Virus record (IMG/VR): IMGVR_UViG_3300028920_000023
Source of the DNA: a virus
Lineage: Duplodnaviria; Caudoviricetes
Strand: one strand, 5' to 3'
Length of the DNA stretch: 64,000 bases
Shown: in pieces, positions 1 to 64,000 of the stretch
Numbering within the stretch: the first letter of the stretch is position 1
How the letters are laid out: each line of letters starts with the position of its first letter
Program-made: the position numbers and the translations under genes
Notes under the pieces: generated by a model
Seen by the model: the letters and a program-made list of their open reading frames with translations, nothing else
What the model was told of the DNA's origin: nothing
Databases searched by the model: none

Positions 1-341
1 CTCCTATACATCGTTGTATCGTGTCAGCGGAAAAACGCTACCTTTTGGGAGATACTTGACAGACTAGAAAGAAAGGATAGAATGACCGAATACTACCGCC
101 CTAGGCTTCAGGCTGACGCGACCCTCCCTGTTGGCCTGAAGCCACAATCACTCAGTATCCTCATCCGGTCTAGCAAAATCCACAAAATGAGTAGTCTTAA
201 CCTCAGGTACAGGATAATGCATCCTAGATTGGCAATTATAACAAACATCTTCAACCGTCGCAGGAGGTTCCTTACCAAAAGGAGGATTACCATCACTCCT
301 ATGGCGTCTGCTACGCCAACCACAAATCGTGCATTGCAGGA

Positions 342-647
342 TTATATCCCATTGTCCCACGGCTTCTTCCCCCGCCTTACGAGTATCTCCTTAAGCGCCG
401 CAATAAGGTCGGACTCGGGATCCGGATCTGGCCATTGGATACCAATATATACCAGTGCGTAACATGTCTCCGTATGTCGCAGATGATATCTATCGAGTAT
501 CGCCACCAATTTAGTCATATGATACGGCTTGGCCACCAGATAAAATTCATTACAAAGACATACAAGAGAAATGGTTTTTGTGAACACGATCCTCTGACCA
601 TCCGATACAGGCAAATTAAGCTGTTTAGAAATCTGTTCAAGAACCAT
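342..647 (-). CDS. hypothetical protein
   Basis: 101-aa ORF co-oriented and closely packed with neighbours; no recognisable motif. Confidence 0.45.
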   Translation of the reverse strand: MVLEQISKQLNLPVSDGQRIVFTKTISLVCLCNEFYLVAKPYHMTKLVAILDRYHLRHTETCYALVYIGIQWPDPDPESDLIAALKEILVRRGKKPWDNGI

Positions 648-654
648 TTCGAAG

Positions 655-1059
655 TTATTCTGTCTTCAAATATTTGCTCCCATCCTTGATAATGCGATTC
701 TGAGCAATAAGCGTATACAACGTAGAAGACAAGCTGCTCATCCTAACACTCCGCTTGTTTCTAATATGCCTATAAATACCCCAAGCATTAATCGGGCCAC
801 ATTCCTCGATGGCTTTACAAGCCAAACTGGCTACAGAATTAGGATCCTTCTTTCTGCCCCTAAAAAGCCTGGGAGAATCGGTCATTTCTGGTTCTACCTG
901 TTCTCCCTCCTCTTTTTCTGCCTTCTCTTCAAGCTCAGCAATGAGCTTCTTGGAAGCAGACAAATGAGAGATCGCGGCAGTGATGACATCCACAGACCGA
1001 ACATGACGTGATCTCTCTTCGCGGAGACCATCGATCAAAACACCTAGCTCTTTGCACAT
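655..1059 (-). CDS. hypothetical protein, coiled coil plus possible C-terminal winged helix
   Basis: 134-aa ORF; basic helical C-terminus (WGIYRHIRNKRSVRMSSLSSTLYTL). Confidence 0.55.
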   Translation of the reverse strand: MCKELGVLIDGLREERSRHVRSVDVITAAISHLSASKKLIAELEEKAEKEEGEQVEPEMTDSPRLFRGRKKDPNSVASLACKAIEECGPINAWGIYRHIRNKRSVRMSSLSSTLYTLIAQNRIIKDGSKYLKTE

Positions 1060-1316
1060 CGTTCTTCTCCCGATATGAAACTAAACAATACCTCACCAGT
1101 AGGAACATACAGCAGCTCCACAAGCACGCCTTCGGGGAAGTCCAATTTCGACATACCAACCAACGCCTCAGCGTTCTTCTCGAACGTGGCTACAAGAACG
1201 CTCATGACCCCCTTCTCGGTAGAACCAGTCAATACCAAGAAGTAATCATGTTCAGACATCCCAGGCAAAAGCATTTCGATACCATAATATCTGGATAAAA
1301 AGAAAATAATTATCAA
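1044..1316 (-). CDS. hypothetical protein
   Basis: 90-aa ORF overlapping both neighbours in operon fashion. Confidence 0.45.
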   Translation of the reverse strand: MIIIFFLSRYYGIEMLLPGMSEHDYFLVLTGSTEKGVMSVLVATFEKNAEALVGMSKLDFPEGVLVELLYVPTGEVLFSFISGEERCAKS

Positions 1317-1558
1317 TCAGAAATCATACCAGACTCACGAGCAAGATCCAAAACCTCCTTCTTGGAGCACTCATGAAGCTCACGCCCAGATCTCTTGCGA
1401 AGATCAGTGAACTTCATAGCAGCATCTTGCATCTGTTCATGAGTCTCCTTGGTACCACCAAACAATACAAAATCAGAAGATTTAGTAATCCTCTTATGGC
1501 CATCACTTTCGGTGATTCCGACAATAACCATTTTACTCATAGCGTCCTCCTCTGTCAT
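1313..1558 (-). CDS. small conserved hypothetical protein
   Basis: DGHKRIT-x4-F-x2-FGGTKETHEQMQ resembles a small uncharacterised bacterial family (from memory, not searched); GAGG-type RBS. Confidence 0.6.
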   Translation of the reverse strand: MTEEDAMSKMVIVGITESDGHKRITKSSDFVLFGGTKETHEQMQDAAMKFTDLRKRSGRELHECSKKEVLDLARESGMISD

Positions 1559-1681
1559 GTTTTATCACATAACGATACAGGGGAAACTGGGCAGGGATCG
1601 GAACGGTCTAAAGGCCGTAACTCATGATCCCTGCCCCTTCCTACAGCAATTTCAAAATATCATAAGCAACCCAAATAGAAA

Positions 1682-4495
1682 TTAACTCACAATCTCCATC
1701 TGCCTCAAAGAATACTCATTATAAGATTGCAGCTGATCCCTAACCTCCATAGAACGAATAACAGCCCCAGGGAACATCCTCAAACCCATCTTGCCAGACA
1801 AAGTCTGAATATTAATCGGGAAATAAGGAGTATTCACAGCAACAGGAGAAGTCTGATCAGCAGAAAGCAAAGTATCCGGAGATACTAGCAACCCATTAAA
1901 CCAAATCCAAACCTGATTATCCCTCACCAAAACAGTAACATCATTCCACTTCTCAACCTCACCATTAATCGGAGCAGGAAGCTCACCACCAAAATAACAA
2001 CGAAAAGCCTCAGGACTAGAAGAAACACCAGAACCAACACCATCAACAATAAAACCATTCTGAGAAAACACCTGACTCACAGCACTACCAGGCTGAAAAC
2101 CACGCACCAAATCATCCTCAGAATCCTCATCATTCAAATCATACCGAGTATTCATATCCAAAATACCAACCTGAACCTTCAACTGTACCTGCTCAGAACC
2201 ACTAGACGTATTCTGAGTAAACTGGAAACGCACCGCAGGACACGTAAAATCCTTACGCAACAACTCAACAACAGTTGTATTCGTAGGAACCTCAACAGCC
2301 TCAAGATCAGTAATACCAGTCACGTCAGTGCCACCAGTAGCATCATATGTCGGACAACAAGTACCACCAGTCTGATCCTGGCTAGAATGATCAACAGTAC
2401 AATCAGTCGGACGAACAATCTCATAATCCTCATCAAACGGAAAAACATCATCCCCACCATTAATAAGAACAGCACAATCATCATCCCAATTAGAAAAAGC
2501 CAACTTAAAATCATACTTCCACAGAATATTACGAAAAGCACCCGTCAAAATACGCAAAGTACCACGAGGAGGAAGCTGATTCCAGATCCGCCCCTTCACA
2601 ACCACATACGGAGCACCCGCAAACGGACCAGTCGTATACACACCACGCTGCAAGACCTTCAGATAAGTATCATTGAAACTATCCACCGGAGCATTCAGAA
2701 GAAGATCATATGGAGGATAAGTAAATTCTGTCTCACGAGGTTGACCAATCTTCAAACGAACCAAAGCATTCTTGTGATTCTGACGATGCCACAAGAAAAC
2801 CGGACGATCAGCAACATTCTCAGCAACAAGATCAAACTGCTGACCAAGAATAGACATATCGCGAATATCGACACGACCATCCTTATTAAAATCAGCCGCA
2901 GGATTATAATTACTATCTAAAATCGTAGAACCATAAGCACACAAGAAAATCTTCAAATCCTCATTATCAACAACACCATCACCATTCAAATCCCCAGCCA
3001 AAGAAGGCTCCTGCCTAATAATCCTCAAACCAGGTATACTAGGATCAGAATCGGCAACAATATCATTATTGATAGGTTCACCAGAAGGTTCCCGCCGAAT
3101 AACACCATCAACATCCTGGACCTCACCACCATCGTCCGACAACAATAATCTATCTTCAAAATTAGTTAGGCCCCACTCACCCTCCCTCTCAACCAAACGG
3201 AAATCTGGAACATCAACTTCTGCAGCACTAAGATTTCCCTCGGTATCCGAATTAATCTCATCCCTAGCTTCATATAAATCACCAAACTGAACCATACCAG
3301 ACAGAGCCCAGAGAGACTCAGGATTAAGTTGAGGTTCCTTACTAAAATAAGTCCTGACCGTTCTCTGGTTAGCATCCCTAGTTATCTCAAACTGCCAAAT
3401 ATCAACCAAAGTTCCCAAAGGAAGTATAGAAACAGTAGAATCCAAAACCAAAGTCTTGGGGTTGGCAAGATCCGTCGTAGCATTCTCAGGATTCAAATAC
3501 CTCCAAACATTCGTAGCACTAAACTCATTGCCAACCGGAACAGCATCCTGCACATCCCACAATTTCAACTTATACTGATTATTACTTAACACATTCGGAT
3601 CGACATCCACCACAACCGCCATCTGCTTAGTAATAAGATGGCCATTAGCCAAAATAGAACCAAGCAAACCAGGCTCAGTCTCCGGATGGAACTCATACTT
3701 CAACTGAGCACCGTTCTTATCCTGACCAACAAACCAAACGCACTCAGCCACCCCGGCAGTGCCGGGAGTAAAGGACCAACCAGTCTGGGAAGTAAGATTC
3801 TGATTTCTCTTAAGAACTACCTCAAAACTATTCTCATATGGTGTAACCCTGTTATCGTACCTCTTGAATATTAAAGAAGGAACTATACCCTTCTGATTGA
3901 AGAAATCATCCGGATTAGTTGGATCGAAGATCGTGCTCTCGGGGTATGTGTAGATCTTTAATTCACCATAAGCGCTTACATCTGGCATGATGCCGTTGCA
4001 GCTTGGTGGTCGTACGGATCTAGTCTCGCTCTCATCTTGTATCCAGAATATTCGAGCGCAATCTTCACAATTACAGCTGAGGGGGAGAGGAGAATCGACT
4101 GTAAAGCGGACAGTATTTCCGACTCTTTCGAGACTTATAAATTCGCTACCAGCTGCTAGGATAATATCCCCTACCAGATAACCTCCGTCATCCGCCATTC
4201 CTGCGCCTTGATAGCCAAGTACACCAACCCTGGTCTGGATGGCGGCATCTAATTTGCATTTGTCATCTGCGCTCATCAGCCCAGGTGAGTCACATGTGGC
4301 GTCCGGCACTGGGTCTTCGGATATGTGGGTCGAGCCATGCATGCTGGGTATTGCTACTTGGCTTTCTCTCTGATATAGTGTGTTTGTCTGCTCGTCATAT
4401 TGGAATCCGATGAGCTGCCCGTCTGCTACTGGCACCTGGAAGTATTGGCGGTCTACCAGACTCGAGGGTTCCGGGAGTATTCTGCAGGCTACCAT
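1682..4495 (-). CDS. large putative virion protein with dockerin-like EF-hand pair
   Basis: 937 aa, acidic and beta-rich; GDLNGDGVVDNEDL...ADFNKDGRVDIRDM is a type-I dockerin-like duplicated Ca-binding motif at about 2835-2997; AGGAGA RBS. Confidence 0.75.
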   Translation of the reverse strand: MVACRILPEPSSLVDRQYFQVPVADGQLIGFQYDEQTNTLYQRESQVAIPSMHGSTHISEDPVPDATCDSPGLMSADDKCKLDAAIQTRVGVLGYQGAGMADDGGYLVGDIILAAGSEFISLERVGNTVRFTVDSPLPLSCNCEDCARIFWIQDESETRSVRPPSCNGIMPDVSAYGELKIYTYPESTIFDPTNPDDFFNQKGIVPSLIFKRYDNRVTPYENSFEVVLKRNQNLTSQTGWSFTPGTAGVAECVWFVGQDKNGAQLKYEFHPETEPGLLGSILANGHLITKQMAVVVDVDPNVLSNNQYKLKLWDVQDAVPVGNEFSATNVWRYLNPENATTDLANPKTLVLDSTVSILPLGTLVDIWQFEITRDANQRTVRTYFSKEPQLNPESLWALSGMVQFGDLYEARDEINSDTEGNLSAAEVDVPDFRLVEREGEWGLTNFEDRLLLSDDGGEVQDVDGVIRREPSGEPINNDIVADSDPSIPGLRIIRQEPSLAGDLNGDGVVDNEDLKIFLCAYGSTILDSNYNPAADFNKDGRVDIRDMSILGQQFDLVAENVADRPVFLWHRQNHKNALVRLKIGQPRETEFTYPPYDLLLNAPVDSFNDTYLKVLQRGVYTTGPFAGAPYVVVKGRIWNQLPPRGTLRILTGAFRNILWKYDFKLAFSNWDDDCAVLINGGDDVFPFDEDYEIVRPTDCTVDHSSQDQTGGTCCPTYDATGGTDVTGITDLEAVEVPTNTTVVELLRKDFTCPAVRFQFTQNTSSGSEQVQLKVQVGILDMNTRYDLNDEDSEDDLVRGFQPGSAVSQVFSQNGFIVDGVGSGVSSSPEAFRCYFGGELPAPINGEVEKWNDVTVLVRDNQVWIWFNGLLVSPDTLLSADQTSPVAVNTPYFPINIQTLSGKMGLRMFPGAVIRSMEVRDQLQSYNEYSLRQMEIVS

Positions 4496-4616
4496 TTTAG
4501 TCTCCTATTTTGATTTTACTTATGTTTGAGGTTTCTAAGCCCTAATGTTTTTCTGATGGCTTCTACGGTAATCGAATGTCGATATCGGGATTTCACCACG
4601 ATGTGCACAAATATAA

Positions 4617-4820
4617 TTGCGGAGGATAATAATGGTTAATTTTCAAACAAGTCATTATTGCGTGAAATGTAAAATAGTGACTAAACACAATAGAACGCCT
4701 GAACACCAAGGGAGGATTAGTTTCGAGTGTACCAAATGTGGTAGAAAAAGAACATCTACTACCAGTCAACCTATCTTAAGAAAGAGACAATATTCAGAGA
4801 TATTTGAAAAATCGCAATAG
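4617..4820 (+). CDS. small zinc-ribbon protein
   Basis: CVKC...CTKC motif pair; likely ATG at 4632 after GGAGGA. Confidence 0.5.
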   Translation: MRRIIMVNFQTSHYCVKCKIVTKHNRTPEHQGRISFECTKCGRKRTSTTSQPILRKRQYSEIFEKSQ

Positions 4821-5083
4821 AAGAAGAACCGAAGTACAAAACATGGCCAAGGCCAAAACAAAAAGGCTATAGACATACAAGCAACCACCAGTTTCAGAAG
4901 GCAGGAACACCCGGCCATACCTCTCATGCAGATACAGATGCACAATCGATAGAGTGACGGTCAAAATAACAAAAATTATCGACAAATTATCAAAGAAACG
5001 CATACTTACCACCAAAGTTAGACCCAAACTAACTTTGAATAATACAACCATATGGTACCACATCACAAGAGCAGAGAAAAGAC

Positions 5084-5395
5084 ATGGCCAAACGATCATT
5101 CAGATGCCCTATAGGTCTAGTGAACGCAATAAAGGAGACCTGCCAAAGCAATGTCGAAATAATGTCGGCATTGTGTAGAGATGATCTACAATCATTAGCT
5201 AGCGAACTTTGGGAAATAGGGATACGTCCAGGACCTGGTCCAGACGAACGAAAGAAATATAAACTAATATTAAACGACGAAGATGAGAACGAAATAAAAG
5301 AAGTGGCAAAGAAATTAGGTGTACCAGCAGATTTCCTAATTATCACATTACTCAAAAGAAATCTACAGCCTCATAAGAAGAACCCGTTCCGGTAA
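5084..5395 (+). CDS. putative ribbon-helix-helix DNA-binding protein
   Basis: YKLILNDEDENEIKEVAKKLGVPADFLIITLL is CopG/RHH-like. Confidence 0.45.
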   Translation: MAKRSFRCPIGLVNAIKETCQSNVEIMSALCRDDLQSLASELWEIGIRPGPGPDERKKYKLILNDEDENEIKEVAKKLGVPADFLIITLLKRNLQPHKKNPFR

Positions 5396-5409
5396 TACGG
5401 AACGGGTTC
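5380..5409. terminator. 12-bp hairpin between convergent genes (possible bidirectional terminator)
   Basis: gaacccgttccg-gtaata-cggaacgggttc; U-tract is weak. Confidence 0.5.
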
Positions 5410-5414
5410 CAAAC

Positions 5415-6458
5415 TTATCCAACAGGTAGACCATCCAGGAACCCTTCTTGTTTACCATTTAAATCAAGAACACCACCCTTAACAATATCAGTGAACTGCT
5501 CTTCAAACACAAAATACAACCTAATCATCGAAGAAGGCTCTTCCTTCCAATTAGACAGGTCCTGATCATCTTCTTTGAGTTCCTGCCTAATTTTAGCACC
5601 AGCACCAACCGCAACATAAACAGACCTCTTTAACGACCTCTCGTGTGTACGATGTGCATAGACCCATGCCTTAGACATTTCTGCGTCCTCTGAGTCATAA
5701 GAGAGAGGAACAGCACCATAAGGGCTTGTCTTCTCTTGTATGGGGGTATTAGCACTCATGGAACTAGGAGAAGATGTAGAGGGAATCGCTGAATTATATG
5801 GAATCGAACCCCCAAAAGAAGCAACCGTAGACCTCAGAAAATAATGAGGAGGAACAACCTTTTCCTTAGTTTTATAGAAAACAAAACCAAAAGCAGGAAC
5901 AGTATTCTCCTCGCCAATCACCAAAGAAGCAATATCCCTGGACTCATCTTCACTAAAGAAAAACTGCCTCACAGAACCATCAGGCTGTCTAAAACCATCC
6001 CACCATAACGTATTCGGAGAACACACATAATTCTGAGGAGGCCACTTATACTCACACTCCGGACAAAAACGATCACCTTTGAAATCACAACCATGTTTAG
6101 GACACTTCTCATCATACTTATGCAACCCTATACCATCAATCTTCAAACCAGTAATAGGATTCATCCCCTTAACACTAGCCATAATAGCAGTGTTATAACT
6201 ATCGTTCATTGTCCAATCGAACCACAAAGCCCAATTCGGCCTAACTGGACACACGAAACTTCCAGGCTCGCGAACCCAAGACTCGGGAGCCCCAGGTAAT
6301 GAGTCCAGAGGAAAAACAGAAATCGTTTGGCCAGCAGGCAAACCATGTACGTGACCGTTATCCTCTAGCTTCTCAGCACGACGCAGGACAGCCTCGAATC
6401 CCTTATGAGACATGACCTTAACACTGGCTCCGCGAATAACATCTGACATAGAATCCAT
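5415..6458 (-). CDS. conserved uncharacterised protein with inserted Zn ribbon
   Basis: FPL..PESW...SFVCPV...ALWFDW, NPITG and QNYV..P..WWDGF...VRQF motifs recall an uncharacterised family seen in bacteria, fungi and giant viruses (from memory); CPKH..C/CPEC insert. Confidence 0.7.
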   Translation of the reverse strand: MDSMSDVIRGASVKVMSHKGFEAVLRRAEKLEDNGHVHGLPAGQTISVFPLDSLPGAPESWVREPGSFVCPVRPNWALWFDWTMNDSYNTAIMASVKGMNPITGLKIDGIGLHKYDEKCPKHGCDFKGDRFCPECEYKWPPQNYVCSPNTLWWDGFRQPDGSVRQFFFSEDESRDIASLVIGEENTVPAFGFVFYKTKEKVVPPHYFLRSTVASFGGSIPYNSAIPSTSSPSSMSANTPIQEKTSPYGAVPLSYDSEDAEMSKAWVYAHRTHERSLKRSVYVAVGAGAKIRQELKEDDQDLSNWKEEPSSMIRLYFVFEEQFTDIVKGGVLDLNGKQEGFLDGLPVG

Positions 6459-6487
6459 GACGAAATCTCCAATTCTAGAGTTGAAAA

Positions 6488-7375
6488 TTAGTAGCGCTTA
6501 TGTTGATTCAGCGGATCAAGTTTACCATTACGAGAAACAGATATACGCTTTCTCAACTTAGGCAACGTACCATCTTCCTGCATCTCGGAATAAATGCGAC
6601 TGAACGATGGCACTTTCTTCAACTCATCAATACCATGTTGACGCAACCTAACAATCAGAGTAGCAATATCCATAAGATTACCAGTAGAGACCATACCTCT
6701 TACCAGGGCTACATTGGCCGCAACCCTAACCTCATCAGAGATACCTTCCCAAGTATTATGACACTTATCACAATACCCATTAGTCAAGATCGTACCGGCA
6801 TGGAACGGACATTCCTCTACGTACGTCATAGGGAACTGATTCACTGTATAAACACGAACCTCTTCCCCATCAACAATACATACCGGGCTGGTCTCCCGAC
6901 GACGGGCAATACGCAAATGCTCCAACGTACGCTCAAGATCAATAGTCTCGTTATCTGATTTATAGATGACGAAAGGACGGCCATTAGAACGCTTCAATAA
7001 CTCATCTATGATCTCGGAACTTGATTCAGGACCGTATTTCTCTAATAATTCCTTATCACTCATCCTCCCTACAGGCTTAAGAGCTTCTAATAACGAGGAA
7101 TTATCTTCGAGAATAATATTCTCTTTCTTGACTCGCCCCTTAAGAACCTGCCAACCAGCCGAAAATCTAGCTGGTTTTACCTTAGTGCTCTTAAAAGCCT
7201 CCTTGGCGTCTGCTTCTCTTGTCGTATCTGCTTCTAGAAGAGAAATCGCATCCTCATCTTCCTTGTCTACACCAAGCTCAGACAAAGCTTGATATACAGC
7301 CTCTTCTGTGATTTTCATCACTTCAGCTGCTTTGCTTACTCTACATTCTAGGGGAGATACAGGAGGATTAGCCAT
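6488..7375 (-). CDS. hypothetical protein with a CxxH/CxxC finger
   Basis: 295 aa; TAAGGAG RBS; CPFH-x8-YCDKC. Confidence 0.75.
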   Translation of the reverse strand: MANPPVSPLECRVSKAAEVMKITEEAVYQALSELGVDKEDEDAISLLEADTTREADAKEAFKSTKVKPARFSAGWQVLKGRVKKENIILEDNSSLLEALKPVGRMSDKELLEKYGPESSSEIIDELLKRSNGRPFVIYKSDNETIDLERTLEHLRIARRRETSPVCIVDGEEVRVYTVNQFPMTYVEECPFHAGTILTNGYCDKCHNTWEGISDEVRVAANVALVRGMVSTGNLMDIATLIVRLRQHGIDELKKVPSFSRIYSEMQEDGTLPKLRKRISVSRNGKLDPLNQHKRY

Positions 7376-7482
7376 GGTTATGGCTCCTTATTCTGTGCAC
7401 CTTGATTTTCGGTGCTGTGTTGTCAGGTTACTTGGGCCACACTCGTGGTACCGTTCGCCAGACTTCATTCTTATTTACTTTT

Positions 7483-7621
7483 GAGGAAGGGGATTAGCGC
7501 ATGGACGTGTTGTTTATTCACAATTTGCGATTGTGCGCTCCACCATGGAGCATTTTACGCTTACGCGTAAACTAGGAATCGAACCTAGCAGACTGTAACG
7601 TCGTGCAGTTCCCCAATCCTC
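7483..7621 (-). ncRNA. Y-RNA-like RNA A with circularly permuted tRNA module
   Basis: Minus strand order: terminal stem; T arm CTAGG-TTCGATT-CCTAG; 7-bp TTTACGC-GTAA-GCGTAAA; AT; D arm GCTC-CATGGTG-GAGC; G; CACAA-TCGCAAA-TTGTG; return strand ACGTC-CA-TGCGC-TAA-TCCCC. Confidence 0.75.
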
Positions 7622-8651
7622 AAATAGCAAACTTACTAGCACGGTTCCAAGGAGCATCTTTAGCCCATTTAGCTTTCGTAAACATCGAAGCATAAACAAT
7701 AGACCTAGATTTCCTCAAAACCTGACCATTAAACTGATCATTCTCCAAAGACACAATATCATAACCATTCATTGTGTCCTCAACCTTATCGGAAAACGGG
7801 TCATCTAGCAGTTCCCGGACGATTTCACGAACACGCTTATCCTCTTCTGCCTCTGCCCGTTCAATCTCACGCTCAAGATCTTCCAATGATCCGAGACCGC
7901 GAGATTTCAGAGGAACACGCAAACGAGAAGTCGGGGTACGGCTATTCTTACGAGCAACCTCGATAGACAATGACCCATAACACTCACGAACTAAAGGCCT
8001 CCAAAGCTCTGACCAATATCTAGGATTAGGAGCACGCTCCACGCCAGTAACAGAACCATTGATCAGAATAATCGCCCCAATCTGTTTAGGAACTATCTCA
8101 AACTCCGCAACAAACTGATCCAACTCATCCCTAAATGCACTAAGAAAATTATCCAAATTACCAGTCGCACTAACCTCAAAAGAAGCATTAAAACGAGAAA
8201 TATCATCCCAAAGCTTATAATAAGAACGCTCACCCCGCTTGTTAAACGCAGACTCACGCAAAGAAAAAGGAAGAACCAACATATCATGCTGGCCCTCGGG
8301 GATATAGCCACCTTGCGATTGCTGTATACACATCGCATCATCAAAAGACTTATCGCCCTTACCAACCAAACCAGCCCTGCTCATAGCATGATCCTGGGCA
8401 GCATGTTTCGTAACATACCCAGCATGACACGGAATAAGCAGGACCTTCTCCGGATCAGGATTACGAAACTTCATCTCACCATAATTGTGAGTACTTAAGC
8501 TCGTCTCAACGTCCTTATCCTGAGGAGAAATAATATTCAGATCATACAACTCCTTATCTTTACAAATAAGAGGAATAATCTGCATAACACCAACAGACTG
8601 CAGATTGCCAACCTTCGTACCACGCAGAACCTCACTGATAGTATAATCCAT
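7620..8651 (-). CDS. ARPP-2-like protein (partner of the vWA protein)
   Basis: Real start is probably MDYTISE at 8651, directly after the vWA stop; Q-x-VGVMQIIPL, AAQDHAM and C(I)QQSQGG motifs match my recollection of ARPP-type domains; needs an HMM check. Confidence 0.6.
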   Translation of the reverse strand: MDYTISEVLRGTKVGNLQSVGVMQIIPLICKDKELYDLNIISPQDKDVETSLSTHNYGEMKFRNPDPEKVLLIPCHAGYVTKHAAQDHAMSRAGLVGKGDKSFDDAMCIQQSQGGYIPEGQHDMLVLPFSLRESAFNKRGERSYYKLWDDISRFNASFEVSATGNLDNFLSAFRDELDQFVAEFEIVPKQIGAIILINGSVTGVERAPNPRYWSELWRPLVRECYGSLSIEVARKNSRTPTSRLRVPLKSRGLGSLEDLEREIERAEAEEDKRVREIVRELLDDPFSDKVEDTMNGYDIVSLENDQFNGQVLRKSRSIVYASMFTKAKWAKDAPWNRASKFAI

Positions 8652-8652
8652 G

Positions 8653-10197
8653 CTAGATATCCTCCAACTGAGGCAAAGCGATCCTCGCCAGACCCTCGAT
8701 AGCCTCTTCCAAATTCGTAACAAGAAGAGACTTCAAAACCCGCATGCCAATCCCCTCAGGTTTAGACAACGGAACAGCCTCAACCTCCGGAGCCAAAGTC
8801 CTGAGCGCACCAGCCTTCTCCGCAGCCACCACAGGGGAGACCTGAACCACCGGAGTATTAATCCCCATCTCACGAACAATCTTCAGAACTTCAGAAAATC
8901 TACCCGCAGGAGCATTCTCGTAACCATCAGACAACACATAAACAATCTCAGGATCATACTTCAAAAGAGACACCAAAGCAGACGCCAAAGAGGTCGGACC
9001 ACAGGGAAAAACCAAACCGCCCCTAGGGGCACCACCACAATGGACCACATCAGCAGAAGAACTAGCCTCTTTTAACATATCCCTTACAGCCAAAGAAACA
9101 GCAATCGGACGATTCTTCTGAGTATCATCACCCATCATGGACCTAGAACAATCCACAATAATACCTATGTGACCATGTTTGGAGAACATCGCCTCAGCAG
9201 ATTTCTTTGCTTTCTGCTTTAATGCTGCACGGATCTCGTCTGTCATCCCCATCTCATAAGCGTAGATATAAAGCCTTACGGCATCCAGAGAATGAGGATT
9301 AAACTCGACTTTCACACCAACTTTCTTTGTAGCCTTCTGGACAAGGGCCTTCTGTCGTTTGGTCATCCCACTCTTTGCTAACTCATAAACCACATCCTTG
9401 CCGACGCTAGTATGGAACCTACTTCTTAAGTAAAAGAGTTGCTCTTTGGGCAATCCTTTCCCTTCGGCAAGGTTCTTCTTGGCTTTGATATACTTCTTCA
9501 TAGGATCGGATTTGATCCTGTTCTCAAATCCGAGTATGAAGGCCAGAGGCTCCGTGACGTCGGCGTCTGTATATGGCTCTACGTATTTGGACAGGGTTGT
9601 TTTTTGTTTTTCTGTCCATGCTTTCTTGACGCCTTTTCCGTGTTTCGCTTCCAGGCATTTATACACGGATTTAAAGACGTTCTGGCCCCAGGCATGTTGT
9701 AGGCATTGTCTTATTTTGTAGCGGTATTTGACGCTCCAGTGTTTGAGATTTTTGTTACCTAATAGGCAATTTAGAATGAGTTTCCTAGTTCTAGAATTGT
9801 TGATTCTGTTTTTTCTGAATTCCAGGAACGCTTTGATCATTCTCTGCGGTTCTACGGAACCTGCGAGATGTCTTATTAGTTTGCCTTCTTGCGCCGGAGT
9901 TAGGATTGCTTCCCCACTTCTTGGATTATCAAGGAAGAAACCCATTCCGAGCTGTTTCGAGTAGTCGTTTATCCCAGGCAAGCAGAGACACAGACCGTAA
10001 ATCCCACGGTCGATTGAGAAGATGTCTTTGTGCAGTTGTAATATTGCTTGTTTTTGTTCTTCTCTTGTATTGTAATGTGTTGCTCTGTCCGTTGCTGCAG
10101 CTACGGTATCAAGGAAACTACCCAGGAGCCCTGGCAGTTTTCGTTTCTGCGCTGTACTTAGATGGTCTATTTTGGATATCGCTAGTTCTGTGGTCAT
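8653..10197 (-). CDS. divergent TROVE/Ro60-like helical protein with C-terminal vWA domain
   Basis: MIDAS DCSRS plus VYVLSDGYEN in the C-terminal third; basic alpha-helical N-terminal region (GINDYSKQ, RINNSRTR); probable start MTTEL at 10197 (ORF open to 10281). The vWA call is firm; Ro60 kinship is inferred. Confidence 0.7.
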   Translation of the reverse strand: MTTELAISKIDHLSTAQKRKLPGLLGSFLDTVAAATDRATHYNTREEQKQAILQLHKDIFSIDRGIYGLCLCLPGINDYSKQLGMGFFLDNPRSGEAILTPAQEGKLIRHLAGSVEPQRMIKAFLEFRKNRINNSRTRKLILNCLLGNKNLKHWSVKYRYKIRQCLQHAWGQNVFKSVYKCLEAKHGKGVKKAWTEKQKTTLSKYVEPYTDADVTEPLAFILGFENRIKSDPMKKYIKAKKNLAEGKGLPKEQLFYLRSRFHTSVGKDVVYELAKSGMTKRQKALVQKATKKVGVKVEFNPHSLDAVRLYIYAYEMGMTDEIRAALKQKAKKSAEAMFSKHGHIGIIVDCSRSMMGDDTQKNRPIAVSLAVRDMLKEASSSADVVHCGGAPRGGLVFPCGPTSLASALVSLLKYDPEIVYVLSDGYENAPAGRFSEVLKIVREMGINTPVVQVSPVVAAEKAGALRTLAPEVEAVPLSKPEGIGMRVLKSLLVTNLEEAIEGLARIALPQLEDI

Positions 10198-10291
10198 GAT
10201 CTCGCCCTTTCCAGTGATGAGGCTGTTTATCAGCTTCGTCCTGGTAGTTAAAGTAGATGCGGACCTGATTGGGGTCCGCATCTGATTTAGT

Positions 10292-10404
10292 GGGGGATTT
10301 GCGCAGGGTCAGTTTTCGTCAGAGAGGGAATTGAACCCTCAACTTCGCTTTATAAGAGCGATGTCCTATCCATTGGACTATCTGTAATGACGTGCAGTTC
10401 CCCC
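10292..10404 (-). ncRNA. Y-RNA-like RNA B containing a tRNA cloverleaf (anticodon UAU) with a broken acceptor stem
   Basis: D arm GTCC-AATGGATA-GGAC; anticodon arm TCGCT-CTTATAA-AGCGA; T arm GAGGG-TTCAATT-CCCTC; only 4 acceptor pairs and no CCA; enclosed by GGGGGAACTGCACGTCA / TGACCCTGCGCAAATCCCCC. Confidence 0.8.
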
Positions 10405-10431
10405 GAACTTGCTTTTTTGTTTTGGGATTAG

Positions 10432-10547
10432 TTTGGGGTTGGCGCAAAGTCGTGTTTAAGTGGAGCAGGACTTGAACCTGCGACTTATCGGTTATCAGCC
10501 GATCGCTCTACCATTGAGCTATCCTGTAACGACGTGCAGTCCCCAAA
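10432..10547 (-). ncRNA. Y-RNA-like RNA C containing a tRNA-Ile(GAU)-like cloverleaf with a broken acceptor stem
   Basis: D arm GCTC-AATGGTA-GAGC; anticodon arm ATCGG-CTGATAA-CCGAT; T arm GCAGG-TTCAAGT-CCTGC; 3 acceptor pairs and no CCA; enclosed by TTTGGGGACTGCACGTCGT / ACGACTTTGCGCCAACCCCAAA. Confidence 0.8.
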
Positions 10548-10579
10548 GATCATTTTTCGGTCAGTGCCAAACCAGAAAC

Positions 10580-10608
10580 ATTGTATCACATCCAAACCGC
10601 TTTGTCAA
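10580..10608 (-). promoter_or_regulatory. sigma70-type promoter for the ncRNA/vWA operon
   Basis: TTGACA-17 nt-TACAAT with extended -10 TG, about 30 nt upstream of RNA C. Confidence 0.85.
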
Positions 10609-11090
10609 GTACCCACTGCCATCTTCTTTGTCGTCTTCTTCTTATAAGAACGACGACCCCGTTTCTGCATCTCCTCGCTCTCATATAGAGAACGGGCCAT
10701 ATTTAAAAATTGTCTAGTAACCATCCTAAGAACATTCTCGAACTCTCTAGAATTCAAAGCACAATTATGATAACAAGTATAGGTAACTATCTTCACAACA
10801 ACTGTACCAGGCATAGAAGAATCATTCACAATACCACTAGCTATAATCTCAGCATGAGTCTTATCATAAGTCTCACCACCAAAATAAGGATAATCAAAAA
10901 ACACACCGTCCTCATCCGTATCCCTAATCAACCCATAGAAAATCGCAAACTTCTTCATTTCCGATGGTCTAGACAAGAAATTCAAAGGTGCTTCCATGAT
11001 GCTCTCCCTATTTTCCCGATGAACCAAAACCCGCGACACCCCGCTGATTATAATCGGGGCCAAACTCACACACCTCAACAATATCAACAT
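10605..11090 (-). CDS. hypothetical protein
   Basis: ORF downstream of dUTPase; real start probably MEAPLNF. Confidence 0.55.
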   Translation of the reverse strand: MLILLRCVSLAPIIISGVSRVLVHRENRESIMEAPLNFLSRPSEMKKFAIFYGLIRDTDEDGVFFDYPYFGGETYDKTHAEIIASGIVNDSSMPGTVVVKIVTYTCYHNCALNSREFENVLRMVTRQFLNMARSLYESEEMQKRGRRSYKKKTTKKMAVGT

Positions 11091-11964
11091 TACAATAACG
11101 CTGTATAATGACCTGAGCTATACGATCATGAAAATTGACCTTATAAGGCTTATCCGAAATATTCATAAGAGCAATCATAAGCTCGCCACAATATGTGCTA
11201 TCAATAATACCGTGAAACGGCGTAACCCCCTGGACCCACATAGAAGACCTACCCTCAACAGTAATATAATAACCCTCAGGACAGGAAAGAATAACCCCAG
11301 TATGGATATTCTTAGTACCATGGGGTTCAATTACAACCTCCTCGATAGAATAAACATCATATCCCGCATCCGTAGTCCTCTTACGAGTAGGAACTTTAGC
11401 CTCATCGGATATGGGTTTGCATTCTAAACGAACTGGTGTAAGGTTGTCTTTGAGGTATTCAGTAGAGGATGGAGTGGTGAGGTAGATGTTTCTTGGATTT
11501 ACTTCTAGTTCTGGCTTTATTCTATTTATTGTAATATTATTTGGATCCAGGTATTTTCTAGTATTGTAGCTTCTTCCTCCTTGTAAGTGCCATTGGTATA
11601 ACATATCTTCTGATGTTATTGTTGGCAAATTATGTATTAATAGGTAATTTTCGAATCGTTGTAAGAGATCTTCTGAACATTTTTTGCAACATGCTCCCAA
11701 TCCGTCGTATCTTTCCGGCATTATTATAAACTGGTCTGTTGTCCTATAAATTTTGCACATGTTACACCATTTGACCCTGGATATGCCGTCTGTCTTGTGT
11801 GTAGGGCACCTGTGCAGTTGTCCTATTCTTTTGTATTCTCTCTCAAACTCTTCATCGCAATTTCTACAACGCACTTTGATTTTGTCGTTGGGTTTCGGTA
11901 TTTTGTCTACAATGTGGTTTATTGGTTCAACTGTTCCGACTCTTTCGTTCATCTTCATCTCCAC
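11008..11964 (-). CDS. dut: dUTPase with N-terminal Zn-finger and degenerate HNH-like extension
   Basis: Trimeric dUTPase motifs AGYD, GRSS, GIIDSTYCGE, RIAQ and RGVAGFGSSG in the C-terminal ~140 aa; N-terminal CxxC pairs. Confidence 0.9.
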   Translation of the reverse strand: MEMKMNERVGTVEPINHIVDKIPKPNDKIKVRCRNCDEEFEREYKRIGQLHRCPTHKTDGISRVKWCNMCKIYRTTDQFIIMPERYDGLGACCKKCSEDLLQRFENYLLIHNLPTITSEDMLYQWHLQGGRSYNTRKYLDPNNITINRIKPELEVNPRNIYLTTPSSTEYLKDNLTPVRLECKPISDEAKVPTRKRTTDAGYDVYSIEEVVIEPHGTKNIHTGVILSCPEGYYITVEGRSSMWVQGVTPFHGIIDSTYCGELMIALMNISDKPYKVNFHDRIAQVIIQRYCNVDIVEVCEFGPDYNQRGVAGFGSSGK

Positions 11965-12001
11965 AACTTTATCTCATGTAATAACGAGATATTATAGAAT
12001 T

Positions 12002-12589
12002 ATGGTTAAAGAACTGTTAGAATCGCATGAGAGATTCTCCAAAGAATTTGGTAAGGGTTTCCTTTCTCTTATCAAGTTCAGATTCTATCTCGAGTCCTTC
12101 GAAACCGGTAAGCTGCGTTCTATCATACACGAAAATTATGGTAAGTGGCCCCACACATCGAGCAGAAAAATATTAACAAGTAGTATAGGTAGAATTGCTC
12201 AAAAGAAGTTTTATAAGGAGATATATGGAGAAGAACCCAACGGGAATATAGAGAAGGAAGATAAAAAGATCATATGTGCATTGGCTCTGAAAGATGAACC
12301 TGTGCAGCCAAAGAAACCAAAACCAAAGCCAATAAAACAAAAGAAATCAGAAAAACCAAAGAAACCAAACAGGCCAAAGAAACCGACAACGGTATTCTGC
12401 CATAAAGTACGTAATATGAGCGCTGATGAAATAGCACAATGGGCTAAAGAGTTGGGTGCTACTGATAAGGAAATATCGTATCGTAGTCCGAATAAGGGTC
12501 TGACTAAGATGAGGTTATTATCTTTAGTCAGGAAATATTTACCCAAAGAGGCGTTAATGGATTTGGATAAGTTTATACCCCAAAACTAG
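12002..12589 (+). CDS. hypothetical basic protein with KP-rich linker
   Basis: Plausible ATG at 12002; ORF-track extension upstream is antisense to dut. Confidence 0.6.
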   Translation: MVKELLESHERFSKEFGKGFLSLIKFRFYLESFETGKLRSIIHENYGKWPHTSSRKILTSSIGRIAQKKFYKEIYGEEPNGNIEKEDKKIICALALKDEPVQPKKPKPKPIKQKKSEKPKKPNRPKKPTTVFCHKVRNMSADEIAQWAKELGATDKEISYRSPNKGLTKMRLLSLVRKYLPKEALMDLDKFIPQN

Positions 12590-13556
12590 AGCCAATAGGA
12601 GAATTAACAATTTCGGGATTATATTCTATTGGCTCTTCTGGTTCGGGAGGAACATACTCCCTTGGCCTTTCAGGCTCTTCTTTTGTTCTTTCGCCAGCCA
12701 CAGTCTTCGCGACTAGAACCACAAACTCTGCGAAGTCCATGTTCTCTTCTTCATCCATCTCGGGTGTTTCCGAGACTAAATTTTTGGCTTTATCACCAAG
12801 GCTTGATATAGCTTCCTTGACTCGTCCACCAGCTTTACTTAGGGAACGTTTGAAGCTACTGAGGTCGTAGCCTTTATCCTGTAGGCCATAACGGTCCATT
12901 AGCTCGTTTATTTGGTCATCACTGAGCCCTAGATCGGACATTACTTCCGACATTCTAGCTTCGGTAATGGTCAGAGTATCTTTATAGAGTTTATTTTCTT
13001 GTACTCGTCTGCGGTATGTTCCTAGGACTATGGCTTTAATTCGTTCGCCTTGACCGGTGACGTCGTCTACTAGTTTCCAGAATTTCTCATCGTCGTAGAT
13101 GGGTTGTTGGGTTCTTTGTGCGTACCGTAGGATGGCCCCGAGCTTGGGTTCTTCGTCTATTGCTTTGGATACTAGTTCGTGTTCTTGGCGGTCGTCTACT
13201 TTGAGTAGGGACCGGAGCTTTTTCATTACGAAGTCGCCCATGTCTGAGAATACGTTCTCTTCGATGAGGTCCCGGACGACGCTTTCTAGAACGGTGATTT
13301 TTACTTTTCTTCCGAATGCTTTTCCGGTTTTGGTTTCACTTGGTTTTGCTTCGCTTATCCATTTTTGGAAAGCTGCTTTGCCATGTTCTGTTTGACCTAT
13401 TTCTCCGCCCATGAGCATGCGTATTTCTCTGGCGAATGGGTCTGGATCTATGCCTTGTTTTGCTGCCATCATCTGGAGGTAGGCTAGACCTTCTTGTTGG
13501 GAGAGGTCTTCGGTTAGGCAGATTCTACTTGAGGCATGCAGGTTGCTGAGTTTCAT
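12573..13556 (-). CDS. hypothetical protein, possibly virion-associated
   Basis: 327 aa; AGGAGA RBS. Confidence 0.7.
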   Translation of the reverse strand: MKLSNLHASSRICLTEDLSQQEGLAYLQMMAAKQGIDPDPFAREIRMLMGGEIGQTEHGKAAFQKWISEAKPSETKTGKAFGRKVKITVLESVVRDLIEENVFSDMGDFVMKKLRSLLKVDDRQEHELVSKAIDEEPKLGAILRYAQRTQQPIYDDEKFWKLVDDVTGQGERIKAIVLGTYRRRVQENKLYKDTLTITEARMSEVMSDLGLSDDQINELMDRYGLQDKGYDLSSFKRSLSKAGGRVKEAISSLGDKAKNLVSETPEMDEEENMDFAEFVVLVAKTVAGERTKEEPERPREYVPPEPEEPIEYNPEIVNSPIGSSFGV

Positions 13557-13588
13557 TGATATCTCCTATTACTCCTGAATATTTTTGA

Positions 13589-13897
13589 TTGCACTCAAAA
13601 ATATTGTACAAAATGGGAGGATTGGAAATGGCGTACACTTTGATTGATACGATTCAGGTTAAAAACATTAGTACTCAGGTGCTTCCGATCAATATCAAAA
13701 AGCAGGTTGGAAGTAGTATTCAGAGTGCTCATGGTACGATACAACTAAGCGCTGGAGCTTCGATTGAAGCAGAGGATAATCGGTTTGATATTTCCCAGCT
13801 CCGATCTCTTCGCAGCAAGAAGCTAATTACCTCCGATAGTTTCCGTAGACGGGTCGATGTCCCTGATTCCTCGGGCACAGATGTGACTAGCTCATAG
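13589..13897 (+). CDS. small hypothetical protein
   Basis: GGGAGG RBS before MAYTL (likely start about 13630). Confidence 0.55.
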   Translation: MHSKILYKMGGLEMAYTLIDTIQVKNISTQVLPINIKKQVGSSIQSAHGTIQLSAGASIEAEDNRFDISQLRSLRSKKLITSDSFRRRVDVPDSSGTDVTSS

Positions 13898-14596
13898 GTA
13901 TTCTGAGTAATTTTGGGCTGTTTTTTCTAGGTTGATGTCGTCTTCGGCACTGGCTGTCACTCTTATGGTGGCGTCAGTGCCGAAATATATCGAGACTTTT
14001 TTGAAGTTTTTCATTGTGGCTTCTAGTCCGGTTACTCCTGTTTCTCCTTGGTTTTCTATGGCTTCTCTGCTTCCGCCGTAGTCCGTGGTGTCTATGGAGG
14101 CGTTTCTTATTTCTCCGAGGTTGATTGATACTTTCCTCACTTTGAGTTTTTTGATGTCTGATATTTCTTGTTTTTCTTCTAGTTTGGTTAGTATTCCCAT
14201 TAGGTCTACGTCGATGTCTGTGAGCTTGTAGTAGTCGGTGTATTGGAAGTCGGCTGGGTTTTCTTGGGCTTCTCTTCCTCCTAGCCTGAGTGCTAGGGCG
14301 TCTAGGAGGTAGGTTATTTCTGAAATTTCTACTTTTGTTCCTTGGACGTAGAGCCGGTTGTTTATTATTTTGAATTTGACTGCTCTTATTGAGTTTATTT
14401 CGTTTGTTGTTACGTCCCATAGTTCGGGGTCGAAGTTTTTGACTTTGATAATTCTGAGGTATGTTAGGAAGTACCAGTCGTCTTTCTTCCGCAGAACTCC
14501 TGGTTTGCTTTCTGGGGATGTGGATACGAATTCGTTCATGGCCTGTTTTAGGTCATCGCTGATCCATAGGTCTCTTACTGTTAGTCCGAATTTCAT
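13892..14596 (-). CDS. hypothetical protein
   Basis: 234-aa ORF. Confidence 0.65.
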   Translation of the reverse strand: MKFGLTVRDLWISDDLKQAMNEFVSTSPESKPGVLRKKDDWYFLTYLRIIKVKNFDPELWDVTTNEINSIRAVKFKIINNRLYVQGTKVEISEITYLLDALALRLGGREAQENPADFQYTDYYKLTDIDVDLMGILTKLEEKQEISDIKKLKVRKVSINLGEIRNASIDTTDYGGSREAIENQGETGVTGLEATMKNFKKVSIYFGTDATIRVTASAEDDINLEKTAQNYSEYL

Positions 14597-14623
14597 GATT
14601 TGGCCTCAGGTTAGAACACAGTA

Positions 14624-15268
14624 TTATCGTCGCTTTATAACGCATGAAATATGTAGGCGGCTGGACCTTGTCCGACCGTCTTCGATTATAGGGGATTCCC
14701 ATTCATAGAAATAACATCCAGAGCATATACTACAGACCTCATCGGCTTCTTCTGTTGTCATGTAAATACTTGCTATCTTATTTCCAGTTTGTAATTTTCT
14801 TAATAAATCATAAGTATTGTGTTGTTTATGACTTTCTATGAAGCTATATTGCAAATCTTCTATAATATAAAATCCGCCAGATTTAACGAAAGGAAATAAG
14901 AACCCGAAACTTATTTGCTGTTGTTGATTCTCATGCCCACCATCGTCAATAATTACATCGAAATCAGATCCAATTTTATTTATTAAATCAGATAATGCTT
15001 TACGGTTTGACTGATTTGCCTCATGGGTTCGTATTCTATCACCAAAATTTGGCATTTTATAAATATCTAGGCCGTGTATAACGGAGTTACAAAAATAATC
15101 TCTCCACATTTTCAGAGATTTACCTTCGAGAATTCCTATCTCCAAAATTTTCTTAACAGATTCCTTAATTCTACACAGATGTTGATTATAAAATGGTGTG
15201 TAATTATGAATCTTCGGCCCTTTATCTGTGCCGTATTTATCTGCCAATACAGACAATTGATCAAACAT
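14624..15268 (-). CDS. class I SAM-dependent (sugar O-)methyltransferase
   Basis: KYGTDK..HNY, ILEIGI..GKSLKMW, GLDI, DVIIDDGGH, GGFYIIEDL. Confidence 0.85.
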   Translation of the reverse strand: MFDQLSVLADKYGTDKGPKIHNYTPFYNQHLCRIKESVKKILEIGILEGKSLKMWRDYFCNSVIHGLDIYKMPNFGDRIRTHEANQSNRKALSDLINKIGSDFDVIIDDGGHENQQQQISFGFLFPFVKSGGFYIIEDLQYSFIESHKQHNTYDLLRKLQTGNKIASIYMTTEEADEVCSICSGCYFYEWESPIIEDGRTRSSRLHISCVIKRR

Positions 15269-15656
15269 CGTCTTCCTCCGATAAAGGCCCAGATGGCTTC
15301 ATTCTTATAGAATCTTCAGGATTATCTGGGGTTGATACTTCTACAAACACTGCTCTGTTTTTTGTCGCCCAGAACCTATGCGGCTGATTTTTTTGTATTG
15401 TTATGCTATCACCTACATTAACTTTAGAACCGAAGATCTTTCTCATCGAAATCGGATTATCCCAAATCTGTAATTCCAAAACGCCCTCAATGACATAGAA
15501 AGTCTCAGTTTTAATTGCATGATAATGCATACTGCATGCGTTGCCATTTGGCTCTACGGTCAATACTTTCCCAGTATACCCAGATTGCCCGTCTACAAAT
15601 GAAGCTATAATTTTCTCGTTGCCCCACAATTTATCAATTACCTTACATTCGTTCAT
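15261..15656 (-). CDS. cupin-domain protein (sugar isomerase-like)
   Basis: KLWG.E, SMHYHAIKTETFYV, PHRF. Confidence 0.8.
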   Translation of the reverse strand: MNECKVIDKLWGNEKIIASFVDGQSGYTGKVLTVEPNGNACSMHYHAIKTETFYVIEGVLELQIWDNPISMRKIFGSKVNVGDSITIQKNQPHRFWATKNRAVFVEVSTPDNPEDSIRMKPSGPLSEEDDV

Positions 15657-15657
15657 A

Positions 15658-16485
15658 TTAGCTCCTCTTTAAATCATTTTCAAGAGTCTTTAACCCAACA
15701 GCCGGGTCATACTTACTCATGGAATATAGATGTTTAAGATATTTTGGCATCTTATTCTTGTCAAATGTCCCGAATCTATAATTGTTATCTATTTCCTTAT
15801 CCAACCTATGTTTCTTGATTTCTCCAGCTAACATTTCCTGACAGATTCTTCTTGCATTTTCATAATTTTGGCACCCTGGATATAATTTAGCGTGATTTAT
15901 ATGCTTTTGGCAAATATGATAGGGAAAACACCAACCAACATGGTATATCCTGATATTTGACGATAGTACAGGATTAATATTCCCCGAAAAATTAAAACCA
16001 TCCTGTATACTTTGGGCACCATTGGCTGGTATAATTCTTATGGCTCTATCGTAAGTTGGGTTAATAATAAATTGAAGGAACCCATTTCTGAAATGTATAA
16101 ATTTAAAGGATACCGATCTAGATTCGGAGTTAATAGACTTTTTCAATTCTTTTTCATCATTCTCATGATAAACTTCGTCTGCTTGCACATAAAATAATTT
16201 TCTAGAGCCGTTAAGAACGGGATGCCGTACCGCATTATTTGTAGCTACAGCTATGGCATTTCCTAATGCTGATTTATCTGGCCATCCAATTTTTACCAGT
16301 AAAAATTTGGTGTTTATATTACAAAGAGATTCCAACGATTCGGCTGTACCATCATCACTTCCGCAATCAAATATCACAAATTTATCGCAGCAAGTATGCA
16401 TACTTGCTATGGATTCTACAAATGGGTATCCGAGCTTTATTCCGTTTTTTATTACCATGAATCCTGTGTTCATGTTCTTCTCCAT
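15658..16485 (-). CDS. glycosyltransferase, GT2-like
   Basis: GYPFVESI, DCGSDDGT, YVQADE. Confidence 0.8.
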   Translation of the reverse strand: MEKNMNTGFMVIKNGIKLGYPFVESIASMHTCCDKFVIFDCGSDDGTAESLESLCNINTKFLLVKIGWPDKSALGNAIAVATNNAVRHPVLNGSRKLFYVQADEVYHENDEKELKKSINSESRSVSFKFIHFRNGFLQFIINPTYDRAIRIIPANGAQSIQDGFNFSGNINPVLSSNIRIYHVGWCFPYHICQKHINHAKLYPGCQNYENARRICQEMLAGEIKKHRLDKEIDNNYRFGTFDKNKMPKYLKHLYSMSKYDPAVGLKTLENDLKRS

Positions 16486-17279
16486 TTTTCAAGAAGTTTA
16501 AGAGCTGCGTTCGCCATTTTTTCAACACCTTCTTGGTGATTTATATCTATAATATTATCATCGCTGAGAAATTTTTGAAATCCAACCAGACCTATTTTAA
16601 ATCTGTGTCTGTCCGTTATACATAATTTCGGTGTATTTCTAGATCCGCATGCCAACCAAGTACATCCCGTATCTGGTCCTATATAAAGAGAACATCTATT
16701 TATTGCTTCTACAGTACCTAGTAGCGATAATTTGCCGTGGTAGGATTGCGCTCCTTTATAATCAAGACCGTCTTTACCACCCACGGTAATTATTTTGTTG
16801 CCAGACTTTACGAGTGCATCAATCAACCACTGCCTTTGTCTAGATGGCCAATCAAAACACGAATAACATGGACTAGAACAAATGGCTATAGGATCTTTAG
16901 GTAAATTCAACGAATCTACCTCCTGTTTAACCTTTTGGTCTATATTAAATTTTATGCGTCTTTCTTTAAGAGTAACGTTACTCCATTTTGCTATGAGGTC
17001 TATTAGATGTACGTTCTTTCCTTCCCATTCCGCATGTCTCCACATTGGTTGAGCTTTGATCAGCAAATCAGGTGGTTTTGGCTGCCAATTGGGATATGAC
17101 CCAAATGGCGGAGAGCCATGTGGCAGGGGAGTCCCGCAAGACGGCACTAAGGGAACATATTGCGGTAAAGTCAACCATCTCAGATCCGCATTCGGATATT
17201 TCTCTCTTAAAGCATAAAAAGAAGGTATGCCACAACAGATATCTCCAAGTCTAGCAGATAAACAAAAGGTTATCTTCAT
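16470..17279 (-). CDS. GT9-like (heptosyltransferase-type) glycosyltransferase
   Basis: RLGDI...PSFYALREKYPNA; LYIGPDTG..WLA. Confidence 0.8.
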   Translation of the reverse strand: MKITFCLSARLGDICCGIPSFYALREKYPNADLRWLTLPQYVPLVPSCGTPLPHGSPPFGSYPNWQPKPPDLLIKAQPMWRHAEWEGKNVHLIDLIAKWSNVTLKERRIKFNIDQKVKQEVDSLNLPKDPIAICSSPCYSCFDWPSRQRQWLIDALVKSGNKIITVGGKDGLDYKGAQSYHGKLSLLGTVEAINRCSLYIGPDTGCTWLACGSRNTPKLCITDRHRFKIGLVGFQKFLSDDNIIDINHQEGVEKMANAALKLLEKWRRT

Positions 17280-18148
17280 TTATATTCCTCAAAACCTAGT
17301 TCTGCTTCTAGTTCTTCTTTTGTAACAGCATGAACCCCATCGTAATCCGCAGCTACCGCACCACAAGCCATGGCCAACACACAGGATCTGTTTAGGGATA
17401 AGCCCGTAGACAGACCATAAGCCAAACCGGCTAACGCATTGTCACCACAGCCGATAGCACACCCCTTTTTTCTTTCTCTTACGTTCAGGGTCATATCGTC
17501 CCTATTTTGGGATTTTAAGACAGCTCCTTTTTTAGATAAGGTCACAAGGACAGATTGAGCATCCACTTGTGAGATATCGAAATTTTTATCCACTTCGTGT
17601 TCATTTGGTTTTATACATAAGCTTTTACCGTAGAATGATATTTCCTTTTTCGGGTCTACTATAAATCTTCTGTGTTGGATCTCCTTCATTAATTCCTCTG
17701 TAATTGAGCCTTTATTATAATCAGATACTACAATAAAATCTGATTTATTCTTGATTTCATCTAGGAACAGACTTGTAATTTTCTGCGATACAGGGTTGGT
17801 ATTCTCATAATCTACCCTGCAAATATATCTTCCTTCTTCTGTGTAATATCTTACCTTTCTCGTTGTCATTCTGTCGTCTGGGATAAGCAATGCATCGAAA
17901 TTGCATAAGTTTTTTATAACATCCGAGTACTTATCCTGACCAACTACCGATAATAATTTAACATTGCATCCAAGTTGTATCAAATTTAAAGCAACATTAG
18001 CAGCTCCGCCTAACCTCGTATCTTCTTTAATAAAACGTAATTTTGGAGCTATAGGATCTTCTGGTGTTAAGCCGCTAGCCGAGGTAAGAACATACTCATC
18101 TAACATGCAATCGCCTATGACTACGATATCGGGTTTTTTATTAAACAT
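17276..18148 (-). CDS. heptose-7-phosphate kinase (HldE/RfaE domain I, PfkB family)
   Basis: VIGDCMLDEY, LGGAANVA.NL, SDYNKG, VDPK, KPNEHE, GCGD. Confidence 0.85.
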   Translation of the reverse strand: MFNKKPDIVVIGDCMLDEYVLTSASGLTPEDPIAPKLRFIKEDTRLGGAANVALNLIQLGCNVKLLSVVGQDKYSDVIKNLCNFDALLIPDDRMTTRKVRYYTEEGRYICRVDYENTNPVSQKITSLFLDEIKNKSDFIVVSDYNKGSITEELMKEIQHRRFIVDPKKEISFYGKSLCIKPNEHEVDKNFDISQVDAQSVLVTLSKKGAVLKSQNRDDMTLNVRERKKGCAIGCGDNALAGLAYGLSTGLSLNRSCVLAMACGAVAADYDGVHAVTKEELEAELGFEEYK

Positions 18149-18198
18149 TGTGTCGTCCTCATTGGTATTTACGAGTAAATATTTGAAAGGGGCAATAG

Positions 18199-19182
18199 AT
18201 GGAAAGAACTTCAGTTTTAGAGATTGTTGAAAATTGGAAAAAAGCAGGGCTTACGATCGGGTTTACAAGCGGAGTTTTTGATTTATTACATTATGGTCAT
18301 GTCGATTTCCTCACCAAAGCATCGAAAATATGTGATAAACTGGTAGTCGGCATTAATTCAGATGGTTCTGTTAAGAAATATAAAGATCCCAATTTACCAA
18401 TAAACGCTTCTGCACATAGAGCAGGGATAATATCCAGTCTGAGGTGTGTTGATGCAGTATTCGTGTTTGACGAAAGAAGAAACAGAAAGAATCTGGAATT
18501 ATTAAAACCAGACTTCTATATCAAAGCTGGTGATTATGATATATCCCAATTAACAAGCAGAGATGTCGTTGAAGCTTATGGCGGTAAAGCCGTCATAATA
18601 AAAGACATCGAGGGTATATCGACTAGCTCATTAATAGAAAGAATAAGAAATCCAAAGCAAAAAGCAGTCTTCCTAGATAGAGACGGCACAATAAACAGAG
18701 AAGTTGAATACCTACATGAACCAGAAAAATTTGAATTTCTACCGAATGCCGTAGAAGGAATAATCAAGTTTTACAATATGGGTTATAGAATAATTGTTAT
18801 AACATGTCAGAACGGCATCGGATTGGGATATTTCACCAAAGAAGATTTTTTCAAGGTCAACAAGGTGCTATTAGGCGGCTTATCTGAAAAAGAAATTAAA
18901 GTAGATAAAATTTATTTCACAACTGAATCTAACACTAAAGAAAATCCCAAAAAGGAACTGATTGAACGAGCCCAGAGGGATTTAAATTTAGATTTACAAA
19001 ATTGTGTAGTTATAGGTGATAAGGAAGTAGATATAGAACTTGGATCGATTTTTGGGTTTACAAGTATTGGAGTCAGAACTGGCCATGGATGTAGGACCGC
19101 AAAATTGAAACCAGATTATATGGCATCTGATTTAATGGATGCTGCGGATCATATCGAACGAGCAGCATCTCTTAAGATCTGA
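18199..19182 (+). CDS. heptose-1-P adenylyltransferase (RfaE domain II) fused to GmhB-type HAD phosphatase
   Basis: FTSGVFDLLHYGH, VGINSDGSV, KAGDY, STSSLI, then AVFLDRDGTIN and VIGDKEVD. Confidence 0.9.
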   Translation: MERTSVLEIVENWKKAGLTIGFTSGVFDLLHYGHVDFLTKASKICDKLVVGINSDGSVKKYKDPNLPINASAHRAGIISSLRCVDAVFVFDERRNRKNLELLKPDFYIKAGDYDISQLTSRDVVEAYGGKAVIIKDIEGISTSSLIERIRNPKQKAVFLDRDGTINREVEYLHEPEKFEFLPNAVEGIIKFYNMGYRIIVITCQNGIGLGYFTKEDFFKVNKVLLGGLSEKEIKVDKIYFTTESNTKENPKKELIERAQRDLNLDLQNCVVIGDKEVDIELGSIFGFTSIGVRTGHGCRTAKLKPDYMASDLMDAADHIERAASLKI

Positions 19183-19400
19183 TAATAATCGTTTGGATAT
19201 CCCAAATTGCTTTGGAAATCTGGTAATACAAAAAGTCTGCGTTGTTTGTCTACAAACGGTTTAACCAATGTAGAGGAACCGGGCACCACAGACAGAGCAT
19301 CACTTAATGTTAATCTAGAATTTTCCGTGTCTATTAACCCCGGAACTTCTACGAAACCATTTATGACCGGCAAATAATTTCTTTGATTTATATTTACCAT
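19149..19400 (-). CDS. hypothetical protein
   Basis: 83 aa; AGGGAG RBS; 3' overlap with the convergent gene. Confidence 0.45.
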   Translation of the reverse strand: MVNINQRNYLPVINGFVEVPGLIDTENSRLTLSDALSVVPGSSTLVKPFVDKQRRLFVLPDFQSNLGYPNDYYQILRDAARSI

Positions 19401-19414
19401 AATTATCTCCCTAA

Positions 19415-20131
19415 TTATTTTTGCAAAAAGTCAGATAGACCAGCTTCCTTAATTCTATTACATATTATGTTGTTTGATTTAGCGTCAAAATGATTCGTCC
19501 AATCTCCCACAATGCCCTTTCTAGGCGATACAGATTTATTCCCCAATGTAGGAACGACACATCCGGTTAAATCTCTACCTAATACTACGGATACCTTACG
19601 CATTGCAGAAGAAAAATTTGTCTTCATTTCTTCATAAGTTATAATAGTAGCTTTATCAAGCCATCCTCTGACATGAGTTATCCAGCGACTCACAAAATCC
19701 TCTGATTTAACCAAACTATATGCACCATCAAATGGGTACCGATATGGTTTAGTATTGAAGGCCAAATCACACACGTTCTTAACTCGTGGGAACGCCGTTA
19801 CATTGGATCTATTGAAGTAATAATAGCAACTGACCAAAACGTCCCTAGGATCCCTTACTATATAGAAGATATGGTAAGATTCATTTAATTTATGAATATC
19901 AAAGAAACCATCTTGGTGGTGTGATTTGTAAATTCTGTTATCTAGACCCTTTTGTAATTCGCAGAAATTTATTATTTTAGATCGATATTCTTCTTGATTT
20001 GAACGAGATGGGTTAATCGCGTCCCTTGCAAAGACATCAATTTGGTTATTATTAAAACCGAAGTTTGCAGATATACTGTTTATCAGGAAATGTGTGCCGG
20101 ATCTCTCATGAGATACCACTAATATTTTCAT
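19415..20131 (-). CDS. PAPS-dependent sulfotransferase
   Basis: SHERSGTHFL (5'-PSB loop), YIVRDPRDVLVS (3'-PB), RKGIVGDWTNHF. Confidence 0.9.
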   Translation of the reverse strand: MKILVVSHERSGTHFLINSISANFGFNNNQIDVFARDAINPSRSNQEEYRSKIINFCELQKGLDNRIYKSHHQDGFFDIHKLNESYHIFYIVRDPRDVLVSCYYYFNRSNVTAFPRVKNVCDLAFNTKPYRYPFDGAYSLVKSEDFVSRWITHVRGWLDKATIITYEEMKTNFSSAMRKVSVVLGRDLTGCVVPTLGNKSVSPRKGIVGDWTNHFDAKSNNIICNRIKEAGLSDFLQK

Positions 20132-20134
20132 TAC

Positions 20135-21232
20135 TTATCCTATGTATTCCAAAACTGCGTTTACTACCTGGGATATTTCATCATCATCAAGCGATGGGTA
20201 CGATGGAAGTATTACACATTGCTGATTCAGAAGTCTCGCGTTTCCCTCGGAATCTTCATTCGCGTATTCAGCCAAACCATTATGTTTGGACATAGGATAA
20301 AACATCGGCCTAATATCGATATTGCGCTTATTAAAGAATTTTTCTGCGGCTTTATAGGAAGGATTACATAATATTCTTACCCCGAACATCCAATAGGAAT
20401 GATTACAAGCATCATCTACAAATTGAATTTGTAGTTTTTCTTTATTTTTAAAACATTGTTGATAATGTCTATAGATCCTTTCTTTGCGAGCCATTATATC
20501 TTTATATCTGCGTAATTGCCCATATAATATAGCTGCTTGCATATTCGTCATTCTATAATTATAACCAATATAATTATGAACAAAGCGAGTTTCAGATTGT
20601 CCTTGTCCATGCAACATAACAAGATGCTTGTACAATTCCTCGTTGCCAGTTATTACGGCTCCGCCTTCACCACAGGTAATACTCTTATTACCGTAGAAAG
20701 ATAACGAAGATGCTAGGCACTCTGTTCCAGTTAATTTCCCTTCGTAACGTCCAAATATTCCTTCACAATTATCTTCTATAACAATAAAATCTTGTAATTC
20801 TTTCCTTAATCGCGGAACATTAACAGGATTGCCAAGATTATGGACTGTCAATATAGCAGTGTCGTTAGGATCATATTTTAGTGCCGTATCGATTAATCTG
20901 TCTACGTCTATATTCCATGTTCTTAAGTCAGCCTGTACCGGAACTAATTCAAATTTTGGACCATATATCATTGAATTCCATGCCGCAACATATACGTTAT
21001 CTGGAACTAGAATTCTGGTTATATTGGGATTTTCATGCTTTATAGCGTGTGCAAGTAGATGCGTGGCAGATGTGCCATTACTTGTCAATAATACAAATTT
21101 ACCAAATATTTCGGATAATAATGCTGATACTCTTTTATTGTATTCTCCGGAAGACACCCAGGTAGATCCTAATGCCTCGGATACGAGCTCTATGTCCTCC
21201 GGAAGTATTTCTGGTTTATAAACCGGTATCAT
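20135..21232 (-). CDS. DegT/DnrJ/EryC1/StrS PLP aminotransferase (perosamine synthase-like)
   Basis: SNGTSATHL, IEDNCE, SFYGNKSITCGEGG, GYNYRMTNMQAA. Confidence 0.92.
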   Translation of the reverse strand: MIPVYKPEILPEDIELVSEALGSTWVSSGEYNKRVSALLSEIFGKFVLLTSNGTSATHLLAHAIKHENPNITRILVPDNVYVAAWNSMIYGPKFELVPVQADLRTWNIDVDRLIDTALKYDPNDTAILTVHNLGNPVNVPRLRKELQDFIVIEDNCEGIFGRYEGKLTGTECLASSLSFYGNKSITCGEGGAVITGNEELYKHLVMLHGQGQSETRFVHNYIGYNYRMTNMQAAILYGQLRRYKDIMARKERIYRHYQQCFKNKEKLQIQFVDDACNHSYWMFGVRILCNPSYKAAEKFFNKRNIDIRPMFYPMSKHNGLAEYANEDSEGNARLLNQQCVILPSYPSLDDDEISQVVNAVLEYIG

Positions 21233-21537
21233 CAGTATGTCTTATGCTTTCTCTGGATGTGTTTGCCGGAGTCTAGATCTGCGCCATTAAGCGCATCTCG
21301 TATTATTTCGACAATTTTTTCATCAATCTCATCTATAAGCTGGCTGCGCTGCACATTGAGGTCACAACATTTCTTCAAAACTTCGTATAATTTCTCCAGA
21401 TTCTCCTCATTTTCATAACGAGATTTGAATTCATCAAAATCCATCCTCCGTATTTTGTACAATAATTCCTGATTACACCACATTTTCGAATCTGCAGTGA
21501 ATAATTTGTCAACTAAACCGCCTAATGTGTCAGCCAT
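21232..21537 (-). CDS. DUF4254-like small protein
   Basis: TLGGLVDKL...LNVQRSQLIDEID. Confidence 0.65.
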   Translation of the reverse strand: MADTLGGLVDKLFTADSKMWCNQELLYKIRRMDFDEFKSRYENEENLEKLYEVLKKCCDLNVQRSQLIDEIDEKIVEIIRDALNGADLDSGKHIQRKHKTY

Positions 21538-21556
21538 CGTTATCCCCTGGATTTAG

Positions 21557-21997
21557 ATGCAAATATTCTTGACGTATATATTTACTATGATAATTAGAAA
21601 AGCATATAACCCGAATGATATTTCACAATTTATATCAAATGCTGGGGCATCATTAAAAACATTCAGATATTTCAAAACAAGGCCTGTAAATATCATAGAG
21701 AAGCATCTAATAACTCTTGTGGGAGTAAAATCTGGAAAGATAATAGCATATGGGCATCTAGATCAGGAAAACGGGAATATTTGGTTAGGCATTTGTGTGG
21801 CTGAGTCATATTCTGGTTTAGGTTTTGGATCACAAATAATGCAAGAATTGTTAAAAATAGCTTATAATTTATCAATTAAAACAATTAAATTGAGTGTCGA
21901 TTCCGATAATAAGGCAGCTATAAAATTTTACAAGAAATTCGGATTCACAATCATACAGAAAAATCTTAAAAACTATCTTATGATATTTTCATCCTAG
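21557..21997 (+). CDS. GNAT acetyltransferase
   Basis: YGHLD..WLGICV..SGLGFGS..LSVDSDNKAAIKFYKKFGF; likely start about 21587. Confidence 0.85.
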   Translation: MQIFLTYIFTMIIRKAYNPNDISQFISNAGASLKTFRYFKTRPVNIIEKHLITLVGVKSGKIIAYGHLDQENGNIWLGICVAESYSGLGFGSQIMQELLKIAYNLSIKTIKLSVDSDNKAAIKFYKKFGFTIIQKNLKNYLMIFSS

Positions 21998-22665
21998 CCT
22001 CCGGCTGTTTTGAAGACAGCATATCCGTTGCGATACGACCTATCTTCCTCAATCATAACATACGATTCATCCATAGATAATTTTTTATATGAAGATAAAT
22101 TCTTAATGTCCATAACATCATCGAGTATAATAATTTTTGTCCCCCATAACTCTATTAACTCGGCATAACCGGAAAAAGCGGATCCGTCTATTAAAGCCAT
22201 TTCAGGCACATCACACCCCAGGATCTCTTTTGCTATTTTTATACCATTATGTGGGATATCAGCAGCCTCTTGTATGTCTTCTGTACGCCATGACTTAATC
22301 ATTTCTAGCGAATATTGACGTATATTCAGGTTGGGATTTTGATGCCAAAATTCATCTATTTGTTGTTCTGTCATCAGTGAGGTCGACGGAACAGAGGATG
22401 CTCTTATTTGGCGCACAAACCCATATTTCGACGTGTTTGCAACCAAGGCATTGTAACGTGGCAACACAGACTCGATACAACATAAGGTTGAATTTGCACC
22501 GCTTTCGCGTATACCCCTTATGAAAGCCTGAGTGCTGCCCAGGCCAGTCGCTGATCCTATTTCTATTATACTTCTTGGTTTTTCGGTCTTAATCAAGTCT
22601 ATTATTTTATAGAATAATTTATCATCTAGGATCTCTGGTCGGAAATCTACTGTCTTCATCCCCAT
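21994..22665 (-). CDS. putative SAM-dependent methyltransferase
   Basis: IIEIGSATGLGST, ALIDGSAF, IILDD. Confidence 0.65.
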   Translation of the reverse strand: MGMKTVDFRPEILDDKLFYKIIDLIKTEKPRSIIEIGSATGLGSTQAFIRGIRESGANSTLCCIESVLPRYNALVANTSKYGFVRQIRASSVPSTSLMTEQQIDEFWHQNPNLNIRQYSLEMIKSWRTEDIQEAADIPHNGIKIAKEILGCDVPEMALIDGSAFSGYAELIELWGTKIIILDDVMDIKNLSSYKKLSMDESYVMIEEDRSYRNGYAVFKTAGG

Positions 22666-23375
22666 CTCCTTGTAGCTTCTTTTGCCACTGCCTTGATATC
22701 TTCGGTTATATAACTTATCCTATCATAATCATAGGACCAAAGGCGGTTCATTGGCGATTGTTCCCAACTCTTGGTCATGGATACTATTACCTCTCCACCA
22801 GCAGCCAACATAAGAAAGAAATCGCCAGTACTGACACCAACATATTTCCCGATTGCAGCGTAATAACATACAAGATCGTCAAATGATTTGTCATGTAATT
22901 CTACTACGTTATTTAATTTCATAATATTGTCACTCATGCCAAATTGCAAGACCGTGAAATTCTCAGACAAAAGATTAACAAGATTCTGTGTGTCCTCAAC
23001 TGACATTCGGCGCAAATGTGCCCAACGCTTTGAACAATTTGATATAAACACAATTGGGTTATCATAATCCTTTATTAATTCTTGCCCCCTAGATATCTCT
23101 TCTTCCTTGATTTTCATATAAGGGTAATAATCGTTATCTGGTAAACCTAAAGTTCTTAGTTTTTGTTTAGACCAATGATCTCCCCTACCATCTCCTTTTG
23201 TTTCTATGGGATTCTCTACCAGTCTAATTTCTTTGCATATACCCTCGAAAATTCTACTAAATCTCTTTGAATTATGATGCAAATTAACGATACAATCAGG
23301 AACAGCTTTACATATTGGGGTAATTGTGAAAAGATCTCCAAAGCCCGGAGAATCACCAGGAAGGCCAATTATCAT
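22656..23375 (-). CDS. GT9-like glycosyltransferase
   Basis: GFGDLFTITPI; YVGVSTGDFFLMLA resembles the GT9 C-terminal motif. Confidence 0.6.
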   Translation of the reverse strand: MIIGLPGDSPGFGDLFTITPICKAVPDCIVNLHHNSKRFSRIFEGICKEIRLVENPIETKGDGRGDHWSKQKLRTLGLPDNDYYPYMKIKEEEISRGQELIKDYDNPIVFISNCSKRWAHLRRMSVEDTQNLVNLLSENFTVLQFGMSDNIMKLNNVVELHDKSFDDLVCYYAAIGKYVGVSTGDFFLMLAAGGEVIVSMTKSWEQSPMNRLWSYDYDRISYITEDIKAVAKEATRRWG

Positions 23376-24574
23376 TTTCTGTCCAATCTATACATATTCC
23401 GTGGCCTAATAGTATCCGTAGCTAGACCCAAATGTTCAGCAACAACAAAATTAGTTAGATGTTTATTACAAATATGATCAAGCATTTCCTGAACAGACCC
23501 AAAATCCCACTCCTGGCCAGGCAAGGGTTTACTTCCCCAAGATTGTTCTTTGTGATGTTCCTCCAATAATATAGAGGACCTTACCTTGTTATTTAAAAAA
23601 GCATAAATCTTATTCTTAGGGTTAATATGATGTATAACAGAAAAACACAACGCAATATCACATTGATCAATGATTTCCTCTTCGCCAAGATTACGATGAA
23701 TAATCGAGATTTGGTCTAATTCTTCTAACTCGATAATTCGCCTAGCTGCCTCCGCAGTTTTCCCACATACCTCAAACCCTACCACCTTTTGAGCCCCGAG
23801 TTCAGCAGCTAAATGAGACATCCTACCCAAATTGCAACCAATATCGAAAACCACTTTATCCTTAAAAAATCCAGGTAATTTTTCACGAATAATATTAGGC
23901 CTTTGATCTGCTCTGTGTCCACGAACAGTGAAATTCTTGCCAGTCCAAGCGTAATAAGGCTTATCGGAACCAGTAGATACAAAGCCCTTCATCCAAGGTT
24001 CATCAGTAATATCTCTCTTCATCGTTTTCCCCTTAAAACAATTAATCTTCTTAACTAAATATTTGTAATTAGATGGATCCCACCTCTTGGAATTATTATT
24101 CCCGCACATATCCGGAGAAGACTCAAACGGTACATTGTGAACCAACTTATATGATCTATTAAAATCGATCATATATACCTCGTTTCCACATACCACAAAA
24201 CTATCCAATTTTATATCACCATGTACAAATCCCCTATCAAATACGGCCCTTATTTGACCAAGAACCACATCCTCAAGACCATCAAAATAAGTATCCTCAG
24301 ATATAGGACCACCAGACTTGAAATCCATAATGATCAATTCAACATCACCGAATTTCTTATAAGAATGCACCTTCGGTATAAACGGTAAATCTAAGGAAAT
24401 AATAATATCGTATTCTTCTTTCAAAGATTTAATATTATTATTCGGAAAAGAAAATTTGAAAAAGAGATCTCCAGACCTATAATATTGCGCTACATGCGTC
24501 AGGGGGCGAATAGGCAATCTATAGTAATCATCATACCCCAAAGACCTCAATATCTTCTCAAAACTGTGTTCCAC
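23372..24574 (-). CDS. kinase-like domain fused to class I methyltransferase
   Basis: HGDIKLDSF/IDFN kinase motifs at the N-terminus; VFDIGCNLG and DIALCFSVIHH at the C-terminus. Confidence 0.8.
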   Translation of the reverse strand: MEHSFEKILRSLGYDDYYRLPIRPLTHVAQYYRSGDLFFKFSFPNNNIKSLKEEYDIIISLDLPFIPKVHSYKKFGDVELIIMDFKSGGPISEDTYFDGLEDVVLGQIRAVFDRGFVHGDIKLDSFVVCGNEVYMIDFNRSYKLVHNVPFESSPDMCGNNNSKRWDPSNYKYLVKKINCFKGKTMKRDITDEPWMKGFVSTGSDKPYYAWTGKNFTVRGHRADQRPNIIREKLPGFFKDKVVFDIGCNLGRMSHLAAELGAQKVVGFEVCGKTAEAARRIIELEELDQISIIHRNLGEEEIIDQCDIALCFSVIHHINPKNKIYAFLNNKVRSSILLEEHHKEQSWGSKPLPGQEWDFGSVQEMLDHICNKHLTNFVVAEHLGLATDTIRPRNMYRLDRK

Positions 24575-24575
24575 T

Positions 24576-25442
24576 TCATCTCACCCTCGTAGCAACCAAA
24601 TAACTACCCTCTTTAAACGTCAAAACATCACTACCAACAAACCCCTTACACCACCGCAAAGCAACCACACCAGACAAACCAGTCACAACACGCAAACAAA
24701 TCCTCAACAAACCCTCAACCGAACTAGAAACAGAAACCGACATCTCAGAACACAAATCAAACTGAGACTGAACACACAAAGACCCCTCACAATACACATA
24801 CGAACCCAACCCAACAGAACCCTCCGGCGCACAAACCTCAAACTTCAAACCAGTGCCAGAAGAAGCATCATCAAAAACAACAAACTCCAAAACCCACTCA
24901 CTATCATTACCAACATCAATAAACAAATCAGCATCATCAACCAAATCAACATCATCAACAACCTGATCCGAACCCTTAGTCACCACAACAGAACCACCAG
25001 AACAAACACCAGCAGGCCCAGTAGCACCAACAGGACCAATCGGACCAGTAACACCAGAAGACAAACCCTCAAAAACAGGAGGACCCTCAGCACCCAACTC
25101 CTCAACCTCAATATTAATAACATCCCTCAACTTCGAATCAAAATCCTCCAAACCAGACCTATCAAAATCATAGCGAATAAAAACCGTATCACTGGCCCTG
25201 ATCGTAAAACGATACAAATCCTCCTCAATAAAAACAAAATTATACTCCTCATTATCAATAAAAACAGACTCATCCAACTCAATATAACTGGAAACAGGAT
25301 CAACCAAACGACCAGTCAAATCCAACAACTGTCTAGCCTGAGACTCACCAATAATCTTCTCAGTACTAGCAATAGAATCATCACTAAGCCTAATAATAAG
25401 CCTAACATTCCCATCAATACGATCAACAGTAATATTCGACAT
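24576..25442 (-). CDS. putative virion fibre protein with a short collagen-like segment
   Basis: GVTGPIGPVGATGPAG; beta-rich C-terminal domain. Confidence 0.6.
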   Translation of the reverse strand: MSNITVDRIDGNVRLIIRLSDDSIASTEKIIGESQARQLLDLTGRLVDPVSSYIELDESVFIDNEEYNFVFIEEDLYRFTIRASDTVFIRYDFDRSGLEDFDSKLRDVINIEVEELGAEGPPVFEGLSSGVTGPIGPVGATGPAGVCSGGSVVVTKGSDQVVDDVDLVDDADLFIDVGNDSEWVLEFVVFDDASSGTGLKFEVCAPEGSVGLGSYVYCEGSLCVQSQFDLCSEMSVSVSSSVEGLLRICLRVVTGLSGVVALRWCKGFVGSDVLTFKEGSYLVATRVR

Positions 25443-25459
25443 CGAAAATCCCCTGTATA

Positions 25460-25467
25460 TATTTATA
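25460..25467 (-). promoter_or_regulatory. candidate T4-type late promoter TATAAATA
   Basis: Exact 8-mer 18 nt upstream of the fibre-like gene; window encodes a gp55-like sigma; region is AT-rich, so chance is possible. Confidence 0.35.
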
Positions 25468-25478
25468 AGGAGACCAAA

Positions 25479-25892
25479 ATGTTAGAACCATATAGACATA
25501 GAGGCATCAAAAACCACGAATGGGGCCAAATCAAAACCGTCATAGACGGACCCCACTACTCCCTGAGAATCCTAACAGTATATCCAAACAACCTAACATC
25601 CCCACTAATCTTCCACCACAAAACCCAAAGAACAATACACACAACATCGGGATTCCTAAACATCCAAATCTACACCTGCATCCAAGACAAATTATCTACA
25701 GAAGAAAAAGACTGGGGCAAAATATTCGACTACATATTATCAGAAGGAATGAGCATAACCATCAACCCATACCAAGCATACAAATTCTGGGCATGGGAAA
25801 CAACAGCAACAGCCATCGAAGCCTCATGCCCAGAACAAAACGACATACAAATAATAGCAAATCAAGGTTATGCACCAGAATTAAGCAAATAA
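25479..25892 (+). CDS. cupin-like protein
   Basis: HEWG, FHHKT and cupin-like spacing; AAGGAG RBS. Confidence 0.55.
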   Translation: MLEPYRHRGIKNHEWGQIKTVIDGPHYSLRILTVYPNNLTSPLIFHHKTQRTIHTTSGFLNIQIYTCIQDKLSTEEKDWGKIFDYILSEGMSITINPYQAYKFWAWETTATAIEASCPEQNDIQIIANQGYAPELSK

Positions 25893-26099
25893 AGCATCCT
25901 CAAACGAAGAGAATTCTTTAACATCCAAATATTCCCCACGAACAAAATGACCCTTCTTCCACAAAGACGTAATATCCTTCCAAATGTGCACCTCCTGGCC
26001 ACAATGTCTAGACTGCACAATGTCCCTGTACTTATTTGGACTTACCTCCTCAAATAAATTCTCTTTAGCCAAACTACGCTCGCGCATAACGTCAGTCAT
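25881..26099 (-). CDS. hypothetical protein
   Basis: 72 aa; GGGGAG RBS. Confidence 0.5.
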   Translation of the reverse strand: MTDVMRERSLAKENLFEEVSPNKYRDIVQSRHCGQEVHIWKDITSLWKKGHFVRGEYLDVKEFSSFEDALFA

Positions 26100-26113
26100 G
26101 TCAAGATCTCCCC

Positions 26114-26692
26114 CTACATGTCCAAAATTCTACGCTCAAAAGGTATCTTCCTAACCTCTGGTTTCTTGAACTTCCTACGTTCCGCCTCCTTTCTAAACCT
26201 CTGGTAAATCTTAAAATCACGTAAAGCACCATCTAAGATCTCTTTTTTATCAAGGAAACCAGGTAACCCCTCAGTAAAACGAACTATGATGTTCTTCAAA
26301 TAATTAATTATGTTAATCACATGAGTGTCAGATAATTTAGATATTTTCCTGGACACCATCTTACCATTACATTTATAAGTCCAAGAATCAGTATCCACAA
26401 TATTAAAAACGCTAGGCAATGGACAACAAAACAATAATTGTTCTGCACATAGAGCAGATAAGAAAACAGCAACATCCGAATCAAAACACCTAATAACATA
26501 ACCATCCGGACGCAAACAAATATTCACCTTGGGTATAGTAACATCATACTTACATAAATTAACACAAAGAACATTACTATTCTCATTATTAAGATCATCA
26601 CTAAAAATGAAATTAAAACAACCAAGCATACTAAATAATATCCCGAAGACGTACAATAGAAAGTAAATACAACAAACACAGGAGAACAACAA
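26114..26692 (-). CDS. hypothetical protein
   Basis: ORF with uncertain start; C-terminal part looks like real phage protein. Confidence 0.45.
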   Translation of the reverse strand: MLFSCVCCIYFLLYVFGILFSMLGCFNFIFSDDLNNENSNVLCVNLCKYDVTIPKVNICLRPDGYVIRCFDSDVAVFLSALCAEQLLFCCPLPSVFNIVDTDSWTYKCNGKMVSRKISKLSDTHVINIINYLKNIIVRFTEGLPGFLDKKEILDGALRDFKIYQRFRKEAERRKFKKPEVRKIPFERRILDM

Positions 26693-27201
26693 TGAGCAAA
26701 GAGCAGGAAACTAAAGAACAAAGTGCAGTAAAAATCAACTACAAACTAGTAAACAAATACAAACTACTATCCGGAATAGCCAGAAGAGCAGGACTAGCCG
26801 CAGAAGAACTGAAAAGAGACCTCAGCGGAAGCCTAAAAGACCTAGTCCAGAAATCCACCAAAGCAGACAGAGAAAGAGAAGACTTCGAAGACAAAATAGC
26901 CATCAAACAAATCGACGACGAAAACTACCAATTAACACAAGAAGAAAAAGAAGAACACAAAAAAGTAAAAAGAAACGAATACGACGCAAGAACAGAATTA
27001 AATAACAAATCAAGAGAAAAAGACAAAGAATTCACAAACAGCAAAGAATATAAAAACCAAATACAATGCGAAAAAGAACTAGAAGAATGGCTATGTAAAG
27101 TCAGCAACCATCTCGGCTGCAGCCAAGACGCCATAGACTGGGAAAAAGGGACATACACCCCAGAAGAAGATCAAGACGACATACCAGAAGACCTGTTATA
27201 A
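26692..27201 (+). CDS. coiled-coil hypothetical protein
   Basis: AGGAGA RBS; E/K-rich heptads. Confidence 0.7.
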   Translation: MSKEQETKEQSAVKINYKLVNKYKLLSGIARRAGLAAEELKRDLSGSLKDLVQKSTKADREREDFEDKIAIKQIDDENYQLTQEEKEEHKKVKRNEYDARTELNNKSREKDKEFTNSKEYKNQIQCEKELEEWLCKVSNHLGCSQDAIDWEKGTYTPEEDQDDIPEDLL

Positions 27202-27538
27202 CACAGGAATATCCGGCCTTAAACAACCACTCAAAAGAACCAAAACAAAACACAACAAAAGCCTTAACAAAATCTTCATAGGAATCCTCCAATAACAATA
27301 ATTTTGACTACACATACTTCTCAGGATTGAGCTTAAAAAGCCGCATAAGCTCAATCCTAGCTTCATCGTTAGACTGCATATTAATCAAGTCAGCAATATC
27401 ATCCCAAGACCTGACCTCTAAACCACTTCCCGATGTGCAATTGCAGCTAGGGTCAAAAAAACGGAACACCATTAGAAATAATATACCCAATCATATGACC
27501 ACAAACCACAAGAACGAAGAGAAAAACGTCTCTCACCA

Positions 27539-27799
27539 CTACTGGTTATCGCCTCCTGCACTTCCTCTATCGTGGCATCCCTCATTCTTCTTATACTCCC
27601 TAATAACGGCCTCTTCGAAGTCCCTAAAGACTTCTACCAGTCTCATAAACTGAGCAAATTTGCAACCGTAATCATCAAAAGGCGTCAACTTCAAAAAATT
27701 ATCATTAATCTCTATATTCTTACGACCACCAACCGGCCTAAGATCAACCTCTATACAAGCAGTAGACTGTCTAACTACCTTATCAGCCAACATGATCAC
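27539..27799 (-). CDS. hypothetical protein
   Basis: First of a chain of overlapping small ORFs. Confidence 0.45.
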   Translation of the reverse strand: MIMLADKVVRQSTACIEVDLRPVGGRKNIEINDNFLKLTPFDDYGCKFAQFMRLVEVFRDFEEAVIREYKKNEGCHDRGSAGGDNQ

Positions 27800-28077
27800 C
27801 CCCCATCGAGACGTAGAACCTGCCCCTCATCAAAACACTCCATATCAGAAACGAATTTAATTACAACACCGCCAACTCTATACATCATGGAAGTAATCTT
27901 ACTAACATACAAACCCTGATCACGCAACAAACGCAAGACACAAGGAATATGTGACATAGAAACGGAACAAAGAATTAAAGAAGTCTCAGAAGCCTTAATC
28001 GCATCAACCAAAGGACCGATATCAACCCTCCTGTAAACATCTATCAAATTTAACCCTCCCGAATTAATATCCATCAT
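27796..28077 (-). CDS. hypothetical protein
   Basis: ATGA overlap with next gene. Confidence 0.5.
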   Translation of the reverse strand: MMDINSGGLNLIDVYRRVDIGPLVDAIKASETSLILCSVSMSHIPCVLRLLRDQGLYVSKITSMMYRVGGVVIKFVSDMECFDEGQVLRLDGG

Positions 28078-28273
28078 TTACCCCAATCGAAACATCGACC
28101 CTACGGCACCCAACAACAGAACCCATAGGGACCTCTAAAAACAAATAACAATCATCACTATTACCAACGTAAGTATATCTTTTACCATCTCTAATTATGA
28201 AATGCACATCTTCCTGATCAATCCACAGTTCATGATTGCTAGAGTGAAGCTCGTTTTTCTGTATCCTTATCAT
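28064..28273 (-). CDS. hypothetical protein
   Basis: Overlapping operon-like ORF. Confidence 0.45.
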   Translation of the reverse strand: MIRIQKNELHSSNHELWIDQEDVHFIIRDGKRYTYVGNSDDCYLFLEVPMGSVVGCRRVDVSIGVNDGY

Positions 28274-28964
28274 TTCTTCTCTCCATATCTACGTCAGTCA
28301 ACACATTGTGCAAATCCACCGTATCTTTATGTTCAGCATTGGTAATCAAATACAAAATCCTAGAAATAATATTATCCTCAATACCACTACGTGCAGTATA
28401 TTCATCAAGCAAATCTCTAGCCTTAGAAACAGAATCAACCTCACCAACAAAATCAGACAACATAATCTGAAACTCAAAATGCAAATCTTCAGGTAATAAA
28501 TCAATCAATTTAGGATCAACAAAAGACATGCTAGCATCATCACTCATCTTCGCCCTATAATAAGGATCATCATCCTTGATATCGCCATATAAACCCAAAT
28601 TCTCCCTAGGATAATACTTCATCAATGCACCTGTGCTCATCTCCCTCTTGCCACCTATCGAAATCGAAATCGAATTACCCAACTGGGGCCTATGGGAGGA
28701 CTCATCACTAGCAATAAAACATCTCAGCAGATATAGGATCTTTGCGTTCTCTGTTGCCTTCCTTTTTATTTCCTCGACATAAGCTACCTTATCAGGTATT
28801 TCCTTAACGAAATCAACGAGGAGCTCGTCTGCCCTCTTCTCTAGGTCCTCCAGAGGACCGAGCTGACCCACAATATCCAGCTTGTCCTCCAAAGACAACC
28901 CACCAGAAGATACGAGGCGCACAGCCTCATGCAATTCGTATAATTCCTCGGGATATAATCTCAT
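28239..28964 (-). CDS. hypothetical protein
   Basis: 241 aa; ATGA overlap. Confidence 0.65.
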   Translation of the reverse strand: MRLYPEELYELHEAVRLVSSGGLSLEDKLDIVGQLGPLEDLEKRADELLVDFVKEIPDKVAYVEEIKRKATENAKILYLLRCFIASDESSHRPQLGNSISISIGGKREMSTGALMKYYPRENLGLYGDIKDDDPYYRAKMSDDASMSFVDPKLIDLLPEDLHFEFQIMLSDFVGEVDSVSKARDLLDEYTARSGIEDNIISRILYLITNAEHKDTVDLHNVLTDVDMERRNDKDTEKRASL

Positions 28965-29380
28965 TTTATAACATCCAAAACTTTTTCTACTTCAAGACCC
29001 CTAATCGTGCCCATAATCTCCTTAGTCTTATGCACAATATGCGGCAGTATCTCATTTTGACTTAATACGATATCACTATTCCAAACCTCATGCCCCATAA
29101 ATTCAACATGAGTGCGAATACCAGTAGAAACAAGTTTAAAATGTTCAGAATTAAGATTGATATTTAATAATCGAATTGTGCTGGCCAGAGACTCGCTAAT
29201 AGGATCCTGTAAAGCAGCTCGTAAAAAATGTTTTAAAGCACGACAGACTGCTTTTCCTTCATTTTCATCCTGTGGAACCTTTACACCACGAATAAAAAAT
29301 TCGCCATTATTAGTTATTTTAAGTATTTCTCCTTCTTCATCTGATTTGAAAACGAAACTATCTTCGCTATTTTCTGACAT
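28961..29380 (-). CDS. hypothetical protein
   Basis: AAGGGG RBS; 139 aa. Confidence 0.6.
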   Translation of the reverse strand: MSENSEDSFVFKSDEEGEILKITNNGEFFIRGVKVPQDENEGKAVCRALKHFLRAALQDPISESLASTIRLLNINLNSEHFKLVSTGIRTHVEFMGHEVWNSDIVLSQNEILPHIVHKTKEIMGTIRGLEVEKVLDVIK

Positions 29381-29401
29381 GTTGCCCCCTTGCTTTGTAG
29401 T

Positions 29402-29477
29402 TGGTGGTCCCGGCAGGATTCGAACCTGCGACCAGCTGATTATGAGTCAGCGGCTCTCACCTCTGAGCTACGGGACC
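29402..29477 (-). tRNA. tRNA with CAU anticodon, probably tRNA-Ile2 (lysidine type)
   Basis: 76 nt; GGTCCCG/CGGGACC acceptor, CT-CAT-AA loop, TTCGAAT, encoded CCA; C4:G69 and C5:G68 as in TilS substrates. Confidence 0.9.
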
Positions 29478-29516
29478 TATTCGTAACCCTTTTATCTGTT
29501 CTAAATTTAGGATAAA

Positions 29517-29592
29517 TGGTTGCGGGCCGTGGTAACGCTCCACGATTAGCGGGTTATGAGCCCGCCCAGGAGACTTCTCCTAGCCACCCGCA
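29517..29592 (-). tRNA. tRNA-Met(CAU), initiator-like
   Basis: TGCGGGT/GCCCGCA acceptor, GCGGG-CTCATAA-CCCGC (three G:C pairs), ACCA end; atypical T loop AGCGTTA. Confidence 0.8.
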
Positions 29593-29650
29593 ACAGGAAG
29601 AAAGAACAGGCCTGGCGAGGGGGCGGCCCTGTTCCTCCAGGGGAGAGAAA

Positions 29651-29956
29651 TCACGTGGTCTGACCGCGACCTCTCCTTAACATATTAACCGTAGCACGAT
29701 AATCACCAGTCGATACCGCACTATTCCCAAAAAAATTATCCAATTGCTGGAATAACGTAATACCATTACCAAGTTCAGTAGCAGTAATAGCAAAATCCGT
29801 CAAATCACCATCAACAATCTCATCCGCGCCGCCACTATTATAGCCATTATCGAAATATTCTTCGGTCATAGCATTGATCTGATCCATGACCTTAGCTAAT
29901 TCCTCAATCCTAGCAATAAACGTACTCGTAAAAGCACTCTTGTGATTAACAGCCAT
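29651..29956 (-). CDS. hypothetical protein
   Basis: GAGGAGG RBS; 101 aa. Confidence 0.7.
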   Translation of the reverse strand: MAVNHKSAFTSTFIARIEELAKVMDQINAMTEEYFDNGYNSGGADEIVDGDLTDFAITATELGNGITLFQQLDNFFGNSAVSTGDYRATVNMLRRGRGQTT

Positions 29957-29997
29957 TAGGAAAGCCTCCTCAAGGGTTCACAAATATCTTTGAGCCT

Positions 29998-30543
29998 CTA
30001 CTCCCTCCCAAGAATCTCCCTCATATCCCTCTCACCAATAGCCTTCCTGATCGCAGATATATCCGCTTCATAACTAGCAACACTCTTAGACAAAACCTCA
30101 ACCTCGCTAGATTTGGACTCTAAACACTCCTGCAAAGAAGATAACTTCTTATCCCTTTCAGCAATCATTTTTCTAGAACAATCACGCATATCCTCCAACT
30201 CCTTGGTAATCTTATCAACAGCAATTTGCTTCTCTTTAGCCTCTTTGACAGCCCTATCTCGGTGCGATATCATATCAGTGTACTTCTTATCCATCGGAAG
30301 ACCGACAACGAACCTCGGAGAGATATTAGTCAAGATACTATGAACTGGGCATTCATAATTCGAATTATCAACATCTTTAAATTGAGTCTGCTCATAAATT
30401 ACAGACAACAAAATATACCCATCAGGAATACCACCACCTGCATCACAAGTACGAATGTCCGTATACTCATTAGGATCAACAAAAATAACTGGTTGTGGAA
30501 CACCACCAACTGGCCCAAGAATCGCCTTCGTGCTACTGCCCAT
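29998..30543 (-). CDS. coiled-coil hypothetical protein
   Basis: Probable start MGSST after AAGGAG. Confidence 0.6.
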   Translation of the reverse strand: MGSSTKAILGPVGGVPQPVIFVDPNEYTDIRTCDAGGGIPDGYILLSVIYEQTQFKDVDNSNYECPVHSILTNISPRFVVGLPMDKKYTDMISHRDRAVKEAKEKQIAVDKITKELEDMRDCSRKMIAERDKKLSSLQECLESKSSEVEVLSKSVASYEADISAIRKAIGERDMREILGRE

Positions 30544-30768
30544 GTTGTTCTCCTTTCTTAGGTTATTATCCCACAGCACATAGAGTGAAATACAACTTAC
30601 ACGATACATCAGTCGTGATAAAATAAATAAGGAGAGACACAATGGACATAGAAACCGAAATCCAATTATCATACCTAGACGAAGATATCGAAAAAGCTAT
30701 AGAATCCTTCTCGGAATTGTCCGAAGAAGACAAAGATAAAATAGTAACTAGATTAAACAAATCGGCGG

Positions 30769-31299
30769 ATGAACATGATGTTACCATTCAAGAAGCAATT
30801 AGAAGATGCTCTGAACGAAGCTAGCATAAAAGACCTCACCAGAAAAATCAAACGCACAAACGCAAGACGAAAAACCAGCTCAAAACCAATCCCGCCACCC
30901 AAAACCATAGACAAACCACAAGACATCAGTAAACTAATCCTACCACAAGAAGAAAGAGAAGCCATAAAGAAAATAACAATAAAATTAAACAGCTTCCTTG
31001 CGCACCTTGTGAAGATAAAACCCGAACTTAGAGAATTCGCAATAAAAGTCAATAAAGCACTAAACCAACTCTACGGAAAAACCAAACTGCCATTATCTGC
31101 ACAAGAATTCGACACGATAATGGGAGAAGACCTAGAAGACACCACAGACAAAATCGCCAAAGCATTTTGGATCGGAATATCGCACATAATAAACATAATC
31201 AAAAAATCAAAATACAATACACCAGACCAAATCAACGACTTCTCACGAGCATACCAGAACATACTAAGGATGATCGAATCCGGACTCAGATCGAGTTAG
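30769..31299 (+). CDS. hypothetical protein
   Basis: 176-aa ORF; preceded by small ORF 30642-30824 with AAGGAG RBS. Confidence 0.55.
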   Translation: MNMMLPFKKQLEDALNEASIKDLTRKIKRTNARRKTSSKPIPPPKTIDKPQDISKLILPQEEREAIKKITIKLNSFLAHLVKIKPELREFAIKVNKALNQLYGKTKLPLSAQEFDTIMGEDLEDTTDKIAKAFWIGISHIINIIKKSKYNTPDQINDFSRAYQNILRMIESGLRSS

Positions 31300-31930
31300 C
31301 ACTCAAAGTCCTCTCATCTAACAAAGGGCGTTCATCATTATCAACAGCAAAAAACATATAAGACAAACAATGCTTAGACCTCGTCCATAAAAACTTTCCA
31401 CCGCCATCATCTGGCGACGACCTCTCTATAATATGTTCCTTATGCTTATCAAAATCGCCTATCCATCTATTTCCTCGCTCATCATCTTTATTCTTCGGAG
31501 CAACAAAAGACAAATCCAACTTCCTGTGATGAAAAACACCCCACTTAACAAAATCATATGCCTCATCGGTTAACGGAGGCTCATCTTTCGGTTCCCCAGC
31601 TGCCGTCAACGAATCAAAAAGATATGCGCTTAACAAATAAGTAGGAACAGTAAAGAAACTAGTCCTAGTATTACCAACATTGAACAACTGCTCATCGCCC
31701 AACACAAAAGAATCCCTATCCCTACCACCACCCGGCCTTAAATAATCATTATAAGAAGAAATCTGGAACCTAAAAGTAGCAAACTCACCATCATGTAAAC
31801 CAACAACAGCATGTATCCCAACCTTATATAACAAATCACCCGGACCAGTAAAGACCAAACTATGTGGCACATACCCTTGCACCCTAGTTATAATATGGCG
31901 AATCGAATTGTAATAGCTAGTCGTTGTCAT
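31286..31930 (-). CDS. hypothetical protein
   Basis: 214 aa; overlapping chain. Confidence 0.6.
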   Translation of the reverse strand: MTTTSYYNSIRHIITRVQGYVPHSLVFTGPGDLLYKVGIHAVVGLHDGEFATFRFQISSYNDYLRPGGGRDRDSFVLGDEQLFNVGNTRTSFFTVPTYLLSAYLFDSLTAAGEPKDEPPLTDEAYDFVKWGVFHHRKLDLSFVAPKNKDDERGNRWIGDFDKHKEHIIERSSPDDGGGKFLWTRSKHCLSYMFFAVDNDERPLLDERTLSANSI

Positions 31931-32132
31931 CTAAATCCCTCTTAATGCTATCATCGGACAAATAAGTCGTAAGAGCGATCCTAAACACGCCCTTGTAATC
32001 CTTATCTTCCATCCAACCTAACAGATTATCAAGGTCCCGCAACCCACTATCAGAAGCAGCAACCTCATCAATCGTCTTGCCCTTATTATCACCAAAAGGG
32101 ATCCTAAAATTTTTAGCCTGTTTGAAAGTCAT
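31917..32132 (-). CDS. small protein with PFG..KGKT motif (DUF3820-like)
   Basis: IPFGDNKGKTIDEVA..DSG. Confidence 0.55.
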   Translation of the reverse strand: MTFKQAKNFRIPFGDNKGKTIDEVAASDSGLRDLDNLLGWMEDKDYKGVFRIALTTYLSDDSIKRDLDDND

Positions 32133-32377
32133 CCAAAAGACCTCGACACCTTAGGTTTAGGACTAGGAGAAACTGATTTGGGCCTGGACAAACCACTACG
32201 GTGTTCCTCAATTATCTTAGCTAATGTTTGCCCTTCATCATAGGACACATTCTCACCTTTTTTCTTGAACCTCTCGCACAACTGCTCCGCATTAAGGGTG
32301 TCCCCCAATTGACCACACATCTTCTTCGCTCTTACAGCAAGCGCTTTCATCCTCGGCGTCAAATCCCCACTCGGCAT
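32129..32377 (-). CDS. hypothetical protein
   Basis: 82 aa; overlap chain. Confidence 0.5.
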   Translation of the reverse strand: MPSGDLTPRMKALAVRAKKMCGQLGDTLNAEQLCERFKKKGENVSYDEGQTLAKIIEEHRSGLSRPKSVSPSPKPKVSRSFG

Positions 32378-32381
32378 AATC

Positions 32382-33056
32382 TTGTCCTTTCATCAAAAAC
32401 TTGTTAATCCTCATTTTTCTAAGGAACTCAACAGACCACTCCCCAAGCCCGAAATTGACCCCATAAAAACTCACATTATCATCCACACAACACTTAGAAA
32501 TATAACGATCAATAACAGCATTAGTCTCAAACTTACACGTAGGAAAAACATCCACAGCCTCATCAGGTCTCAGATAATCTATAGAAACATCCCCAGAATG
32601 ACCACGAGCATGCTCACATTGTAATAAAGCACTCAGATATGGGGCATGCGGTACCACATAATGTGAACCAGGATGACAAGACCTAGAGACCGTCTGTAAA
32701 GAATCTAGCACCACATCATCAGCATAAACCAGCCCGTTATCAGACCGCAACAATTCTCTAAAGCTAACACCAGCACAACAAGTGGAAATAGTCAACTTCA
32801 AAAGACCCTCTCTATCATAATTAAGAAATTCGGATAACCTGATGTAAATCAGTATCGTCGGACCCATACGGGTTAACGTAGAAGCCACACACTTAACACG
32901 GCGGTCATAACTCCCATTAAGGAATTTCGTATTCCAAGATGATGGCATGAAAATAATGTTTTTGACCGGAGATGGCGGCACAGGACAATGTACAACTTTA
33001 ACAACTTGATCTGAGAATTCATCCCAGGTTCTATCCATCCATTGTTTCGGTTTCAT
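32382..33056 (-). CDS. hypothetical protein
   Basis: Long ORF (track runs to 32292); overlaps neighbours. Confidence 0.5.
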
Positions 33057-34092
33057 ATTGTGCCTCTAAATCTTCCATTTCGTAAACATAATCACGTTGA
33101 GCCCTTCTAATATCACTCTCGAGCCGTTCCTCATCCGCTCTTGCTTGTCTCTCTTCTTTTCTAGCATTCACATCAATAATTACATGCTTCTTAAGAACAG
33201 AATCATCAACCTTTTGCGGAGCTGGCAGACTCATAGCAGGATTCAAACGTTTAAACAAAGTGGAAATAGCATTCTCATTCTGCATCATCTCCAGAACTTC
33301 CTGCACAGTGGGAATCGATTCCAATATCTCCTTTGCTTTGGAGCGAGTCAACCTCCCAGTTGTAACCAATTCCTCTGTAGCCCTATTCTCAGCGTCATTA
33401 ATAACATGTTTTACTCTATCCTTGCCTTGCTTCAGGATACTGGTCTGCATCCGGACTTTGTTTTCGATCTCCATTTCCTGTTCTCTACATGCGGCATATT
33501 GCTGTTGTAGATCAGATCGTTCTTTGATCAAGTGAGAGGCCAAATCCTTCTTTATAGAATTAACAACATCAGCCCTCTGTTCACGCAAAGCTTTCTTCTT
33601 CTGAGTCTTTTCCTCAAACAATCTCTTAATCTCTTCCTTGTGCCTTTCTTTCATTTCCTTCTCTTTACGTCGATATTCGTCATCCACATCGGCAAGCTGA
33701 ATATCTATCTGCGTAGTAGCTGATTCCTGGTGTTTCTCCACCAAATCGTCTATCTGGGAATCTTTTCTGGTTATAATGTCTTTTAATTGCTCCGATGTCA
33801 GCGTCAACCCAGCCTGGAGCCTAAGGCGATCCTCCAGTGTACTGGTTCCTTCTAGTTCATCTGACAAGGCCTTTCGAATGGTGTCTGCTCTGCTTTTTAT
33901 GAGGGATTTAAGTTGGTTTCTTTCCGTAGTGGAGGTTATAACTTCTTCTTGTACTTCCTGTACTTCCTGTACTTCCTGTACTTCCTGTACTTCCTGTACT
34001 TCCTGATCACCAGTACATTTCTTTTGATGATTTGTTAGAGCGAACTTCTTACTAAACGACCTATTACACTTATCACATACGAATTCAGACAT
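33031..34092 (-). CDS. C2H2-type zinc finger plus (QEV)n linker plus long coiled coil
   Basis: FVCDKCNRSFSKKFALTNHQKKC; AGGAGA RBS. Confidence 0.8.
   Translation of the reverse strand: MSEFVCDKCNRSFSKKFALTNHQKKCTGDQEVQEVQEVQEVQEVQEVQEEVITSTTERNQLKSLIKSRADTIRKALSDELEGTSTLEDRLRLQAGLTLTSEQLKDIITRKDSQIDDLVEKHQESATTQIDIQLADVDDEYRRKEKEMKERHKEEIKRLFEEKTQKKKALREQRADVVNSIKKDLASHLIKERSDLQQQYAACREQEMEIENKVRMQTSILKQGKDRVKHVINDAENRATEELVTTGRLTRSKAKEILESIPTVQEVLEMMQNENAISTLFKRLNPAMSLPAPQKVDDSVLKKHVIIDVNARKEERQARADEERLESDIRRAQRDYVYEMEDLEAQYETETMDG
33950..34006. repeat. 9-bp tandem repeat (acttcctgt), about 6 copies, in frame
   Basis: Seen directly; encodes QEV repeats. Confidence 0.95.
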
Positions 34093-34142
34093 GCTTATCT
34101 CCTAGCATTTCGGCTGATGGGCATTTGTATCTGAGTGTTTCT

Positions 34143-34391
34143 TTATTTAAAGTTATAACGCCCAGGCGTTTTTCTTGACGGGGTCACCGGGCTTAATTTC
34201 CTGGATCTCAATATCGAAGCTATCGGTATTATGCTTTTAGCGAAGAACAGAGCTTGTCTTTTACAGTATGTCTTTAATTCAAATCCCTTTGTGCTCTGTA
34301 AAATGACAACATCTTCTTTATTCGTTACCGACCAATGCCAGTTATTATCTTGTCCGACATAGATCTTAATCAGATCCTTTTTTCTCTGCAT
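34143..34391 (-). CDS. small protein, YegP/DUF1508-like
   Basis: IYVGQDNNWHWSV...STKGFELKTYC resembles the YegP pattern. Confidence 0.5.
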   Translation of the reverse strand: MQRKKDLIKIYVGQDNNWHWSVTNKEDVVILQSTKGFELKTYCKRQALFFAKSIIPIASILRSRKLSPVTPSRKTPGRYNFK

Positions 34392-34674
34392 CTTTTTTCT
34401 CCTCCCAATATTTCTTTATCTCTTCCTCGGATACCGGAAATGATTTTATACAAATTTCTAATTTAACCAGATTCGGGTAATCCATACCTTCGCGAAAATC
34501 CTTCAGACCCTTATCGTTTGGGTTCTGATAGGCCATTACAACCCATCCACTAGAGAATCTTATATTTCCAAGTAAATCAGATAACGTTAGAGATTTACCT
34601 GTTTTTATATTAGTCAACCATTCTGCATCAGCCCCTGCGGTTGGTATGAACGTTCCTTCTATTTTAGATTCCAT
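34366..34674 (-). CDS. hypothetical protein
   Basis: Likely start MESKIEG after GGAGG. Confidence 0.55.
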   Translation of the reverse strand: MESKIEGTFIPTAGADAEWLTNIKTGKSLTLSDLLGNIRFSSGWVVMAYQNPNDKGLKDFREGMDYPNLVKLEICIKSFPVSEEEIKKYWEEKKDAEKKGSD

Positions 34675-34689
34675 TCTTCCTCCGAACAC

Positions 34690-34723
34690 ACAGAAGGCCG
34701 AGCGATCAACCTCGGCCTTCTGT
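34690..34723. terminator. 13-bp intergenic hairpin
   Basis: acagaaggccgag-cgatcaac-ctcggccttctgt. Confidence 0.55.
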
Positions 34724-34741
34724 CTTTGGGTACCCAATATT

Positions 34742-35128
34742 TTACCCTAGAACTTTTACTTCGTCTAGCGCATGTTTTCCTCTAGCGGTCCTGACGAATC
34801 TGGCTGTATTGTGTGCTGGCACTGGCAAGCAACTCGGTCTTTGTTCTGGATTAGCATAGAATGCGTGATCATCAAATTGGGCTGGATGACGGTAGTCCTG
34901 CACAATGAGCACAGAGCGAACCCTACTAGGGGGCTTCGTCACAATCTTATTCCCAACCTTTTTAACACGCCTCTCCAACCTAGCTCTCTTAAATCGACAA
35001 ATTGTAATGGCCTTAACCTTAAGACTCGCAGAAATATAATTTTTTCTTAACCTACCAAACCTCAAAGACTCGCTCGGGATCGCTGGACACACATAATTGT
35101 CTTCTGGAAGAATCGGTTGCTTAGCCAT
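34742..35128 (-). CDS. hypothetical basic protein
   Basis: GGAGG RBS; 128 aa. Confidence 0.6.
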   Translation of the reverse strand: MAKQPILPEDNYVCPAIPSESLRFGRLRKNYISASLKVKAITICRFKRARLERRVKKVGNKIVTKPPSRVRSVLIVQDYRHPAQFDDHAFYANPEQRPSCLPVPAHNTARFVRTARGKHALDEVKVLG

Positions 35129-35140
35129 ACTAGCCTCCTA

Positions 35141-35377
35141 TTATATATTTACAAAAACAACATAACCTACACCCATAATAAGAGCAGAAATAATCATACC
35201 ATCGCCAATATCAGCTAACTTCCGACCATCTCCATAACTATCCATACGATATAACCCATAATTATGAACAAAAAGGCCAAGGAACAGAATGAATATAATG
35301 AGACCTATTATCAGATGCTCTATTGCGGAAATCTGATCTCCGGTCATTCTCTGTTCTTCCTGATGGTCTTTTCGCAT
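35141..35377 (-). CDS. small two-TM membrane protein
   Basis: Two hydrophobic segments. Confidence 0.5.
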   Translation of the reverse strand: MRKDHQEEQRMTGDQISAIEHLIIGLIIFILFLGLFVHNYGLYRMDSYGDGRKLADIGDGMIISALIMGVGYVVFVNI

Positions 35378-35485
35378 CCTATCTTTGTATCATAAATAAC
35401 CAAATTATCATATAAATTTAATAATATCTGGAGCACGATAAAATAACGCAGAGCGTTACATCACCCATTATAAGGAGGGCAAATC

Positions 35486-35680
35486 ATGCCTAAACAACCA
35501 AAATTCTGTAAGTGGCTAAAGCGATACAGAGAACGCAAAGACCTGACCCAAAAGGAAACCGCAAACACCCTAGAGGTCTCCACGCCAAGAATATCCGAAT
35601 GGGAACGAAACACCCGCTCCCCAAAAATACTCACCCAAGAAGGAATCAAAGCAAGACTAATCAGCAAATACGGAGAATAA
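35486..35680 (+). CDS. XRE-family helix-turn-helix protein
   Basis: LKRYRERKDLTQKETANTLEVSTPRISEWERNTRSP; AAGGAGG RBS. Confidence 0.9.
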   Translation: MPKQPKFCKWLKRYRERKDLTQKETANTLEVSTPRISEWERNTRSPKILTQEGIKARLISKYGE

Positions 35681-35715
35681 ATTTCACACCGAGCAGAATC
35701 AGGTACGATACAAAC

Positions 35716-36162
35716 ATGAGATACCTGATTCTGCTCCCCCTGCTCTGCACCAACCTCTCAGCACGAGGAATCCGAATAACATACCAACCAGAAATAAAAA
35801 GATACCCAATAAGGACCCGCATCCAACCAAGCACAGCATCAAGACCACTCTGGCCAAGTCCCAAAACACCAAATATAAAACCACTACCAAGACTCAAACA
35901 ACAAAAACCAAAATTCGACGAATACAAATTCTACAAACTAAAACAAAAAATGGGATACAAAGAATACGACGACCAATACAACCGCTGGAAACAAAGCACA
36001 CAATATTTAACATATCTAGACAAGAAAAACAAACCAAAACCGACTAGAAAAGAAGATATCAGAGAAGAAGATATAGATAAGAAAAACCAAGCACTAATGC
36101 ATGCAATAACCACAACACCAAAAACCAGAAAAGATGAACTAGACGACATAGGCGACGAATAA
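35716..36162 (+). CDS. hypothetical protein with signal-peptide-like N-terminus
   Basis: MRYLILLPLLCTNLSA. Confidence 0.5.
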   Translation: MRYLILLPLLCTNLSARGIRITYQPEIKRYPIRTRIQPSTASRPLWPSPKTPNIKPLPRLKQQKPKFDEYKFYKLKQKMGYKEYDDQYNRWKQSTQYLTYLDKKNKPKPTRKEDIREEDIDKKNQALMHAITTTPKTRKDELDDIGDE

Positions 36163-36507
36163 TCAAAGCCACCTACATAATCCAGAAACATTATTCGCTT
36201 TCAATTCTTTACCATCACCAGTCCTAACACCAGCATCACTCAGCAGAACCGCCAAATCCGCACAGGAAAAATACGGAGCAGCAAGTAATAAAAACTCCAC
36301 CAACTCAGAATTAGCCCTACCCAAAGTCAAATCAGATAAAAGAACACAGAACCTATACTCATTATTACCCTTACCAATAACTACCAGCTTATTATACTGA
36401 TCCAACCATTCTGGTTCAGAATCAGACAACATGGTCTTAGCTTTATCAACCTCTATATCACATAATCTACTACCGATCTGTGCAAAAAGCATTTGTCCAT
36501 CCCCCAT
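36163..36507 (-). CDS. hypothetical protein (possible recombinase-like DNA-binding tail)
   Basis: ADLAVLLSDAGVRTGDGKEL. Confidence 0.45.
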   Translation of the reverse strand: MGDGQMLFAQIGSRLCDIEVDKAKTMLSDSEPEWLDQYNKLVVIGKGNNEYRFCVLLSDLTLGRANSELVEFLLLAAPYFSCADLAVLLSDAGVRTGDGKELKANNVSGLCRWL

Positions 36508-36968
36508 TACTTGACCTTGATTTTTCTAAAACTCGTCTTGTTACTGACCTTGAATATCAAGTCATCCTCACTAATAAATAATACACCACGAACCCTAAAC
36601 CATTTGCACTCGATACAAGGATTGATCTTCCCAACAGCATCCTCCGGACATTCGGCACGAACGAAAATCTGCTCATCGATACTCGGACCCTCTTGCGGAA
36701 TGACCTCGTATATCATTACCCACCTCCCGCGTAATGATATCAACCAACAAACAACAAAGAAATTAACTAAGAAATATCAATTCACAACACCCATCCATAT
36801 CACACTCAGGACAACAAACCCTAGATAAATCCTTACTCTCGACATATCCCTTCGGAGCATGCTCCGGACAACAACCGCCACAGACAGAACCGCACTTCTT
36901 GCAGACATAGACAGCAATATTCTTATCCGGGACTCGCACATCCCCCAGTGGTGTAACAACCCTATCAA

Positions 36969-37220
36969 TTAATCCTTATCAAGAAAATATTCAACAGTCT
37001 TCTTTAGAAGACAATCCGACCTATTATTTAGAAAATCAATCAAGAATTTCTTTTGAGCATTAACCTCCTTAATATGACGCTCAAGCTCATCTAACGGAAT
37101 ATCTATCTCATTTTGAACAATACCACGACATTTATTCATAAAAAATTTATAATGGTGATCGAATTCCTCCTGGAATCCAATCCAATCCTTCCATAATTGT
37201 TCCCTAGGATCAGAACTCAT
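36969..37220 (-). CDS. hypothetical protein
   Basis: 83 aa; overlap chain. Confidence 0.5.
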   Translation of the reverse strand: MSSDPREQLWKDWIGFQEEFDHHYKFFMNKCRGIVQNEIDIPLDELERHIKEVNAQKKFLIDFLNNRSDCLLKKTVEYFLDKD

Positions 37221-37441
37221 TTCTTCTCCCTTTCCTCTGGCGAATCCTTGGGAGTACCATGTTTAATCACCTTAACCCTAATAGGACCACCCTTAGACTT
37301 CTTACTCTTATTATCCAAAGCACGATTAATAAGCCAATTCAACTCGCGCTCATCAATCTCGACAAGAACCACATCGCCAGTCGGTTCCCCAGATTTATCT
37401 TCCATAGAAAATTCAGAAGGCAATACACATCTAAAGGACAT
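37217..37441 (-). CDS. hypothetical protein
   Basis: 74 aa; overlap chain. Confidence 0.5.
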   Translation of the reverse strand: MSFRCVLPSEFSMEDKSGEPTGDVVLVEIDERELNWLINRALDNKSKKSKGGPIRVKVIKHGTPKDSPEEREKK

Positions 37442-37486
37442 CCCACAATCCCCATCCTTTTTTGAAAAAATCCTATCTCAAGTGAA

Positions 37487-37816
37487 TTAATCGACAATTC
37501 CGAGATTAGATATAATCTCCCTAGCCCTAGCCTTCCTCGCATCCTCTAAGAACGCCGGCTCACAGTTCTCCTCGTTGATCACGAAGCCGTTGTAGATCGT
37601 CCACGTGATCACGTGGTTGTAACCAAAGATGATGCTTGTTTCGTTAACGTGCTCGATCGAGAACTCCTCCTCGTAGCCCTTGAAGTAGCGCTTGGCCTCA
37701 CGGTACACGCTGGACATCAACTCTTCGATATTGTCCGCGTAGAACTCCAAGAACTCGTCCAGCTCTTCCTTCTCAAGCTCCGCCTTCGTCTTCTTCCCCA
37801 TGCTTCGTCTCCTCAC
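37487..37816 (-). CDS. hypothetical protein with locally higher GC
   Basis: GAGGAG RBS before MGKKTK; C/G-ending codons. Confidence 0.6.
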   Translation of the reverse strand: MRRRSMGKKTKAELEKEELDEFLEFYADNIEELMSSVYREAKRYFKGYEEEFSIEHVNETSIIFGYNHVITWTIYNGFVINEENCEPAFLEDARKARAREIISNLGIVD

Positions 37817-38058
37817 GCGCCGGGCAAGGCGTCTATGATCATATCCGCATCAATATAGACATTCCAATCATAATCAGAACCTAACTCCCAAATCTGAAAT
37901 TTCTCATAATTTGGAGGAAAACCGGGGAACTTCGCCTCATCAATAACCTTAAAATCAGCACCAATACGACCAGCCCAAGACCTCATCAAAGGAAAAGTAA
38001 TATTACACAACTCCGGAAACCAATTATCAATAGCAATAGTATAAACACACTTCTCCAT
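37813..38058 (-). pseudogene. truncated glycosyltransferase (GT-A, ends just after DxD)
   Basis: YEKFQI...VYIDADMII, then abrupt stop at a composition shift. Confidence 0.55.
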
Positions 38059-38063
38059 AATCC

Positions 38064-38297
38064 CTACTCTTCCGATTGTGCCACAACCTTATTGTCCTTA
38101 ACAACCGCATTGGCCTTCTCCAAACATTCGCTGCAAATCCTAAAATATTCAGAAAGCGAACTAGAAGATCTGCGCGACGACATTTCAGCATTAATAGAAT
38201 AAACAATATCAACTTGTGGCTTGCCCCTCTGGCCACAAACATGACACCAATCAGAACTATTATGTTCAAGAAACTCAGGCATTATTCTCCTCCTTTT
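38064..38297 (-). CDS. small Zn-finger protein
   Basis: CHVC...CSEC; AGGAGGAG RBS before MPEFLE. Confidence 0.55.
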   Translation of the reverse strand, partial: KRRRIMPEFLEHNSSDWCHVCGQRGKPQVDIVYSINAEMSSRRSSSSLSEYFRICSECLEKANAVVKDNKVVAQSEE

Positions 38298-38354
38298 CGA
38301 ATGCGCAGCATGAAATACCTTTAGATTTATCTTTATCGGTAGCCGCCTCATCAG

Positions 38355-38855
38355 TCATTTGACTCGTAATGGTTCGTAATGGTGTTTAATCTGATGCAAA
38401 ACCCCTGGGCCAACAATACCCCAATCCACATAAGGACGCTTGCCCGCGTTTAACACCAAAGGACAACCAAAAGCGGCATCGTCCACGTAAACCCTCGCGT
38501 ACGCCTTCGGGGACGTCGTCCAATCCTGTGGGTTACAATTGGCATGTGTGAACAAATCGACGTTACTCATGCTTTGGATAAATTTCCAAGCCTCATCTAA
38601 CATGTTCCCGCCTTCTTGCCCGTTACTCCGCATCGTCCACAAAATCAGCGTAGCGCCCACATCATACCACTTCTCCAGCCAATAAAAAGCCCCAGGAACC
38701 GGTGCCCCAATACGGGGGAACTCGTGCTCAACGATAGTCCCATCGAAATCTACCGCTACAGGAAACTCGGCATATCTTGGGATCTTGATTTCATCAGCGT
38801 CCCCTTTTTCGTTAGGCATAAACACTCCTCTTTGCTTGACAACTCGAACCCACAC
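38355..38855 (-). CDS. HAD-superfamily hydrolase (capless, phage type)
   Basis: VAVDFDGTI, LILWTMR, K.YARVYVDD. Confidence 0.85.
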   Translation of the reverse strand: MWVRVVKQRGVFMPNEKGDADEIKIPRYAEFPVAVDFDGTIVEHEFPRIGAPVPGAFYWLEKWYDVGATLILWTMRSNGQEGGNMLDEAWKFIQSMSNVDLFTHANCNPQDWTTSPKAYARVYVDDAAFGCPLVLNAGKRPYVDWGIVGPGVLHQIKHHYEPLRVK

Positions 38856-38939
38856 AAAGGACCGGGGACCGGAACAAGCTCCTGCTTGTAACTCATGGTC
38901 CCCGCTCCCGTCTTACAGCAGCATCTCAGACCAACACTT

Positions 38940-39542
38940 TCATCTGTCTTCCTTTCTGCGCTGTGCTTTCCAATCGATGCCAAAATCACCCGATTTGATC
39001 TTGACCATACGTCCATCTTTGTGATGCCAAACAATTCCTTCAATCCCTGCAGTTTCCAAGAACTCGCGAATGCCATCGAACGTCAGCTTGAATTCCATGT
39101 GGATGATGTGCTGCCCGTGCCCCAACAATACATGGTCTTTCAGTCCATACGGATTCCCTTGGACCTTTGGTCCGACAAGCTCATATGTCCCTGGACGCCA
39201 CGTACTGGTTCTGTTGAAAGCTTCCCAGTGCCATAGATCTTGAGAGATGCTGCCATTGTTTTCTGGTCCGTTACTGACAGGCACCCACCCATGCTTGTTG
39301 CCGGTCACAGGATCTTCAGGACCGGCCTGGACGAAGCCTTTAGGCGCATCCTTGCCCTTCTTCAACTGGTATCGCTTCCAGTAATTCTGACTCTCGTCAA
39401 CCATGCAGGATGTTCCATCCCATTTGACCGTCGGAGTTCCTCCACCAGCCAAAACCCATTCAGATCCTGGAACCACCTCATCGTAGACTTGTCGGTCACC
39501 ATCGTAATTCCGCTTGAACAAACTAGGAATCTTCTTCATCAT
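38940..39542 (-). CDS. ATP-dependent RNA ligase-like nucleotidyltransferase (DUF5565/Rlig1-like)
   Basis: Motif I TVKWDGTS, GTYELVG, motif IV EGIVW, motif V MVKIK. Confidence 0.75.
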   Translation of the reverse strand: MMKKIPSLFKRNYDGDRQVYDEVVPGSEWVLAGGGTPTVKWDGTSCMVDESQNYWKRYQLKKGKDAPKGFVQAGPEDPVTGNKHGWVPVSNGPENNGSISQDLWHWEAFNRTSTWRPGTYELVGPKVQGNPYGLKDHVLLGHGQHIIHMEFKLTFDGIREFLETAGIEGIVWHHKDGRMVKIKSGDFGIDWKAQRRKEDR

Positions 39543-39568
39543 TCTATCCTTTTATTCGTCCATGACCG

Positions 39569-39904
39569 CTACAACTCAATACGTGCCACGTTGATCTTTA
39601 GGGTATCGATTGCGCCGTTGAGATCTATTATTCTGTCCCGCAACTCCACCGCTAACGGCGTGGCATCTTCGAAAGCCTCCGTCTTCTTGTTGGCATCCTC
39701 CGGCGTATCATCCTCACGCATAACCGGCCTCGCCGATATCAACAAACGCTCATTCAGCTCCCGCAACTCGGAAATAGCCTTATTCAAATTGTGCAACTGC
39801 CTCGCTATGTGCCCCTCCCGCTCCGGATCCGGATACGGCTCGCCCCGTTCAACCAAACGATCCTCTTCTACTGTAAAAACCTCCCTCACTCTGCCCATAA
39901 TCAT
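39569..39904 (-). CDS. coiled-coil hypothetical protein
   Basis: AAGGAG RBS. Confidence 0.55.
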   Translation of the reverse strand: MIMGRVREVFTVEEDRLVERGEPYPDPEREGHIARQLHNLNKAISELRELNERLLISARPVMREDDTPEDANKKTEAFEDATPLAVELRDRIIDLNGAIDTLKINVARIEL

Positions 39905-40133
39905 GTCTCCTTAACCATTGGCTTTGGGACTTCATATCCGGGTGCTCACGCAACGAAATATGGTTAGAGATCTATCTCGTATCCGTCTGCTGTCTACAAA
40001 GTATTATCTCCATCATCCTTCTCCCCGTTCATTACTGTTAATTAACATTAATCGGAAACCATATCTCGTGACTCCAAGCTGGGTTTGTCGCCTTCGTATC
40101 CAGATACTCGAACAACGAAAATAATTGACGATA

Positions 40134-42272
40134 TCACTTACCAAATATAAAGATCGGTTCGAACGTCCTTTCTCGGCCCATAAAGCTAGCTGTCTTCATA
40201 TCCACGGTCTTGATTAGTCTCCTCTTATTATTCCTGGCTATCTTCATACAAAGATCGGAATGTCTGCGTGGGACATTTAAGGCAACCAAACCCTCGAAGG
40301 ACATAATATTCTCATATATTCCCTCAGAAGATACACACTGGGAATCAAGACCACAATAGAATTCGGTGTCATCATAAGGAGGACTAGTAAATAACAAATC
40401 ACCTTTCACGAGACTCAATTTGGAACTGTCGCCGTGAATAAATTCAGGATTATGCTTAACTCTACAACCAACAAACTTCCTCATGTCTCGATGAGAATCA
40501 ACACACAATGGATTCAGGTCATATCCAACATATCTATAATCACTGTCCATAGTAGCTAAAAATCTGCCGCCCCAGCCCATACAAGGATCAACAATAACTC
40601 CACCATTAGGTAAAAACTCCTCGTATATATTACGGGCAACCCAAGGTTTGAACACAGATACGCTAGTAAAATCTTTAAAATACTTCGCAATGTACGAAAC
40701 TAAACCGTGGATATTCACCTCGCGGTCTCTATTCCATAAATTATTCAAAGCTTTTCGTAAAACAGATGTATTCCCAGCTTCCCACACTGAAGAAACTGGC
40801 AAGTAGTCTTTGTGATGAGAACTCCAAAAATGTTGTGAGAAATGTTTTATGAAATCCACAACCGGTTTATTGGGATAATTAGCATTTAGACTCCACCCGT
40901 TCTTCGCCTTATAAGCCTTACATCCCTTAATAGCTCTAGTCAGTACACCTTTGCGGAACTTAACACCTTTAAAACCATAATCTAACAACCAGTCACAACA
41001 AGCGTCAGGATCATTAAATATCAACTTCCAATTAGGACAATAATAGATATCGATATCTTCTAATTCAAAATCATAAAATTTGCCATTCCAAACTTTGACA
41101 ATGACATCGTTCTTGAAAGCAACCAAATATTGTTTAATAAGCCTAGACCTATCGACACCAGGAATCTCAGATTCCTCTCTAGACTTCACCTCGTAATAAT
41201 CACCGTTGATTAGAAAATCAATAAAACAAACACTACCATCACTCTCGAACTCAGCATTACGCAGAATTTCGCTATCTGGGGAAAGATTCATAGATTTAAG
41301 AAATTTCTTTTCTAATTTGGTATCAAGACGCAGACCCTTAAAATTGAAACTTTGGCTTCTTCTATTCAACAACAATTTGGTATATTCGGCTTTAGATCTT
41401 GCCTTGATACCATGTTTCTTCAAATGGTGAGAAACATTACCAAGCATAGTACCTACTTCATCTGCGATATCGGCCATACTCCTTTGTTTGTTAACGTACT
41501 GGTCAAACAACCAATCCTTATCGTTCAGCTGATAATATTTGGAGGGCCTAATAACCCCGCCTTGTTTCCTAATAGCAAAACCAAAATGCCTCAACCTATT
41601 GAGGACTGCGCTATATGACTTATTGAAATGTTCAGCGATCTTAGAAATAAGCCATCCCCTATCAACATACAATTCTTTCAATTCATCATAAGTAACATCG
41701 AAATTGCCAAAAGCAAATTCGGATTCAACACCAAATCTCTTAGCAGCCATACATACCGTATTAGCACGAACACCCAACTTATTAGCTATCTGTCTAAAAG
41801 AAAACTTTTGAGCCTCCTTAATAAAAGCCGCTTTATCATTCAATAAAGTAGGTCTCTTTGCTTCGTCCATATTCCTGAATTCCATATCTGGATAAGTCTT
41901 CTTTAATTTCCTCTTTAAAGTAGGAATAGCAACATCATAATCTTTTTTAAGGCGATCCAAACTAACGCCAGAATCATATTTGGCCTTTATCTCTTTCAAA
42001 GGAAGCTTCTTAGTAGCCATCTTGGACATATGGCTACTCTTAATATTATTCCTCTTAGCGAAAGCCGAAACACTGCCTACATTACAACCCAAAATCCTGG
42101 AAACCTCGGAAAAAGATTTCCCCTCAACCTCAACCATTTTTCTAATCATGTTAACATCCATAATATGCCTCCTAACGCATGTCTCCTGATCGCACTTATA
42201 TCGCCATATAGAATCGCGTAAATTAATTATGACACGGTATGGTAAAAAGTTAATGTCATAATATCTCAACAA
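40134..42272 (-). CDS. multi-HTH plus PD-(D/E)xK-like nuclease plus amino-DNA methyltransferase
   Basis: Repeated HTH units; FIDFLINGDYYEVKS; motif I VDPCMGWGG and motif IV TSPPY; real start probably MDVNM. Confidence 0.8.
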   Translation of the reverse strand: MLRYYDINFLPYRVIINLRDSIWRYKCDQETCVRRHIMDVNMIRKMVEVEGKSFSEVSRILGCNVGSVSAFAKRNNIKSSHMSKMATKKLPLKEIKAKYDSGVSLDRLKKDYDVAIPTLKRKLKKTYPDMEFRNMDEAKRPTLLNDKAAFIKEAQKFSFRQIANKLGVRANTVCMAAKRFGVESEFAFGNFDVTYDELKELYVDRGWLISKIAEHFNKSYSAVLNRLRHFGFAIRKQGGVIRPSKYYQLNDKDWLFDQYVNKQRSMADIADEVGTMLGNVSHHLKKHGIKARSKAEYTKLLLNRRSQSFNFKGLRLDTKLEKKFLKSMNLSPDSEILRNAEFESDGSVCFIDFLINGDYYEVKSREESEIPGVDRSRLIKQYLVAFKNDVIVKVWNGKFYDFELEDIDIYYCPNWKLIFNDPDACCDWLLDYGFKGVKFRKGVLTRAIKGCKAYKAKNGWSLNANYPNKPVVDFIKHFSQHFWSSHHKDYLPVSSVWEAGNTSVLRKALNNLWNRDREVNIHGLVSYIAKYFKDFTSVSVFKPWVARNIYEEFLPNGGVIVDPCMGWGGRFLATMDSDYRYVGYDLNPLCVDSHRDMRKFVGCRVKHNPEFIHGDSSKLSLVKGDLLFTSPPYDDTEFYCGLDSQCVSSEGIYENIMSFEGLVALNVPRRHSDLCMKIARNNKRRLIKTVDMKTASFMGRERTFEPIFIFGK

Positions 42273-43926
42273 AATATTCTGTAGACAATTTATGATGATT
42301 CAAAGGAGAAAGCTCAACAATATCACAATCATATCTATCACGAATCCAATCACGAATATGTCTATCAACATGTAAAACAATCTTACGACCAGTATTACGT
42401 TTAATTAAACCACCAATAAAATTCTCACACCAATCCTCGAATCCTCCGTAATCAACACCATCTAAATAATCTTCCTTGTCATGAAAAGGAGGAGAAGTAA
42501 ACAAAAAATCATAATCAGACCAATCCAGATCTTCCCATCTAGATCCAAATAATGAAAAAGAAAATTTCTTCTTTGAAGACAACCACTCACCTAAATTAGT
42601 AAGATTCTCATAAGTATTAGGGTCAGTACCAACATACTCAATATTACCCAAACAAGAAGCAATTAACCTATTACCCCACCCAGCACAAGGATCAAACCAC
42701 CGACCACGTAAACCAAACTTCTCGATAACAGCCAAAATAACAGGAACACTCAACAAACTAGCCCTACTAAAACCCGCAAATAACAATTCCCTAACAAACC
42801 TAGACGGATACAAGCGCCTATTGGGAATTCCAAAAAAATTCTTACAAGCCCTACTAACCATCTTAGGATATTTAGATAAATTAGCAACAGCAGGACCATT
42901 CCTAGAGACGCACCAAATATTAGGACAAAAATCCAAAACAATATTATTACCATAAGGAAAACTATTAACGATCTTATCATCCCTCAAATAAGAATTCAAA
43001 TCAATCTTATTGAGCTTTTCAAATTCAGCATCAATATCATATCTCGGATTAATCCAGCCGGACTTAACCACGAAACCACAAAACACAGAACGAACAGCCT
43101 CAACCTCCACAATCTCATTCGACTTCATATCGAAAGAAAAATCTTGAATATTACGGAACCTAAACGAACCACAAACAACAAACCTAGACCTCTTTCTAAC
43201 AGAAAAAACACTACAATCAGAATATAACCAATCACCAATCAGTTTAACCTGCCTATTCCCACACCACCTGATAAAACATCTAGAACTACGAACCTTAACC
43301 CCATTCCTAGAAACACCAACATTAAAACAAACAACATCCTCTACAACACTCAACGCACCACCAGAAAACACAACAACGGCACAAACAGAACCATTGCTCT
43401 TAGATCTCAAACAAACACGACCACCACCATCAAATAACCCACGAACAAAATGACGAATCAAATCAGAAGGAACAACATCAAACAACCCAGAACCACCACC
43501 ATCCCTCCACTTCAGCAAACCATGACCAACCAGACAATCAGACATAACAACGCTATTAAAAACAACACCACAAGAACCATTAGAAAAATGAACCTTACCC
43601 TTATACTTAATATCAGAAACGAATCCACGTATAACACACTCATCCCTGACAGGTAAAAAGAAACGAACAGACCTCCTAGAACCAGCAGACTTAGCCAAAC
43701 AACCACGAGAAGCCAGAAAACCTAACCAATAAGCCTTCCTTTCACAATCAATAACATCAAAATAATGATCATCTACATCAACCTTAACGCCAGAAGAAGA
43801 CCCAGAAAGAGACAAAACCCTCATCCTACGTCTGACCGTAGATAAACTAATGCCAAGCTCAGAAGCAATCCTCTTTTGAGAAAACTTCTTCTTATATAAA
43901 CCAACAATAACATCATCTCGATTCAT
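42256..43926 (-). CDS. HTH plus degenerate LAGLIDADG plus amino-DNA methyltransferase
   Basis: KAYWLGFLASRG and FVRGLFDGGG (eroded LAGLIDADG helices); FDPCAGWGNR; FTSPPF. Confidence 0.8.
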   Translation of the reverse strand: MNRDDVIVGLYKKKFSQKRIASELGISLSTVRRRMRVLSLSGSSSGVKVDVDDHYFDVIDCERKAYWLGFLASRGCLAKSAGSRRSVRFFLPVRDECVIRGFVSDIKYKGKVHFSNGSCGVVFNSVVMSDCLVGHGLLKWRDGGGSGLFDVVPSDLIRHFVRGLFDGGGRVCLRSKSNGSVCAVVVFSGGALSVVEDVVCFNVGVSRNGVKVRSSRCFIRWCGNRQVKLIGDWLYSDCSVFSVRKRSRFVVCGSFRFRNIQDFSFDMKSNEIVEVEAVRSVFCGFVVKSGWINPRYDIDAEFEKLNKIDLNSYLRDDKIVNSFPYGNNIVLDFCPNIWCVSRNGPAVANLSKYPKMVSRACKNFFGIPNRRLYPSRFVRELLFAGFSRASLLSVPVILAVIEKFGLRGRWFDPCAGWGNRLIASCLGNIEYVGTDPNTYENLTNLGEWLSSKKKFSFSLFGSRWEDLDWSDYDFLFTSPPFHDKEDYLDGVDYGGFEDWCENFIGGLIKRNTGRKIVLHVDRHIRDWIRDRYDCDIVELSPLNHHKLSTEYFVEIL

Positions 43927-44653
43927 AATTATCCCTAATAACAGAAAGAAAAGACAAAAACTCAGAATCAGACCTACGCTTCTTAGCCCTATTCAAGGCT
44001 CTAAGAACCAACCTCACATTACCAATAACATGACCAACATCATTATCAACCCTATCAACAGACAAAGACAAACAAGGATGTCTATAACAACACATCCTAA
44101 TACCAGACAACGTACATCGTCCACCCTGTTTATCAAACAAATCCAATAAAAAATCCGTCGTCAAATCAGAATCCTCACCACGCATAACATTCCTTCTTAA
44201 AGAAGAAACGAAATCTCTAGAAACACAATCATCAGGAACAAACAAATCAGAATTAATCAAACAATCAACCAAAAACAATAAATCCTCAGTAGAACCCGTA
44301 TTACGAGCCAAATTCAAACCCATACAAATTAATTGAATATTACCAATAATATGACCAACATCATTATCAATCCTATCAATAGAAACAGAAAACAAAGAAC
44401 CATCATATACAAGCGGGGTATTAGAGACACAACACCGACCGTTATTCTTATGAAATAATTCTAGAACATATTCTCTATTAATAGAGAAATCTCTGCCTTT
44501 CTTACGATCCTCAAATTTAGCCGTACCAAGACATCTAGTAATATAATTATTCAAAGAAGTTTTATATCTATTAGAATCCCTATAAATCTGAGAAGCATTA
44601 CGCCGTGATCTACTTTTCTTTACATAACGTCTATTTCGTTCTTTCCTGTCCAT
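43913..44653 (-). CDS. protein with two tandem HNH-like (His-Me finger) domains
   Basis: Twice: GRC-x2-S...SIDRIDNDVGH-x2-GN(I/V)-x-L. Confidence 0.8.
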   Translation of the reverse strand: MDRKERNRRYVKKSRSRRNASQIYRDSNRYKTSLNNYITRCLGTAKFEDRKKGRDFSINREYVLELFHKNNGRCCVSNTPLVYDGSLFSVSIDRIDNDVGHIIGNIQLICMGLNLARNTGSTEDLLFLVDCLINSDLFVPDDCVSRDFVSSLRRNVMRGEDSDLTTDFLLDLFDKQGGRCTLSGIRMCCYRHPCLSLSVDRVDNDVGHVIGNVRLVLRALNRAKKRRSDSEFLSFLSVIRDNYESR

Positions 44654-44846
44654 AACATGTTCCTAATAAAAGTATTCATAAACAATAAAAAACAAACAAT
44701 ATCATATTTTTTATTTAATAAAAGTATTCACAGAATCGTAAAAATTGTTCTATTAGCCAATCAAACCAACATCACTAACCCGGTTATATAGACATTAATC
44801 CATCAGACAGACCAATTAAATACAGATGAGCTAAAACCAAATACAA

Positions 44847-44875
44847 AAACGGCCAGGATTTTGTCCTGGCCGTTT
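44847..44875 (-). terminator. Rho-independent terminator after the major capsid gene
   Basis: aaacggccagga-ttttg-tcctggccgttt hairpin followed by a U-rich tract on the minus strand. Confidence 0.85.
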
Positions 44876-44901
44876 CCGTTATCCAAAAAACCTGTAAAAT
44901 A

Positions 44902-46440
44902 TTACAGATTAGAGACAGTGACAGTTCCGTAGTATAAGCCACCATCCTCGATAAGTTTCTTACCGTAACGGGTCATGATGCCCTTATTCGGCGTGAAGCT
45001 ATTCGGGTCAAGAACCGTCGGCGTACTCAGCAGCGGAATATACGGCGCATAGAAATAACCGCTATCCAGCACAGAATTACCCTTGAAGCCCATCAGGATC
45101 TTACAATTCGGGAACAGAGGATCCTTGTACAGACGCAGCTTGCCCTGGATCGTACCCGCAGAAGTGATACCAATATCGATACCATCCTGCGCCAGAGCAT
45201 CACTACCACGGAAATCATTCAGCTGCTCAAACTTGCTGGCGATATCCGCAGACGTCACCATCCAGTTCGCCGGACCACGGAGCGTAGTACGATGAATGAT
45301 GTTCGCAACCTCAAGGACCTTGTACAGCAACGCAATGTTGCGATCCGTGAAGTTAACCGAAGCACCAGCAGCCGTGCCAAAATTATGCGTAGCACGAATA
45401 CTAGAAGCGATAATCAGATCGTTAATAATTTCACGATCGATCTCCGCAACCATCTCATCCGCCATCAGATCCGTCAAGGTGCCCTCAGCGTCGATATTAT
45501 GAACCGACTTAAGGTCCTGAGCAGCTTCCAAAGACCACGTGGTCTTCAACTTTCGAGCCACAGCACTCACCGAATCACTATCAATCGAGAGAGTGATCTC
45601 GGGCTGGAACGGGTTGTTCTCCAAATCGTACTCATAATCCGCTCGGACGATGGCCGTATCCGGAAGAGTACCGCTCGCCAACGTGATCACAACCTCACCA
45701 GTCTGGTGATTGAACGCCGTCGCACCACTAGTCGAAACATCAACCTCGACCGACGGACAATTCGTGTTGTCACCAGCAAACACGTTCTCGACTTCACCGG
45801 TGCTGTCAAAAGTGACCTGCAGACAGGGTTCTGCATCTTCACAATTGTCATCATCTTCGGCGTAGACGTTCACGAGCACCGTGCCGGCGAGAATCGGCTT
45901 ATGAATCAGCGTGCCGCGAATCACCGTACCACCGCTCTCGATATCAAGGCTTTCACCCTTTACCGTCTGAGAGCTGTAGTAAGGATCAAGTGCCCAACCA
46001 TTCTGACGGCTGAACTGCTGCGCCGTATTCTGACGCATGATCTGCGTACCGGCGAGCGTCTGACCCTTATTCAGAGCATAGCGGTACCTGATGTAGAAGA
46101 TCAGGCTTGCGGGGCTGCTCATGGGCTGTACACCGACAAGGTTATCTGCGATCAGTCGCGGATAGCTCTTGCGGATGAGGGGAAGGGCAAACCGGGTAAA
46201 GTCGGCGATGTTGCCGGTGGTGGTCGCTTCTTCCATTATCGGCGTGGAGTTGGCTTGGTAGCCATGCTGGTTTTCCATCATGGCCGCCATGAGGGCGAAC
46301 TTCGCGGGCTTGATTTCGGCACAGCGTTGCAGCACTGGTGCCCATTTTTCGACGAGTTGATTGCGTTTGGCCTCATGGATGAGATGGGCCTGGCGCTGTT
46401 GTCGTTTGCTTTCTATCAGGGTTGGTCTACCCGAACGCAT
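44902..46440 (-). CDS. major capsid protein, T4 gp23-like
   Basis: LIADNLVGVQPMSSPASLIFYIRY, ARKLKTTWSLEAAQDLKSVH, EIDREII, FYAPYIPL, GIMTRYG. Confidence 0.97.
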   Translation of the reverse strand: MRSGRPTLIESKRQQRQAHLIHEAKRNQLVEKWAPVLQRCAEIKPAKFALMAAMMENQHGYQANSTPIMEEATTTGNIADFTRFALPLIRKSYPRLIADNLVGVQPMSSPASLIFYIRYRYALNKGQTLAGTQIMRQNTAQQFSRQNGWALDPYYSSQTVKGESLDIESGGTVIRGTLIHKPILAGTVLVNVYAEDDDNCEDAEPCLQVTFDSTGEVENVFAGDNTNCPSVEVDVSTSGATAFNHQTGEVVITLASGTLPDTAIVRADYEYDLENNPFQPEITLSIDSDSVSAVARKLKTTWSLEAAQDLKSVHNIDAEGTLTDLMADEMVAEIDREIINDLIIASSIRATHNFGTAAGASVNFTDRNIALLYKVLEVANIIHRTTLRGPANWMVTSADIASKFEQLNDFRGSDALAQDGIDIGITSAGTIQGKLRLYKDPLFPNCKILMGFKGNSVLDSGYFYAPYIPLLSTPTVLDPNSFTPNKGIMTRYGKKLIEDGGLYYGTVTVSNL

Positions 46441-46477
46441 TTCGTTTTCTCCTGCTGTGGTTTGTTTTCCCGAGCTG

Positions 46478-47158
46478 TTACTTCAGGTAAGCTGGACCCG
46501 AATCGATGCTTTTGGCAATTTCGTTAACTTGCGGATCGCTGCTAGTGAAGTTGCTGCTTCTTTTTACAGGAGCTGCCACAGCGTCCTCGTTTACCAATTT
46601 CTTCGTCTTGGGCTTGGACGATTCAGTCTTGACAACCTTTTTCTGGGGTCTTCCGACTGATTCGTTGATCTTGGGCCGTCTTGCCGTAAGCATCTTGTTT
46701 GCTTCGAGCAGTTTCTTTGCAAGGCCGTGACTTCGGCTTACTTTCTGCTCTAGGGCTTTTCTACCTTCCTCAAGTTTAGCAACCTTGAGGCGCAGCTTTT
46801 TGTTTTCCTCCACAGCCTGACCATCTTGGATGTCCAATTCGACGCCTTCGATCAATCGTTTGATGCCGGATAGCGTCTTGGAGTCCTTCGATTCGCCAAT
46901 TGCCGTTTGCTTCTGCGCTTCTCGTGTTACCGAATTAACCCGAGCCTCTAGGAAGATCTCTACCTTCCTAGCCAACTCGGCCTTATATTTCTCAGTACTC
47001 TCGATGCAGACTGCTTTCGCTTTCTGCAATCTATCCTTGAAAGTTTCTTCAAGCCGCTGTTCCTCAGACTTAACATAGCTCTCAACAGCCTCAATAAGAC
47101 CGTCGGCCATTTCCGCAGAACCACCCAGCTGCTTGACCAATTCTCGAATCTTATCCAT
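46478..47158 (-). CDS. prohead scaffolding/core protein, gp22-like
   Basis: Position between protease and MCP; coiled coil. Confidence 0.75.
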   Translation of the reverse strand: MDKIRELVKQLGGSAEMADGLIEAVESYVKSEEQRLEETFKDRLQKAKAVCIESTEKYKAELARKVEIFLEARVNSVTREAQKQTAIGESKDSKTLSGIKRLIEGVELDIQDGQAVEENKKLRLKVAKLEEGRKALEQKVSRSHGLAKKLLEANKMLTARRPKINESVGRPQKKVVKTESSKPKTKKLVNEDAVAAPVKRSSNFTSSDPQVNEIAKSIDSGPAYLK

Positions 47159-47187
47159 CGAGATCTCCCTTCAAAAATTAGTTTTGC

Positions 47188-48996
47188 TTAAGAATTAATT
47201 CTTAATTCTTTAAGCACCTCGTTCACCAACGCACACTCACGTAAACGACGCAAATCCCGCTTAGGCTTAGACTTAAGACGAGGACGTCTCCTATTGTCTT
47301 GGGACTCCATAAGACGAAGCTGAGCAGTCAAAACAGAAGGCTCAGCCACAGCATCAAAAGTTATAATCGAATATCCAGGTTGAACCTCATAACACTCCTC
47401 ATCGCCCTCTCTAACAAGGTCCATATCACCAACACCACGAGAGCTGATTCCAACCGGGATCTTCTTCTCAAACATATAAGCCAATTGTGCGCCATGCGGA
47501 GCACGAGCATCATTAAGGATCTCAGATTCACCATATACAGTCTTGCCATCCATCCACAATTTTGTTATTAGATGGCATATCTTATCCAAATGAATCTTCG
47601 AGTCACAATTACCAGTCCAGAACGAACAACCATTCTGCTCCATATAAAAATTGCCATGCTCAGTAGTCAAACACCAAATCTTGCCATCATACTGAGATGA
47701 CCCTATCTGCAAAAAACGATCATCAAGATGGATACCAGTAGTATGAGACAAAGTCAACTGATGAAGTGGCTTCTTATTCTCAGCCTTAATTATATGACCA
47801 GCAAACTCATAATCTTCATTAGTCGCAATCATCGTCCTATAACAACAATGACCAGCTTTGACCCAACACTCATGAAGATCATTAATCAACTTTTCAGACA
47901 CACTAAAAACATTAGAACGACCATGTTTCTGTCTGCCATCACCAAGCTGGAACCAATACACTAACTCCTCAAGATATTTCCCATCCAATTGCTTAACATC
48001 TTCAGGAATAAACTTAGAATACTTATCTCCAAGTTTTTCCAAATAAGTAGCTAATCGTCTATCAAAAGCTCTAAAGCCACGATCAGTCTCTACCCAACTC
48101 TTACCAGGAAGGACCTTCTCAAGAAGACCCCTAATCTGATCCTTGTAATCATCTTTAATCTGACTAATTTCAACCCTATAACTTCTAAGGTTCTTATCCG
48201 TCGCTGTAGAATCCCTATGAACACCACCCTCAGCAAGATACAGGCCAAGAAAAGCTGTAAAGACCTCAGTCGGGATTTGTAGAGGTTCGGACTCGTGTGC
48301 ATTGGGAGAATCTACGCCAGGAATAATGTAAACTTCCTCATCCTTCCCAATCCATTCTGCTGTTCTTGGTATACGATGTTTGTTGTATTGTTTACGGTTT
48401 TTATAGATGTTATCTGCGGTTGTTTCTAGTTGCTCTTGTACGTGATTCCCATCAGAACGAGTTACTGTAAGCACCTTGTGTGGTGCTGTGAATTTGGAAT
48501 CAATATGTCTTCCTTTGAAATGATATACCGTACCACTATAATCTTCGTCAATTACGGCATGTACCTTAGAAGGGATCATCTGTCCATTAACTCTGGAATA
48601 GACATAATCTCCTTCTTTGATATCATTATAGTCTTTCCATCCAGATGTAGTAAGGACACGAATCGGCCCATGATCTAAAGTCAGACATGGATGATCCAAT
48701 TCGCCCAAAACCCTACGCTCATTAACAGGCTTCTGGAGAGACTTCACAGCCTCACGCATAACATCCATAGGATAAATGCGCCCATTCTGATTCTTCTCAT
48801 CAGCAACCTGATAAATCCCCGTCACCTTCATGACGGGGGTCGTCTTAGTCCTGCCATCCACATCCTCTTTGATGGTTCCCTTCTTCATATCAACGATCTC
48901 TAATTTCCTAGCATCGTTGATCATCTTATAACCATTGGGAATTATACCATTACAGGCTAAATCCCGTACCTCGGAGATGGTGTAAAGCTTACGCAT
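47188..48996 (-). CDS. prohead protease, T4 gp21-like, with one intein
   Basis: NQNGRIYP, GELDHP, GISSRGVG, TFDAVAEPS. Confidence 0.93.
   Translation of the reverse strand: MRKLYTISEVRDLACNGIIPNGYKMINDARKLEIVDMKKGTIKEDVDGRTKTTPVMKVTGIYQVADEKNQNGRIYPMDVMREAVKSLQKPVNERRVLGELDHPCLTLDHGPIRVLTTSGWKDYNDIKEGDYVYSRVNGQMIPSKVHAVIDEDYSGTVYHFKGRHIDSKFTAPHKVLTVTRSDGNHVQEQLETTADNIYKNRKQYNKHRIPRTAEWIGKDEEVYIIPGVDSPNAHESEPLQIPTEVFTAFLGLYLAEGGVHRDSTATDKNLRSYRVEISQIKDDYKDQIRGLLEKVLPGKSWVETDRGFRAFDRRLATYLEKLGDKYSKFIPEDVKQLDGKYLEELVYWFQLGDGRQKHGRSNVFSVSEKLINDLHECWVKAGHCCYRTMIATNEDYEFAGHIIKAENKKPLHQLTLSHTTGIHLDDRFLQIGSSQYDGKIWCLTTEHGNFYMEQNGCSFWTGNCDSKIHLDKICHLITKLWMDGKTVYGESEILNDARAPHGAQLAYMFEKKIPVGISSRGVGDMDLVREGDEECYEVQPGYSIITFDAVAEPSVLTAQLRLMESQDNRRRPRLKSKPKRDLRRLRECALVNEVLKELRINS
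47608..48687 (-). mobile_element. intein, 360 aa, with LAGLIDADG endonuclease; ends Gly-Asn with Cys+1
   Basis: HP|CLTLDH...FLGLYLAEG...FWTGN|CDSK. Confidence 0.9.
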
Positions 48997-49007
48997 TCTT
49001 GATCTCC

Positions 49008-52004
49008 TTAGTCCTTCAGAGGACGAGCTAACTTAGCAGCCTTAGTGCCATCATAATCTTTATCAGAGAAAGTAGGTTTCGGATTCATCTGCTTACCATC
49101 ACCATCCTTGCGAGCAGCATCCGCACTGTCATGTCCAGAATCCTGGGGCTTACCAATATCATTGTCCTCAGAAACCGAACATTCATCTTCCTCACCCTCA
49201 CCATCTTCCTCACCATCTTCCTCACTCATAGAGCACTCATCAGTCTGAGCAGACCCGTCATCCTCATCTTCCGACTCGCCACTCTTCTTAAACTTATGCT
49301 TCTCTAAAGCCGGAGGAAGCTTACCCTCGCCAAACTCCTCAGGAGAGGACAACTCATTCTCCTCATCCTCCTCTTCCTCATCCTCCAACTCCTCTTCCTC
49401 ACCCTCCAATTCCTCTTCCTCACCCTCCAACTCATCCTCCTCACCTTCAATATAATCTTCCTGATCATCAAGGAACTCTTCCTTATCCTCAAGATCATCC
49501 TGCTCCTGATCAATTAACTCATCCTCATCGCCCATCTCGCCCTCCATATCCCCCATCTCGCCCTCCATATCCCCCATATCATCAATATCCGGAGGAAGAC
49601 CACCATCCTCAGCACTATTCAAAGCCTGAACAATCTCATCAATATCCTTATCCGTAACAATCGTCACAGCCTTCATCTCTTCCGAGACAGTCCTGCCACG
49701 ACGAGAAACGGACTCCTCCGTGGCATTCAAAGTAGCACGACCCTTAACAGGCATCGCCATCCGGCGTCTCCGAGTACCATCCTTGTACTGATCCTCGGAA
49801 GCCTCACCACCACCAGAACCAGCAGACTTGCCATCACTGCTAGTCATAGAAGCCGCAGCAATACTCTTACCATCCTGACCATCCATACCATCAGACTTGC
49901 CACCAAAACTGCGACCATCACTATCCTGCGTACCACAACCAGTCACACAATCCTGAGGGCCAATCTTCTCGATATCGACCTTCTTACCACCATCCCCACG
50001 ACCATCGCTCTTGGTCAAAGAACGCTGAGCAACACCCTTACCACCCTGGACATCCATCTCATGCCCAGCTCCGGCAATATTCTCAGCAATACCAAGAGAC
50101 TCCTCTACCTGAGTATAGATGTCAGCGCCACAAGCCGGGCAAACCGCACCATCCTCAGTAAGAGCCTCAGCTGGGTCGATATCCCCCTCACTACACTCCG
50201 GGCACACAATATTCTCACCAAGACCAGTCTTCTTCGGCGTATCGCCAGAATGACCAGCATCCTTCTTCACGTTCATCTCCGGCTCGCCCTGGCAACCCAT
50301 CGCATCACCCTTGGAGGGCTCTTTCTTGCCCTTCTGACCACCTTCCTTCGTCTGGGTAACCTTATTGGGCCAAGTAGAATGGTCTTCGCCAAAGCCATAC
50401 GAACCGATCTTGACATCTGGGCTATCATAAGCGTACTGATCCTCGCTCATGACCTTGCCTTCTCTCTCAGCGGACTCTAGAGAAAACTCTTCCTCTTCTT
50501 CCTCTTCTTCCCCAGGCTCCGCAAGAACACCAGCCAGATCCTCATCACCAAGATCTTCTTCCTCGCCCTCTAAGCCTTCATCACCAAACGGCAAATCAGC
50601 CCCAGGAGAACCACCAAGACCAAGGTCCTCATCACCGGCCTCATCACCCAGGTCCATATCACCGAACTCATCAGGCTCAGCATCTGGCTCAGGAATAGCA
50701 TCGAAATCGGACAACGTCATCGCATCATCCAGAAGATTCTCGCTAACAGACGCAACAAGCTCCTCAGCCTCCATGAGCGTCGCATCATCAATCTCATTAC
50801 CCTGCTCTTCCATACGCATGATCAGGTCTTCAAGAGATTCAGTTAATTCCTCATCTCCACCGCCAGAAATAACATCACGCATATCCTTGAGGGCAGTCAG
50901 GTAGATCTTAGCCTTTGCAGTGCGTGTATCGACATCTTCGTTAAAGACCATCCCCAGGAATATGCCATAATCGCTGGCGAAATTCTTGCTCTCACCAAGA
51001 AGCTTGACATTCTTAACCAACGGAGGATATTCTGCCTTACGAGCCGTAAGCTTCCAATCTTCCAGAATTGTATCGTGGTTGGCTACAGCATTCGTGCGAT
51101 ACATCAAAGTGCCCAAATCGTCGGCCAAACAATGGTTCATACAACCCTGTGCAGCCAACGCATTACCTACGAGGTCCTGTGTTTCCTGGAGAGTAAGGAG
51201 ACAAAATTCCTGGGATTCTACAAGGAAGGGCGTCAAATTCTTGATAGCGTTCTTCACACCTTCTCGACCCTCGGACACCAACGACGCACAATGCTTAATC
51301 CTCTTCTGGAAACCATCTGACTTATAAGCCTCTAGAGCAACCTTCTTCATCTTCCTAGCAATAATTCTGCGACGTGTAAACTCATTAACAGGAAGCTTAA
51401 TAGTAGAATTATTAAAAGTTCCCTCAACGATACGCCCTCGGGAAACCTTAACACTACCTTCTAAAACATCACAAATCTTTTTAATGATTTCAGGTTTTTT
51501 GTGTTCGTCAATGACATTAGTACGCATAGGAACAAAACGGTTAATACCATCTCTGGTAGTGATAATACCATGCTCAGGAATCACGCCTCGCTGGAAGCGA
51601 GCCATTGCGATCTTCTTGAAGTGGTTATCAGCTTTTTCGATATCGTCTTGCTTGATGGATTCGATGAGTCCGAGCAGGCTCTCTACGTAGTGCTTTTCTT
51701 TTTCTTCAGACTCGACCACTCTGACTTCTCTGATGCTCTCTATCTGCACCTGTGAGCGGCTTTTTTTGTTGATACTGGCGGTGTAGTACTTGCCTGTCGA
51801 TTGCTCCTGGAATATTAAGTTTTTGGGCTCAAGGGATACGAGCTCCCAGTTTTCGTTGACTTTTTTACCCATTTCTCGGATTCTTTCCGAGAATACGGCT
51901 ACCTGACTTTGTGCGCCTGCGTTTAAACGCCGCAGAAACTTCCTAGCATCCATCTCGACTACGGATACTGGTGTCTGTTTCTGATTAGCGATTTTCTTCG
52001 ACAT
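49008..52004 (-). CDS. large acidic prohead core-like protein
   Basis: Lies between portal and protease; D/E-rich low-complexity C-terminal half; Zn ribbon CPEC/CPAC; 21-bp internal repeats. Confidence 0.7.
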   Translation of the reverse strand: MSKKIANQKQTPVSVVEMDARKFLRRLNAGAQSQVAVFSERIREMGKKVNENWELVSLEPKNLIFQEQSTGKYYTASINKKSRSQVQIESIREVRVVESEEKEKHYVESLLGLIESIKQDDIEKADNHFKKIAMARFQRGVIPEHGIITTRDGINRFVPMRTNVIDEHKKPEIIKKICDVLEGSVKVSRGRIVEGTFNNSTIKLPVNEFTRRRIIARKMKKVALEAYKSDGFQKRIKHCASLVSEGREGVKNAIKNLTPFLVESQEFCLLTLQETQDLVGNALAAQGCMNHCLADDLGTLMYRTNAVANHDTILEDWKLTARKAEYPPLVKNVKLLGESKNFASDYGIFLGMVFNEDVDTRTAKAKIYLTALKDMRDVISGGGDEELTESLEDLIMRMEEQGNEIDDATLMEAEELVASVSENLLDDAMTLSDFDAIPEPDAEPDEFGDMDLGDEAGDEDLGLGGSPGADLPFGDEGLEGEEEDLGDEDLAGVLAEPGEEEEEEEEFSLESAEREGKVMSEDQYAYDSPDVKIGSYGFGEDHSTWPNKVTQTKEGGQKGKKEPSKGDAMGCQGEPEMNVKKDAGHSGDTPKKTGLGENIVCPECSEGDIDPAEALTEDGAVCPACGADIYTQVEESLGIAENIAGAGHEMDVQGGKGVAQRSLTKSDGRGDGGKKVDIEKIGPQDCVTGCGTQDSDGRSFGGKSDGMDGQDGKSIAAASMTSSDGKSAGSGGGEASEDQYKDGTRRRRMAMPVKGRATLNATEESVSRRGRTVSEEMKAVTIVTDKDIDEIVQALNSAEDGGLPPDIDDMGDMEGEMGDMEGEMGDEDELIDQEQDDLEDKEEFLDDQEDYIEGEEDELEGEEEELEGEEEELEDEEEEDEENELSSPEEFGEGKLPPALEKHKFKKSGESEDEDDGSAQTDECSMSEEDGEEDGEGEEDECSVSEDNDIGKPQDSGHDSADAARKDGDGKQMNPKPTFSDKDYDGTKAAKLARPLKD

Positions 52005-52100
52005 CGCAAAATCCCCTGAGTTAAATGGTTATGTAATCCCTGGAAAATACCAGAATTTTCAGAGTAAATTTGATTTTAAAGTAGGCTTGAAATAGTGAGA

Positions 52101-55100
52101 TCACTCTGTGGCATAATCAGAGGTGTATTCCTCGACACCCTCGGCAATGGTCCTAGTCACCGGTTGAGACATAACAAAGGAATCATCCATTCTCTTAAGA
52201 GCAAGCAAATAATCTTCCTTAGCCTCCTCGATGACCTTGGTATCAACACTAACAGGACCAATAGACCCCTTCTCAATACCATCAAATTCATTCTTATTAA
52301 GGAAGGACTCAACAGACAAACCATAATCCTTTTCCGAATTCGTCTGTTCCTGTATCTTCTGAGCCTCATAGATAGACTTCATAGTCTCATTTAGAAGCTC
52401 CTTCTCATCCTCATCGAGATCCTCTTCCTTGATATCCGGCTCCTTCAAAGCATTATCGCTGTTAGCCTTCAGAGATAATATTTCATCAGGAGTAAGATCT
52501 GTAAATCTCTCAATAATCCATTCTGGAGGAAACCACCCAAGGTCCTTCAAATTACCCATAATATTAGACCTGGTATTCCACGTCTCGATACGATACAGCT
52601 CATCTATAGCTGAGGCAGCCGTCATATACAGGTCAAACTCACGCATATCGCTCACATCATGATTGCGAAGAGCTAGATGCACTAGACAAATCTTCTTAAG
52701 ACCCAAAACCACTTCACGTTGAATCCACTGAACACTCTTAGCGAACTCAGGAGAAACAGAAGACAAAGACTTGCCATCAGATTCGGAAGGATCGCCAATA
52801 CCAACACGGCTAAATGGAATCTTCAAACCAGAAACCATCTTCTTCTTGAAATATTCGATATCAGCAATCTTATCCAAATTCTCAGCACCAGGCAGCGTGT
52901 CTATGGACGGCCCGGTCCCATCGGGACGCTTTGGCATCCAGAAATCATCTTCCTGTATTAACGGATTCCAACGTTCATTAATCTCCCCAGTACCAGGATC
53001 TACAAACCTATGCTTCTTCATCTGTCTAGCAAGAAGCTGGATATATTGGGGTACTTGGTGCGGAGGGATCTGGCCAATTGGAATATTAAAAATTCTCTTT
53101 TCAGGAGCGCGGGTCTGATGCGTATAAATTCCGTTATAAATGACATTATGAACGTCATTCTCGACTGTTACATCATAAACCAGATCTTCTCCGATTTCTT
53201 CTACTCCGAGAATTCGTTCGTGTTCTGGTAGTTCTTCTTTTGTAAAATAAAGGACCCACGACTCTGTATCTGGCATTGTTCTATTGGTTTTCTTATCTAT
53301 AATATGTCCACCATCTCGTTTACGATGTGATATTAGGCCAGCAGACCAACCCATTCTATCAATAAGTTCTTTGAAGTCTTCGACAAGTTTTTCATTACAA
53401 CATTCTATTGTATGCCCCTCAGTTATGCCACCTTTGAAATATCTGCTATTTCCATCCGCGTCTAAATAACCATCAATAAATGCAATTTGTATTTTACGTG
53501 GTGATCTGTAGACCCAAGATGGTATTCTCTTGTTTTCCGCTCCTTGTATGAAGCCATTAATCAACATAAAATCGACAAGATGTTTGGAATAGACGTAATA
53601 AGATCCTAGTCTATAATCTTCATCCTGACCAAATGATACTTCCGTAACTATTTTCTCGAACAATTGTTTATATTGTTCGTTTATTTCACGGTCATCACCT
53701 AGGGCAAAACCAACCTGTTTAATTCGTCCCCTGGTGCTTACGTAACCGTCCCCTATCATGAAACCAAACCATTTTGCAAAATCCTCATCAGCAACTAATG
53801 GAACATTATATTGCCGACAAATTCGCTGAGGAAAATTATAACACCAACCTTTCATATATTCGAGATTTTGTTTAATATTAATTTCTTGTAAAATAGATTC
53901 GGCTAAATCCTTCTCAATATAGGCATGCTCGCTTAAAAAAGCTTTTATTGTGGTATTCGAGTCCTTCCCTATAGAACAATTTACAGGTTCACTTAGTCTA
54001 GCATAAATCGGAACATCCGGGTGTTCTAATTTTATTAATTCTTCGTTTTCTATTCGTGGCAATAAGAACCTATGACAATAATGCTTAGCACAAGTATTTT
54101 CTAGAGTTTTTAAATCTTGTGTATCAACATATTCTAATTTATCATGATAAAGTACACCATCTTTCTTATATGGCGATACAACAAGAATAGGATGAGTCGC
54201 ATTCGTGAATATCTCGCGATGTCGTGAAAATACACGATAAATTTTATGTCTTCCATTACAAACACAGTTAATGATTTTTGTTGGTTTTTGCTCTATATCC
54301 CGATCTAAACAAAAAGCTGTATCGCCGACCTCAATATCTCTAACATGCTTATAACCATCTGGTGTAGAAACCCTTGTATCTCCACGAACACATACCCTGT
54401 AGATGAGGGCTGCATCTTCCATAAGGCGCAACCTCTTATAATCTTTCCGACCTCCATCAAGAATAGAATTATGAACTACAGCACCATTTGCTACGAAATT
54501 ATGATAATTGGATTCGACTCCGATATCAAACACTTGCTTATTATCTCTTTTTTCTATTCTGCTGATACCCTCTACAACAATATTGTCCTTCTCTGGGACT
54601 ATTATCATATCCCCATGAGACAATTCATTTACTTGCTTATAGACAAGATTATTCCCTTGGTAAGTCATAACAGGATGATTGGATGTAAGATCTAGTCTCC
54701 TGCACGATGTGTGGATGCTATAGGTCTGCTTATACCCATTATCCACAAGATCTATAACTCTTGTAGGTACATTGTGCATACCATCAAAACTATAGACAAT
54801 CTCCCCACTACGAATTTCCTCAATCCTCTTTTGCCCATTAGGTGTGTCAACCAGAGTGCCCTCAATACAACACTTACCATACGGTTCATAAATATTCTCC
54901 AAACTGGTCAGACGCATATGCAGCACTTGCCAAGGGTACAAGAATTCAGGCTCGCCGGCAACAGCGTTTTGATAATAAAAACCGACTAAATCATCATATT
55001 TAGTATGAATTCTAGTAAAATTATAAATGTTCATGAAACGATACCCAGAAACACCATTACGGTGTTTCGTAGGCACAATCTCTGCAGCAAAATCACCAAA

Positions 55101-55502
55101 CTTGCACAAATATCTGATAATAGGACGAATTTCCCTATCAATCATCAGAGTATTATACAGAAAATCTTCAATTACCTTCTTGACTTTCTTGTTCTTTGCC
55201 TTAACCAACACACTGTGCTTGCGTTCTGGGTCAACAAGACTAGACTCATCTGCATAAATATCCAAAGCTAGAGAAATTTCCCCAGTCTGGTCCATCATAT
55301 CATAATCTTTGTAGCGCTCTAACCTGTTAATCTGTAGGTTGGTCTGTTCCAACAAAGCAGACTGCCTACCTACATTTAATAATTGACCACCCTGAGTGAC
55401 CCTCTCAACATCATCTTGGTCGGAATATAGGTTGTCCACCCGATATAGGTTGGCTTGCTTGAAGTAAGCACGTATCCGATCCCAAAGCTGAAAACTAGGC
55501 AT
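52101..55502 (-). CDS. portal protein, T4 gp20-like, with two inteins
   Basis: LMEDAALIYR(V)TRAPEKRIF, EDDFWMP, IDTLPGAENL..IADIEYF, LKIPFS. Confidence 0.95.
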   Translation of the reverse strand: MPSFQLWDRIRAYFKQANLYRVDNLYSDQDDVERVTQGGQLLNVGRQSALLEQTNLQINRLERYKDYDMMDQTGEISLALDIYADESSLVDPERKHSVLVKAKNKKVKKVIEDFLYNTLMIDREIRPIIRYLCKFGDFAAEIVPTKHRNGVSGYRFMNIYNFTRIHTKYDDLVGFYYQNAVAGEPEFLYPWQVLHMRLTSLENIYEPYGKCCIEGTLVDTPNGQKRIEEIRSGEIVYSFDGMHNVPTRVIDLVDNGYKQTYSIHTSCRRLDLTSNHPVMTYQGNNLVYKQVNELSHGDMIIVPEKDNIVVEGISRIEKRDNKQVFDIGVESNYHNFVANGAVVHNSILDGGRKDYKRLRLMEDAALIYRVCVRGDTRVSTPDGYKHVRDIEVGDTAFCLDRDIEQKPTKIINCVCNGRHKIYRVFSRHREIFTNATHPILVVSPYKKDGVLYHDKLEYVDTQDLKTLENTCAKHYCHRFLLPRIENEELIKLEHPDVPIYARLSEPVNCSIGKDSNTTIKAFLSEHAYIEKDLAESILQEINIKQNLEYMKGWCYNFPQRICRQYNVPLVADEDFAKWFGFMIGDGYVSTRGRIKQVGFALGDDREINEQYKQLFEKIVTEVSFGQDEDYRLGSYYVYSKHLVDFMLINGFIQGAENKRIPSWVYRSPRKIQIAFIDGYLDADGNSRYFKGGITEGHTIECCNEKLVEDFKELIDRMGWSAGLISHRKRDGGHIIDKKTNRTMPDTESWVLYFTKEELPEHERILGVEEIGEDLVYDVTVENDVHNVIYNGIYTHQTRAPEKRIFNIPIGQIPPHQVPQYIQLLARQMKKHRFVDPGTGEINERWNPLIQEDDFWMPKRPDGTGPSIDTLPGAENLDKIADIEYFKKKMVSGLKIPFSRVGIGDPSESDGKSLSSVSPEFAKSVQWIQREVVLGLKKICLVHLALRNHDVSDMREFDLYMTAASAIDELYRIETWNTRSNIMGNLKDLGWFPPEWIIERFTDLTPDEILSLKANSDNALKEPDIKEEDLDEDEKELLNETMKSIYEAQKIQEQTNSEKDYGLSVESFLNKNEFDGIEKGSIGPVSVDTKVIEEAKEDYLLALKRMDDSFVMSQPVTRTIAEGVEEYTSDYATE
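53115..54392 (-). mobile_element. intein, 426 aa, LAGLIDADG; C-terminal His-Gln with Thr+1
   Basis: YRV|CVRGDT...FMIGDG...YLDADG...IYTHQ|TRAPE. Confidence 0.9.
54468..54872 (-). mobile_element. mini-intein, 135 aa, no endonuclease
   Basis: YGK|CCIEGT...FVANGAVVHN|SILD. Confidence 0.9.
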
Positions 55503-55530
55503 AAGTATCCACCTCTTATTTTATGTATTT

Positions 55531-56826
55531 TTATTTCAATTTAAGGTGAAACTTGGACAAAGGAGGCGTTTTGTACTTTCTATAACCATAAGTACTCACA
55601 AATTCGGACTCAACCATATGAGCAGAACGAGCCTGATTATACAACGTCTTCTTATGCAACTTCCAACCATCCTCATTAACATAGAAATATGAAGGGGCAG
55701 TATAACCATCAAAAACCCAATTCGAGGCCCTATAGATCGTACCAGCATGTCCAGCAGAAGGATCTGAAAAACTAAACAAATAACGAATATTAGAAGGAAC
55801 CAACTTGACACACCTACTTAGAAAATAAGAAGCAAGATTCTTATTCCTAACAAAAGGAACAATAACAAACCTACTCAACTCCATAGCTTCATCCTTCCTG
55901 CAATACGATACATAAACCTCCCTACGGATAGGATGAGAAAAAACAGCACCACAAACCAACTTATCCCCAATATAACCACCAACATAAAAGCCCCTTCTGC
56001 CAAGAGAACCCATATAATGATAATTGCACATCAAATATTGCATTTCATCTTCATTAGCAATTTTAATACTTAAATCTTTAAGATCAATTTTCTCTGACTC
56101 TTTATAAAAACCAACCCACCTCTTCAACAAAGCTTGCATCTTATTAAAATCAAATAACTGATGCTCCCAGACCGTCTTTAACTCATAACCATCGAGCGTA
56201 GAAACATACGAACTCTTAGCCTCATCTTTCCTGGCAACATCGGGTCTGCGGTGCACCCAGTGGCTATTGACTTCTAACAGCAAATCTGTCTCGTCACGAT
56301 GAATAAGGAAATCGAAAGTATATGGACCCAAAACAACTTGATGCTTATACTCAATATTCAGAGAATCAAGAATCTCCTGCATCCTTTTCTCGGTATTTGG
56401 AGTACTAGTGAGTTGCTTCACTAAGGATACAGCGTGAGCTTTTCTATAATTTTCATCCATCCAAGCCTTTTTAGCAGCCTCGGAACACTTCCTCCTGGAC
56501 TCCACATCCCGTACTGACTCAGAGTGTTTACTGCGGTATTTCTCGTCTTTCCATAATTCTTGGGACGATTTCTTTCTCTTATCGACATAATCTTTCTTTT
56601 CCCATATTTTCTTTTGTATCGTGGAGTGTTTCTTTTTTATGTCTGGTTTATTACAGGCACATTTATAACATAACCAGTCAATATTATTGTTTCTTATGCG
56701 TGATTTAACTCTGATGGTTAGGTCTCTGGTCGCATTACAATTATCACATTTGGCTACTATTTTAGGACGTTTTTGGGACAGGTCTACGTTGCCGAATTTT
56801 TGTTTGGTGAGATTCCAGTCGATCAT
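55531..56826 (-). CDS. Zn ribbon plus DUF559/Vsr-like nuclease plus Mom-like acetyltransferase
   Basis: TEKRMQEIL..YTFDFL..LLEVNSHWVH; then NYHYMG, ELSRF, NLASYFLS, SFSDPSAGHAGTIYRASNW. Confidence 0.8.
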   Translation of the reverse strand: MIDWNLTKQKFGNVDLSQKRPKIVAKCDNCNATRDLTIRVKSRIRNNNIDWLCYKCACNKPDIKKKHSTIQKKIWEKKDYVDKRKKSSQELWKDEKYRSKHSESVRDVESRRKCSEAAKKAWMDENYRKAHAVSLVKQLTSTPNTEKRMQEILDSLNIEYKHQVVLGPYTFDFLIHRDETDLLLEVNSHWVHRRPDVARKDEAKSSYVSTLDGYELKTVWEHQLFDFNKMQALLKRWVGFYKESEKIDLKDLSIKIANEDEMQYLMCNYHYMGSLGRRGFYVGGYIGDKLVCGAVFSHPIRREVYVSYCRKDEAMELSRFVIVPFVRNKNLASYFLSRCVKLVPSNIRYLFSFSDPSAGHAGTIYRASNWVFDGYTAPSYFYVNEDGWKLHKKTLYNQARSAHMVESEFVSTYGYRKYKTPPLSKFHLKLK

Positions 56827-59800
56827 CTCATTATGGGTCCGCCGTTATCTAATCGTATGGTTTTGATTTTCTGTGTTATCATGAATCTAGGATCGACCAA
56901 TTTAGAATTAGCTGGCAATCCTCCGAGGGTCATAATATATTCGTTGAATTCTTGTTCTGGGGTCTTATGTTCTGATAGTTCTGGGCATAAAATAACAGGA
57001 GCTAGAGCGTGTATTCCACCAGAATCGTTCAGTTGGCCTATTTGCCGTGCTGCGTCAGGTGGGTCTATTACGTCGTTGTTTAGGCTGGGCACATTGTGCA
57101 CAGGTATTAGTGAGGCGTGATCCGATATCACAGCCTCCGGAAGTCCAACCAGGGACATCCCCAGAGCCATTACGATATCACTGTGATTTCCTGGACCTGG
57201 AACGTGTCCAATTTTATTTCCACCTAGGTGTATAAAGATGTGCAACTGGTCTACGAGTTCTGCGCTGTATACTCTAACTCCATCCTCTACTCCGATGTTG
57301 TCTAATATTGCTTTTACTAGCGTTGGTTTGTGTGCAGGTGAAGTTGGAAAACCGACTTTGGCTGTTCTTTGTCCTTTGGCGGTCTTCATGTGGTAGACGT
57401 TGGAATATCCGAAGTTATTGTAGAATTGCTGGCATACGGGTATCCCGAGTCCTGTTCTTTCTGGGACCACAAAGGCATTGTTGAAGTATCTGGCCAAATA
57501 ATCCATCATACACATTAGGAAATACGGCTGAACTTGCATGTTCAATTCTGCTACTTGTTCACAGTCATTACAGTCGATTACTACTATTGCTGATAGGTCG
57601 TTATCTTCTCCGCTGGAGATATCGACGCCCATACTGTAGGTGTGGCCTGGTGCGCCTGGCCGTATTATTTTGCCTTGTTCTATGAGGTCTGGCTGCGGTT
57701 TGATTGGACGCTTCCAGATTTTGAGTTTACCATCGAAGTCCAGTTCTAGTTCTTCGCTTGTGGTTGGGTGTATATAGGGGACTTTTCCTACTACGAAGTA
57801 TTTCCGTCCCCCGTTGTTATCCAGGTCATCTACTAGGTATAACAGTTGATTTCTTGATAATACTGTGTTTCCGGTTCCTATGAATTCTGCTAGGATTTCT
57901 TGTCTAAAGAGGTGTGCTTCTCCTCTTTGCTGTAGTTGTCTGTATTGTTCTTCTAGCCAGGGTGAGTAGTATGGTCCCCATTTTTCTTTTTCTTCTTTTG
58001 TTCTGCATTTCCGGATTCCGTCTGTGGGGCATATTCTTCTTTTTTGACCTGTTTTTTGATCCTCGAATTCTATGGACCAGTCCATGTCCCACCAATTGAC
58101 TATGATGGGGTTAAAGTCGTTTCTTTTCTTTTCAGCGTCACTCCATGTTACTTCATACCAATTCCCTACTCCGTTACATGTACTAATAACTATCACAGAT
58201 CCACCATGTTGCAGTGTATTATGACTTATAAAACCGTTTGCTATGTAGGTATTGTTTTCGGGCACGCTAAGATCTAGAGTTTTTGCTTTACTTTCTCTTA
58301 TAGACTTAACTTTCATAGGCACTAGGCCATTACTTAGTATTCTACCTAGAGCAGTATCTTTGTTATCATCACAGAGCAGGTCTATTGCTCTGTTATATGG
58401 TATTCTATTATTCCTTTGATAGTATCTGGTTATAGATTTTTTATTTGATTTTCTACAAAATTCTTCAACTGCTTTATGTCGTATTGATAATCCGTGTTCC
58501 TGTTTAGGCGCATCTAGTATTACGTTCTTTCTATCTGATATGAATCCTATTTCGTTTATAAATCTTATATAATTTCTACGATCTATTGTTGATAATCTGT
58601 ATGATTTCTTGCTGTTGGTAAATCCTCCTCTTCCTTCAGATGTTCTAGTTATAATGCCCAATGAGAACAGAGATGATCTCACTTGGTCTATAAGAACCTT
58701 CGATACAGACGAACAAGTAATTCTTTTATTTGATGACGAGCCATCGGCTTCAAAATAACCTCTCAAAAATGCACATATGATTTCTGGGCCACTTGACAAA
58801 ATCGCCTTTGGGATTCTAGCGTGATATACATCTTCCTTAATCAATCCATGCCTAAACATCCAGTCTACAAATGGGGCATTATAGACTTTGATATCAACCG
58901 TATGACACGCATATTCGGTTTTTGGATTTAGTCCGATATTCTTTAGTTTAATTATTAATTTTTCATGTAGCTGTTTGTCTGTAGGACAGCAATGCGGTTT
59001 TATTCTTTTCGGTCTAGAGACGGAGGAACTTCCGTCTCCGATATAATAACCTATAATCTCAGCAAGATCAACGGTCATTATATCTGGCAATTTTTGTGGC
59101 TTATGATGTACACAAGATGGACAAATATATTTTTCTTTCTTCGATTTCCGTAAAGTTATAACCTTGAGAACAAATTTTTTGTAGCACTTATGACATATTA
59201 CCTCAGTATGATCTCTGTTCTTAAGGTTCCCAAGATTAATTAGGTCACATTCCGGCTCTACAAAAACATGTGGCTTTCCTCTACACGTATTTGGCAATAA
59301 GCAAACATAATCATCCTGTTTTAATTCTCTTAATTCTTTCCAGACATATTCTCCTTGTTCGTTAAATATTCTAAGTTTATGGTGTGGTGTTGCTTCAAAT
59401 TCATAACCCAATTCGGTCTCAATATGTAAAGTATTGGTATATCCACTATTGAAGATAGCAGAACATTGCTTATCTCCAGAGTCCGTAGGGAGATCGATAT
59501 CTAGATTCCCAAATTCCCCAATTCCAGTATTGTCATTAAGCATCTCCTTTATCTCTATCAAACCATCGTTTGTAGAGATAATTGAATCGTCAGAAACACA
59601 AGGCCAGCCTGCTGCCCACATCTCATCCATGTGCGGCATAAATCCAGCTTCATCAATAATATTCAAAGATGAAGAATTAGATCTCAGTGTTTCTTTAGAG
59701 GATGTCAGACTACTGATCTGTGATCCATTCGGAAACACGATCTCATGTTCATTGTATGTGGGTGGTGGATCGCCGTAGATCTGATGGAATTCTTTAGGCA

Positions 59801-61127
59801 GGTTATCATAGACGAATTTGATGTTCTTATCTAGGAAGGCTTTGGCGTCTCTGTCTCTTTTTGAGACGATTAAGATGGTTTTATGGGAGAAGAACATTCC
59901 ATTCCATAGGGCATATGCCCCGGATAATGTGCTTATGCCGCAATTATGAACAACGGCTCCATCTACGATATAATTATGAGTTTCTGGAATCGTAAGATCA
60001 TAAACTTCACTTTCTGTATCTACTGGTTTAACAGATTTAATCTGACCCTTAATTCTATTAAATATAAATCCTTTTGTGATTTCTTTTCTTGGTTTTTTGC
60101 CAAATATTCCTATATATTTTGTAAATAATTCAAAATCTCTACCACCTATAATCCTTAATTTAGATATGGTTCCCTTACCAGGATAAATTTTAGAATTTAT
60201 CCCGAATCTACTAAGAAGTTGTTTTAATTGATATAATATTATAACAGATTCCTGAGCTATTCCAGCTTCATTACAATCCTTACCGCTATACCACCCATCT
60301 CCAGAGAACATCCTGTTTATCAAAGTAGCTACTGAGTCATTGTTCCAAGAAAAAACTTCTGCTGGTATTCGTTTTTGCTTGCCTGTTTGTTTGTCTATTC
60401 CAAGAGAACGCAACCATTTTCTAGCTTCAGAATGATTTGTCTGCATCCTATAATTATTGCTATCTGGAGCAAACGAACTAGAATGTGGCCTGATCTTCAG
60501 ACGAACACCAAATTTTAATTCAAAATGCTTCTGGAATTCCAAAAGATATTTCCATCTCTTATTTGTAAAATTAATCCATCTACCATAACATCCGTCCGTG
60601 ATCAAATACCCCAACAAAATGGCATCGGACGTCATCCGGTTATTATAACAGCAGATGTCCGATACCTCTACAAGTACATCGTTTAAAGACAGATCAATTG
60701 CTTTTACCCAACCTTTGCTTGTTAAGAATTGATGATCGCCCGTACATATCGACCTATGGCCAGTTTTAGTCCTAACTTCGTAAAGATTCGTAGAAATTCC
60801 ATTATTATGAACATCAGATACTTTCTGCACATCGAGACGGTTGTCTTTGAGAGTATATACGATATCACCCTTCCTAATTTCTTCGATAGGACAAGGTCCG
60901 TTTGGCGTCCATACCATACTCCCTTTCACGAAGCACTGCCTCGTTTTTCTGTAAACGTTAAATCTGTATTTTTTGAAATCTTCTAAGCTCTTCTTTTGGT
61001 AATCAAATAATCCAAATGGTAAAATACCAGCAACCGGGTGTTTGATCTTACAAAAATTCTCTATAAAATACATTGGGCTTCTCTGGCAACGCCGGAGAAG
61101 ATCGGACATCAACTTTTTTCTATTCAT
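56823..61127 (-). CDS. terminase large subunit with two inteins
   Basis: FDYQ, KTRQ|CGIST (Walker A), IIDEAGF (Walker B), VISTCNG, MGVDISSG..D, VPERTG. Confidence 0.95.
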   Translation of the reverse strand: MNRKKLMSDLLRRCQRSPMYFIENFCKIKHPVAGILPFGLFDYQKKSLEDFKKYRFNVYRKTRQCFVKGSMVWTPNGPCPIEEIRKGDIVYTLKDNRLDVQKVSDVHNNGISTNLYEVRTKTGHRSICTGDHQFLTSKGWVKAIDLSLNDVLVEVSDICCYNNRMTSDAILLGYLITDGCYGRWINFTNKRWKYLLEFQKHFELKFGVRLKIRPHSSSFAPDSNNYRMQTNHSEARKWLRSLGIDKQTGKQKRIPAEVFSWNNDSVATLINRMFSGDGWYSGKDCNEAGIAQESVIILYQLKQLLSRFGINSKIYPGKGTISKLRIIGGRDFELFTKYIGIFGKKPRKEITKGFIFNRIKGQIKSVKPVDTESEVYDLTIPETHNYIVDGAVVHNCGISTLSGAYALWNGMFFSHKTILIVSKRDRDAKAFLDKNIKFVYDNLPKEFHQIYGDPPPTYNEHEIVFPNGSQISSLTSSKETLRSNSSSLNIIDEAGFMPHMDEMWAAGWPCVSDDSIISTNDGLIEIKEMLNDNTGIGEFGNLDIDLPTDSGDKQCSAIFNSGYTNTLHIETELGYEFEATPHHKLRIFNEQGEYVWKELRELKQDDYVCLLPNTCRGKPHVFVEPECDLINLGNLKNRDHTEVICHKCYKKFVLKVITLRKSKKEKYICPSCVHHKPQKLPDIMTVDLAEIIGYYIGDGSSSVSRPKRIKPHCCPTDKQLHEKLIIKLKNIGLNPKTEYACHTVDIKVYNAPFVDWMFRHGLIKEDVYHARIPKAILSSGPEIICAFLRGYFEADGSSSNKRITCSSVSKVLIDQVRSSLFSLGIITRTSEGRGGFTNSKKSYRLSTIDRRNYIRFINEIGFISDRKNVILDAPKQEHGLSIRHKAVEEFCRKSNKKSITRYYQRNNRIPYNRAIDLLCDDNKDTALGRILSNGLVPMKVKSIRESKAKTLDLSVPENNTYIANGFISHNTLQHGGSVIVISTCNGVGNWYEVTWSDAEKKRNDFNPIIVNWWDMDWSIEFEDQKTGQKRRICPTDGIRKCRTKEEKEKWGPYYSPWLEEQYRQLQQRGEAHLFRQEILAEFIGTGNTVLSRNQLLYLVDDLDNNGGRKYFVVGKVPYIHPTTSEELELDFDGKLKIWKRPIKPQPDLIEQGKIIRPGAPGHTYSMGVDISSGEDNDLSAIVVIDCNDCEQVAELNMQVQPYFLMCMMDYLARYFNNAFVVPERTGLGIPVCQQFYNNFGYSNVYHMKTAKGQRTAKVGFPTSPAHKPTLVKAILDNIGVEDGVRVYSAELVDQLHIFIHLGGNKIGHVPGPGNHSDIVMALGMSLVGLPEAVISDHASLIPVHNVPSLNNDVIDPPDAARQIGQLNDSGGIHALAPVILCPELSEHKTPEQEFNEYIMTLGGLPANSKLVDPRFMITQKIKTIRLDNGGPIMR
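58218..59600 (-). mobile_element. intein, 461 aa, LAGLIDADG plus Zn-ribbon insert
   Basis: AGWP|CVSDD...YYIGDG...YFEADG...FISHN|TLQH. Confidence 0.9.
59943..60935 (-). mobile_element. intein, 331 aa, LAGLIDADG, inside Walker A
   Basis: KTRQ|CFVKG...YLITDG...MFSGDG...VVHN|CGIST. Confidence 0.9.
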
Positions 61128-61701
61128 CTTGTTTCTTCGGTTGCGATAGAAGCGCCACTAAATCAAGATCACCAGTAATATGCTCACCCCCCTGTACATT
61201 AACAATCACATCGTTGTTCTTTACAGAAGCCATCAACTTCGCAACCGAGTCCAATGCCCTACTAGCATTAGAATTAATATCAGACTTAACCTGCAATGCC
61301 TTAATATAATTATCAAGTAAAGGAGTCAACCCTTTTTGATCAGAATTCTGTAACTTAGCATTCAATGCACTCTTAATAGTCTGTATAGCCTCTTCCACCT
61401 GGTCTCTATCACTTCTCTGATTATTGATTATCTCGTCTACAGACACGGAGAATTTAGTTAACATCTCTGCCACACCCTGAGAGAATTCTGATTTCTCTGG
61501 TGAAGCATCAATATCTAAAGGAGCTGGAAGCGGCTCGAAGTATGGATCTACTAATTCAGGTTCAGCTACCTGATGCTGTAGCGGCGGTGCTTCTGGTGGT
61601 GGATCTGGACATTCTTCTATTTCTTCTAGTATATCTTGCAATTCATCTGGACTGATACTTCCTTCTTCGAAATCGTCTGGATGCGATTCTTCAGACATCA
61701 C
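61120..61701 (-). CDS. hypothetical protein, candidate terminase small subunit
   Basis: Directly upstream of and overlapping TerL; helical; assignment is positional only. Confidence 0.5.
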   Translation of the reverse strand: MMSEESHPDDFEEGSISPDELQDILEEIEECPDPPPEAPPLQHQVAEPELVDPYFEPLPAPLDIDASPEKSEFSQGVAEMLTKFSVSVDEIINNQRSDRDQVEEAIQTIKSALNAKLQNSDQKGLTPLLDNYIKALQVKSDINSNASRALDSVAKLMASVKNNDVIVNVQGGEHITGDLDLVALLSQPKKQDE

Positions 61702-62272
61702 AAGCTTCTCTGAACTTATGTAGGGTATCTAAATCAAATCTGCATGGTCTTCTATTTCTTGAGACCAGCCACCCTCTATTTATATCCCAGATTGTCTTAT
61801 CTGCTCTGTGGCCACTGCCGTTTTCATAAGATTCTCCTATATCCCTCCATCCGCCCATATTTAGGGCTATGATTCTATTGACAAATTTTTTGAGCGTTTC
61901 TGTGTGTTTGAATCCAGATAAAGATTCTCTGATTTGTGATATGGTCTTGGTGTGGTTGTCACACAGAAATAATATTGCTTCTCTAAGGTTGTCCGCTACG
62001 TCTCGCTGTATTCTGTGTCCGCTTCTGGTTGGGTCTGTATCTGCTGATTTCTTGGGTACTATTCTTGATTTCATATTAATTGTCTTTGGTCTTGCGTTCT
62101 TCATTCTTGTTTTTCTATACATTTTTTCTCTGGCCGATTTTGGTGTACTTTCTGAGAGGGCCTTGTCGATTTGTTTCATGTTATCGTCCAGTTCTTGTCC
62201 TGAGGCCGAGATATAAGACCATAATATATCTTTTAGTAGTTTCTTTTGATCAGTACTCAGGGTCTTGCTCAT
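61691..62272 (-). CDS. hypothetical basic protein
   Basis: 193 aa; overlapping operon. Confidence 0.6.
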   Translation of the reverse strand: MSKTLSTDQKKLLKDILWSYISASGQELDDNMKQIDKALSESTPKSAREKMYRKTRMKNARPKTINMKSRIVPKKSADTDPTRSGHRIQRDVADNLREAILFLCDNHTKTISQIRESLSGFKHTETLKKFVNRIIALNMGGWRDIGESYENGSGHRADKTIWDINRGWLVSRNRRPCRFDLDTLHKFREACDV

Positions 62273-63197
62273 TGTCGTCTGACTTCCTTTTGAACATTTG
62301 ATCTTCTTCGTTCATTGGGGAATCAGTAAATTCCTCTGACCTAAGACGTATAAATTTTAGGAAGTTTGTAATGGTTTGACGACTCAGATCAGTTTCATCA
62401 ACCAGTTTCCCTATCATGCCATCATGTGCGCGGTCGTCTTTGTCATAGAGCTCCTCTAGAGCTTCTATGATCCTGTTATATTCCTGGTTATATTTGCAGA
62501 TTTGTTTGGCTTCATTTAAGAAACGCTCAAGTGCAAAGCTTTTGTTTTGTGCTTTATTCTCTAGGTGATTTTGTAGAAGAGGACTGTTTTTCTTATCTCT
62601 GTTCTCTTTCTTAATATGGGCCAGAATCACGGTTCGACCTATCTGCGACCACAGGTTGAATATCTTGGAGGTGCCTCTATAATAAATATTACACTCAACA
62701 ACTTCCTCATCATCACGATCATCATCAAAACCCAACCAAAGCGATTCTATATTACCACGCGTGAACTTATTACCACACTTTTTGCACCTCTTAAAACGCT
62801 TAACAACATCATCAATAAATACAAACTCATCAGCAATCAAAGAATCATTTGGCCTCTGAGTATTATAACATAATTTACAGTGTGGCCTAGCCTCATACTT
62901 GTATAAAGCACTCTCTATCTGCACCCATGCAACCTGATAGAGATCATTAATAGACGCATCATCCTTACCTGGGCATATCTGCCCCAAATTATGCGCTTTG
63001 ATTAAGTTGTCGATGAGATCACCAGCTGAGACCATAATCTGGTCTCTCAAATCCACATCCGTGCAGCTTGTCTCATGATATCTGTATAATAACCTCTCTA
63101 CCTTCTCATTATCAAAATAATAATTAGATTTATATATTTCGTGTCTGTGGCTATTTTTTCGGGATTTTGTACCTGGACTTGATGAACTTTTTGCCAT
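62250..63197 (-). CDS. gp55-like late sigma factor with Zn-binding insertion
   Basis: YFDNEKV..., DLYQVAW..ALYKY and KIFNLWSQIGRTVILAHIKKENR parallel gp55 regions; CKLC/CKKC insert. Confidence 0.65.
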   Translation of the reverse strand: MAKSSSSPGTKSRKNSHRHEIYKSNYYFDNEKVERLLYRYHETSCTDVDLRDQIMVSAGDLIDNLIKAHNLGQICPGKDDASINDLYQVAWVQIESALYKYEARPHCKLCYNTQRPNDSLIADEFVFIDDVVKRFKRCKKCGNKFTRGNIESLWLGFDDDRDDEEVVECNIYYRGTSKIFNLWSQIGRTVILAHIKKENRDKKNSPLLQNHLENKAQNKSFALERFLNEAKQICKYNQEYNRIIEALEELYDKDDRAHDGMIGKLVDETDLSRQTITNFLKFIRLRSEEFTDSPMNEEDQMFKRKSDDNEQDPEY

Positions 63198-64000
63198 CTA
63201 TTTCTGCCTTAGATGTGATAACTTTTGTTGGGTAACCCATCTCGACCACAGTCTTAAGGTTTTCCCTAGAATGCTTATATAAATATTTATTTGTGAGATG
63301 AAAGAATCCAAATACCCTTGCCCAACCTCGTTTGTTCCTACGAACCGACCTACCGACCTTCTGGTCAAACTGAGACCATTGCCCACCACCCCCAATAATA
63401 ACCAAATTCTCCACACCACACTTCAAATCAAAACCACGACCAACAATCTTACTACCAATCAAACACTTCAAATCTCTACGCTCAAACGCCTCAACACACT
63501 CTCGGCGATACTTCTTAGAAGATTTACCATATATAAACACAGAACCAGGAATATGCTCCTGTAGACCAAAACCAAGAGGCTCAATAGGAGAAGTATCAAT
63601 CAAAATAAGCGTACCTTCCTCTCCAAACTGCAGAGGAATAGTAGCAACCAAAGAATGAAAATCATCATTATCAACAATATCTTCCTTCAAAGCAATATCA
63701 TAAGCACGACCATCACGCCTATCCCCATCCTCGATAGCAATGAAAAACATCCTAATAGGAATAATCCGCCCAGCCGCCTGAACCTCCTCCCTACTCGTCT
63801 CCGAAATAATACTACCCATATGCTCCTTCAAAATCAAATTCTTAACAGGCTTAGAACGCTCATAAGGAGTTGCACTAAAACCAAACTTTCTACGCCCCTT
63901 AAAATACCTCTTAAACAACTTAGCATACTGCTTAGTCGTAGCCAAATCCACCTCATCGACCAATAACAAATCACATTTCGATACCATCCCCTGTATTTCT
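63151..64000 (-). CDS. SF2 helicase, UvsW-like (5' part beyond window)
   Basis: LVDEVD, FGFSATP, GRGFD, QKVGRSVR; frame open to the window edge. Confidence 0.88.
   Translation of the reverse strand, partial: EIQGMVSKCDLLLVDEVDLATTKQYAKLFKRYFKGRRKFGFSATPYERSKPVKNLILKEHMGSIISETSREEVQAAGRIIPIRMFFIAIEDGDRRDGRAYDIALKEDIVDNDDFHSLVATIPLQFGEEGTLILIDTSPIEPLGFGLQEHIPGSVFIYGKSSKKYRRECVEAFERRDLKCLIGSKIVGRGFDLKCGVENLVIIGGGGQWSQFDQKVGRSVRRNKRGWARVFGFFHLTNKYLYKHSRENLKTVVEMGYPTKVITSKAEIDGKKFIKSRYKIPKK

What the first reader, a model, noticed from the sequence alone, without database searches (positions are those of the whole stretch)
1682..64000. Kilobase-scale mosaic of A+C versus G+T strand skew that ignores gene orientation and flips inside genes
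Seen by eye: the + strand is strongly A/C-rich at about 1.7-3.9, 7.6-9.1, 24.6-28.7, 29.7-33, 42.3-44.6 and 62.6-64 kb. It is G/T-rich at about 9.4-10.3, 11.4-11.9, 12.9-14.6, 56.4-58.7 and 61.5-62.6 kb. Minus-strand genes use almost only G/T-ending codons in the first set and A/C-ending codons in the second, and + strand genes inside A/C blocks are also A/C-rich. Switches fall within the 937-aa, vWA, dut, protease-intein and TerL genes. The bias even shifts amino-acid content (42256-43926 is V/G/F/C-rich). Known: a strand left single-stranded drifts to G+T by deamination. Inference: there may be many fixed local replication or repair polarities, or strand-specific modification-driven mutagenesis.
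Basis: partly seen in the sequence, partly recalled or inferred. Interest (0 to 1): 0.65.

Follow-up and report, generated by a model that had tools for sequence, protein, structure and literature searches.

The report
Patchy two-letter strand skew, giant phage
In this uncultured giant T4-like phage from marine sediment, the freely variable DNA positions are up to 97% G/T on one strand in patches of 0.15-3.7 kb, whichever way the genes point; this is real, evolved sequence that matches the unexplained bacterial "GRINS" skews, and its cause is unknown.

Summary
The 1-kb keto skew, (G+T-A-C)/N, ranges from -0.46 to +0.23, with sd 0.149 against 0.031 in shuffles. Per gene, third-position skew on the coding strand runs from +0.94 to -0.81.

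At fourfold sites the two skewed states are reverse complements of each other whatever the gene strand. First and second codon positions barely move, so this is selection-filtered evolution and not a read artefact.

Independent assemblies from three sediment runs reproduce 20 kb with no differences and bridge most patch edges. The edges are therefore not assembly joins.

About a quarter of related phages show weaker versions. Mirror-image patches in the terminase and sheath-like genes occur only in this lineage. Across three phages, the strand that is sense for the structural genes is G/T-rich genome-wide.

Inteins and a bacterial-type sugar cassette are mostly neutral. Endonuclease-like genes downstream of the capsid gene are among the most skewed.

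The skew meets every GRINS criterion (Nivina 2021) except duplication. My best reading is an ongoing DNA-strand-asymmetric substitution process acting in place. The step linking it to recombination-dependent replication or repair is inferred.

This scan had already reported the same phenomenon in other windows of this genome and in other phages.

The parts
1621..3836 (.). A/C-rich (+ strand) patch covering the 3' two thirds of the 937-aa gene. Third-position keto skew on the + strand is -0.80. It ends abruptly at the gene's stop codon.
8336..9163 (.). A/C-rich patch over the 3' end of the 542-aa gene 8653-10281. The 5' part of that gene is weakly G/T-rich on the + strand.
11023..11404 (.). A/C-rich patch that coincides with the dUTPase domain of gene 11008-11964 (- strand).
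11407..11713 (.). G/T-rich patch directly abutting the previous one. It covers the 187-aa N-terminal extension of the dut ORF, which still scores as coding on the - strand.
12996..14630 (.). G/T-rich (+ strand) domain. It holds - strand genes 12573-13556 and 13892-14596, whose codons end in A/C (coding keto3 -0.40 and -0.77). Both are validated as - strand coding.
14633..23918 (.). 9.3-kb neutral block with G+C 0.35-0.36. It is a bacterial-type sugar-modification cassette: cupin, PfkB kinase, cytidylyltransferase-HAD, sulfotransferase, DegT aminotransferase and methyltransferase.
23921..28731 (.). Strongest A/C-rich block, continuous across three changes of gene orientation. Gene 24576-25442 (-) has 97% G/T-ending codons. 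Gene 26692-27201 (+) is about 90% A/C-ending.
29681..33307 (.). Interrupted A/C-rich block. It includes + strand gene 30769-31299 with A/C-ending codons, set between - strand genes with G/T-ending codons.
35745..38313 (.). A/C-rich patches over small genes. Gene calls here are uncertain.
40134..44653 (-). Three genes downstream of the capsid gene that match PHROG endonuclease / endonuclease VII / HNH families. The two nearest the capsid gene are among the most skewed in the window (coding keto3 +0.65 and +0.72); the third is milder (+0.34). The 42256-43926 product is V/G/F/C-rich.
   Evidence: not confirmed by Pfam or by PDB sequence search
44902..46440 (-). Major capsid protein (gp23 family). 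The 5' half is neutral. The 3' half (45010-45763) is G/T-ending, next to the endonuclease-like genes.
47188..48996 (-). Prohead protease with an intein. Exteins are about +0.5. The first half of the intein is -0.07 and the second half +0.64.
52101..55502 (-). Portal protein with an intein at about 53132-54827. Exteins are +0.38 and +0.50; the intein is +0.10.
56823..61127 (-). Terminase-large-subunit-like gene with two inteins. The inteins are near neutral. The C-extein (56826-58250, including the G/T-rich + strand patch 57249-58056) has A/C-ending codons (-0.39), which none of 36 relative rows shows.
61862..62069 (.). Short G/T-rich (+ strand) patch inside - strand gene 61691-62272.
63337..64000 (.). 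A/C-rich patch that runs on beyond the window, inside the helicase-like gene 63151-64866.

Best explanation
The mosaic is the footprint of a real, continuing, DNA-strand-asymmetric substitution process acting on the phage genome in place. It drives unconstrained sites on one strand towards T and G, and so the other strand towards A and C. Purifying selection holds first and second codon positions nearly fixed.

It has two layers. The first is a genome-wide polarity shared by the clade: the strand that is sense for the capsid and other structural genes is G/T-rich. The second, in this lineage, is a strong amplification that is uneven along the DNA and is inverted in a few stretches.

Inferred, not shown: the asymmetry arises where one strand is made or exposed differently from the other during recombination-dependent replication and break or gap repair of a T4-like phage. 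That could be nascent or displaced single strands, or synthesis by a polymerase prone to G-T mispairs. Segments that arrived recently (inteins, a bacterial-type sugar cassette) have not yet acquired the bias.

The compositional signature is that of GRINS, without the repeats.
For: Shown:
(1) At fourfold sites the two states are reverse complements, independent of gene strand, in Pfam-validated or coding-potential-validated genes of all four strand-by-state combinations.
(2) The apparent conversion fraction for gene 24576-25442 is about 0.94, 0.42 and 0.18 at codon positions 3, 1 and 2 (my calculation against neutral baselines of about 0, +0.05 and -0.08). Pooled first and second positions barely shift. 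This is selection-filtered evolution.
(3) Opposite-strand neighbouring genes correlate on the + strand (r=+0.51) and anticorrelate on the coding strand (r=-0.74). Intergenic skew follows its flanks (r=0.73).
(4) Three sediment runs, one from a sample not flagged as a possible source, give contigs identical to 9000-28999 that bridge most patch edges.
(5) Fourfold sites are saturated between relatives: observed matches are about equal to those expected by chance. Yet orthologues of the genes downstream of the capsid gene are G/T-ending in many lineages, and pairs at about 80% DNA identity keep the same local skew with symmetric substitutions. So the bias is maintained, not merely inherited.
(6) The 953-aa gene (about 69% identical in protein to its neutral orthologues) carries an A/C-ending stretch and then a G/T-ending stretch only in this phage. 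The terminase-like C-extein is A/C-ending only here, in 0 of 36 relative rows. The recoding therefore happened in this lineage.
(7) Genes on the capsid-sense strand have coding keto3 of +0.21 to +0.29. Genes on the other strand have -0.04 to -0.14. This holds in three phages.
(8) Three of the four inteins and half of the fourth, plus the 9.3-kb sugar cassette, are near neutral.
(9) No neighbour-base dependence was found.
Against: - No closer relative than 83% capsid identity exists in any collection searched. Substitutions therefore could not be polarised, and mutation bias cannot be told from biased fixation.
- Intergenic DNA is less skewed than fourfold sites. A pure mutation bias would not predict this unless intergenic DNA is constrained or turns over quickly.
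- The G/T-rich strand is also pyrimidine-enriched, so more than the two deamination-type transitions is involved.
- The phage encodes a UDG-family protein, which should limit C-to-U damage.
- Mirror-image patches need a local reversal that this account does not explain.
- The second half of the protease intein is strongly skewed.
- The link to recombination-dependent replication is inference from T4 biology and from the association of GRINS with gene conversion. No test here supports it directly.
Confidence: 0.45

Rival explanations
1. Recombinational mosaic only. The lineage, or different donor lineages, carry a uniform genome-wide strand bias. The patches are segments imported by homologous or illegitimate recombination from relatives with no bias (neutral patches) or from relatives where the segment lay in the opposite orientation (mirror patches). 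No local process is needed.
For: - A genome-wide polarity exists.
- Most relatives are nearly unskewed and would supply neutral DNA.
- Inteins and a bacterial-type cassette are neutral.
- G+C content is also mosaic, 0.33-0.59.
- Edges are somewhat enriched at gene ends, and state continuity is lost across hairpin-bearing gaps, as expected of module joints.
- The dut switch falls at a domain boundary.
Against: - No donor was found. The nearest DNA relative is 76% identical.
- The closest capsid relatives are neutral in the very part that is skewed here.
- G/T-ending and A/C-ending alleles would differ at most third positions, too far apart for homologous exchange inside a gene.
- No relative carries the mirror state of the terminase-like C-extein or the 953-aa gene.
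- The systematic 5'-to-3' rise within - strand genes (40 up against 17 down) is not expected of random imports.
- The intensity is a continuum.
Confidence: 0.2
2. Fixation bias rather than mutation bias. G/T-rich single strands are favoured during recombination between co-infecting genomes. This could come from a recombinase pairing preference for G/T-rich DNA, or from a mismatch-specific nuclease that destroys G-T but not A-C heteroduplexes. Gene conversion would then steadily recode the transferred strand, and the bias would reinforce itself locally. Selection for structure-free or palindrome-free DNA is a weaker variant.
For: - GRINS skews are tied to gene conversion (PMC8256042).
- RecA binds TGG-type repeats preferentially (PMC3763553 abstract).
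- One weight of about 6 in favour of keto bases applied to the neutral fourfold composition predicts T .55, G .31, A .09, C .06 (my calculation). That is close to the observed T .51-.64, G .21-.35, including the pyrimidine gain that transitions alone do not give.
- Skew is weaker in intergenic DNA, which is less alignable between genomes.
- Endonuclease-like genes and their flank in the capsid gene are strongly skewed.
- NucS-domain genes occur in two skewed relatives.
Against: - No NucS, HNH, GIY-YIG or endonuclease VII Pfam domain was found in the 102 kb held.
- NucS is absent from the 89%-complete skewed relative G001.
- Strongly skewed patches also lie in genes with no detectable homologue in two whole related records.
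- The local skew values show no bimodality, which self-reinforcement might predict.
- No population data were available to test transmission bias.
Confidence: 0.18
3. Transcription-associated asymmetry. The non-template strand of heavily transcribed units is exposed (transcription bubbles, R-loops) and drifts to G+T. Patches would be transcription units, and oppositely oriented embedded genes would lie under dominant antisense read-through.
For: - G/T-ending codons outnumber A/C-ending ones 3.4 to 1 in skewed DNA.
- There is a small coding-strand component of about +0.07 (my estimate).
- State is continuous across translationally coupled genes (r=0.59, n=27). It is lost across gaps with strong hairpins (r=-0.22, n=14).
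- Some patches end at a gene's stop codon, and a strong hairpin follows some of these stops.
Against: - Whole validated genes are A/C-ending: GT9 and GT1 glycosyltransferases, 12573-13556, 13892-14596 and the terminase-like C-extein.
- In G001 about half of the long genes lie on the other strand. They are neutral to A/C-ending, not G/T-ending.
- One gene holds both states.
- Skew rises towards 3' ends instead of being highest near promoters.
- Generic promoter and terminator scans show nothing useful, and TATAAATA is not enriched.
Confidence: 0.12
4. Artefact: a chimeric assembly, or strand-specific base-calling or chemical conversion errors.
For: Two-letter-rich sequence resembles converted DNA. 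ORFs stay open in such sequence because stop codons become rare on the A/C-rich strand.
Against: - The effect is far stronger at third than at first and second codon positions.
- The proteins keep 50-84% identity to relatives.
- Three runs reproduce the sequence at 17-28x word depth with no differences, on contigs that bridge most patch edges.
- The same pattern occurs in independent metagenomes.
Confidence: 0.02

Closest known systems
[quoted passage not shown]
   Same: - Intense, positively correlated GC and TA skews, that is G+T against C+A.
- Strongest at third codon positions.
- Abrupt sign changes within 1 kb inside functional genes.
- A shift towards Gly/Val/Cys in G/T-rich parts and Thr/Gln/Pro/His in A/C-rich parts.
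- Mechanism unknown; the authors also saw single-copy skewed regions and some GRINS in phage and endonuclease genes.
   Different: - The patches here are single-copy. No repeat of 80% identity or more exists in the 102 kb held.
- They cover roughly half of a virus genome instead of a few modules of a gene cluster.
- They sit on a genome-wide polarity.
- The genome is A+T-rich, so T and A dominate rather than G and C.
Heavy/light strand asymmetry of vertebrate mitochondrial DNA
   Same: One strand is G+T-rich and the other A+C-rich at fourfold sites regardless of gene orientation. The magnitude is similar, with G at about 0.05-0.09 on the A/C-rich strand. The usual explanation is C>T and A>G changes on a strand left single during replication (my own knowledge of the field).
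   Different: Mitochondrial DNA has one polarity and a smooth gradient. Here there are about 100 state changes in 102 kb, neutral stretches and mirror-image patches.
Replication-associated skew of bacterial chromosomes (leading strand G+T-rich; reviewed in PMC3269016, PMC5291525)
   Same: The direction of the bias, and a genome-wide component that ignores gene orientation.
   Different: The bacterial skew is much weaker and switches sign only at origin and terminus. Here third positions reach 97% and the sign changes at the kilobase scale.
Strand-coordinated mutation clusters from single-stranded DNA at breaks and break-induced replication (kataegis)
   Same: Kilobase tracts in which one strand carries all the changes. 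The polarity is set by which strand was single-stranded or newly made (my own knowledge; a working analogy only).
   Different: Those clusters are single events with enzyme-specific sequence context. Here the bias is saturated, filtered by selection, and without neighbour-base context.

Membership tests
GRINS (PMC8256042) | Mean absolute GC skew and TA skew above 0.15 | tested here: met
   150-nt windows over the whole 64 kb give mean |GC skew| 0.238 and mean |TA skew| 0.195.
GRINS (PMC8256042) | GC and TA skews correlated (r about 0.70 in GRINS, 0.09 outside) | tested here: met
   r=0.42 over the whole window, neutral stretches included; 0.006 in shuffles.
GRINS (PMC8256042) | Skew strongest at third codon positions, with a matching amino-acid shift | tested here: met
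GRINS (PMC8256042) | Region over 500 bp that is over 80% identical to another region of the same cluster or genome | tested here: not met
   Self-BLAST of the 102-kb record finds only a 61-bp internal repeat in skewed DNA, plus a 65-69% tandem array at the contig start. The rest of the roughly 355-kb genome was not held.
GRINS (PMC8256042) | Evidence of gene conversion between copies | not testable with these tools
   No paralogous copies and no population haplotypes were available.
Bacterial-type replication skew | Sign changes only at origin and terminus | tested here: not met
   110 state boundaries in 102 kb.
Transcription-associated strand asymmetry | Coding (non-template) strand G+T-rich in transcribed genes of either orientation | tested here: not met
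   Validated genes have A/C-rich coding strands on both DNA strands. Opposite-strand genes of G001 are neutral to A/C-ending.
Mitochondrial-type single-polarity asymmetry | One strand G+T-rich genome-wide irrespective of gene orientation | tested here: inconclusive
   A genome-wide component is present in three phages. It is overlaid by neutral and inverted patches.
Enzymatic deaminase hypermutation (APOBEC/AID-like, DddA-like) | Dependence on the neighbouring base | tested here: not met
   In G/T-ending DNA, T/(T+C) is 0.85-0.92 and G/(G+A) is 0.70-0.84 for every 5' and 3' neighbour.

The most novel reading that the evidence does not exclude
Giant T4-like phages carry a genome-wide version of the GRINS process. 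This would be a recombination-linked, strand-specific recoding drive: biased fixation of G/T on the transferred or newly made strand during recombination-dependent replication or homing-type repair. It would rewrite silent sites, and some amino acids, of single-copy genes within one lineage. If so, GRINS is a general by-product of intense gene conversion and not a property of repeats.
Probability: 0.2. Interest if true: 0.85.

Novelty: new variant of a known kind. Interest (0 to 1): 0.62.

Why it matters
The cause of GRINS-type skews has been open since 2021. A virus in which about half of the single-copy DNA shows the same signature, with neutral relatives available for comparison, separates the skew from sequence duplication. 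It also gives natural controls: inteins, an imported cassette, and orthologues that are neutral elsewhere.

If the cause is a strand-specific step of recombination-dependent replication or repair, the patch map records where and in which direction that step acts in an uncultured phage.

There are also practical consequences:
- The bias creates long spurious ORFs on the A/C-rich strand.
- It distorts codon-usage-based host prediction.
- It shifts protein composition.
- It saturates silent sites, which misleads phylogeny and gene calling for such genomes.

Tried and rejected
- Closer relatives to polarise substitutions: none. IMG/VR, JGI metagenomes and the 5.8-billion-protein set give at most 83% capsid identity besides the phage itself. 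The phage collection has no near DNA match, and the best capsid match is 41%, in an uncultured 595-kb record.
- Laid contigs listed no variant letters in any run, so within-population direction of change could not be read. One low-support joint in X1 (14701 to 17612, 21 letters on the shorter side) was not followed. X3 leaves uncovered gaps, one of them just beside the 11405 flip.
- T4 late-promoter word TATAAATA: 5 sites against 5.2 expected. The generic promoter scan was at chance. The terminator scan found 26 sites against 15.8 expected but showed no relation to patch edges.
- Shared motif at sharp edges: none seen by eye.
- Discrete states or bistability: rejected, because the 40-codon values form a flat continuum.
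- 'Conserved regions are the skewed ones': contradictory. True for the capsid gene, false for the 998-aa gene.
- Reverse transcriptase, HNH, HNH_3, GIY-YIG, endonuclease VII and NucS Pfam domains: none in the 102 kb held. This is a 28% fragment, so absence means little.
- Family A polymerase presence does not follow the skew. It is absent from skewed G001 and present in unskewed G005.
- Pairs of relatives at 80-91% DNA identity showed symmetric substitutions and shared skew, so no patch was caught forming.
- Spacing of A/C-to-G/T against G/T-to-A/C junctions: too few cases (6-7) to test.
- PHROGs and Pfam gave nothing for most small genes in the skewed blocks.


Full report
**What the window is.** The window is bases 15626-79625 of a 102,485-base IMG/VR virus record estimated to be 28% complete. 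An identical capsid protein lies on a 354,787-base contig. The phage is a T4-like giant phage: gp23-family capsid protein at 44902-46440, T4-type portal with an intein at 52101-55502, prohead protease with an intein at 47188-48996, and a Mom-family protein at 55531-56826. It also has a terminase-large-subunit-like gene with two inteins at 56823-61127. The runs that hold it are marine sediment metagenomes. There is no cultured relative; the best capsid match in the phage collection is 41%, in an uncultured 595-kb record.

**Check of the observation.**
- Over 1-kb windows, (G+T-A-C)/N runs from -0.46 to +0.23. Its sd is 0.149, against 0.031 (maximum 0.039) in 200 shuffles.
- Per gene, the third-position value on the coding strand runs from +0.94 (24576-25442, 97% G/T-ending codons) to -0.81 (26692-27201).
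It gives patches of 0.15-3.7 kb and 110 state changes in 102 kb.
- The HMM states are a convenience. Values for 40-codon windows form a flat continuum from -0.9 to +0.1, with a tail to +0.9.

**It is a property of the DNA strand.**
- At fourfold sites the two skewed states are reverse complements of each other whichever strand codes.
- Because stop codons are rare on an A/C-rich strand, I checked the gene calls with Pfam and with a frame score that uses only codon positions 1 and 2.
- Five short + ORFs are probably spurious. Validated genes nevertheless exist in all four combinations of strand and state:
  - + strand glycosyltransferases and two small + strand genes with A/C-ending codons;
  - + strand glycosyl- and pyruvyl-transferases with G/T-ending codons;
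  - many - strand genes with G/T-ending codons;
  - - strand genes 12573-13556 and 13892-14596, and the terminase-like C-extein, with A/C-ending codons.
- Opposite-strand neighbours correlate on the + strand (r=+0.51) and anticorrelate on the coding strand (r=-0.74).
- Intergenic DNA follows its flanks (r=0.73) but is weaker than fourfold sites.

**It is evolved sequence, not an artefact.**
- For gene 24576-25442 the apparent conversion fraction is about 0.94, 0.42 and 0.18 at codon positions 3, 1 and 2. I calculated this against neutral baselines of about 0, +0.05 and -0.08.
- Pooled first and second positions hardly move. Amino-acid usage shifts only modestly: Val 8.0 against 4.4%, Thr 4.4 against 6.9%.
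- Contigs assembled independently from three runs, one from a sample not flagged as a possible source, match 9000-28999 with no differences. They bridge most patch edges, including 9163 and 23921, and reach 25 bases past the 11405 flip. X3 leaves uncovered gaps, one of them just beside that flip.
Coding strand and amino-acid content do not explain the skew, and the patch edges are not assembly joins.

**Relation to genes.**
- 69 of 110 state changes lie more than 100 bp from any gene edge. Edges are mildly enriched near gene ends: 33% lie within 60 bp, against 19% expected.
- The sharpest steps into A/C-rich + strand DNA sit at the 3' ends of - strand genes.
- Within - strand genes, the last third is more G/T-ending than the first third: mean +0.22, 40 genes up against 17 down, p=0.0003.
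- Every gene dips towards neutral in its first ~60 codons, even when translationally coupled to the gene upstream. I read this as ordinary selection at gene starts.
- State is continuous across coupled genes (r=0.59, n=27). It is not continuous across gaps with strong hairpins (r=-0.22, n=14).
- The switch 'inside dut' falls exactly where the dUTPase domain begins, after a 187-residue extension.

**Relatives.**
- Of 74 loci of at least 12 kb around related capsid genes, 19 have clearly raised heterogeneity and 45 do not.
- The capsid gene itself is neutral, A/C-ending or G/T-ending in different lineages.
- The whole record G001 (234 kb, 89% complete) is moderately patchy (sd 0.089). G005 is not (0.053). 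This phage is the extreme (0.151).
- Fourfold sites are saturated between this phage and its relatives.
- Even so, aligned 40-codon bins correlate between this phage and G001 (r=0.27, p=2e-5) and not significantly with G005 (r=0.13).
- Pairs at about 80% DNA identity keep the same local skew while substituting symmetrically. The bias is therefore maintained, not merely inherited.
- The mirror-image states, by contrast, are lineage-specific. The terminase-like C-extein is A/C-ending here and in none of 36 relative rows (some rows are near-identical records). The 953-aa sheath-like gene, about 69% identical in protein to its neutral orthologues, reads A/C-ending over codons ~60-330 and G/T-ending over codons ~450-930 only here.

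**A genome-wide layer.** In all three whole records, genes on the capsid-sense strand have coding-strand values of +0.21 to +0.29. Genes on the other strand have -0.04 to -0.14. I decompose this into a DNA-strand component of about 0.12-0.22 and a small coding-strand component of about +0.07. G001 has equal numbers of long genes on the two strands and shows no reversal along 234 kb.

**What is neutral and what is extreme.**
- The portal intein (+0.10 against exteins at +0.38 and +0.50), both terminase inteins and the first half of the protease intein are near neutral. The second half of the protease intein is not (+0.64).
- The 9.3-kb neutral block is a low-G+C, bacterial-type sugar-modification cassette.
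- The three genes just downstream of the capsid gene match PHROG endonuclease / endonuclease VII / HNH families. Two of them are among the most skewed genes in the window. G001 has the same arrangement.
- These genes occur in 74% and 58% of patchy loci, against 18% of plain ones. That comparison is confounded by relatedness. Pfam and PDB sequence searches do not confirm the endonuclease assignment.

**Spectrum.** The bias shows no dependence on the 5' or 3' neighbour, which argues against a motif-specific deaminase. The G/T-rich strand is also pyrimidine-rich (61% against 50%). The two deamination-type transitions therefore do not suffice. A single weight of about 6 in favour of keto bases, applied to the neutral composition, reproduces the observed frequencies (my calculation). 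All five records searched encode a UDG-family protein.

**Comparison with what is known.**
- The signature matches GRINS (PMC8256042) on skew intensity, GC/TA correlation, third-position concentration, abrupt sign changes and amino-acid shift.
- It fails the defining duplication criterion. GRINS has no established mechanism.
- I found no paper describing such skews in phage genomes.
- This scan had already reported the same thing in other windows of this genome and in other giant phages and archaea. The GRINS lead came from those notes.

**Verdict.** The most likely reading is a DNA-strand-asymmetric substitution process acting in place: genome-wide in sign, greatly amplified and uneven in this lineage, with young DNA still neutral. 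Its link to recombination-dependent replication or repair is inferred. An import-only mosaic, biased gene conversion and transcription remain as rivals. Without closer relatives or population variants, none of the rivals could be excluded.

Noticed in passing
window 40134-44653: Three consecutive genes just downstream of the capsid gene match PHROG endonuclease, endonuclease VII and HNH families. Two also carry helix-turn-helix domains. They look like free-standing homing endonuclease genes. A relative (G001 51752-53257) has one in the same place.
   Followed up: partly
window 47188-48996, 52101-55502, 56823-61127: Four inteins sit in three head and packaging genes: one in the prohead protease, one in the portal (with a LAGLIDADG domain) and two in the terminase-like gene (the second with a LAGLIDADG domain).
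   Followed up: partly
window 14624-23375: A bacterial-type sugar-modification cassette: cupin/lyxose-isomerase-like, PfkB kinase, cytidylyltransferase-HAD fusion, sulfotransferase, DegT aminotransferase and methyltransferases. It has low G+C (0.35) and no strand skew.
   Followed up: partly
L163 1964-11925 (upstream of the window): An adenosine-deaminase-family gene (Pfam E=7e-42) lies next to GDP-mannose 4,6-dehydratase. A + strand operon of glycosyl-, pyruvyl- and sulfo-transferases follows, and its silent sites run from A/C-rich to G/T-rich along 7.6 kb.
   Followed up: partly
window 10316-10387, 10457-10528, 29402-29477, 29517-29592: Four tRNA genes on the - strand: Ile (anticodon TAT), one found only by Rfam, and two Met (CAT).
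   Followed up: no
window 27572-27919, 36493-36828, 37197-37490, 38895-39236, 39240-39914 (+ strand ORFs): ORFs of 97-224 codons on the A/C-rich strand score as non-coding in their own frame, while a - strand frame scores as coding. The skew suppresses stop codons and would mislead gene callers.
   Followed up: partly
window 11008-11964: The dUTPase domain occupies only residues 188-317. A 187-residue N-terminal extension of unknown family has the opposite silent-site bias.
   Followed up: partly
window 1682-4495: The 937-aa protein has a type I dockerin domain (residues 500-553). It is 60% identical to a G001 protein whose silent sites are neutral.
   Followed up: no
window 7620-8723 and 38940-39542: An ARPP-1/ARPP-2 domain protein and a protein with an RNA ligase 1-like segment.
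   Followed up: no
window 37487-37816, 38500-40000, 45000-47000, 49000-51000: G+C content is also mosaic, 0.33-0.59 across the record. One small ORF has GC3 of 0.77. The capsid gene has GC3 of 0.60 next to genes at 0.24-0.27.
   Followed up: no
L164 5489-5905 (G000 84988-85404): A UDG-family gene is present in this phage and in all four relatives searched. NucS-domain genes are present in two skewed relatives (G002, G003).
   Followed up: no
L163 340-1840: A G+C-rich (0.59) stretch at the contig start contains a degenerate tandem repeat array, 65-69% identical between offsets, inside a 394-aa ORF.
   Followed up: no

What the first reader, a model, noticed from the sequence alone, without database searches (positions are those of the whole stretch)
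7483..7621. RNA A is a complete circularly permuted tRNA opened at the variable loop
Seen, in order: T arm (5 bp, TTCGATT loop); a 7-bp acceptor-equivalent stem sealed by a GUAA tetraloop; a 2-nt linker; D arm GCTC/GAGC with GG in the loop; one G; a 5-bp arm with a 7-nt loop (UC-GCA-AA). Every spacing matches a cloverleaf whose acceptor end is closed, with the shared Y-like stem attached where the variable loop would be. Known: YrlA RNAs also close the acceptor stem but attach via the anticodon stem. Inference: this is a different topology that keeps an anticodon-like loop and cannot be aminoacylated. It begins right at the stop codon of the ARPP-like gene, so it must be processed out of the mRNA.
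Basis: partly seen in the sequence, partly recalled or inferred. Interest (0 to 1): 0.82.

Follow-up and report, generated by a model that had tools for sequence, protein, structure and literature searches.

The report
Sealed, permuted tRNA mimic Y-like RNA
A huge uncultured phage encodes a small RNA built like a complete tRNA whose parts come in rotated order, with the amino-acid end sealed shut, mounted on a stem it shares with two sister RNAs that flank a Ro60-like gene; it is a new layout of the known tRNA-mimicking Y RNAs.

Summary
On the minus strand, 7621..7483 folds (z -5.2) into a long terminal stem carrying four hairpins. In order they are a T arm, a 7-bp hairpin capped by GUAA, a D arm and a 5-bp/7-nt anticodon-like arm. 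The spacers between them are 0, 2 and 1 nt, as in tRNA. Re-joined in normal order, ARAGORN calls it tRNA-Cys(GCA).

The same order recurs in at least four other phage lineages. A covariance model built from those RNAs alone finds RNA A (36 bits, E 2e-7). All four helices covary.

The neighbouring 542-aa protein has a Ro60 fold by Foldseek, although Pfam TROVE does not hit it. A complex model supports its binding to the ARPP-1 protein.

RNA A is therefore best read as a YrlA-like Y RNA with a different break point. YrlA is opened at the anticodon stem and has no anticodon loop; RNA A is opened in the variable region and keeps the anticodon arm.

Expression, processing, protein binding and the absence of aminoacylation are all inferred. 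The nearest homologue is cut off in the T arm. YrlA has already been described in print as resembling circularly permuted tRNA, and this scan has noted similar permuted tRNA mimics beside Ro60-like genes in other phages. I rate it a new variant of a known kind.

The parts
7598..7621 (-). 5' strand of the terminal (Y-like 'handle') stem. It includes the shared motif ACUGCACG and starts inside the ARPP-1 stop codon.
   Evidence: Fold. Motif shared with RNAs B and C: 3 hits against 0.01 expected.
7589..7597 (-). 5' joiner UACAGUCUG. It contains the family-wide Y-N-CAG junction motif.
   Evidence: Unpaired in the fold. The same junction motif precedes the tRNA-like part in related loci.
7572..7588 (-). 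T arm: 5 bp with loop UUCGAUU.
   Evidence: Aligned to the T arm by model R1. The helix covaries.
7554..7571 (-). Acceptor-equivalent hairpin: 7 bp sealed by a GUAA tetraloop, directly abutting the T arm.
   Evidence: 63 of 63 cells paired, and 7 of 7 positions carry compensatory changes across nine RNAs.
7552..7553 (-). Two-nucleotide linker AU (positions 8 and 9 of a tRNA). Relatives have UA or UG.
7537..7551 (-). D arm, GCUC/GAGC, with GG in the loop. It can extend to 6 bp in the minimum-free-energy fold.
7536..7536 (-). Single G in the place of tRNA position 26.
   Evidence: A one-nucleotide spacer is found in all nine RNAs of this layout.
7519..7535 (-). Anticodon-like arm: 5 bp with the 7-nt loop UCGCAAA ('anticodon' GCA, with C at position 33).
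   Evidence: 42 of 45 cells paired, and 5 of 5 positions are compensatory.
7509..7518 (-). 3' joiner AAUAAACAAC, containing the AAAC shared with RNAs B and C. It occupies the variable-region position.
7483..7508 (-). 3' strand of the terminal stem, including the shared UGCGC..AAUCCCC.
7620..8651 (-). ARPP-1 family gene (343 aa counted from the ATG at 8651).
   Evidence: Pfam PF20208, E 4.8e-33. The protein record of 343 aa.
8653..10281 (-). Ro60-like gene (helical domain plus vWA). The true start is probably near 10197.
   Evidence: No Pfam hit. Model pLDDT 81. The top 13 Foldseek matches are all Ro60/Rsr.
10292..10404 (-). Sister RNA B: the same handle with a non-permuted tRNA-Ile(UAU)-like body.
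10432..10547 (-). Sister RNA C: the same handle with a non-permuted tRNA-like body (anticodon GAU).
10580..10608 (-). The only strong sigma-70-like promoter of the operon: 11 of 12 matches plus a TG extension.

Best explanation
RNA A is a real structured non-coding RNA of the Y RNA / YrlA kind. A long terminal stem, the 'handle', is shared with the two sister RNAs upstream of the Ro60-like gene. It probably docks the RNA on the phage's Ro60-like protein, which in turn is predicted to hold the ARPP-1 protein on its vWA/MIDAS face.

On top of the handle sits a complete tRNA look-alike in rotated order: T arm, acceptor stem sealed by a GNRA tetraloop, D arm, anticodon-like arm. The handle therefore leaves the tRNA body in the variable region, where class II tRNAs carry their extra arm.

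The RNA would present a tRNA elbow and an anticodon-like loop to a tRNA-recognising factor. With its acceptor end closed it would stay out of aminoacylation and translation.

Shown here: the fold, its tRNA geometry, its conservation and covariation in other phages, the shared handle, and the Ro60 fold of the neighbouring protein.

Inferred: transcription from the operon promoter and excision from the mRNA, binding to the Ro60-like protein, and the identity of the factor that reads the tRNA-like part.
For: - Fold z-score of -5.16.
- The de-permuted sequence is called tRNA-Cys(GCA) by ARAGORN at default settings.
- The same order of arms occurs at L003:1518-1598, L005:1495-1575, L059:1505-1586, L060:955-1036 and four times in L062. 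Each copy lies within a handle stem upstream of a Ro60-like/ARPP-1 gene pair.
- Model R1, built from those eight RNAs without the window, finds RNA A end to end at 36.3 bits, E 2.2e-7 in 64 kb.
- Covariation, own count: acceptor 63/63 cells paired with 7/7 positions compensatory; anticodon stem 42/45 with 5/5; T stem 45/45 with 3/5. Between 0 and 25 of 2000 shuffles were as good.
- Covariation, tool count on the model-fitted alignment: 97.8% paired against 66% in shuffles and 38-47% when partners are slid; 18 of 20 pairs changed on both sides.
- The nearest ARPP-1 relative (61% identity, L011) carries the same handle followed first by a T-arm 5' strand, right after its stop codon. The contig ends there.
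- The handle motif occurs three times in the window against 0.01 expected.
- Ro60 fold of the 542-aa protein: the top 13 Foldseek hits are all Ro60, at E 5.6e-6 to 1.2e-3 over the full length.
- Complex model of the Ro-like protein with ARPP-1: ipSAE 0.68 against a best control of 0.00. That mark was reached by 58 of 80 solved complexes and by 2 of 110 mismatched pairs. The runs agree in at least 97% of contacts and the partner's pLDDT is at least 85.
- The anticodon-like loops of orthologous RNAs in L003 and L005 differ at 11 of 21 positions, against 32 of 353 elsewhere (p 2e-6). This suggests the loop is a functional, fast-evolving part.
Against: - No RNA data exist. All runs that hold the DNA are DNA runs. 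Expression, RNA ends and processing are therefore unknown.
- No homologue of RNA A sits in the same position (after ARPP-1) except the truncated L011. In 14 other related loci that spacer holds no such RNA.
- RNA A lacks several tRNA core invariants that its relatives keep: U8, A14, U33 and Y48. Its D arm can zip up to 6 bp. The tRNA-like tertiary fold is thus less certain for this copy.
- The Ro60 assignment is at fold level only: TM 0.28-0.49, no Pfam TROVE hit, no sequence hit to the PDB.
- The Rfam YrlA model does not hit RNA A at E up to 10.
- The model-fitted alignment leans towards the structure and contains five rows of other layouts.
Confidence: 0.72

Rival explanations
1. An ordinary YrlA layout with an inserted hairpin. 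The inner part of the terminal stem (GACGU/ACGUC) would stand for the anticodon stem, as in YrlA, and the 5-bp/7-nt hairpin would be an insertion between position 26 and that stem rather than an anticodon arm.
For: - The order T / closed acceptor / D is that of YrlA (PMC4201824).
- Many relatives in this family have the YrlA-like order: a hairpin before the T arm and none after the D arm (L002, L009, L036, L048).
- The Rfam YrlA model hits two L062 RNAs and one L048 RNA at 31-37 bits.
Against: - The hairpin follows the D arm after exactly one nucleotide and has a 5-bp stem and a 7-nt loop in all nine RNAs, which is the geometry of an anticodon arm.
- In six of the nine the loop has U at position 33 and a purine at 37.
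- ARAGORN accepts the cloverleaf only with this hairpin as the anticodon arm.
- The joiners to the terminal stem are 9 and 10 nt long, too long for a continuous anticodon stem.
- The same handle joins at the acceptor end in sister RNAs B and C, so it is not tied to the anticodon position.
Confidence: 0.1
2. A cis-acting mRNA element. The tRNA-like fold would serve as a processing or punctuation signal (RNase P, Z or III) or as a stabiliser between the ARPP-1 gene and the next gene, with no role as a free RNA.
For: - It starts in the stop codon, with no promoter-like site directly upstream and no terminator after it.
- In a longer fold the terminal helix extends about 15 bp into the coding region, which would suit RNase III.
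Against: - It carries the same handle as RNAs B and C, which have their own promoter and lie outside coding regions.
- Relatives of the same layout sit in RNA-only arrays upstream of the Ro60-like gene.
- Most related operons lack any element at this position.
Confidence: 0.1
3. A permuted tRNA gene that matures into a working or chargeable tRNA. The acceptor hairpin would be opened by RNase P/Z and given CCA, yielding a nicked or re-joined tRNA-Cys(GCA).
For: - The acceptor stem is 7 bp. [quoted passage not shown]
- Several relatives (L062, L009) encode NCCA at the start of the acceptor loop.
- Permuted tRNA genes are processed to tRNAs in algae and in one archaeon (bioRxiv 10.1101/312249).
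Against: - The loop of RNA A is a tight GUAA tetraloop with no CCA.
- Positions 8, 14, 33 and 48 depart from tRNA invariants.
- The long handle would remain attached in the variable region.
- According to the cited paper, no bacterial or phage equivalent of the splicing endonuclease route is known.
Confidence: 0.05
4. A chance fold, or a decayed remnant of two tandem tRNA genes, with no function.
For: Tandem tRNAs give false matches of exactly this kind. Model R1 also scores the T arm of RNA C joined to the D and anticodon arms of RNA B, and many bacterial tRNA arrays.
Against: - The two acceptor strands pair perfectly across only 4 nt.
- z is -5.2.
- The layout is conserved, with compensatory changes, in other phages.
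- The specific handle is shared.
Confidence: 0.03

Closest known systems
YrlA (Rfam RF02553), the tRNA-mimicking Y RNAs bound by bacterial and mycobacteriophage Ro60/Rsr (Chen et al. 2014, PMC4201824; Wang et al. 2018, bioRxiv 10.1101/312249)
   Same: - A terminal stem formed by the two RNA ends.
- The order T arm, then closed acceptor hairpin, then D arm.
- Encoded on the same strand next to a Ro60-fold protein, with several sister RNAs per locus.
- Already described in print as resembling circularly permuted tRNA.
   Different: - In YrlA the terminal stem stands for the anticodon stem, and there is no anticodon loop.
- RNA A keeps a full anticodon-like arm, and the stem leaves from the variable region.
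- There is no GNCGAA-type Ro-binding motif; the handle motif here is ACUGCACG...UGCGC.AAU.
- The Rfam model does not hit RNA A.
- The partner protein is not recognised by Pfam TROVE and is paired with ARPP-1 rather than with RtcB/RtcA.
Deinococcus radiodurans Yrn1
   Same: A Y RNA with tRNA-like features, including a possible 5-bp anticodon-like arm (PMC4201824).
   Different: - In Yrn1 the arms are in the normal order, so it resembles sister RNAs B and C, not A.
- Its loop has 6 nt.
- Its D arm is doubtful.
Circularly permuted tRNA genes of Cyanidioschyzon merolae, other algae and one archaeon (Soma et al. 2007; Chan et al. 2011; both as cited in 10.1101/312249)
   Same: The 3' half is encoded before the 5' half, and in the primary transcript the acceptor end is closed by a short linker.
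   Different: - Those precursors are circularised at a bulge-helix-bulge site and opened at the acceptor end to give working tRNAs.
- RNA A has a long protein-handle stem instead.
- Its cap is a GNRA tetraloop with no CCA.
- Several core positions are non-canonical.
Ro60-like proteins with candidate tRNA-like Y RNAs in Felix O1-type phages
   Same: A phage Ro60-fold protein next to tRNA-like genes that may be Y RNAs. Permuted, acceptor-closed tRNA mimics on a shared handle were noted by earlier readers of this scan.
   Different: - tblastn finds no similarity between the Ro-like protein here and any cultured phage. The only hit is one uncultured 462-kb phage.
- The partner gene here is ARPP-1.
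- The break point of RNA A is different.

Membership tests
YrlA (Rfam RF02553) | Score at or above the Rfam gathering threshold (69 bits) | tested here: not met
   There is no YrlA match at E up to 10 in 6800-8200 and none in the whole window at gathering. Relatives in L062 and L048 reach only 31-37 bits.
YrlA (Rfam RF02553) | T arm, closed acceptor-like hairpin and D arm, in that order, within a stem formed by the RNA ends | tested here: met
YrlA (Rfam RF02553) | The terminal stem takes the place of the anticodon stem, and there is no anticodon loop | tested here: not met
   A 5-bp/7-nt arm follows the D arm after one nucleotide. It is conserved and covaries in nine RNAs.
YrlA (Rfam RF02553) | Encoded within about 4 kb of a Ro60 (TROVE plus vWA) orthologue, on the same strand | tested here: inconclusive
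   A Ro60-fold protein lies about 1 kb upstream on the same strand, and the top 13 Foldseek matches are Ro60. Pfam TROVE and a PDB sequence search give nothing.
YrlA (Rfam RF02553) | GNCGAA(N)G Ro-binding motif in the 5' strand | tested here: not met
   The 139-nt sequence contains no CGAA. The shared motif is ACUGCACG.
YrlA (Rfam RF02553) | Bound by Ro60 in vivo and carrying tRNA modifications (pseudouridine 55, dihydrouridine) | not testable with these tools
   No RNA or biochemical data exist. Only DNA runs hold the sequence.
Canonical tRNA / permuted tRNA gene | Four-arm cloverleaf with canonical spacers once the order is restored | tested here: met
   ARAGORN at default settings calls tRNA-Cys(GCA), 75 nt, for all eight de-permuted constructs that carry a 4-5 nt variable loop.
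Canonical tRNA / permuted tRNA gene | A free or releasable acceptor end with discriminator and CCA | tested here: not met
   The acceptor strands are joined by GUAA only. Some relatives do encode NCCA.
Canonical tRNA / permuted tRNA gene | Core invariants U8, A14, U33 and pyrimidine 48 | tested here: not met
   RNA A has A, C, C and G at these places. The eight relatives mostly keep the invariants.
Canonical tRNA / permuted tRNA gene | Bulge-helix-bulge junction allowing circularisation | not tested
   I did not search for it. The junction is a long imperfect helix.
   36.3 bits, E 2.2e-7, model positions 1-86, every pair a standard pair.

The most novel reading that the evidence does not exclude
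The Ro60-like/ARPP-1 particle displays a set of sealed, non-chargeable tRNA look-alikes whose anticodon-like loops evolve fast. These would act as decoys or baits for enzymes that attack or mark tRNA anticodon loops, such as anticodon nucleases or other tRNA-directed defence or counter-defence factors. The variable-region break point of RNA A would exist precisely to keep an intact anticodon arm on display. This would give Ro/Y RNA particles a role in the phage-host conflict over tRNAs.
Probability: 0.15. Interest if true: 0.85.

Novelty: new variant of a known kind. Interest (0 to 1): 0.6.

Why it matters
Y RNAs that mimic tRNA are known only in the YrlA layout, which has no anticodon loop, and what their tRNA-like part binds is still unknown.

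Here one handle carries tRNA bodies in three different circular orders. One of these, RNA A's, keeps all four arms while sealing the acceptor end.

This has three consequences:
- The tRNA shape itself, including the anticodon arm, appears to be what is selected, not any particular connectivity.
- It gives a natural set of variants with which to test what reads the mimic.
- It ties these RNAs to a Ro60-like protein that escapes Pfam, and to ARPP-1, a predicted enzyme of unknown function. The gene pair also occurs in Planctomycetota, Myxococcota, Actinomycetota and other bacteria.

Tried and rejected
- Rfam at gathering and at E up to 10, and ARAGORN on the native sequence, find nothing at 7483-7621.
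- blastn of the operon against GenBank phages matches only ordinary tRNAs to RNA C.
- An exact scan for the handle motif in IMG/VR gave 0 hits.
- A search with the Ro-like protein alone in IMG/VR gave 0 relatives. It needed an alignment.
- Sequencing runs: three marine-sediment DNA runs hold the stretch and may be its source. No RNA run holds it. A wetland run holds only 7300-7424.
- I tried to extend the truncated L011 homologue through the downstream 295-aa gene. No relative above 52% identity turned up, and the contexts found lack the operon.
- The uncultured phage LR756500 has the gene pair but no RNA of this layout.
- Bacterial loci: R1 matches there are either artefacts of tandem tRNAs or T / acceptor / D modules without a following anticodon arm.
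- An alternative pairing of UACAG (5' joiner) with UUGUG, which would give a YrlA-like four-way junction, is weaker than CACAA/UUGUG and is not conserved in L003, L005 or L059. I rejected it.
- MAFFT misplaces the short acceptor loop of RNA A by one column. I therefore took pair counts from my own parse and from the model-fitted alignment.

Full report
**What is there**

All genes around the finding lie on the minus strand. Read on that strand, 7621..7483 is a 139-nt stretch that begins with the G of the TGA stop codon (7622-7620) of a gene scoring E 4.8e-33 on Pfam ARPP-1.

RNAfold gives -51.5 kcal/mol, against -33.7 +/- 3.4 for 200 dinucleotide shuffles (z -5.16, none as good).

The fold is a terminal stem of four short helices, 7621-7598 paired with 7508-7483. 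It encloses the following, in order:
- a 9-nt joiner;
- a 5-bp arm with loop UUCGAUU;
- directly abutting it, a 7-bp hairpin capped by GUAA;
- the linker AU;
- a 4-bp arm with GG in its loop;
- one G;
- a 5-bp arm with a 7-nt loop;
- a 10-nt joiner.

**Is it tRNA-like beyond appearance?**

ARAGORN and Rfam see nothing in the native order. I re-joined the parts in tRNA order: 5' acceptor strand, AU, D arm, G, anticodon arm, 4-5 native joiner bases, T arm, 3' acceptor strand. All eight such constructs were called tRNA-Cys(GCA) by ARAGORN at default settings.

RNA A does depart from canonical tRNA at positions 8/9 (AU instead of UA), 14 (C), 33 (C) and 48 (G). Its D stem can extend to 6 bp.

**The surroundings**

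Upstream of the ARPP-1 gene, and separated from it by one base, is a 542-aa ORF with no Pfam, PHROG or PDB sequence match. An AlphaFold model built on 12 homologues has a mean pLDDT of 81. Its 13 best Foldseek matches in the PDB are all Ro60: human, Xenopus, Deinococcus Rsr and Thermus phage phiLo. E-values run from 5.6e-6 to 1.2e-3 and the alignments span the full length.

Upstream of that gene lie two tRNA-Ile-like RNAs, B and C, behind the only strong sigma-70-like promoter of the region. A, B and C share the flanks ACUGCACG-NNN-UUACAG on the 5' side and AAAC...UGCGC.AAUCCCC on the 3' side. The 17-nt 5' motif occurs three times in the window, against 0.01 expected.

In B and C this 'handle' continues into the acceptor end of a normally ordered tRNA body. 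In A the same handle carries the rotated body.

**Relatives**

The gene pair Ro60-like plus ARPP-1, preceded by one to five handle-borne tRNA-like RNAs, recurs widely:
- in IMG/VR contigs, metagenome contigs and Logan/ENA contigs;
- in bacterial genomes of Pirellulaceae, Myxococcota, Embleya/Yinghuangia, Bacteroidota and others.

Among GenBank phages only one uncultured 462-kb phage has the pair.

The spacer after ARPP-1 is empty of such an RNA in all related loci but one. That one is L011, whose ARPP-1 is the nearest relative (61% identity). It carries the identical handle start followed by a T-arm 5' strand (ACAGG UUC...) right after its stop codon, but the 1.3-kb contig ends there.

**The same rotated order elsewhere**

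I cut windows beginning at T-loop motifs, treated them as circles and ran ARAGORN. I then parsed the candidates.

Clean cases of T arm / 7-bp closed acceptor / 2 nt / D arm / 1 nt / 5-bp arm with 7-nt loop are L003:1518-1598, L005:1495-1575, L059:1505-1586, L060:955-1036, and L062 at 529, 838, 1047 and 1414. All lie inside handle stems with the Y-N-CAG junction, upstream of the Ro60-like gene.

A covariance model built from these eight, without the window (A3, R1), finds RNA A end to end at 36.3 bits, E 2.2e-7 in the 64-kb window, with no non-standard pair. Its other window hit joins the T arm of RNA C to the D and anticodon arms of RNA B. That is the expected dimeric-tRNA artefact.

Pair counts on my parse of the nine RNAs:

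| Helix | Cells paired | Positions with compensatory change |
|---|---|---|
| Acceptor | 63/63 | 7/7 |
| Anticodon-like | 42/45 | 5/5 |
| T | 45/45 | 3/5 |
| D | 32/36 | 2/4 |

None of 2000 partner shuffles reached the observed pairing for the first three helices.

The tool count on the model-fitted alignment A6 covers 14 rows, five of them of other layouts. It gives 97.8% paired, against 66% in shuffles and 38-47% with slid partners, and 18 of 20 pairs changed on both sides. That alignment leans towards the model, so I treat it as corroboration only.

**Which topology?**

In YrlA the two RNA ends form the anticodon-stem equivalent, a V region precedes the T arm, and there is no anticodon loop (PMC4201824; 10.1101/312249).

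Many relatives found here have that order: a hairpin, about 5 nt, then T, acceptor, D (L002, L009, L036, L048, L016). Three RNAs, two in L062 and one in L048, reach 31-37 bits on the Rfam YrlA model, below its 69-bit gathering threshold.

RNA A and the eight RNAs above differ from that order. The extra hairpin follows the D arm after exactly one base, with anticodon-arm geometry. The handle joins through 9-10 unpaired bases on each side, between that arm and the T arm. In L003, L005, L059 and L060 a further small hairpin sits where a class II variable arm would be.

An alternative pairing in RNA A, UACAG with UUGUG, would mimic the YrlA layout. It is weaker and is not conserved.

The family thus mounts tRNA bodies on one handle in three connectivities: at the acceptor end, at position 26/27 or the anticodon side, and in the variable region.

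**How it probably works**

By analogy with Ro60/Y RNA particles, the handle, with its conserved AC / C-N-AA internal loop, would bind the Ro60-like protein, and the tRNA-like module would recruit or occupy a tRNA-recognising factor. This step is inferred.

A complex prediction supports binding of ARPP-1 to the vWA/MIDAS face of the Ro-like protein. The contacts include MIDAS residues 379-381 and 454-459 on one side, and ARPP-1 residues 16-21 and 182-188, with invariant glutamates, on the other. The ipSAE is 0.68 against a best control of 0.00. That mark was reached by 58 of 80 solved complexes and by 2 of 110 mismatched pairs. The runs agree in at least 97% of contacts and the partner's pLDDT is at least 85. 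This supports binding; it does not show it.

ARPP is an uncharacterised predicted enzyme, proposed to act on ribose moieties (PMC9503650).

Between the near-identical RNA arrays of L003 and L005, the anticodon-like loops differ at 11 of 21 positions, against 32 of 353 elsewhere (Fisher p 2e-6). This suggests the loop is a functional, fast-evolving part.

A preprint reports that a Ro60-like protein of a Felix O1-type phage counters the ppl defence system, and suggests that neighbouring 'tRNA' genes are Y RNAs (10.1101/2024.10.10.617714). That protein shows no tblastn similarity to the one here.

**What remains open**

- No RNA run holds the sequence, so transcription, ends and excision are inferred. 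The inference rests on the lack of a promoter-like site directly upstream of RNA A and the lack of a terminator after it.
- A longer fold extends the terminal helix about 15 bp into the coding region, a possible RNase III site.
- 'Cannot be aminoacylated' holds while the GUAA cap is intact. The precedent of M. smegmatis YrlA (7-bp acceptor, RNase P cleavage, CCA addition), and the NCCA encoded in the acceptor loops of L062 and L009 RNAs, mean that opening cannot be excluded for the family. It is unlikely for RNA A.

**Novelty**

The general idea, a Y RNA resembling a circularly permuted tRNA with a closed acceptor, is already published for YrlA. Earlier notes of this scan describe similar RNAs beside Ro60-like genes in other phages.

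What I did not find in the papers read or in Rfam:
- this break point, which keeps the anticodon arm;
- the three connectivities on one handle;
- the link to a Ro60-like/ARPP-1 pair.

I rate it a new variant of a known kind.

Noticed in passing
window 7376-7482 (minus strand): A conserved, probably structured 5' leader lies upstream of the 295-aa gene. It aligns with the leaders of homologous genes in L001, L130 and L131. Invariant blocks are GCGAACGG, AAGUAAC, CCGAAAA and AAGGAGG (A5).
   Followed up: partly
L003:1325-1765 versus L005:1305-1764: The anticodon-like loops of three orthologous handle-borne RNAs differ at 11 of 21 positions, against 32 of 353 elsewhere (Fisher p 2e-6). The loops are substitution hot-spots between near-identical phages.
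   Followed up: partly
window 7620-10281 (the Ro60-like and ARPP-1 genes): The complex model places ARPP-1 (residues 16-21, 182-188, 242-270) on the MIDAS face of the vWA domain (379-381, 454-459). ipSAE is 0.68 against a best control of 0.00. The mark was reached by 58 of 80 solved complexes and by 2 of 110 mismatched pairs. The runs agree in at least 97% of contacts and the partner's pLDDT is at least 85.
   Followed up: partly
L062:529-1499; L009:1986-2065: The loops that close the acceptor hairpins begin with ACCA or GCCA, an encoded discriminator plus CCA. This hints that some family members may be opened to give a CCA end.
   Followed up: no
L131:7001-7075 and 7162-7240: Two T / closed-acceptor / D modules lie directly downstream of a DUF7873 gene, in a phage contig that has no Ro60-like gene in the locus fetched.
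   Followed up: partly
window 10257-10281 (minus strand): A perfect 9-bp hairpin (AUGCGGACC / GGUCCGCAU) covers the first ATG of the 542-aa ORF. Residues 1-33 of the model are disordered, so the true start is probably near 10197. The hairpin may end or punctuate RNA B.
   Followed up: no
L065, L067, L069, L072, L074, L091, L114, L118 (bacterial loci): In Pirellulaceae, Myxococcota and Pseudohongiella genomes the Ro60-like gene lies just downstream of long arrays of tRNA or tRNA-like genes.
   Followed up: no
L012:1744-2100; L013:1930-2010; L001:2175-2420: Some handle-borne RNAs in the arrays have no tRNA-like body at all, only a short hairpin on the same handle. This is reminiscent of YrlB.
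   Followed up: no
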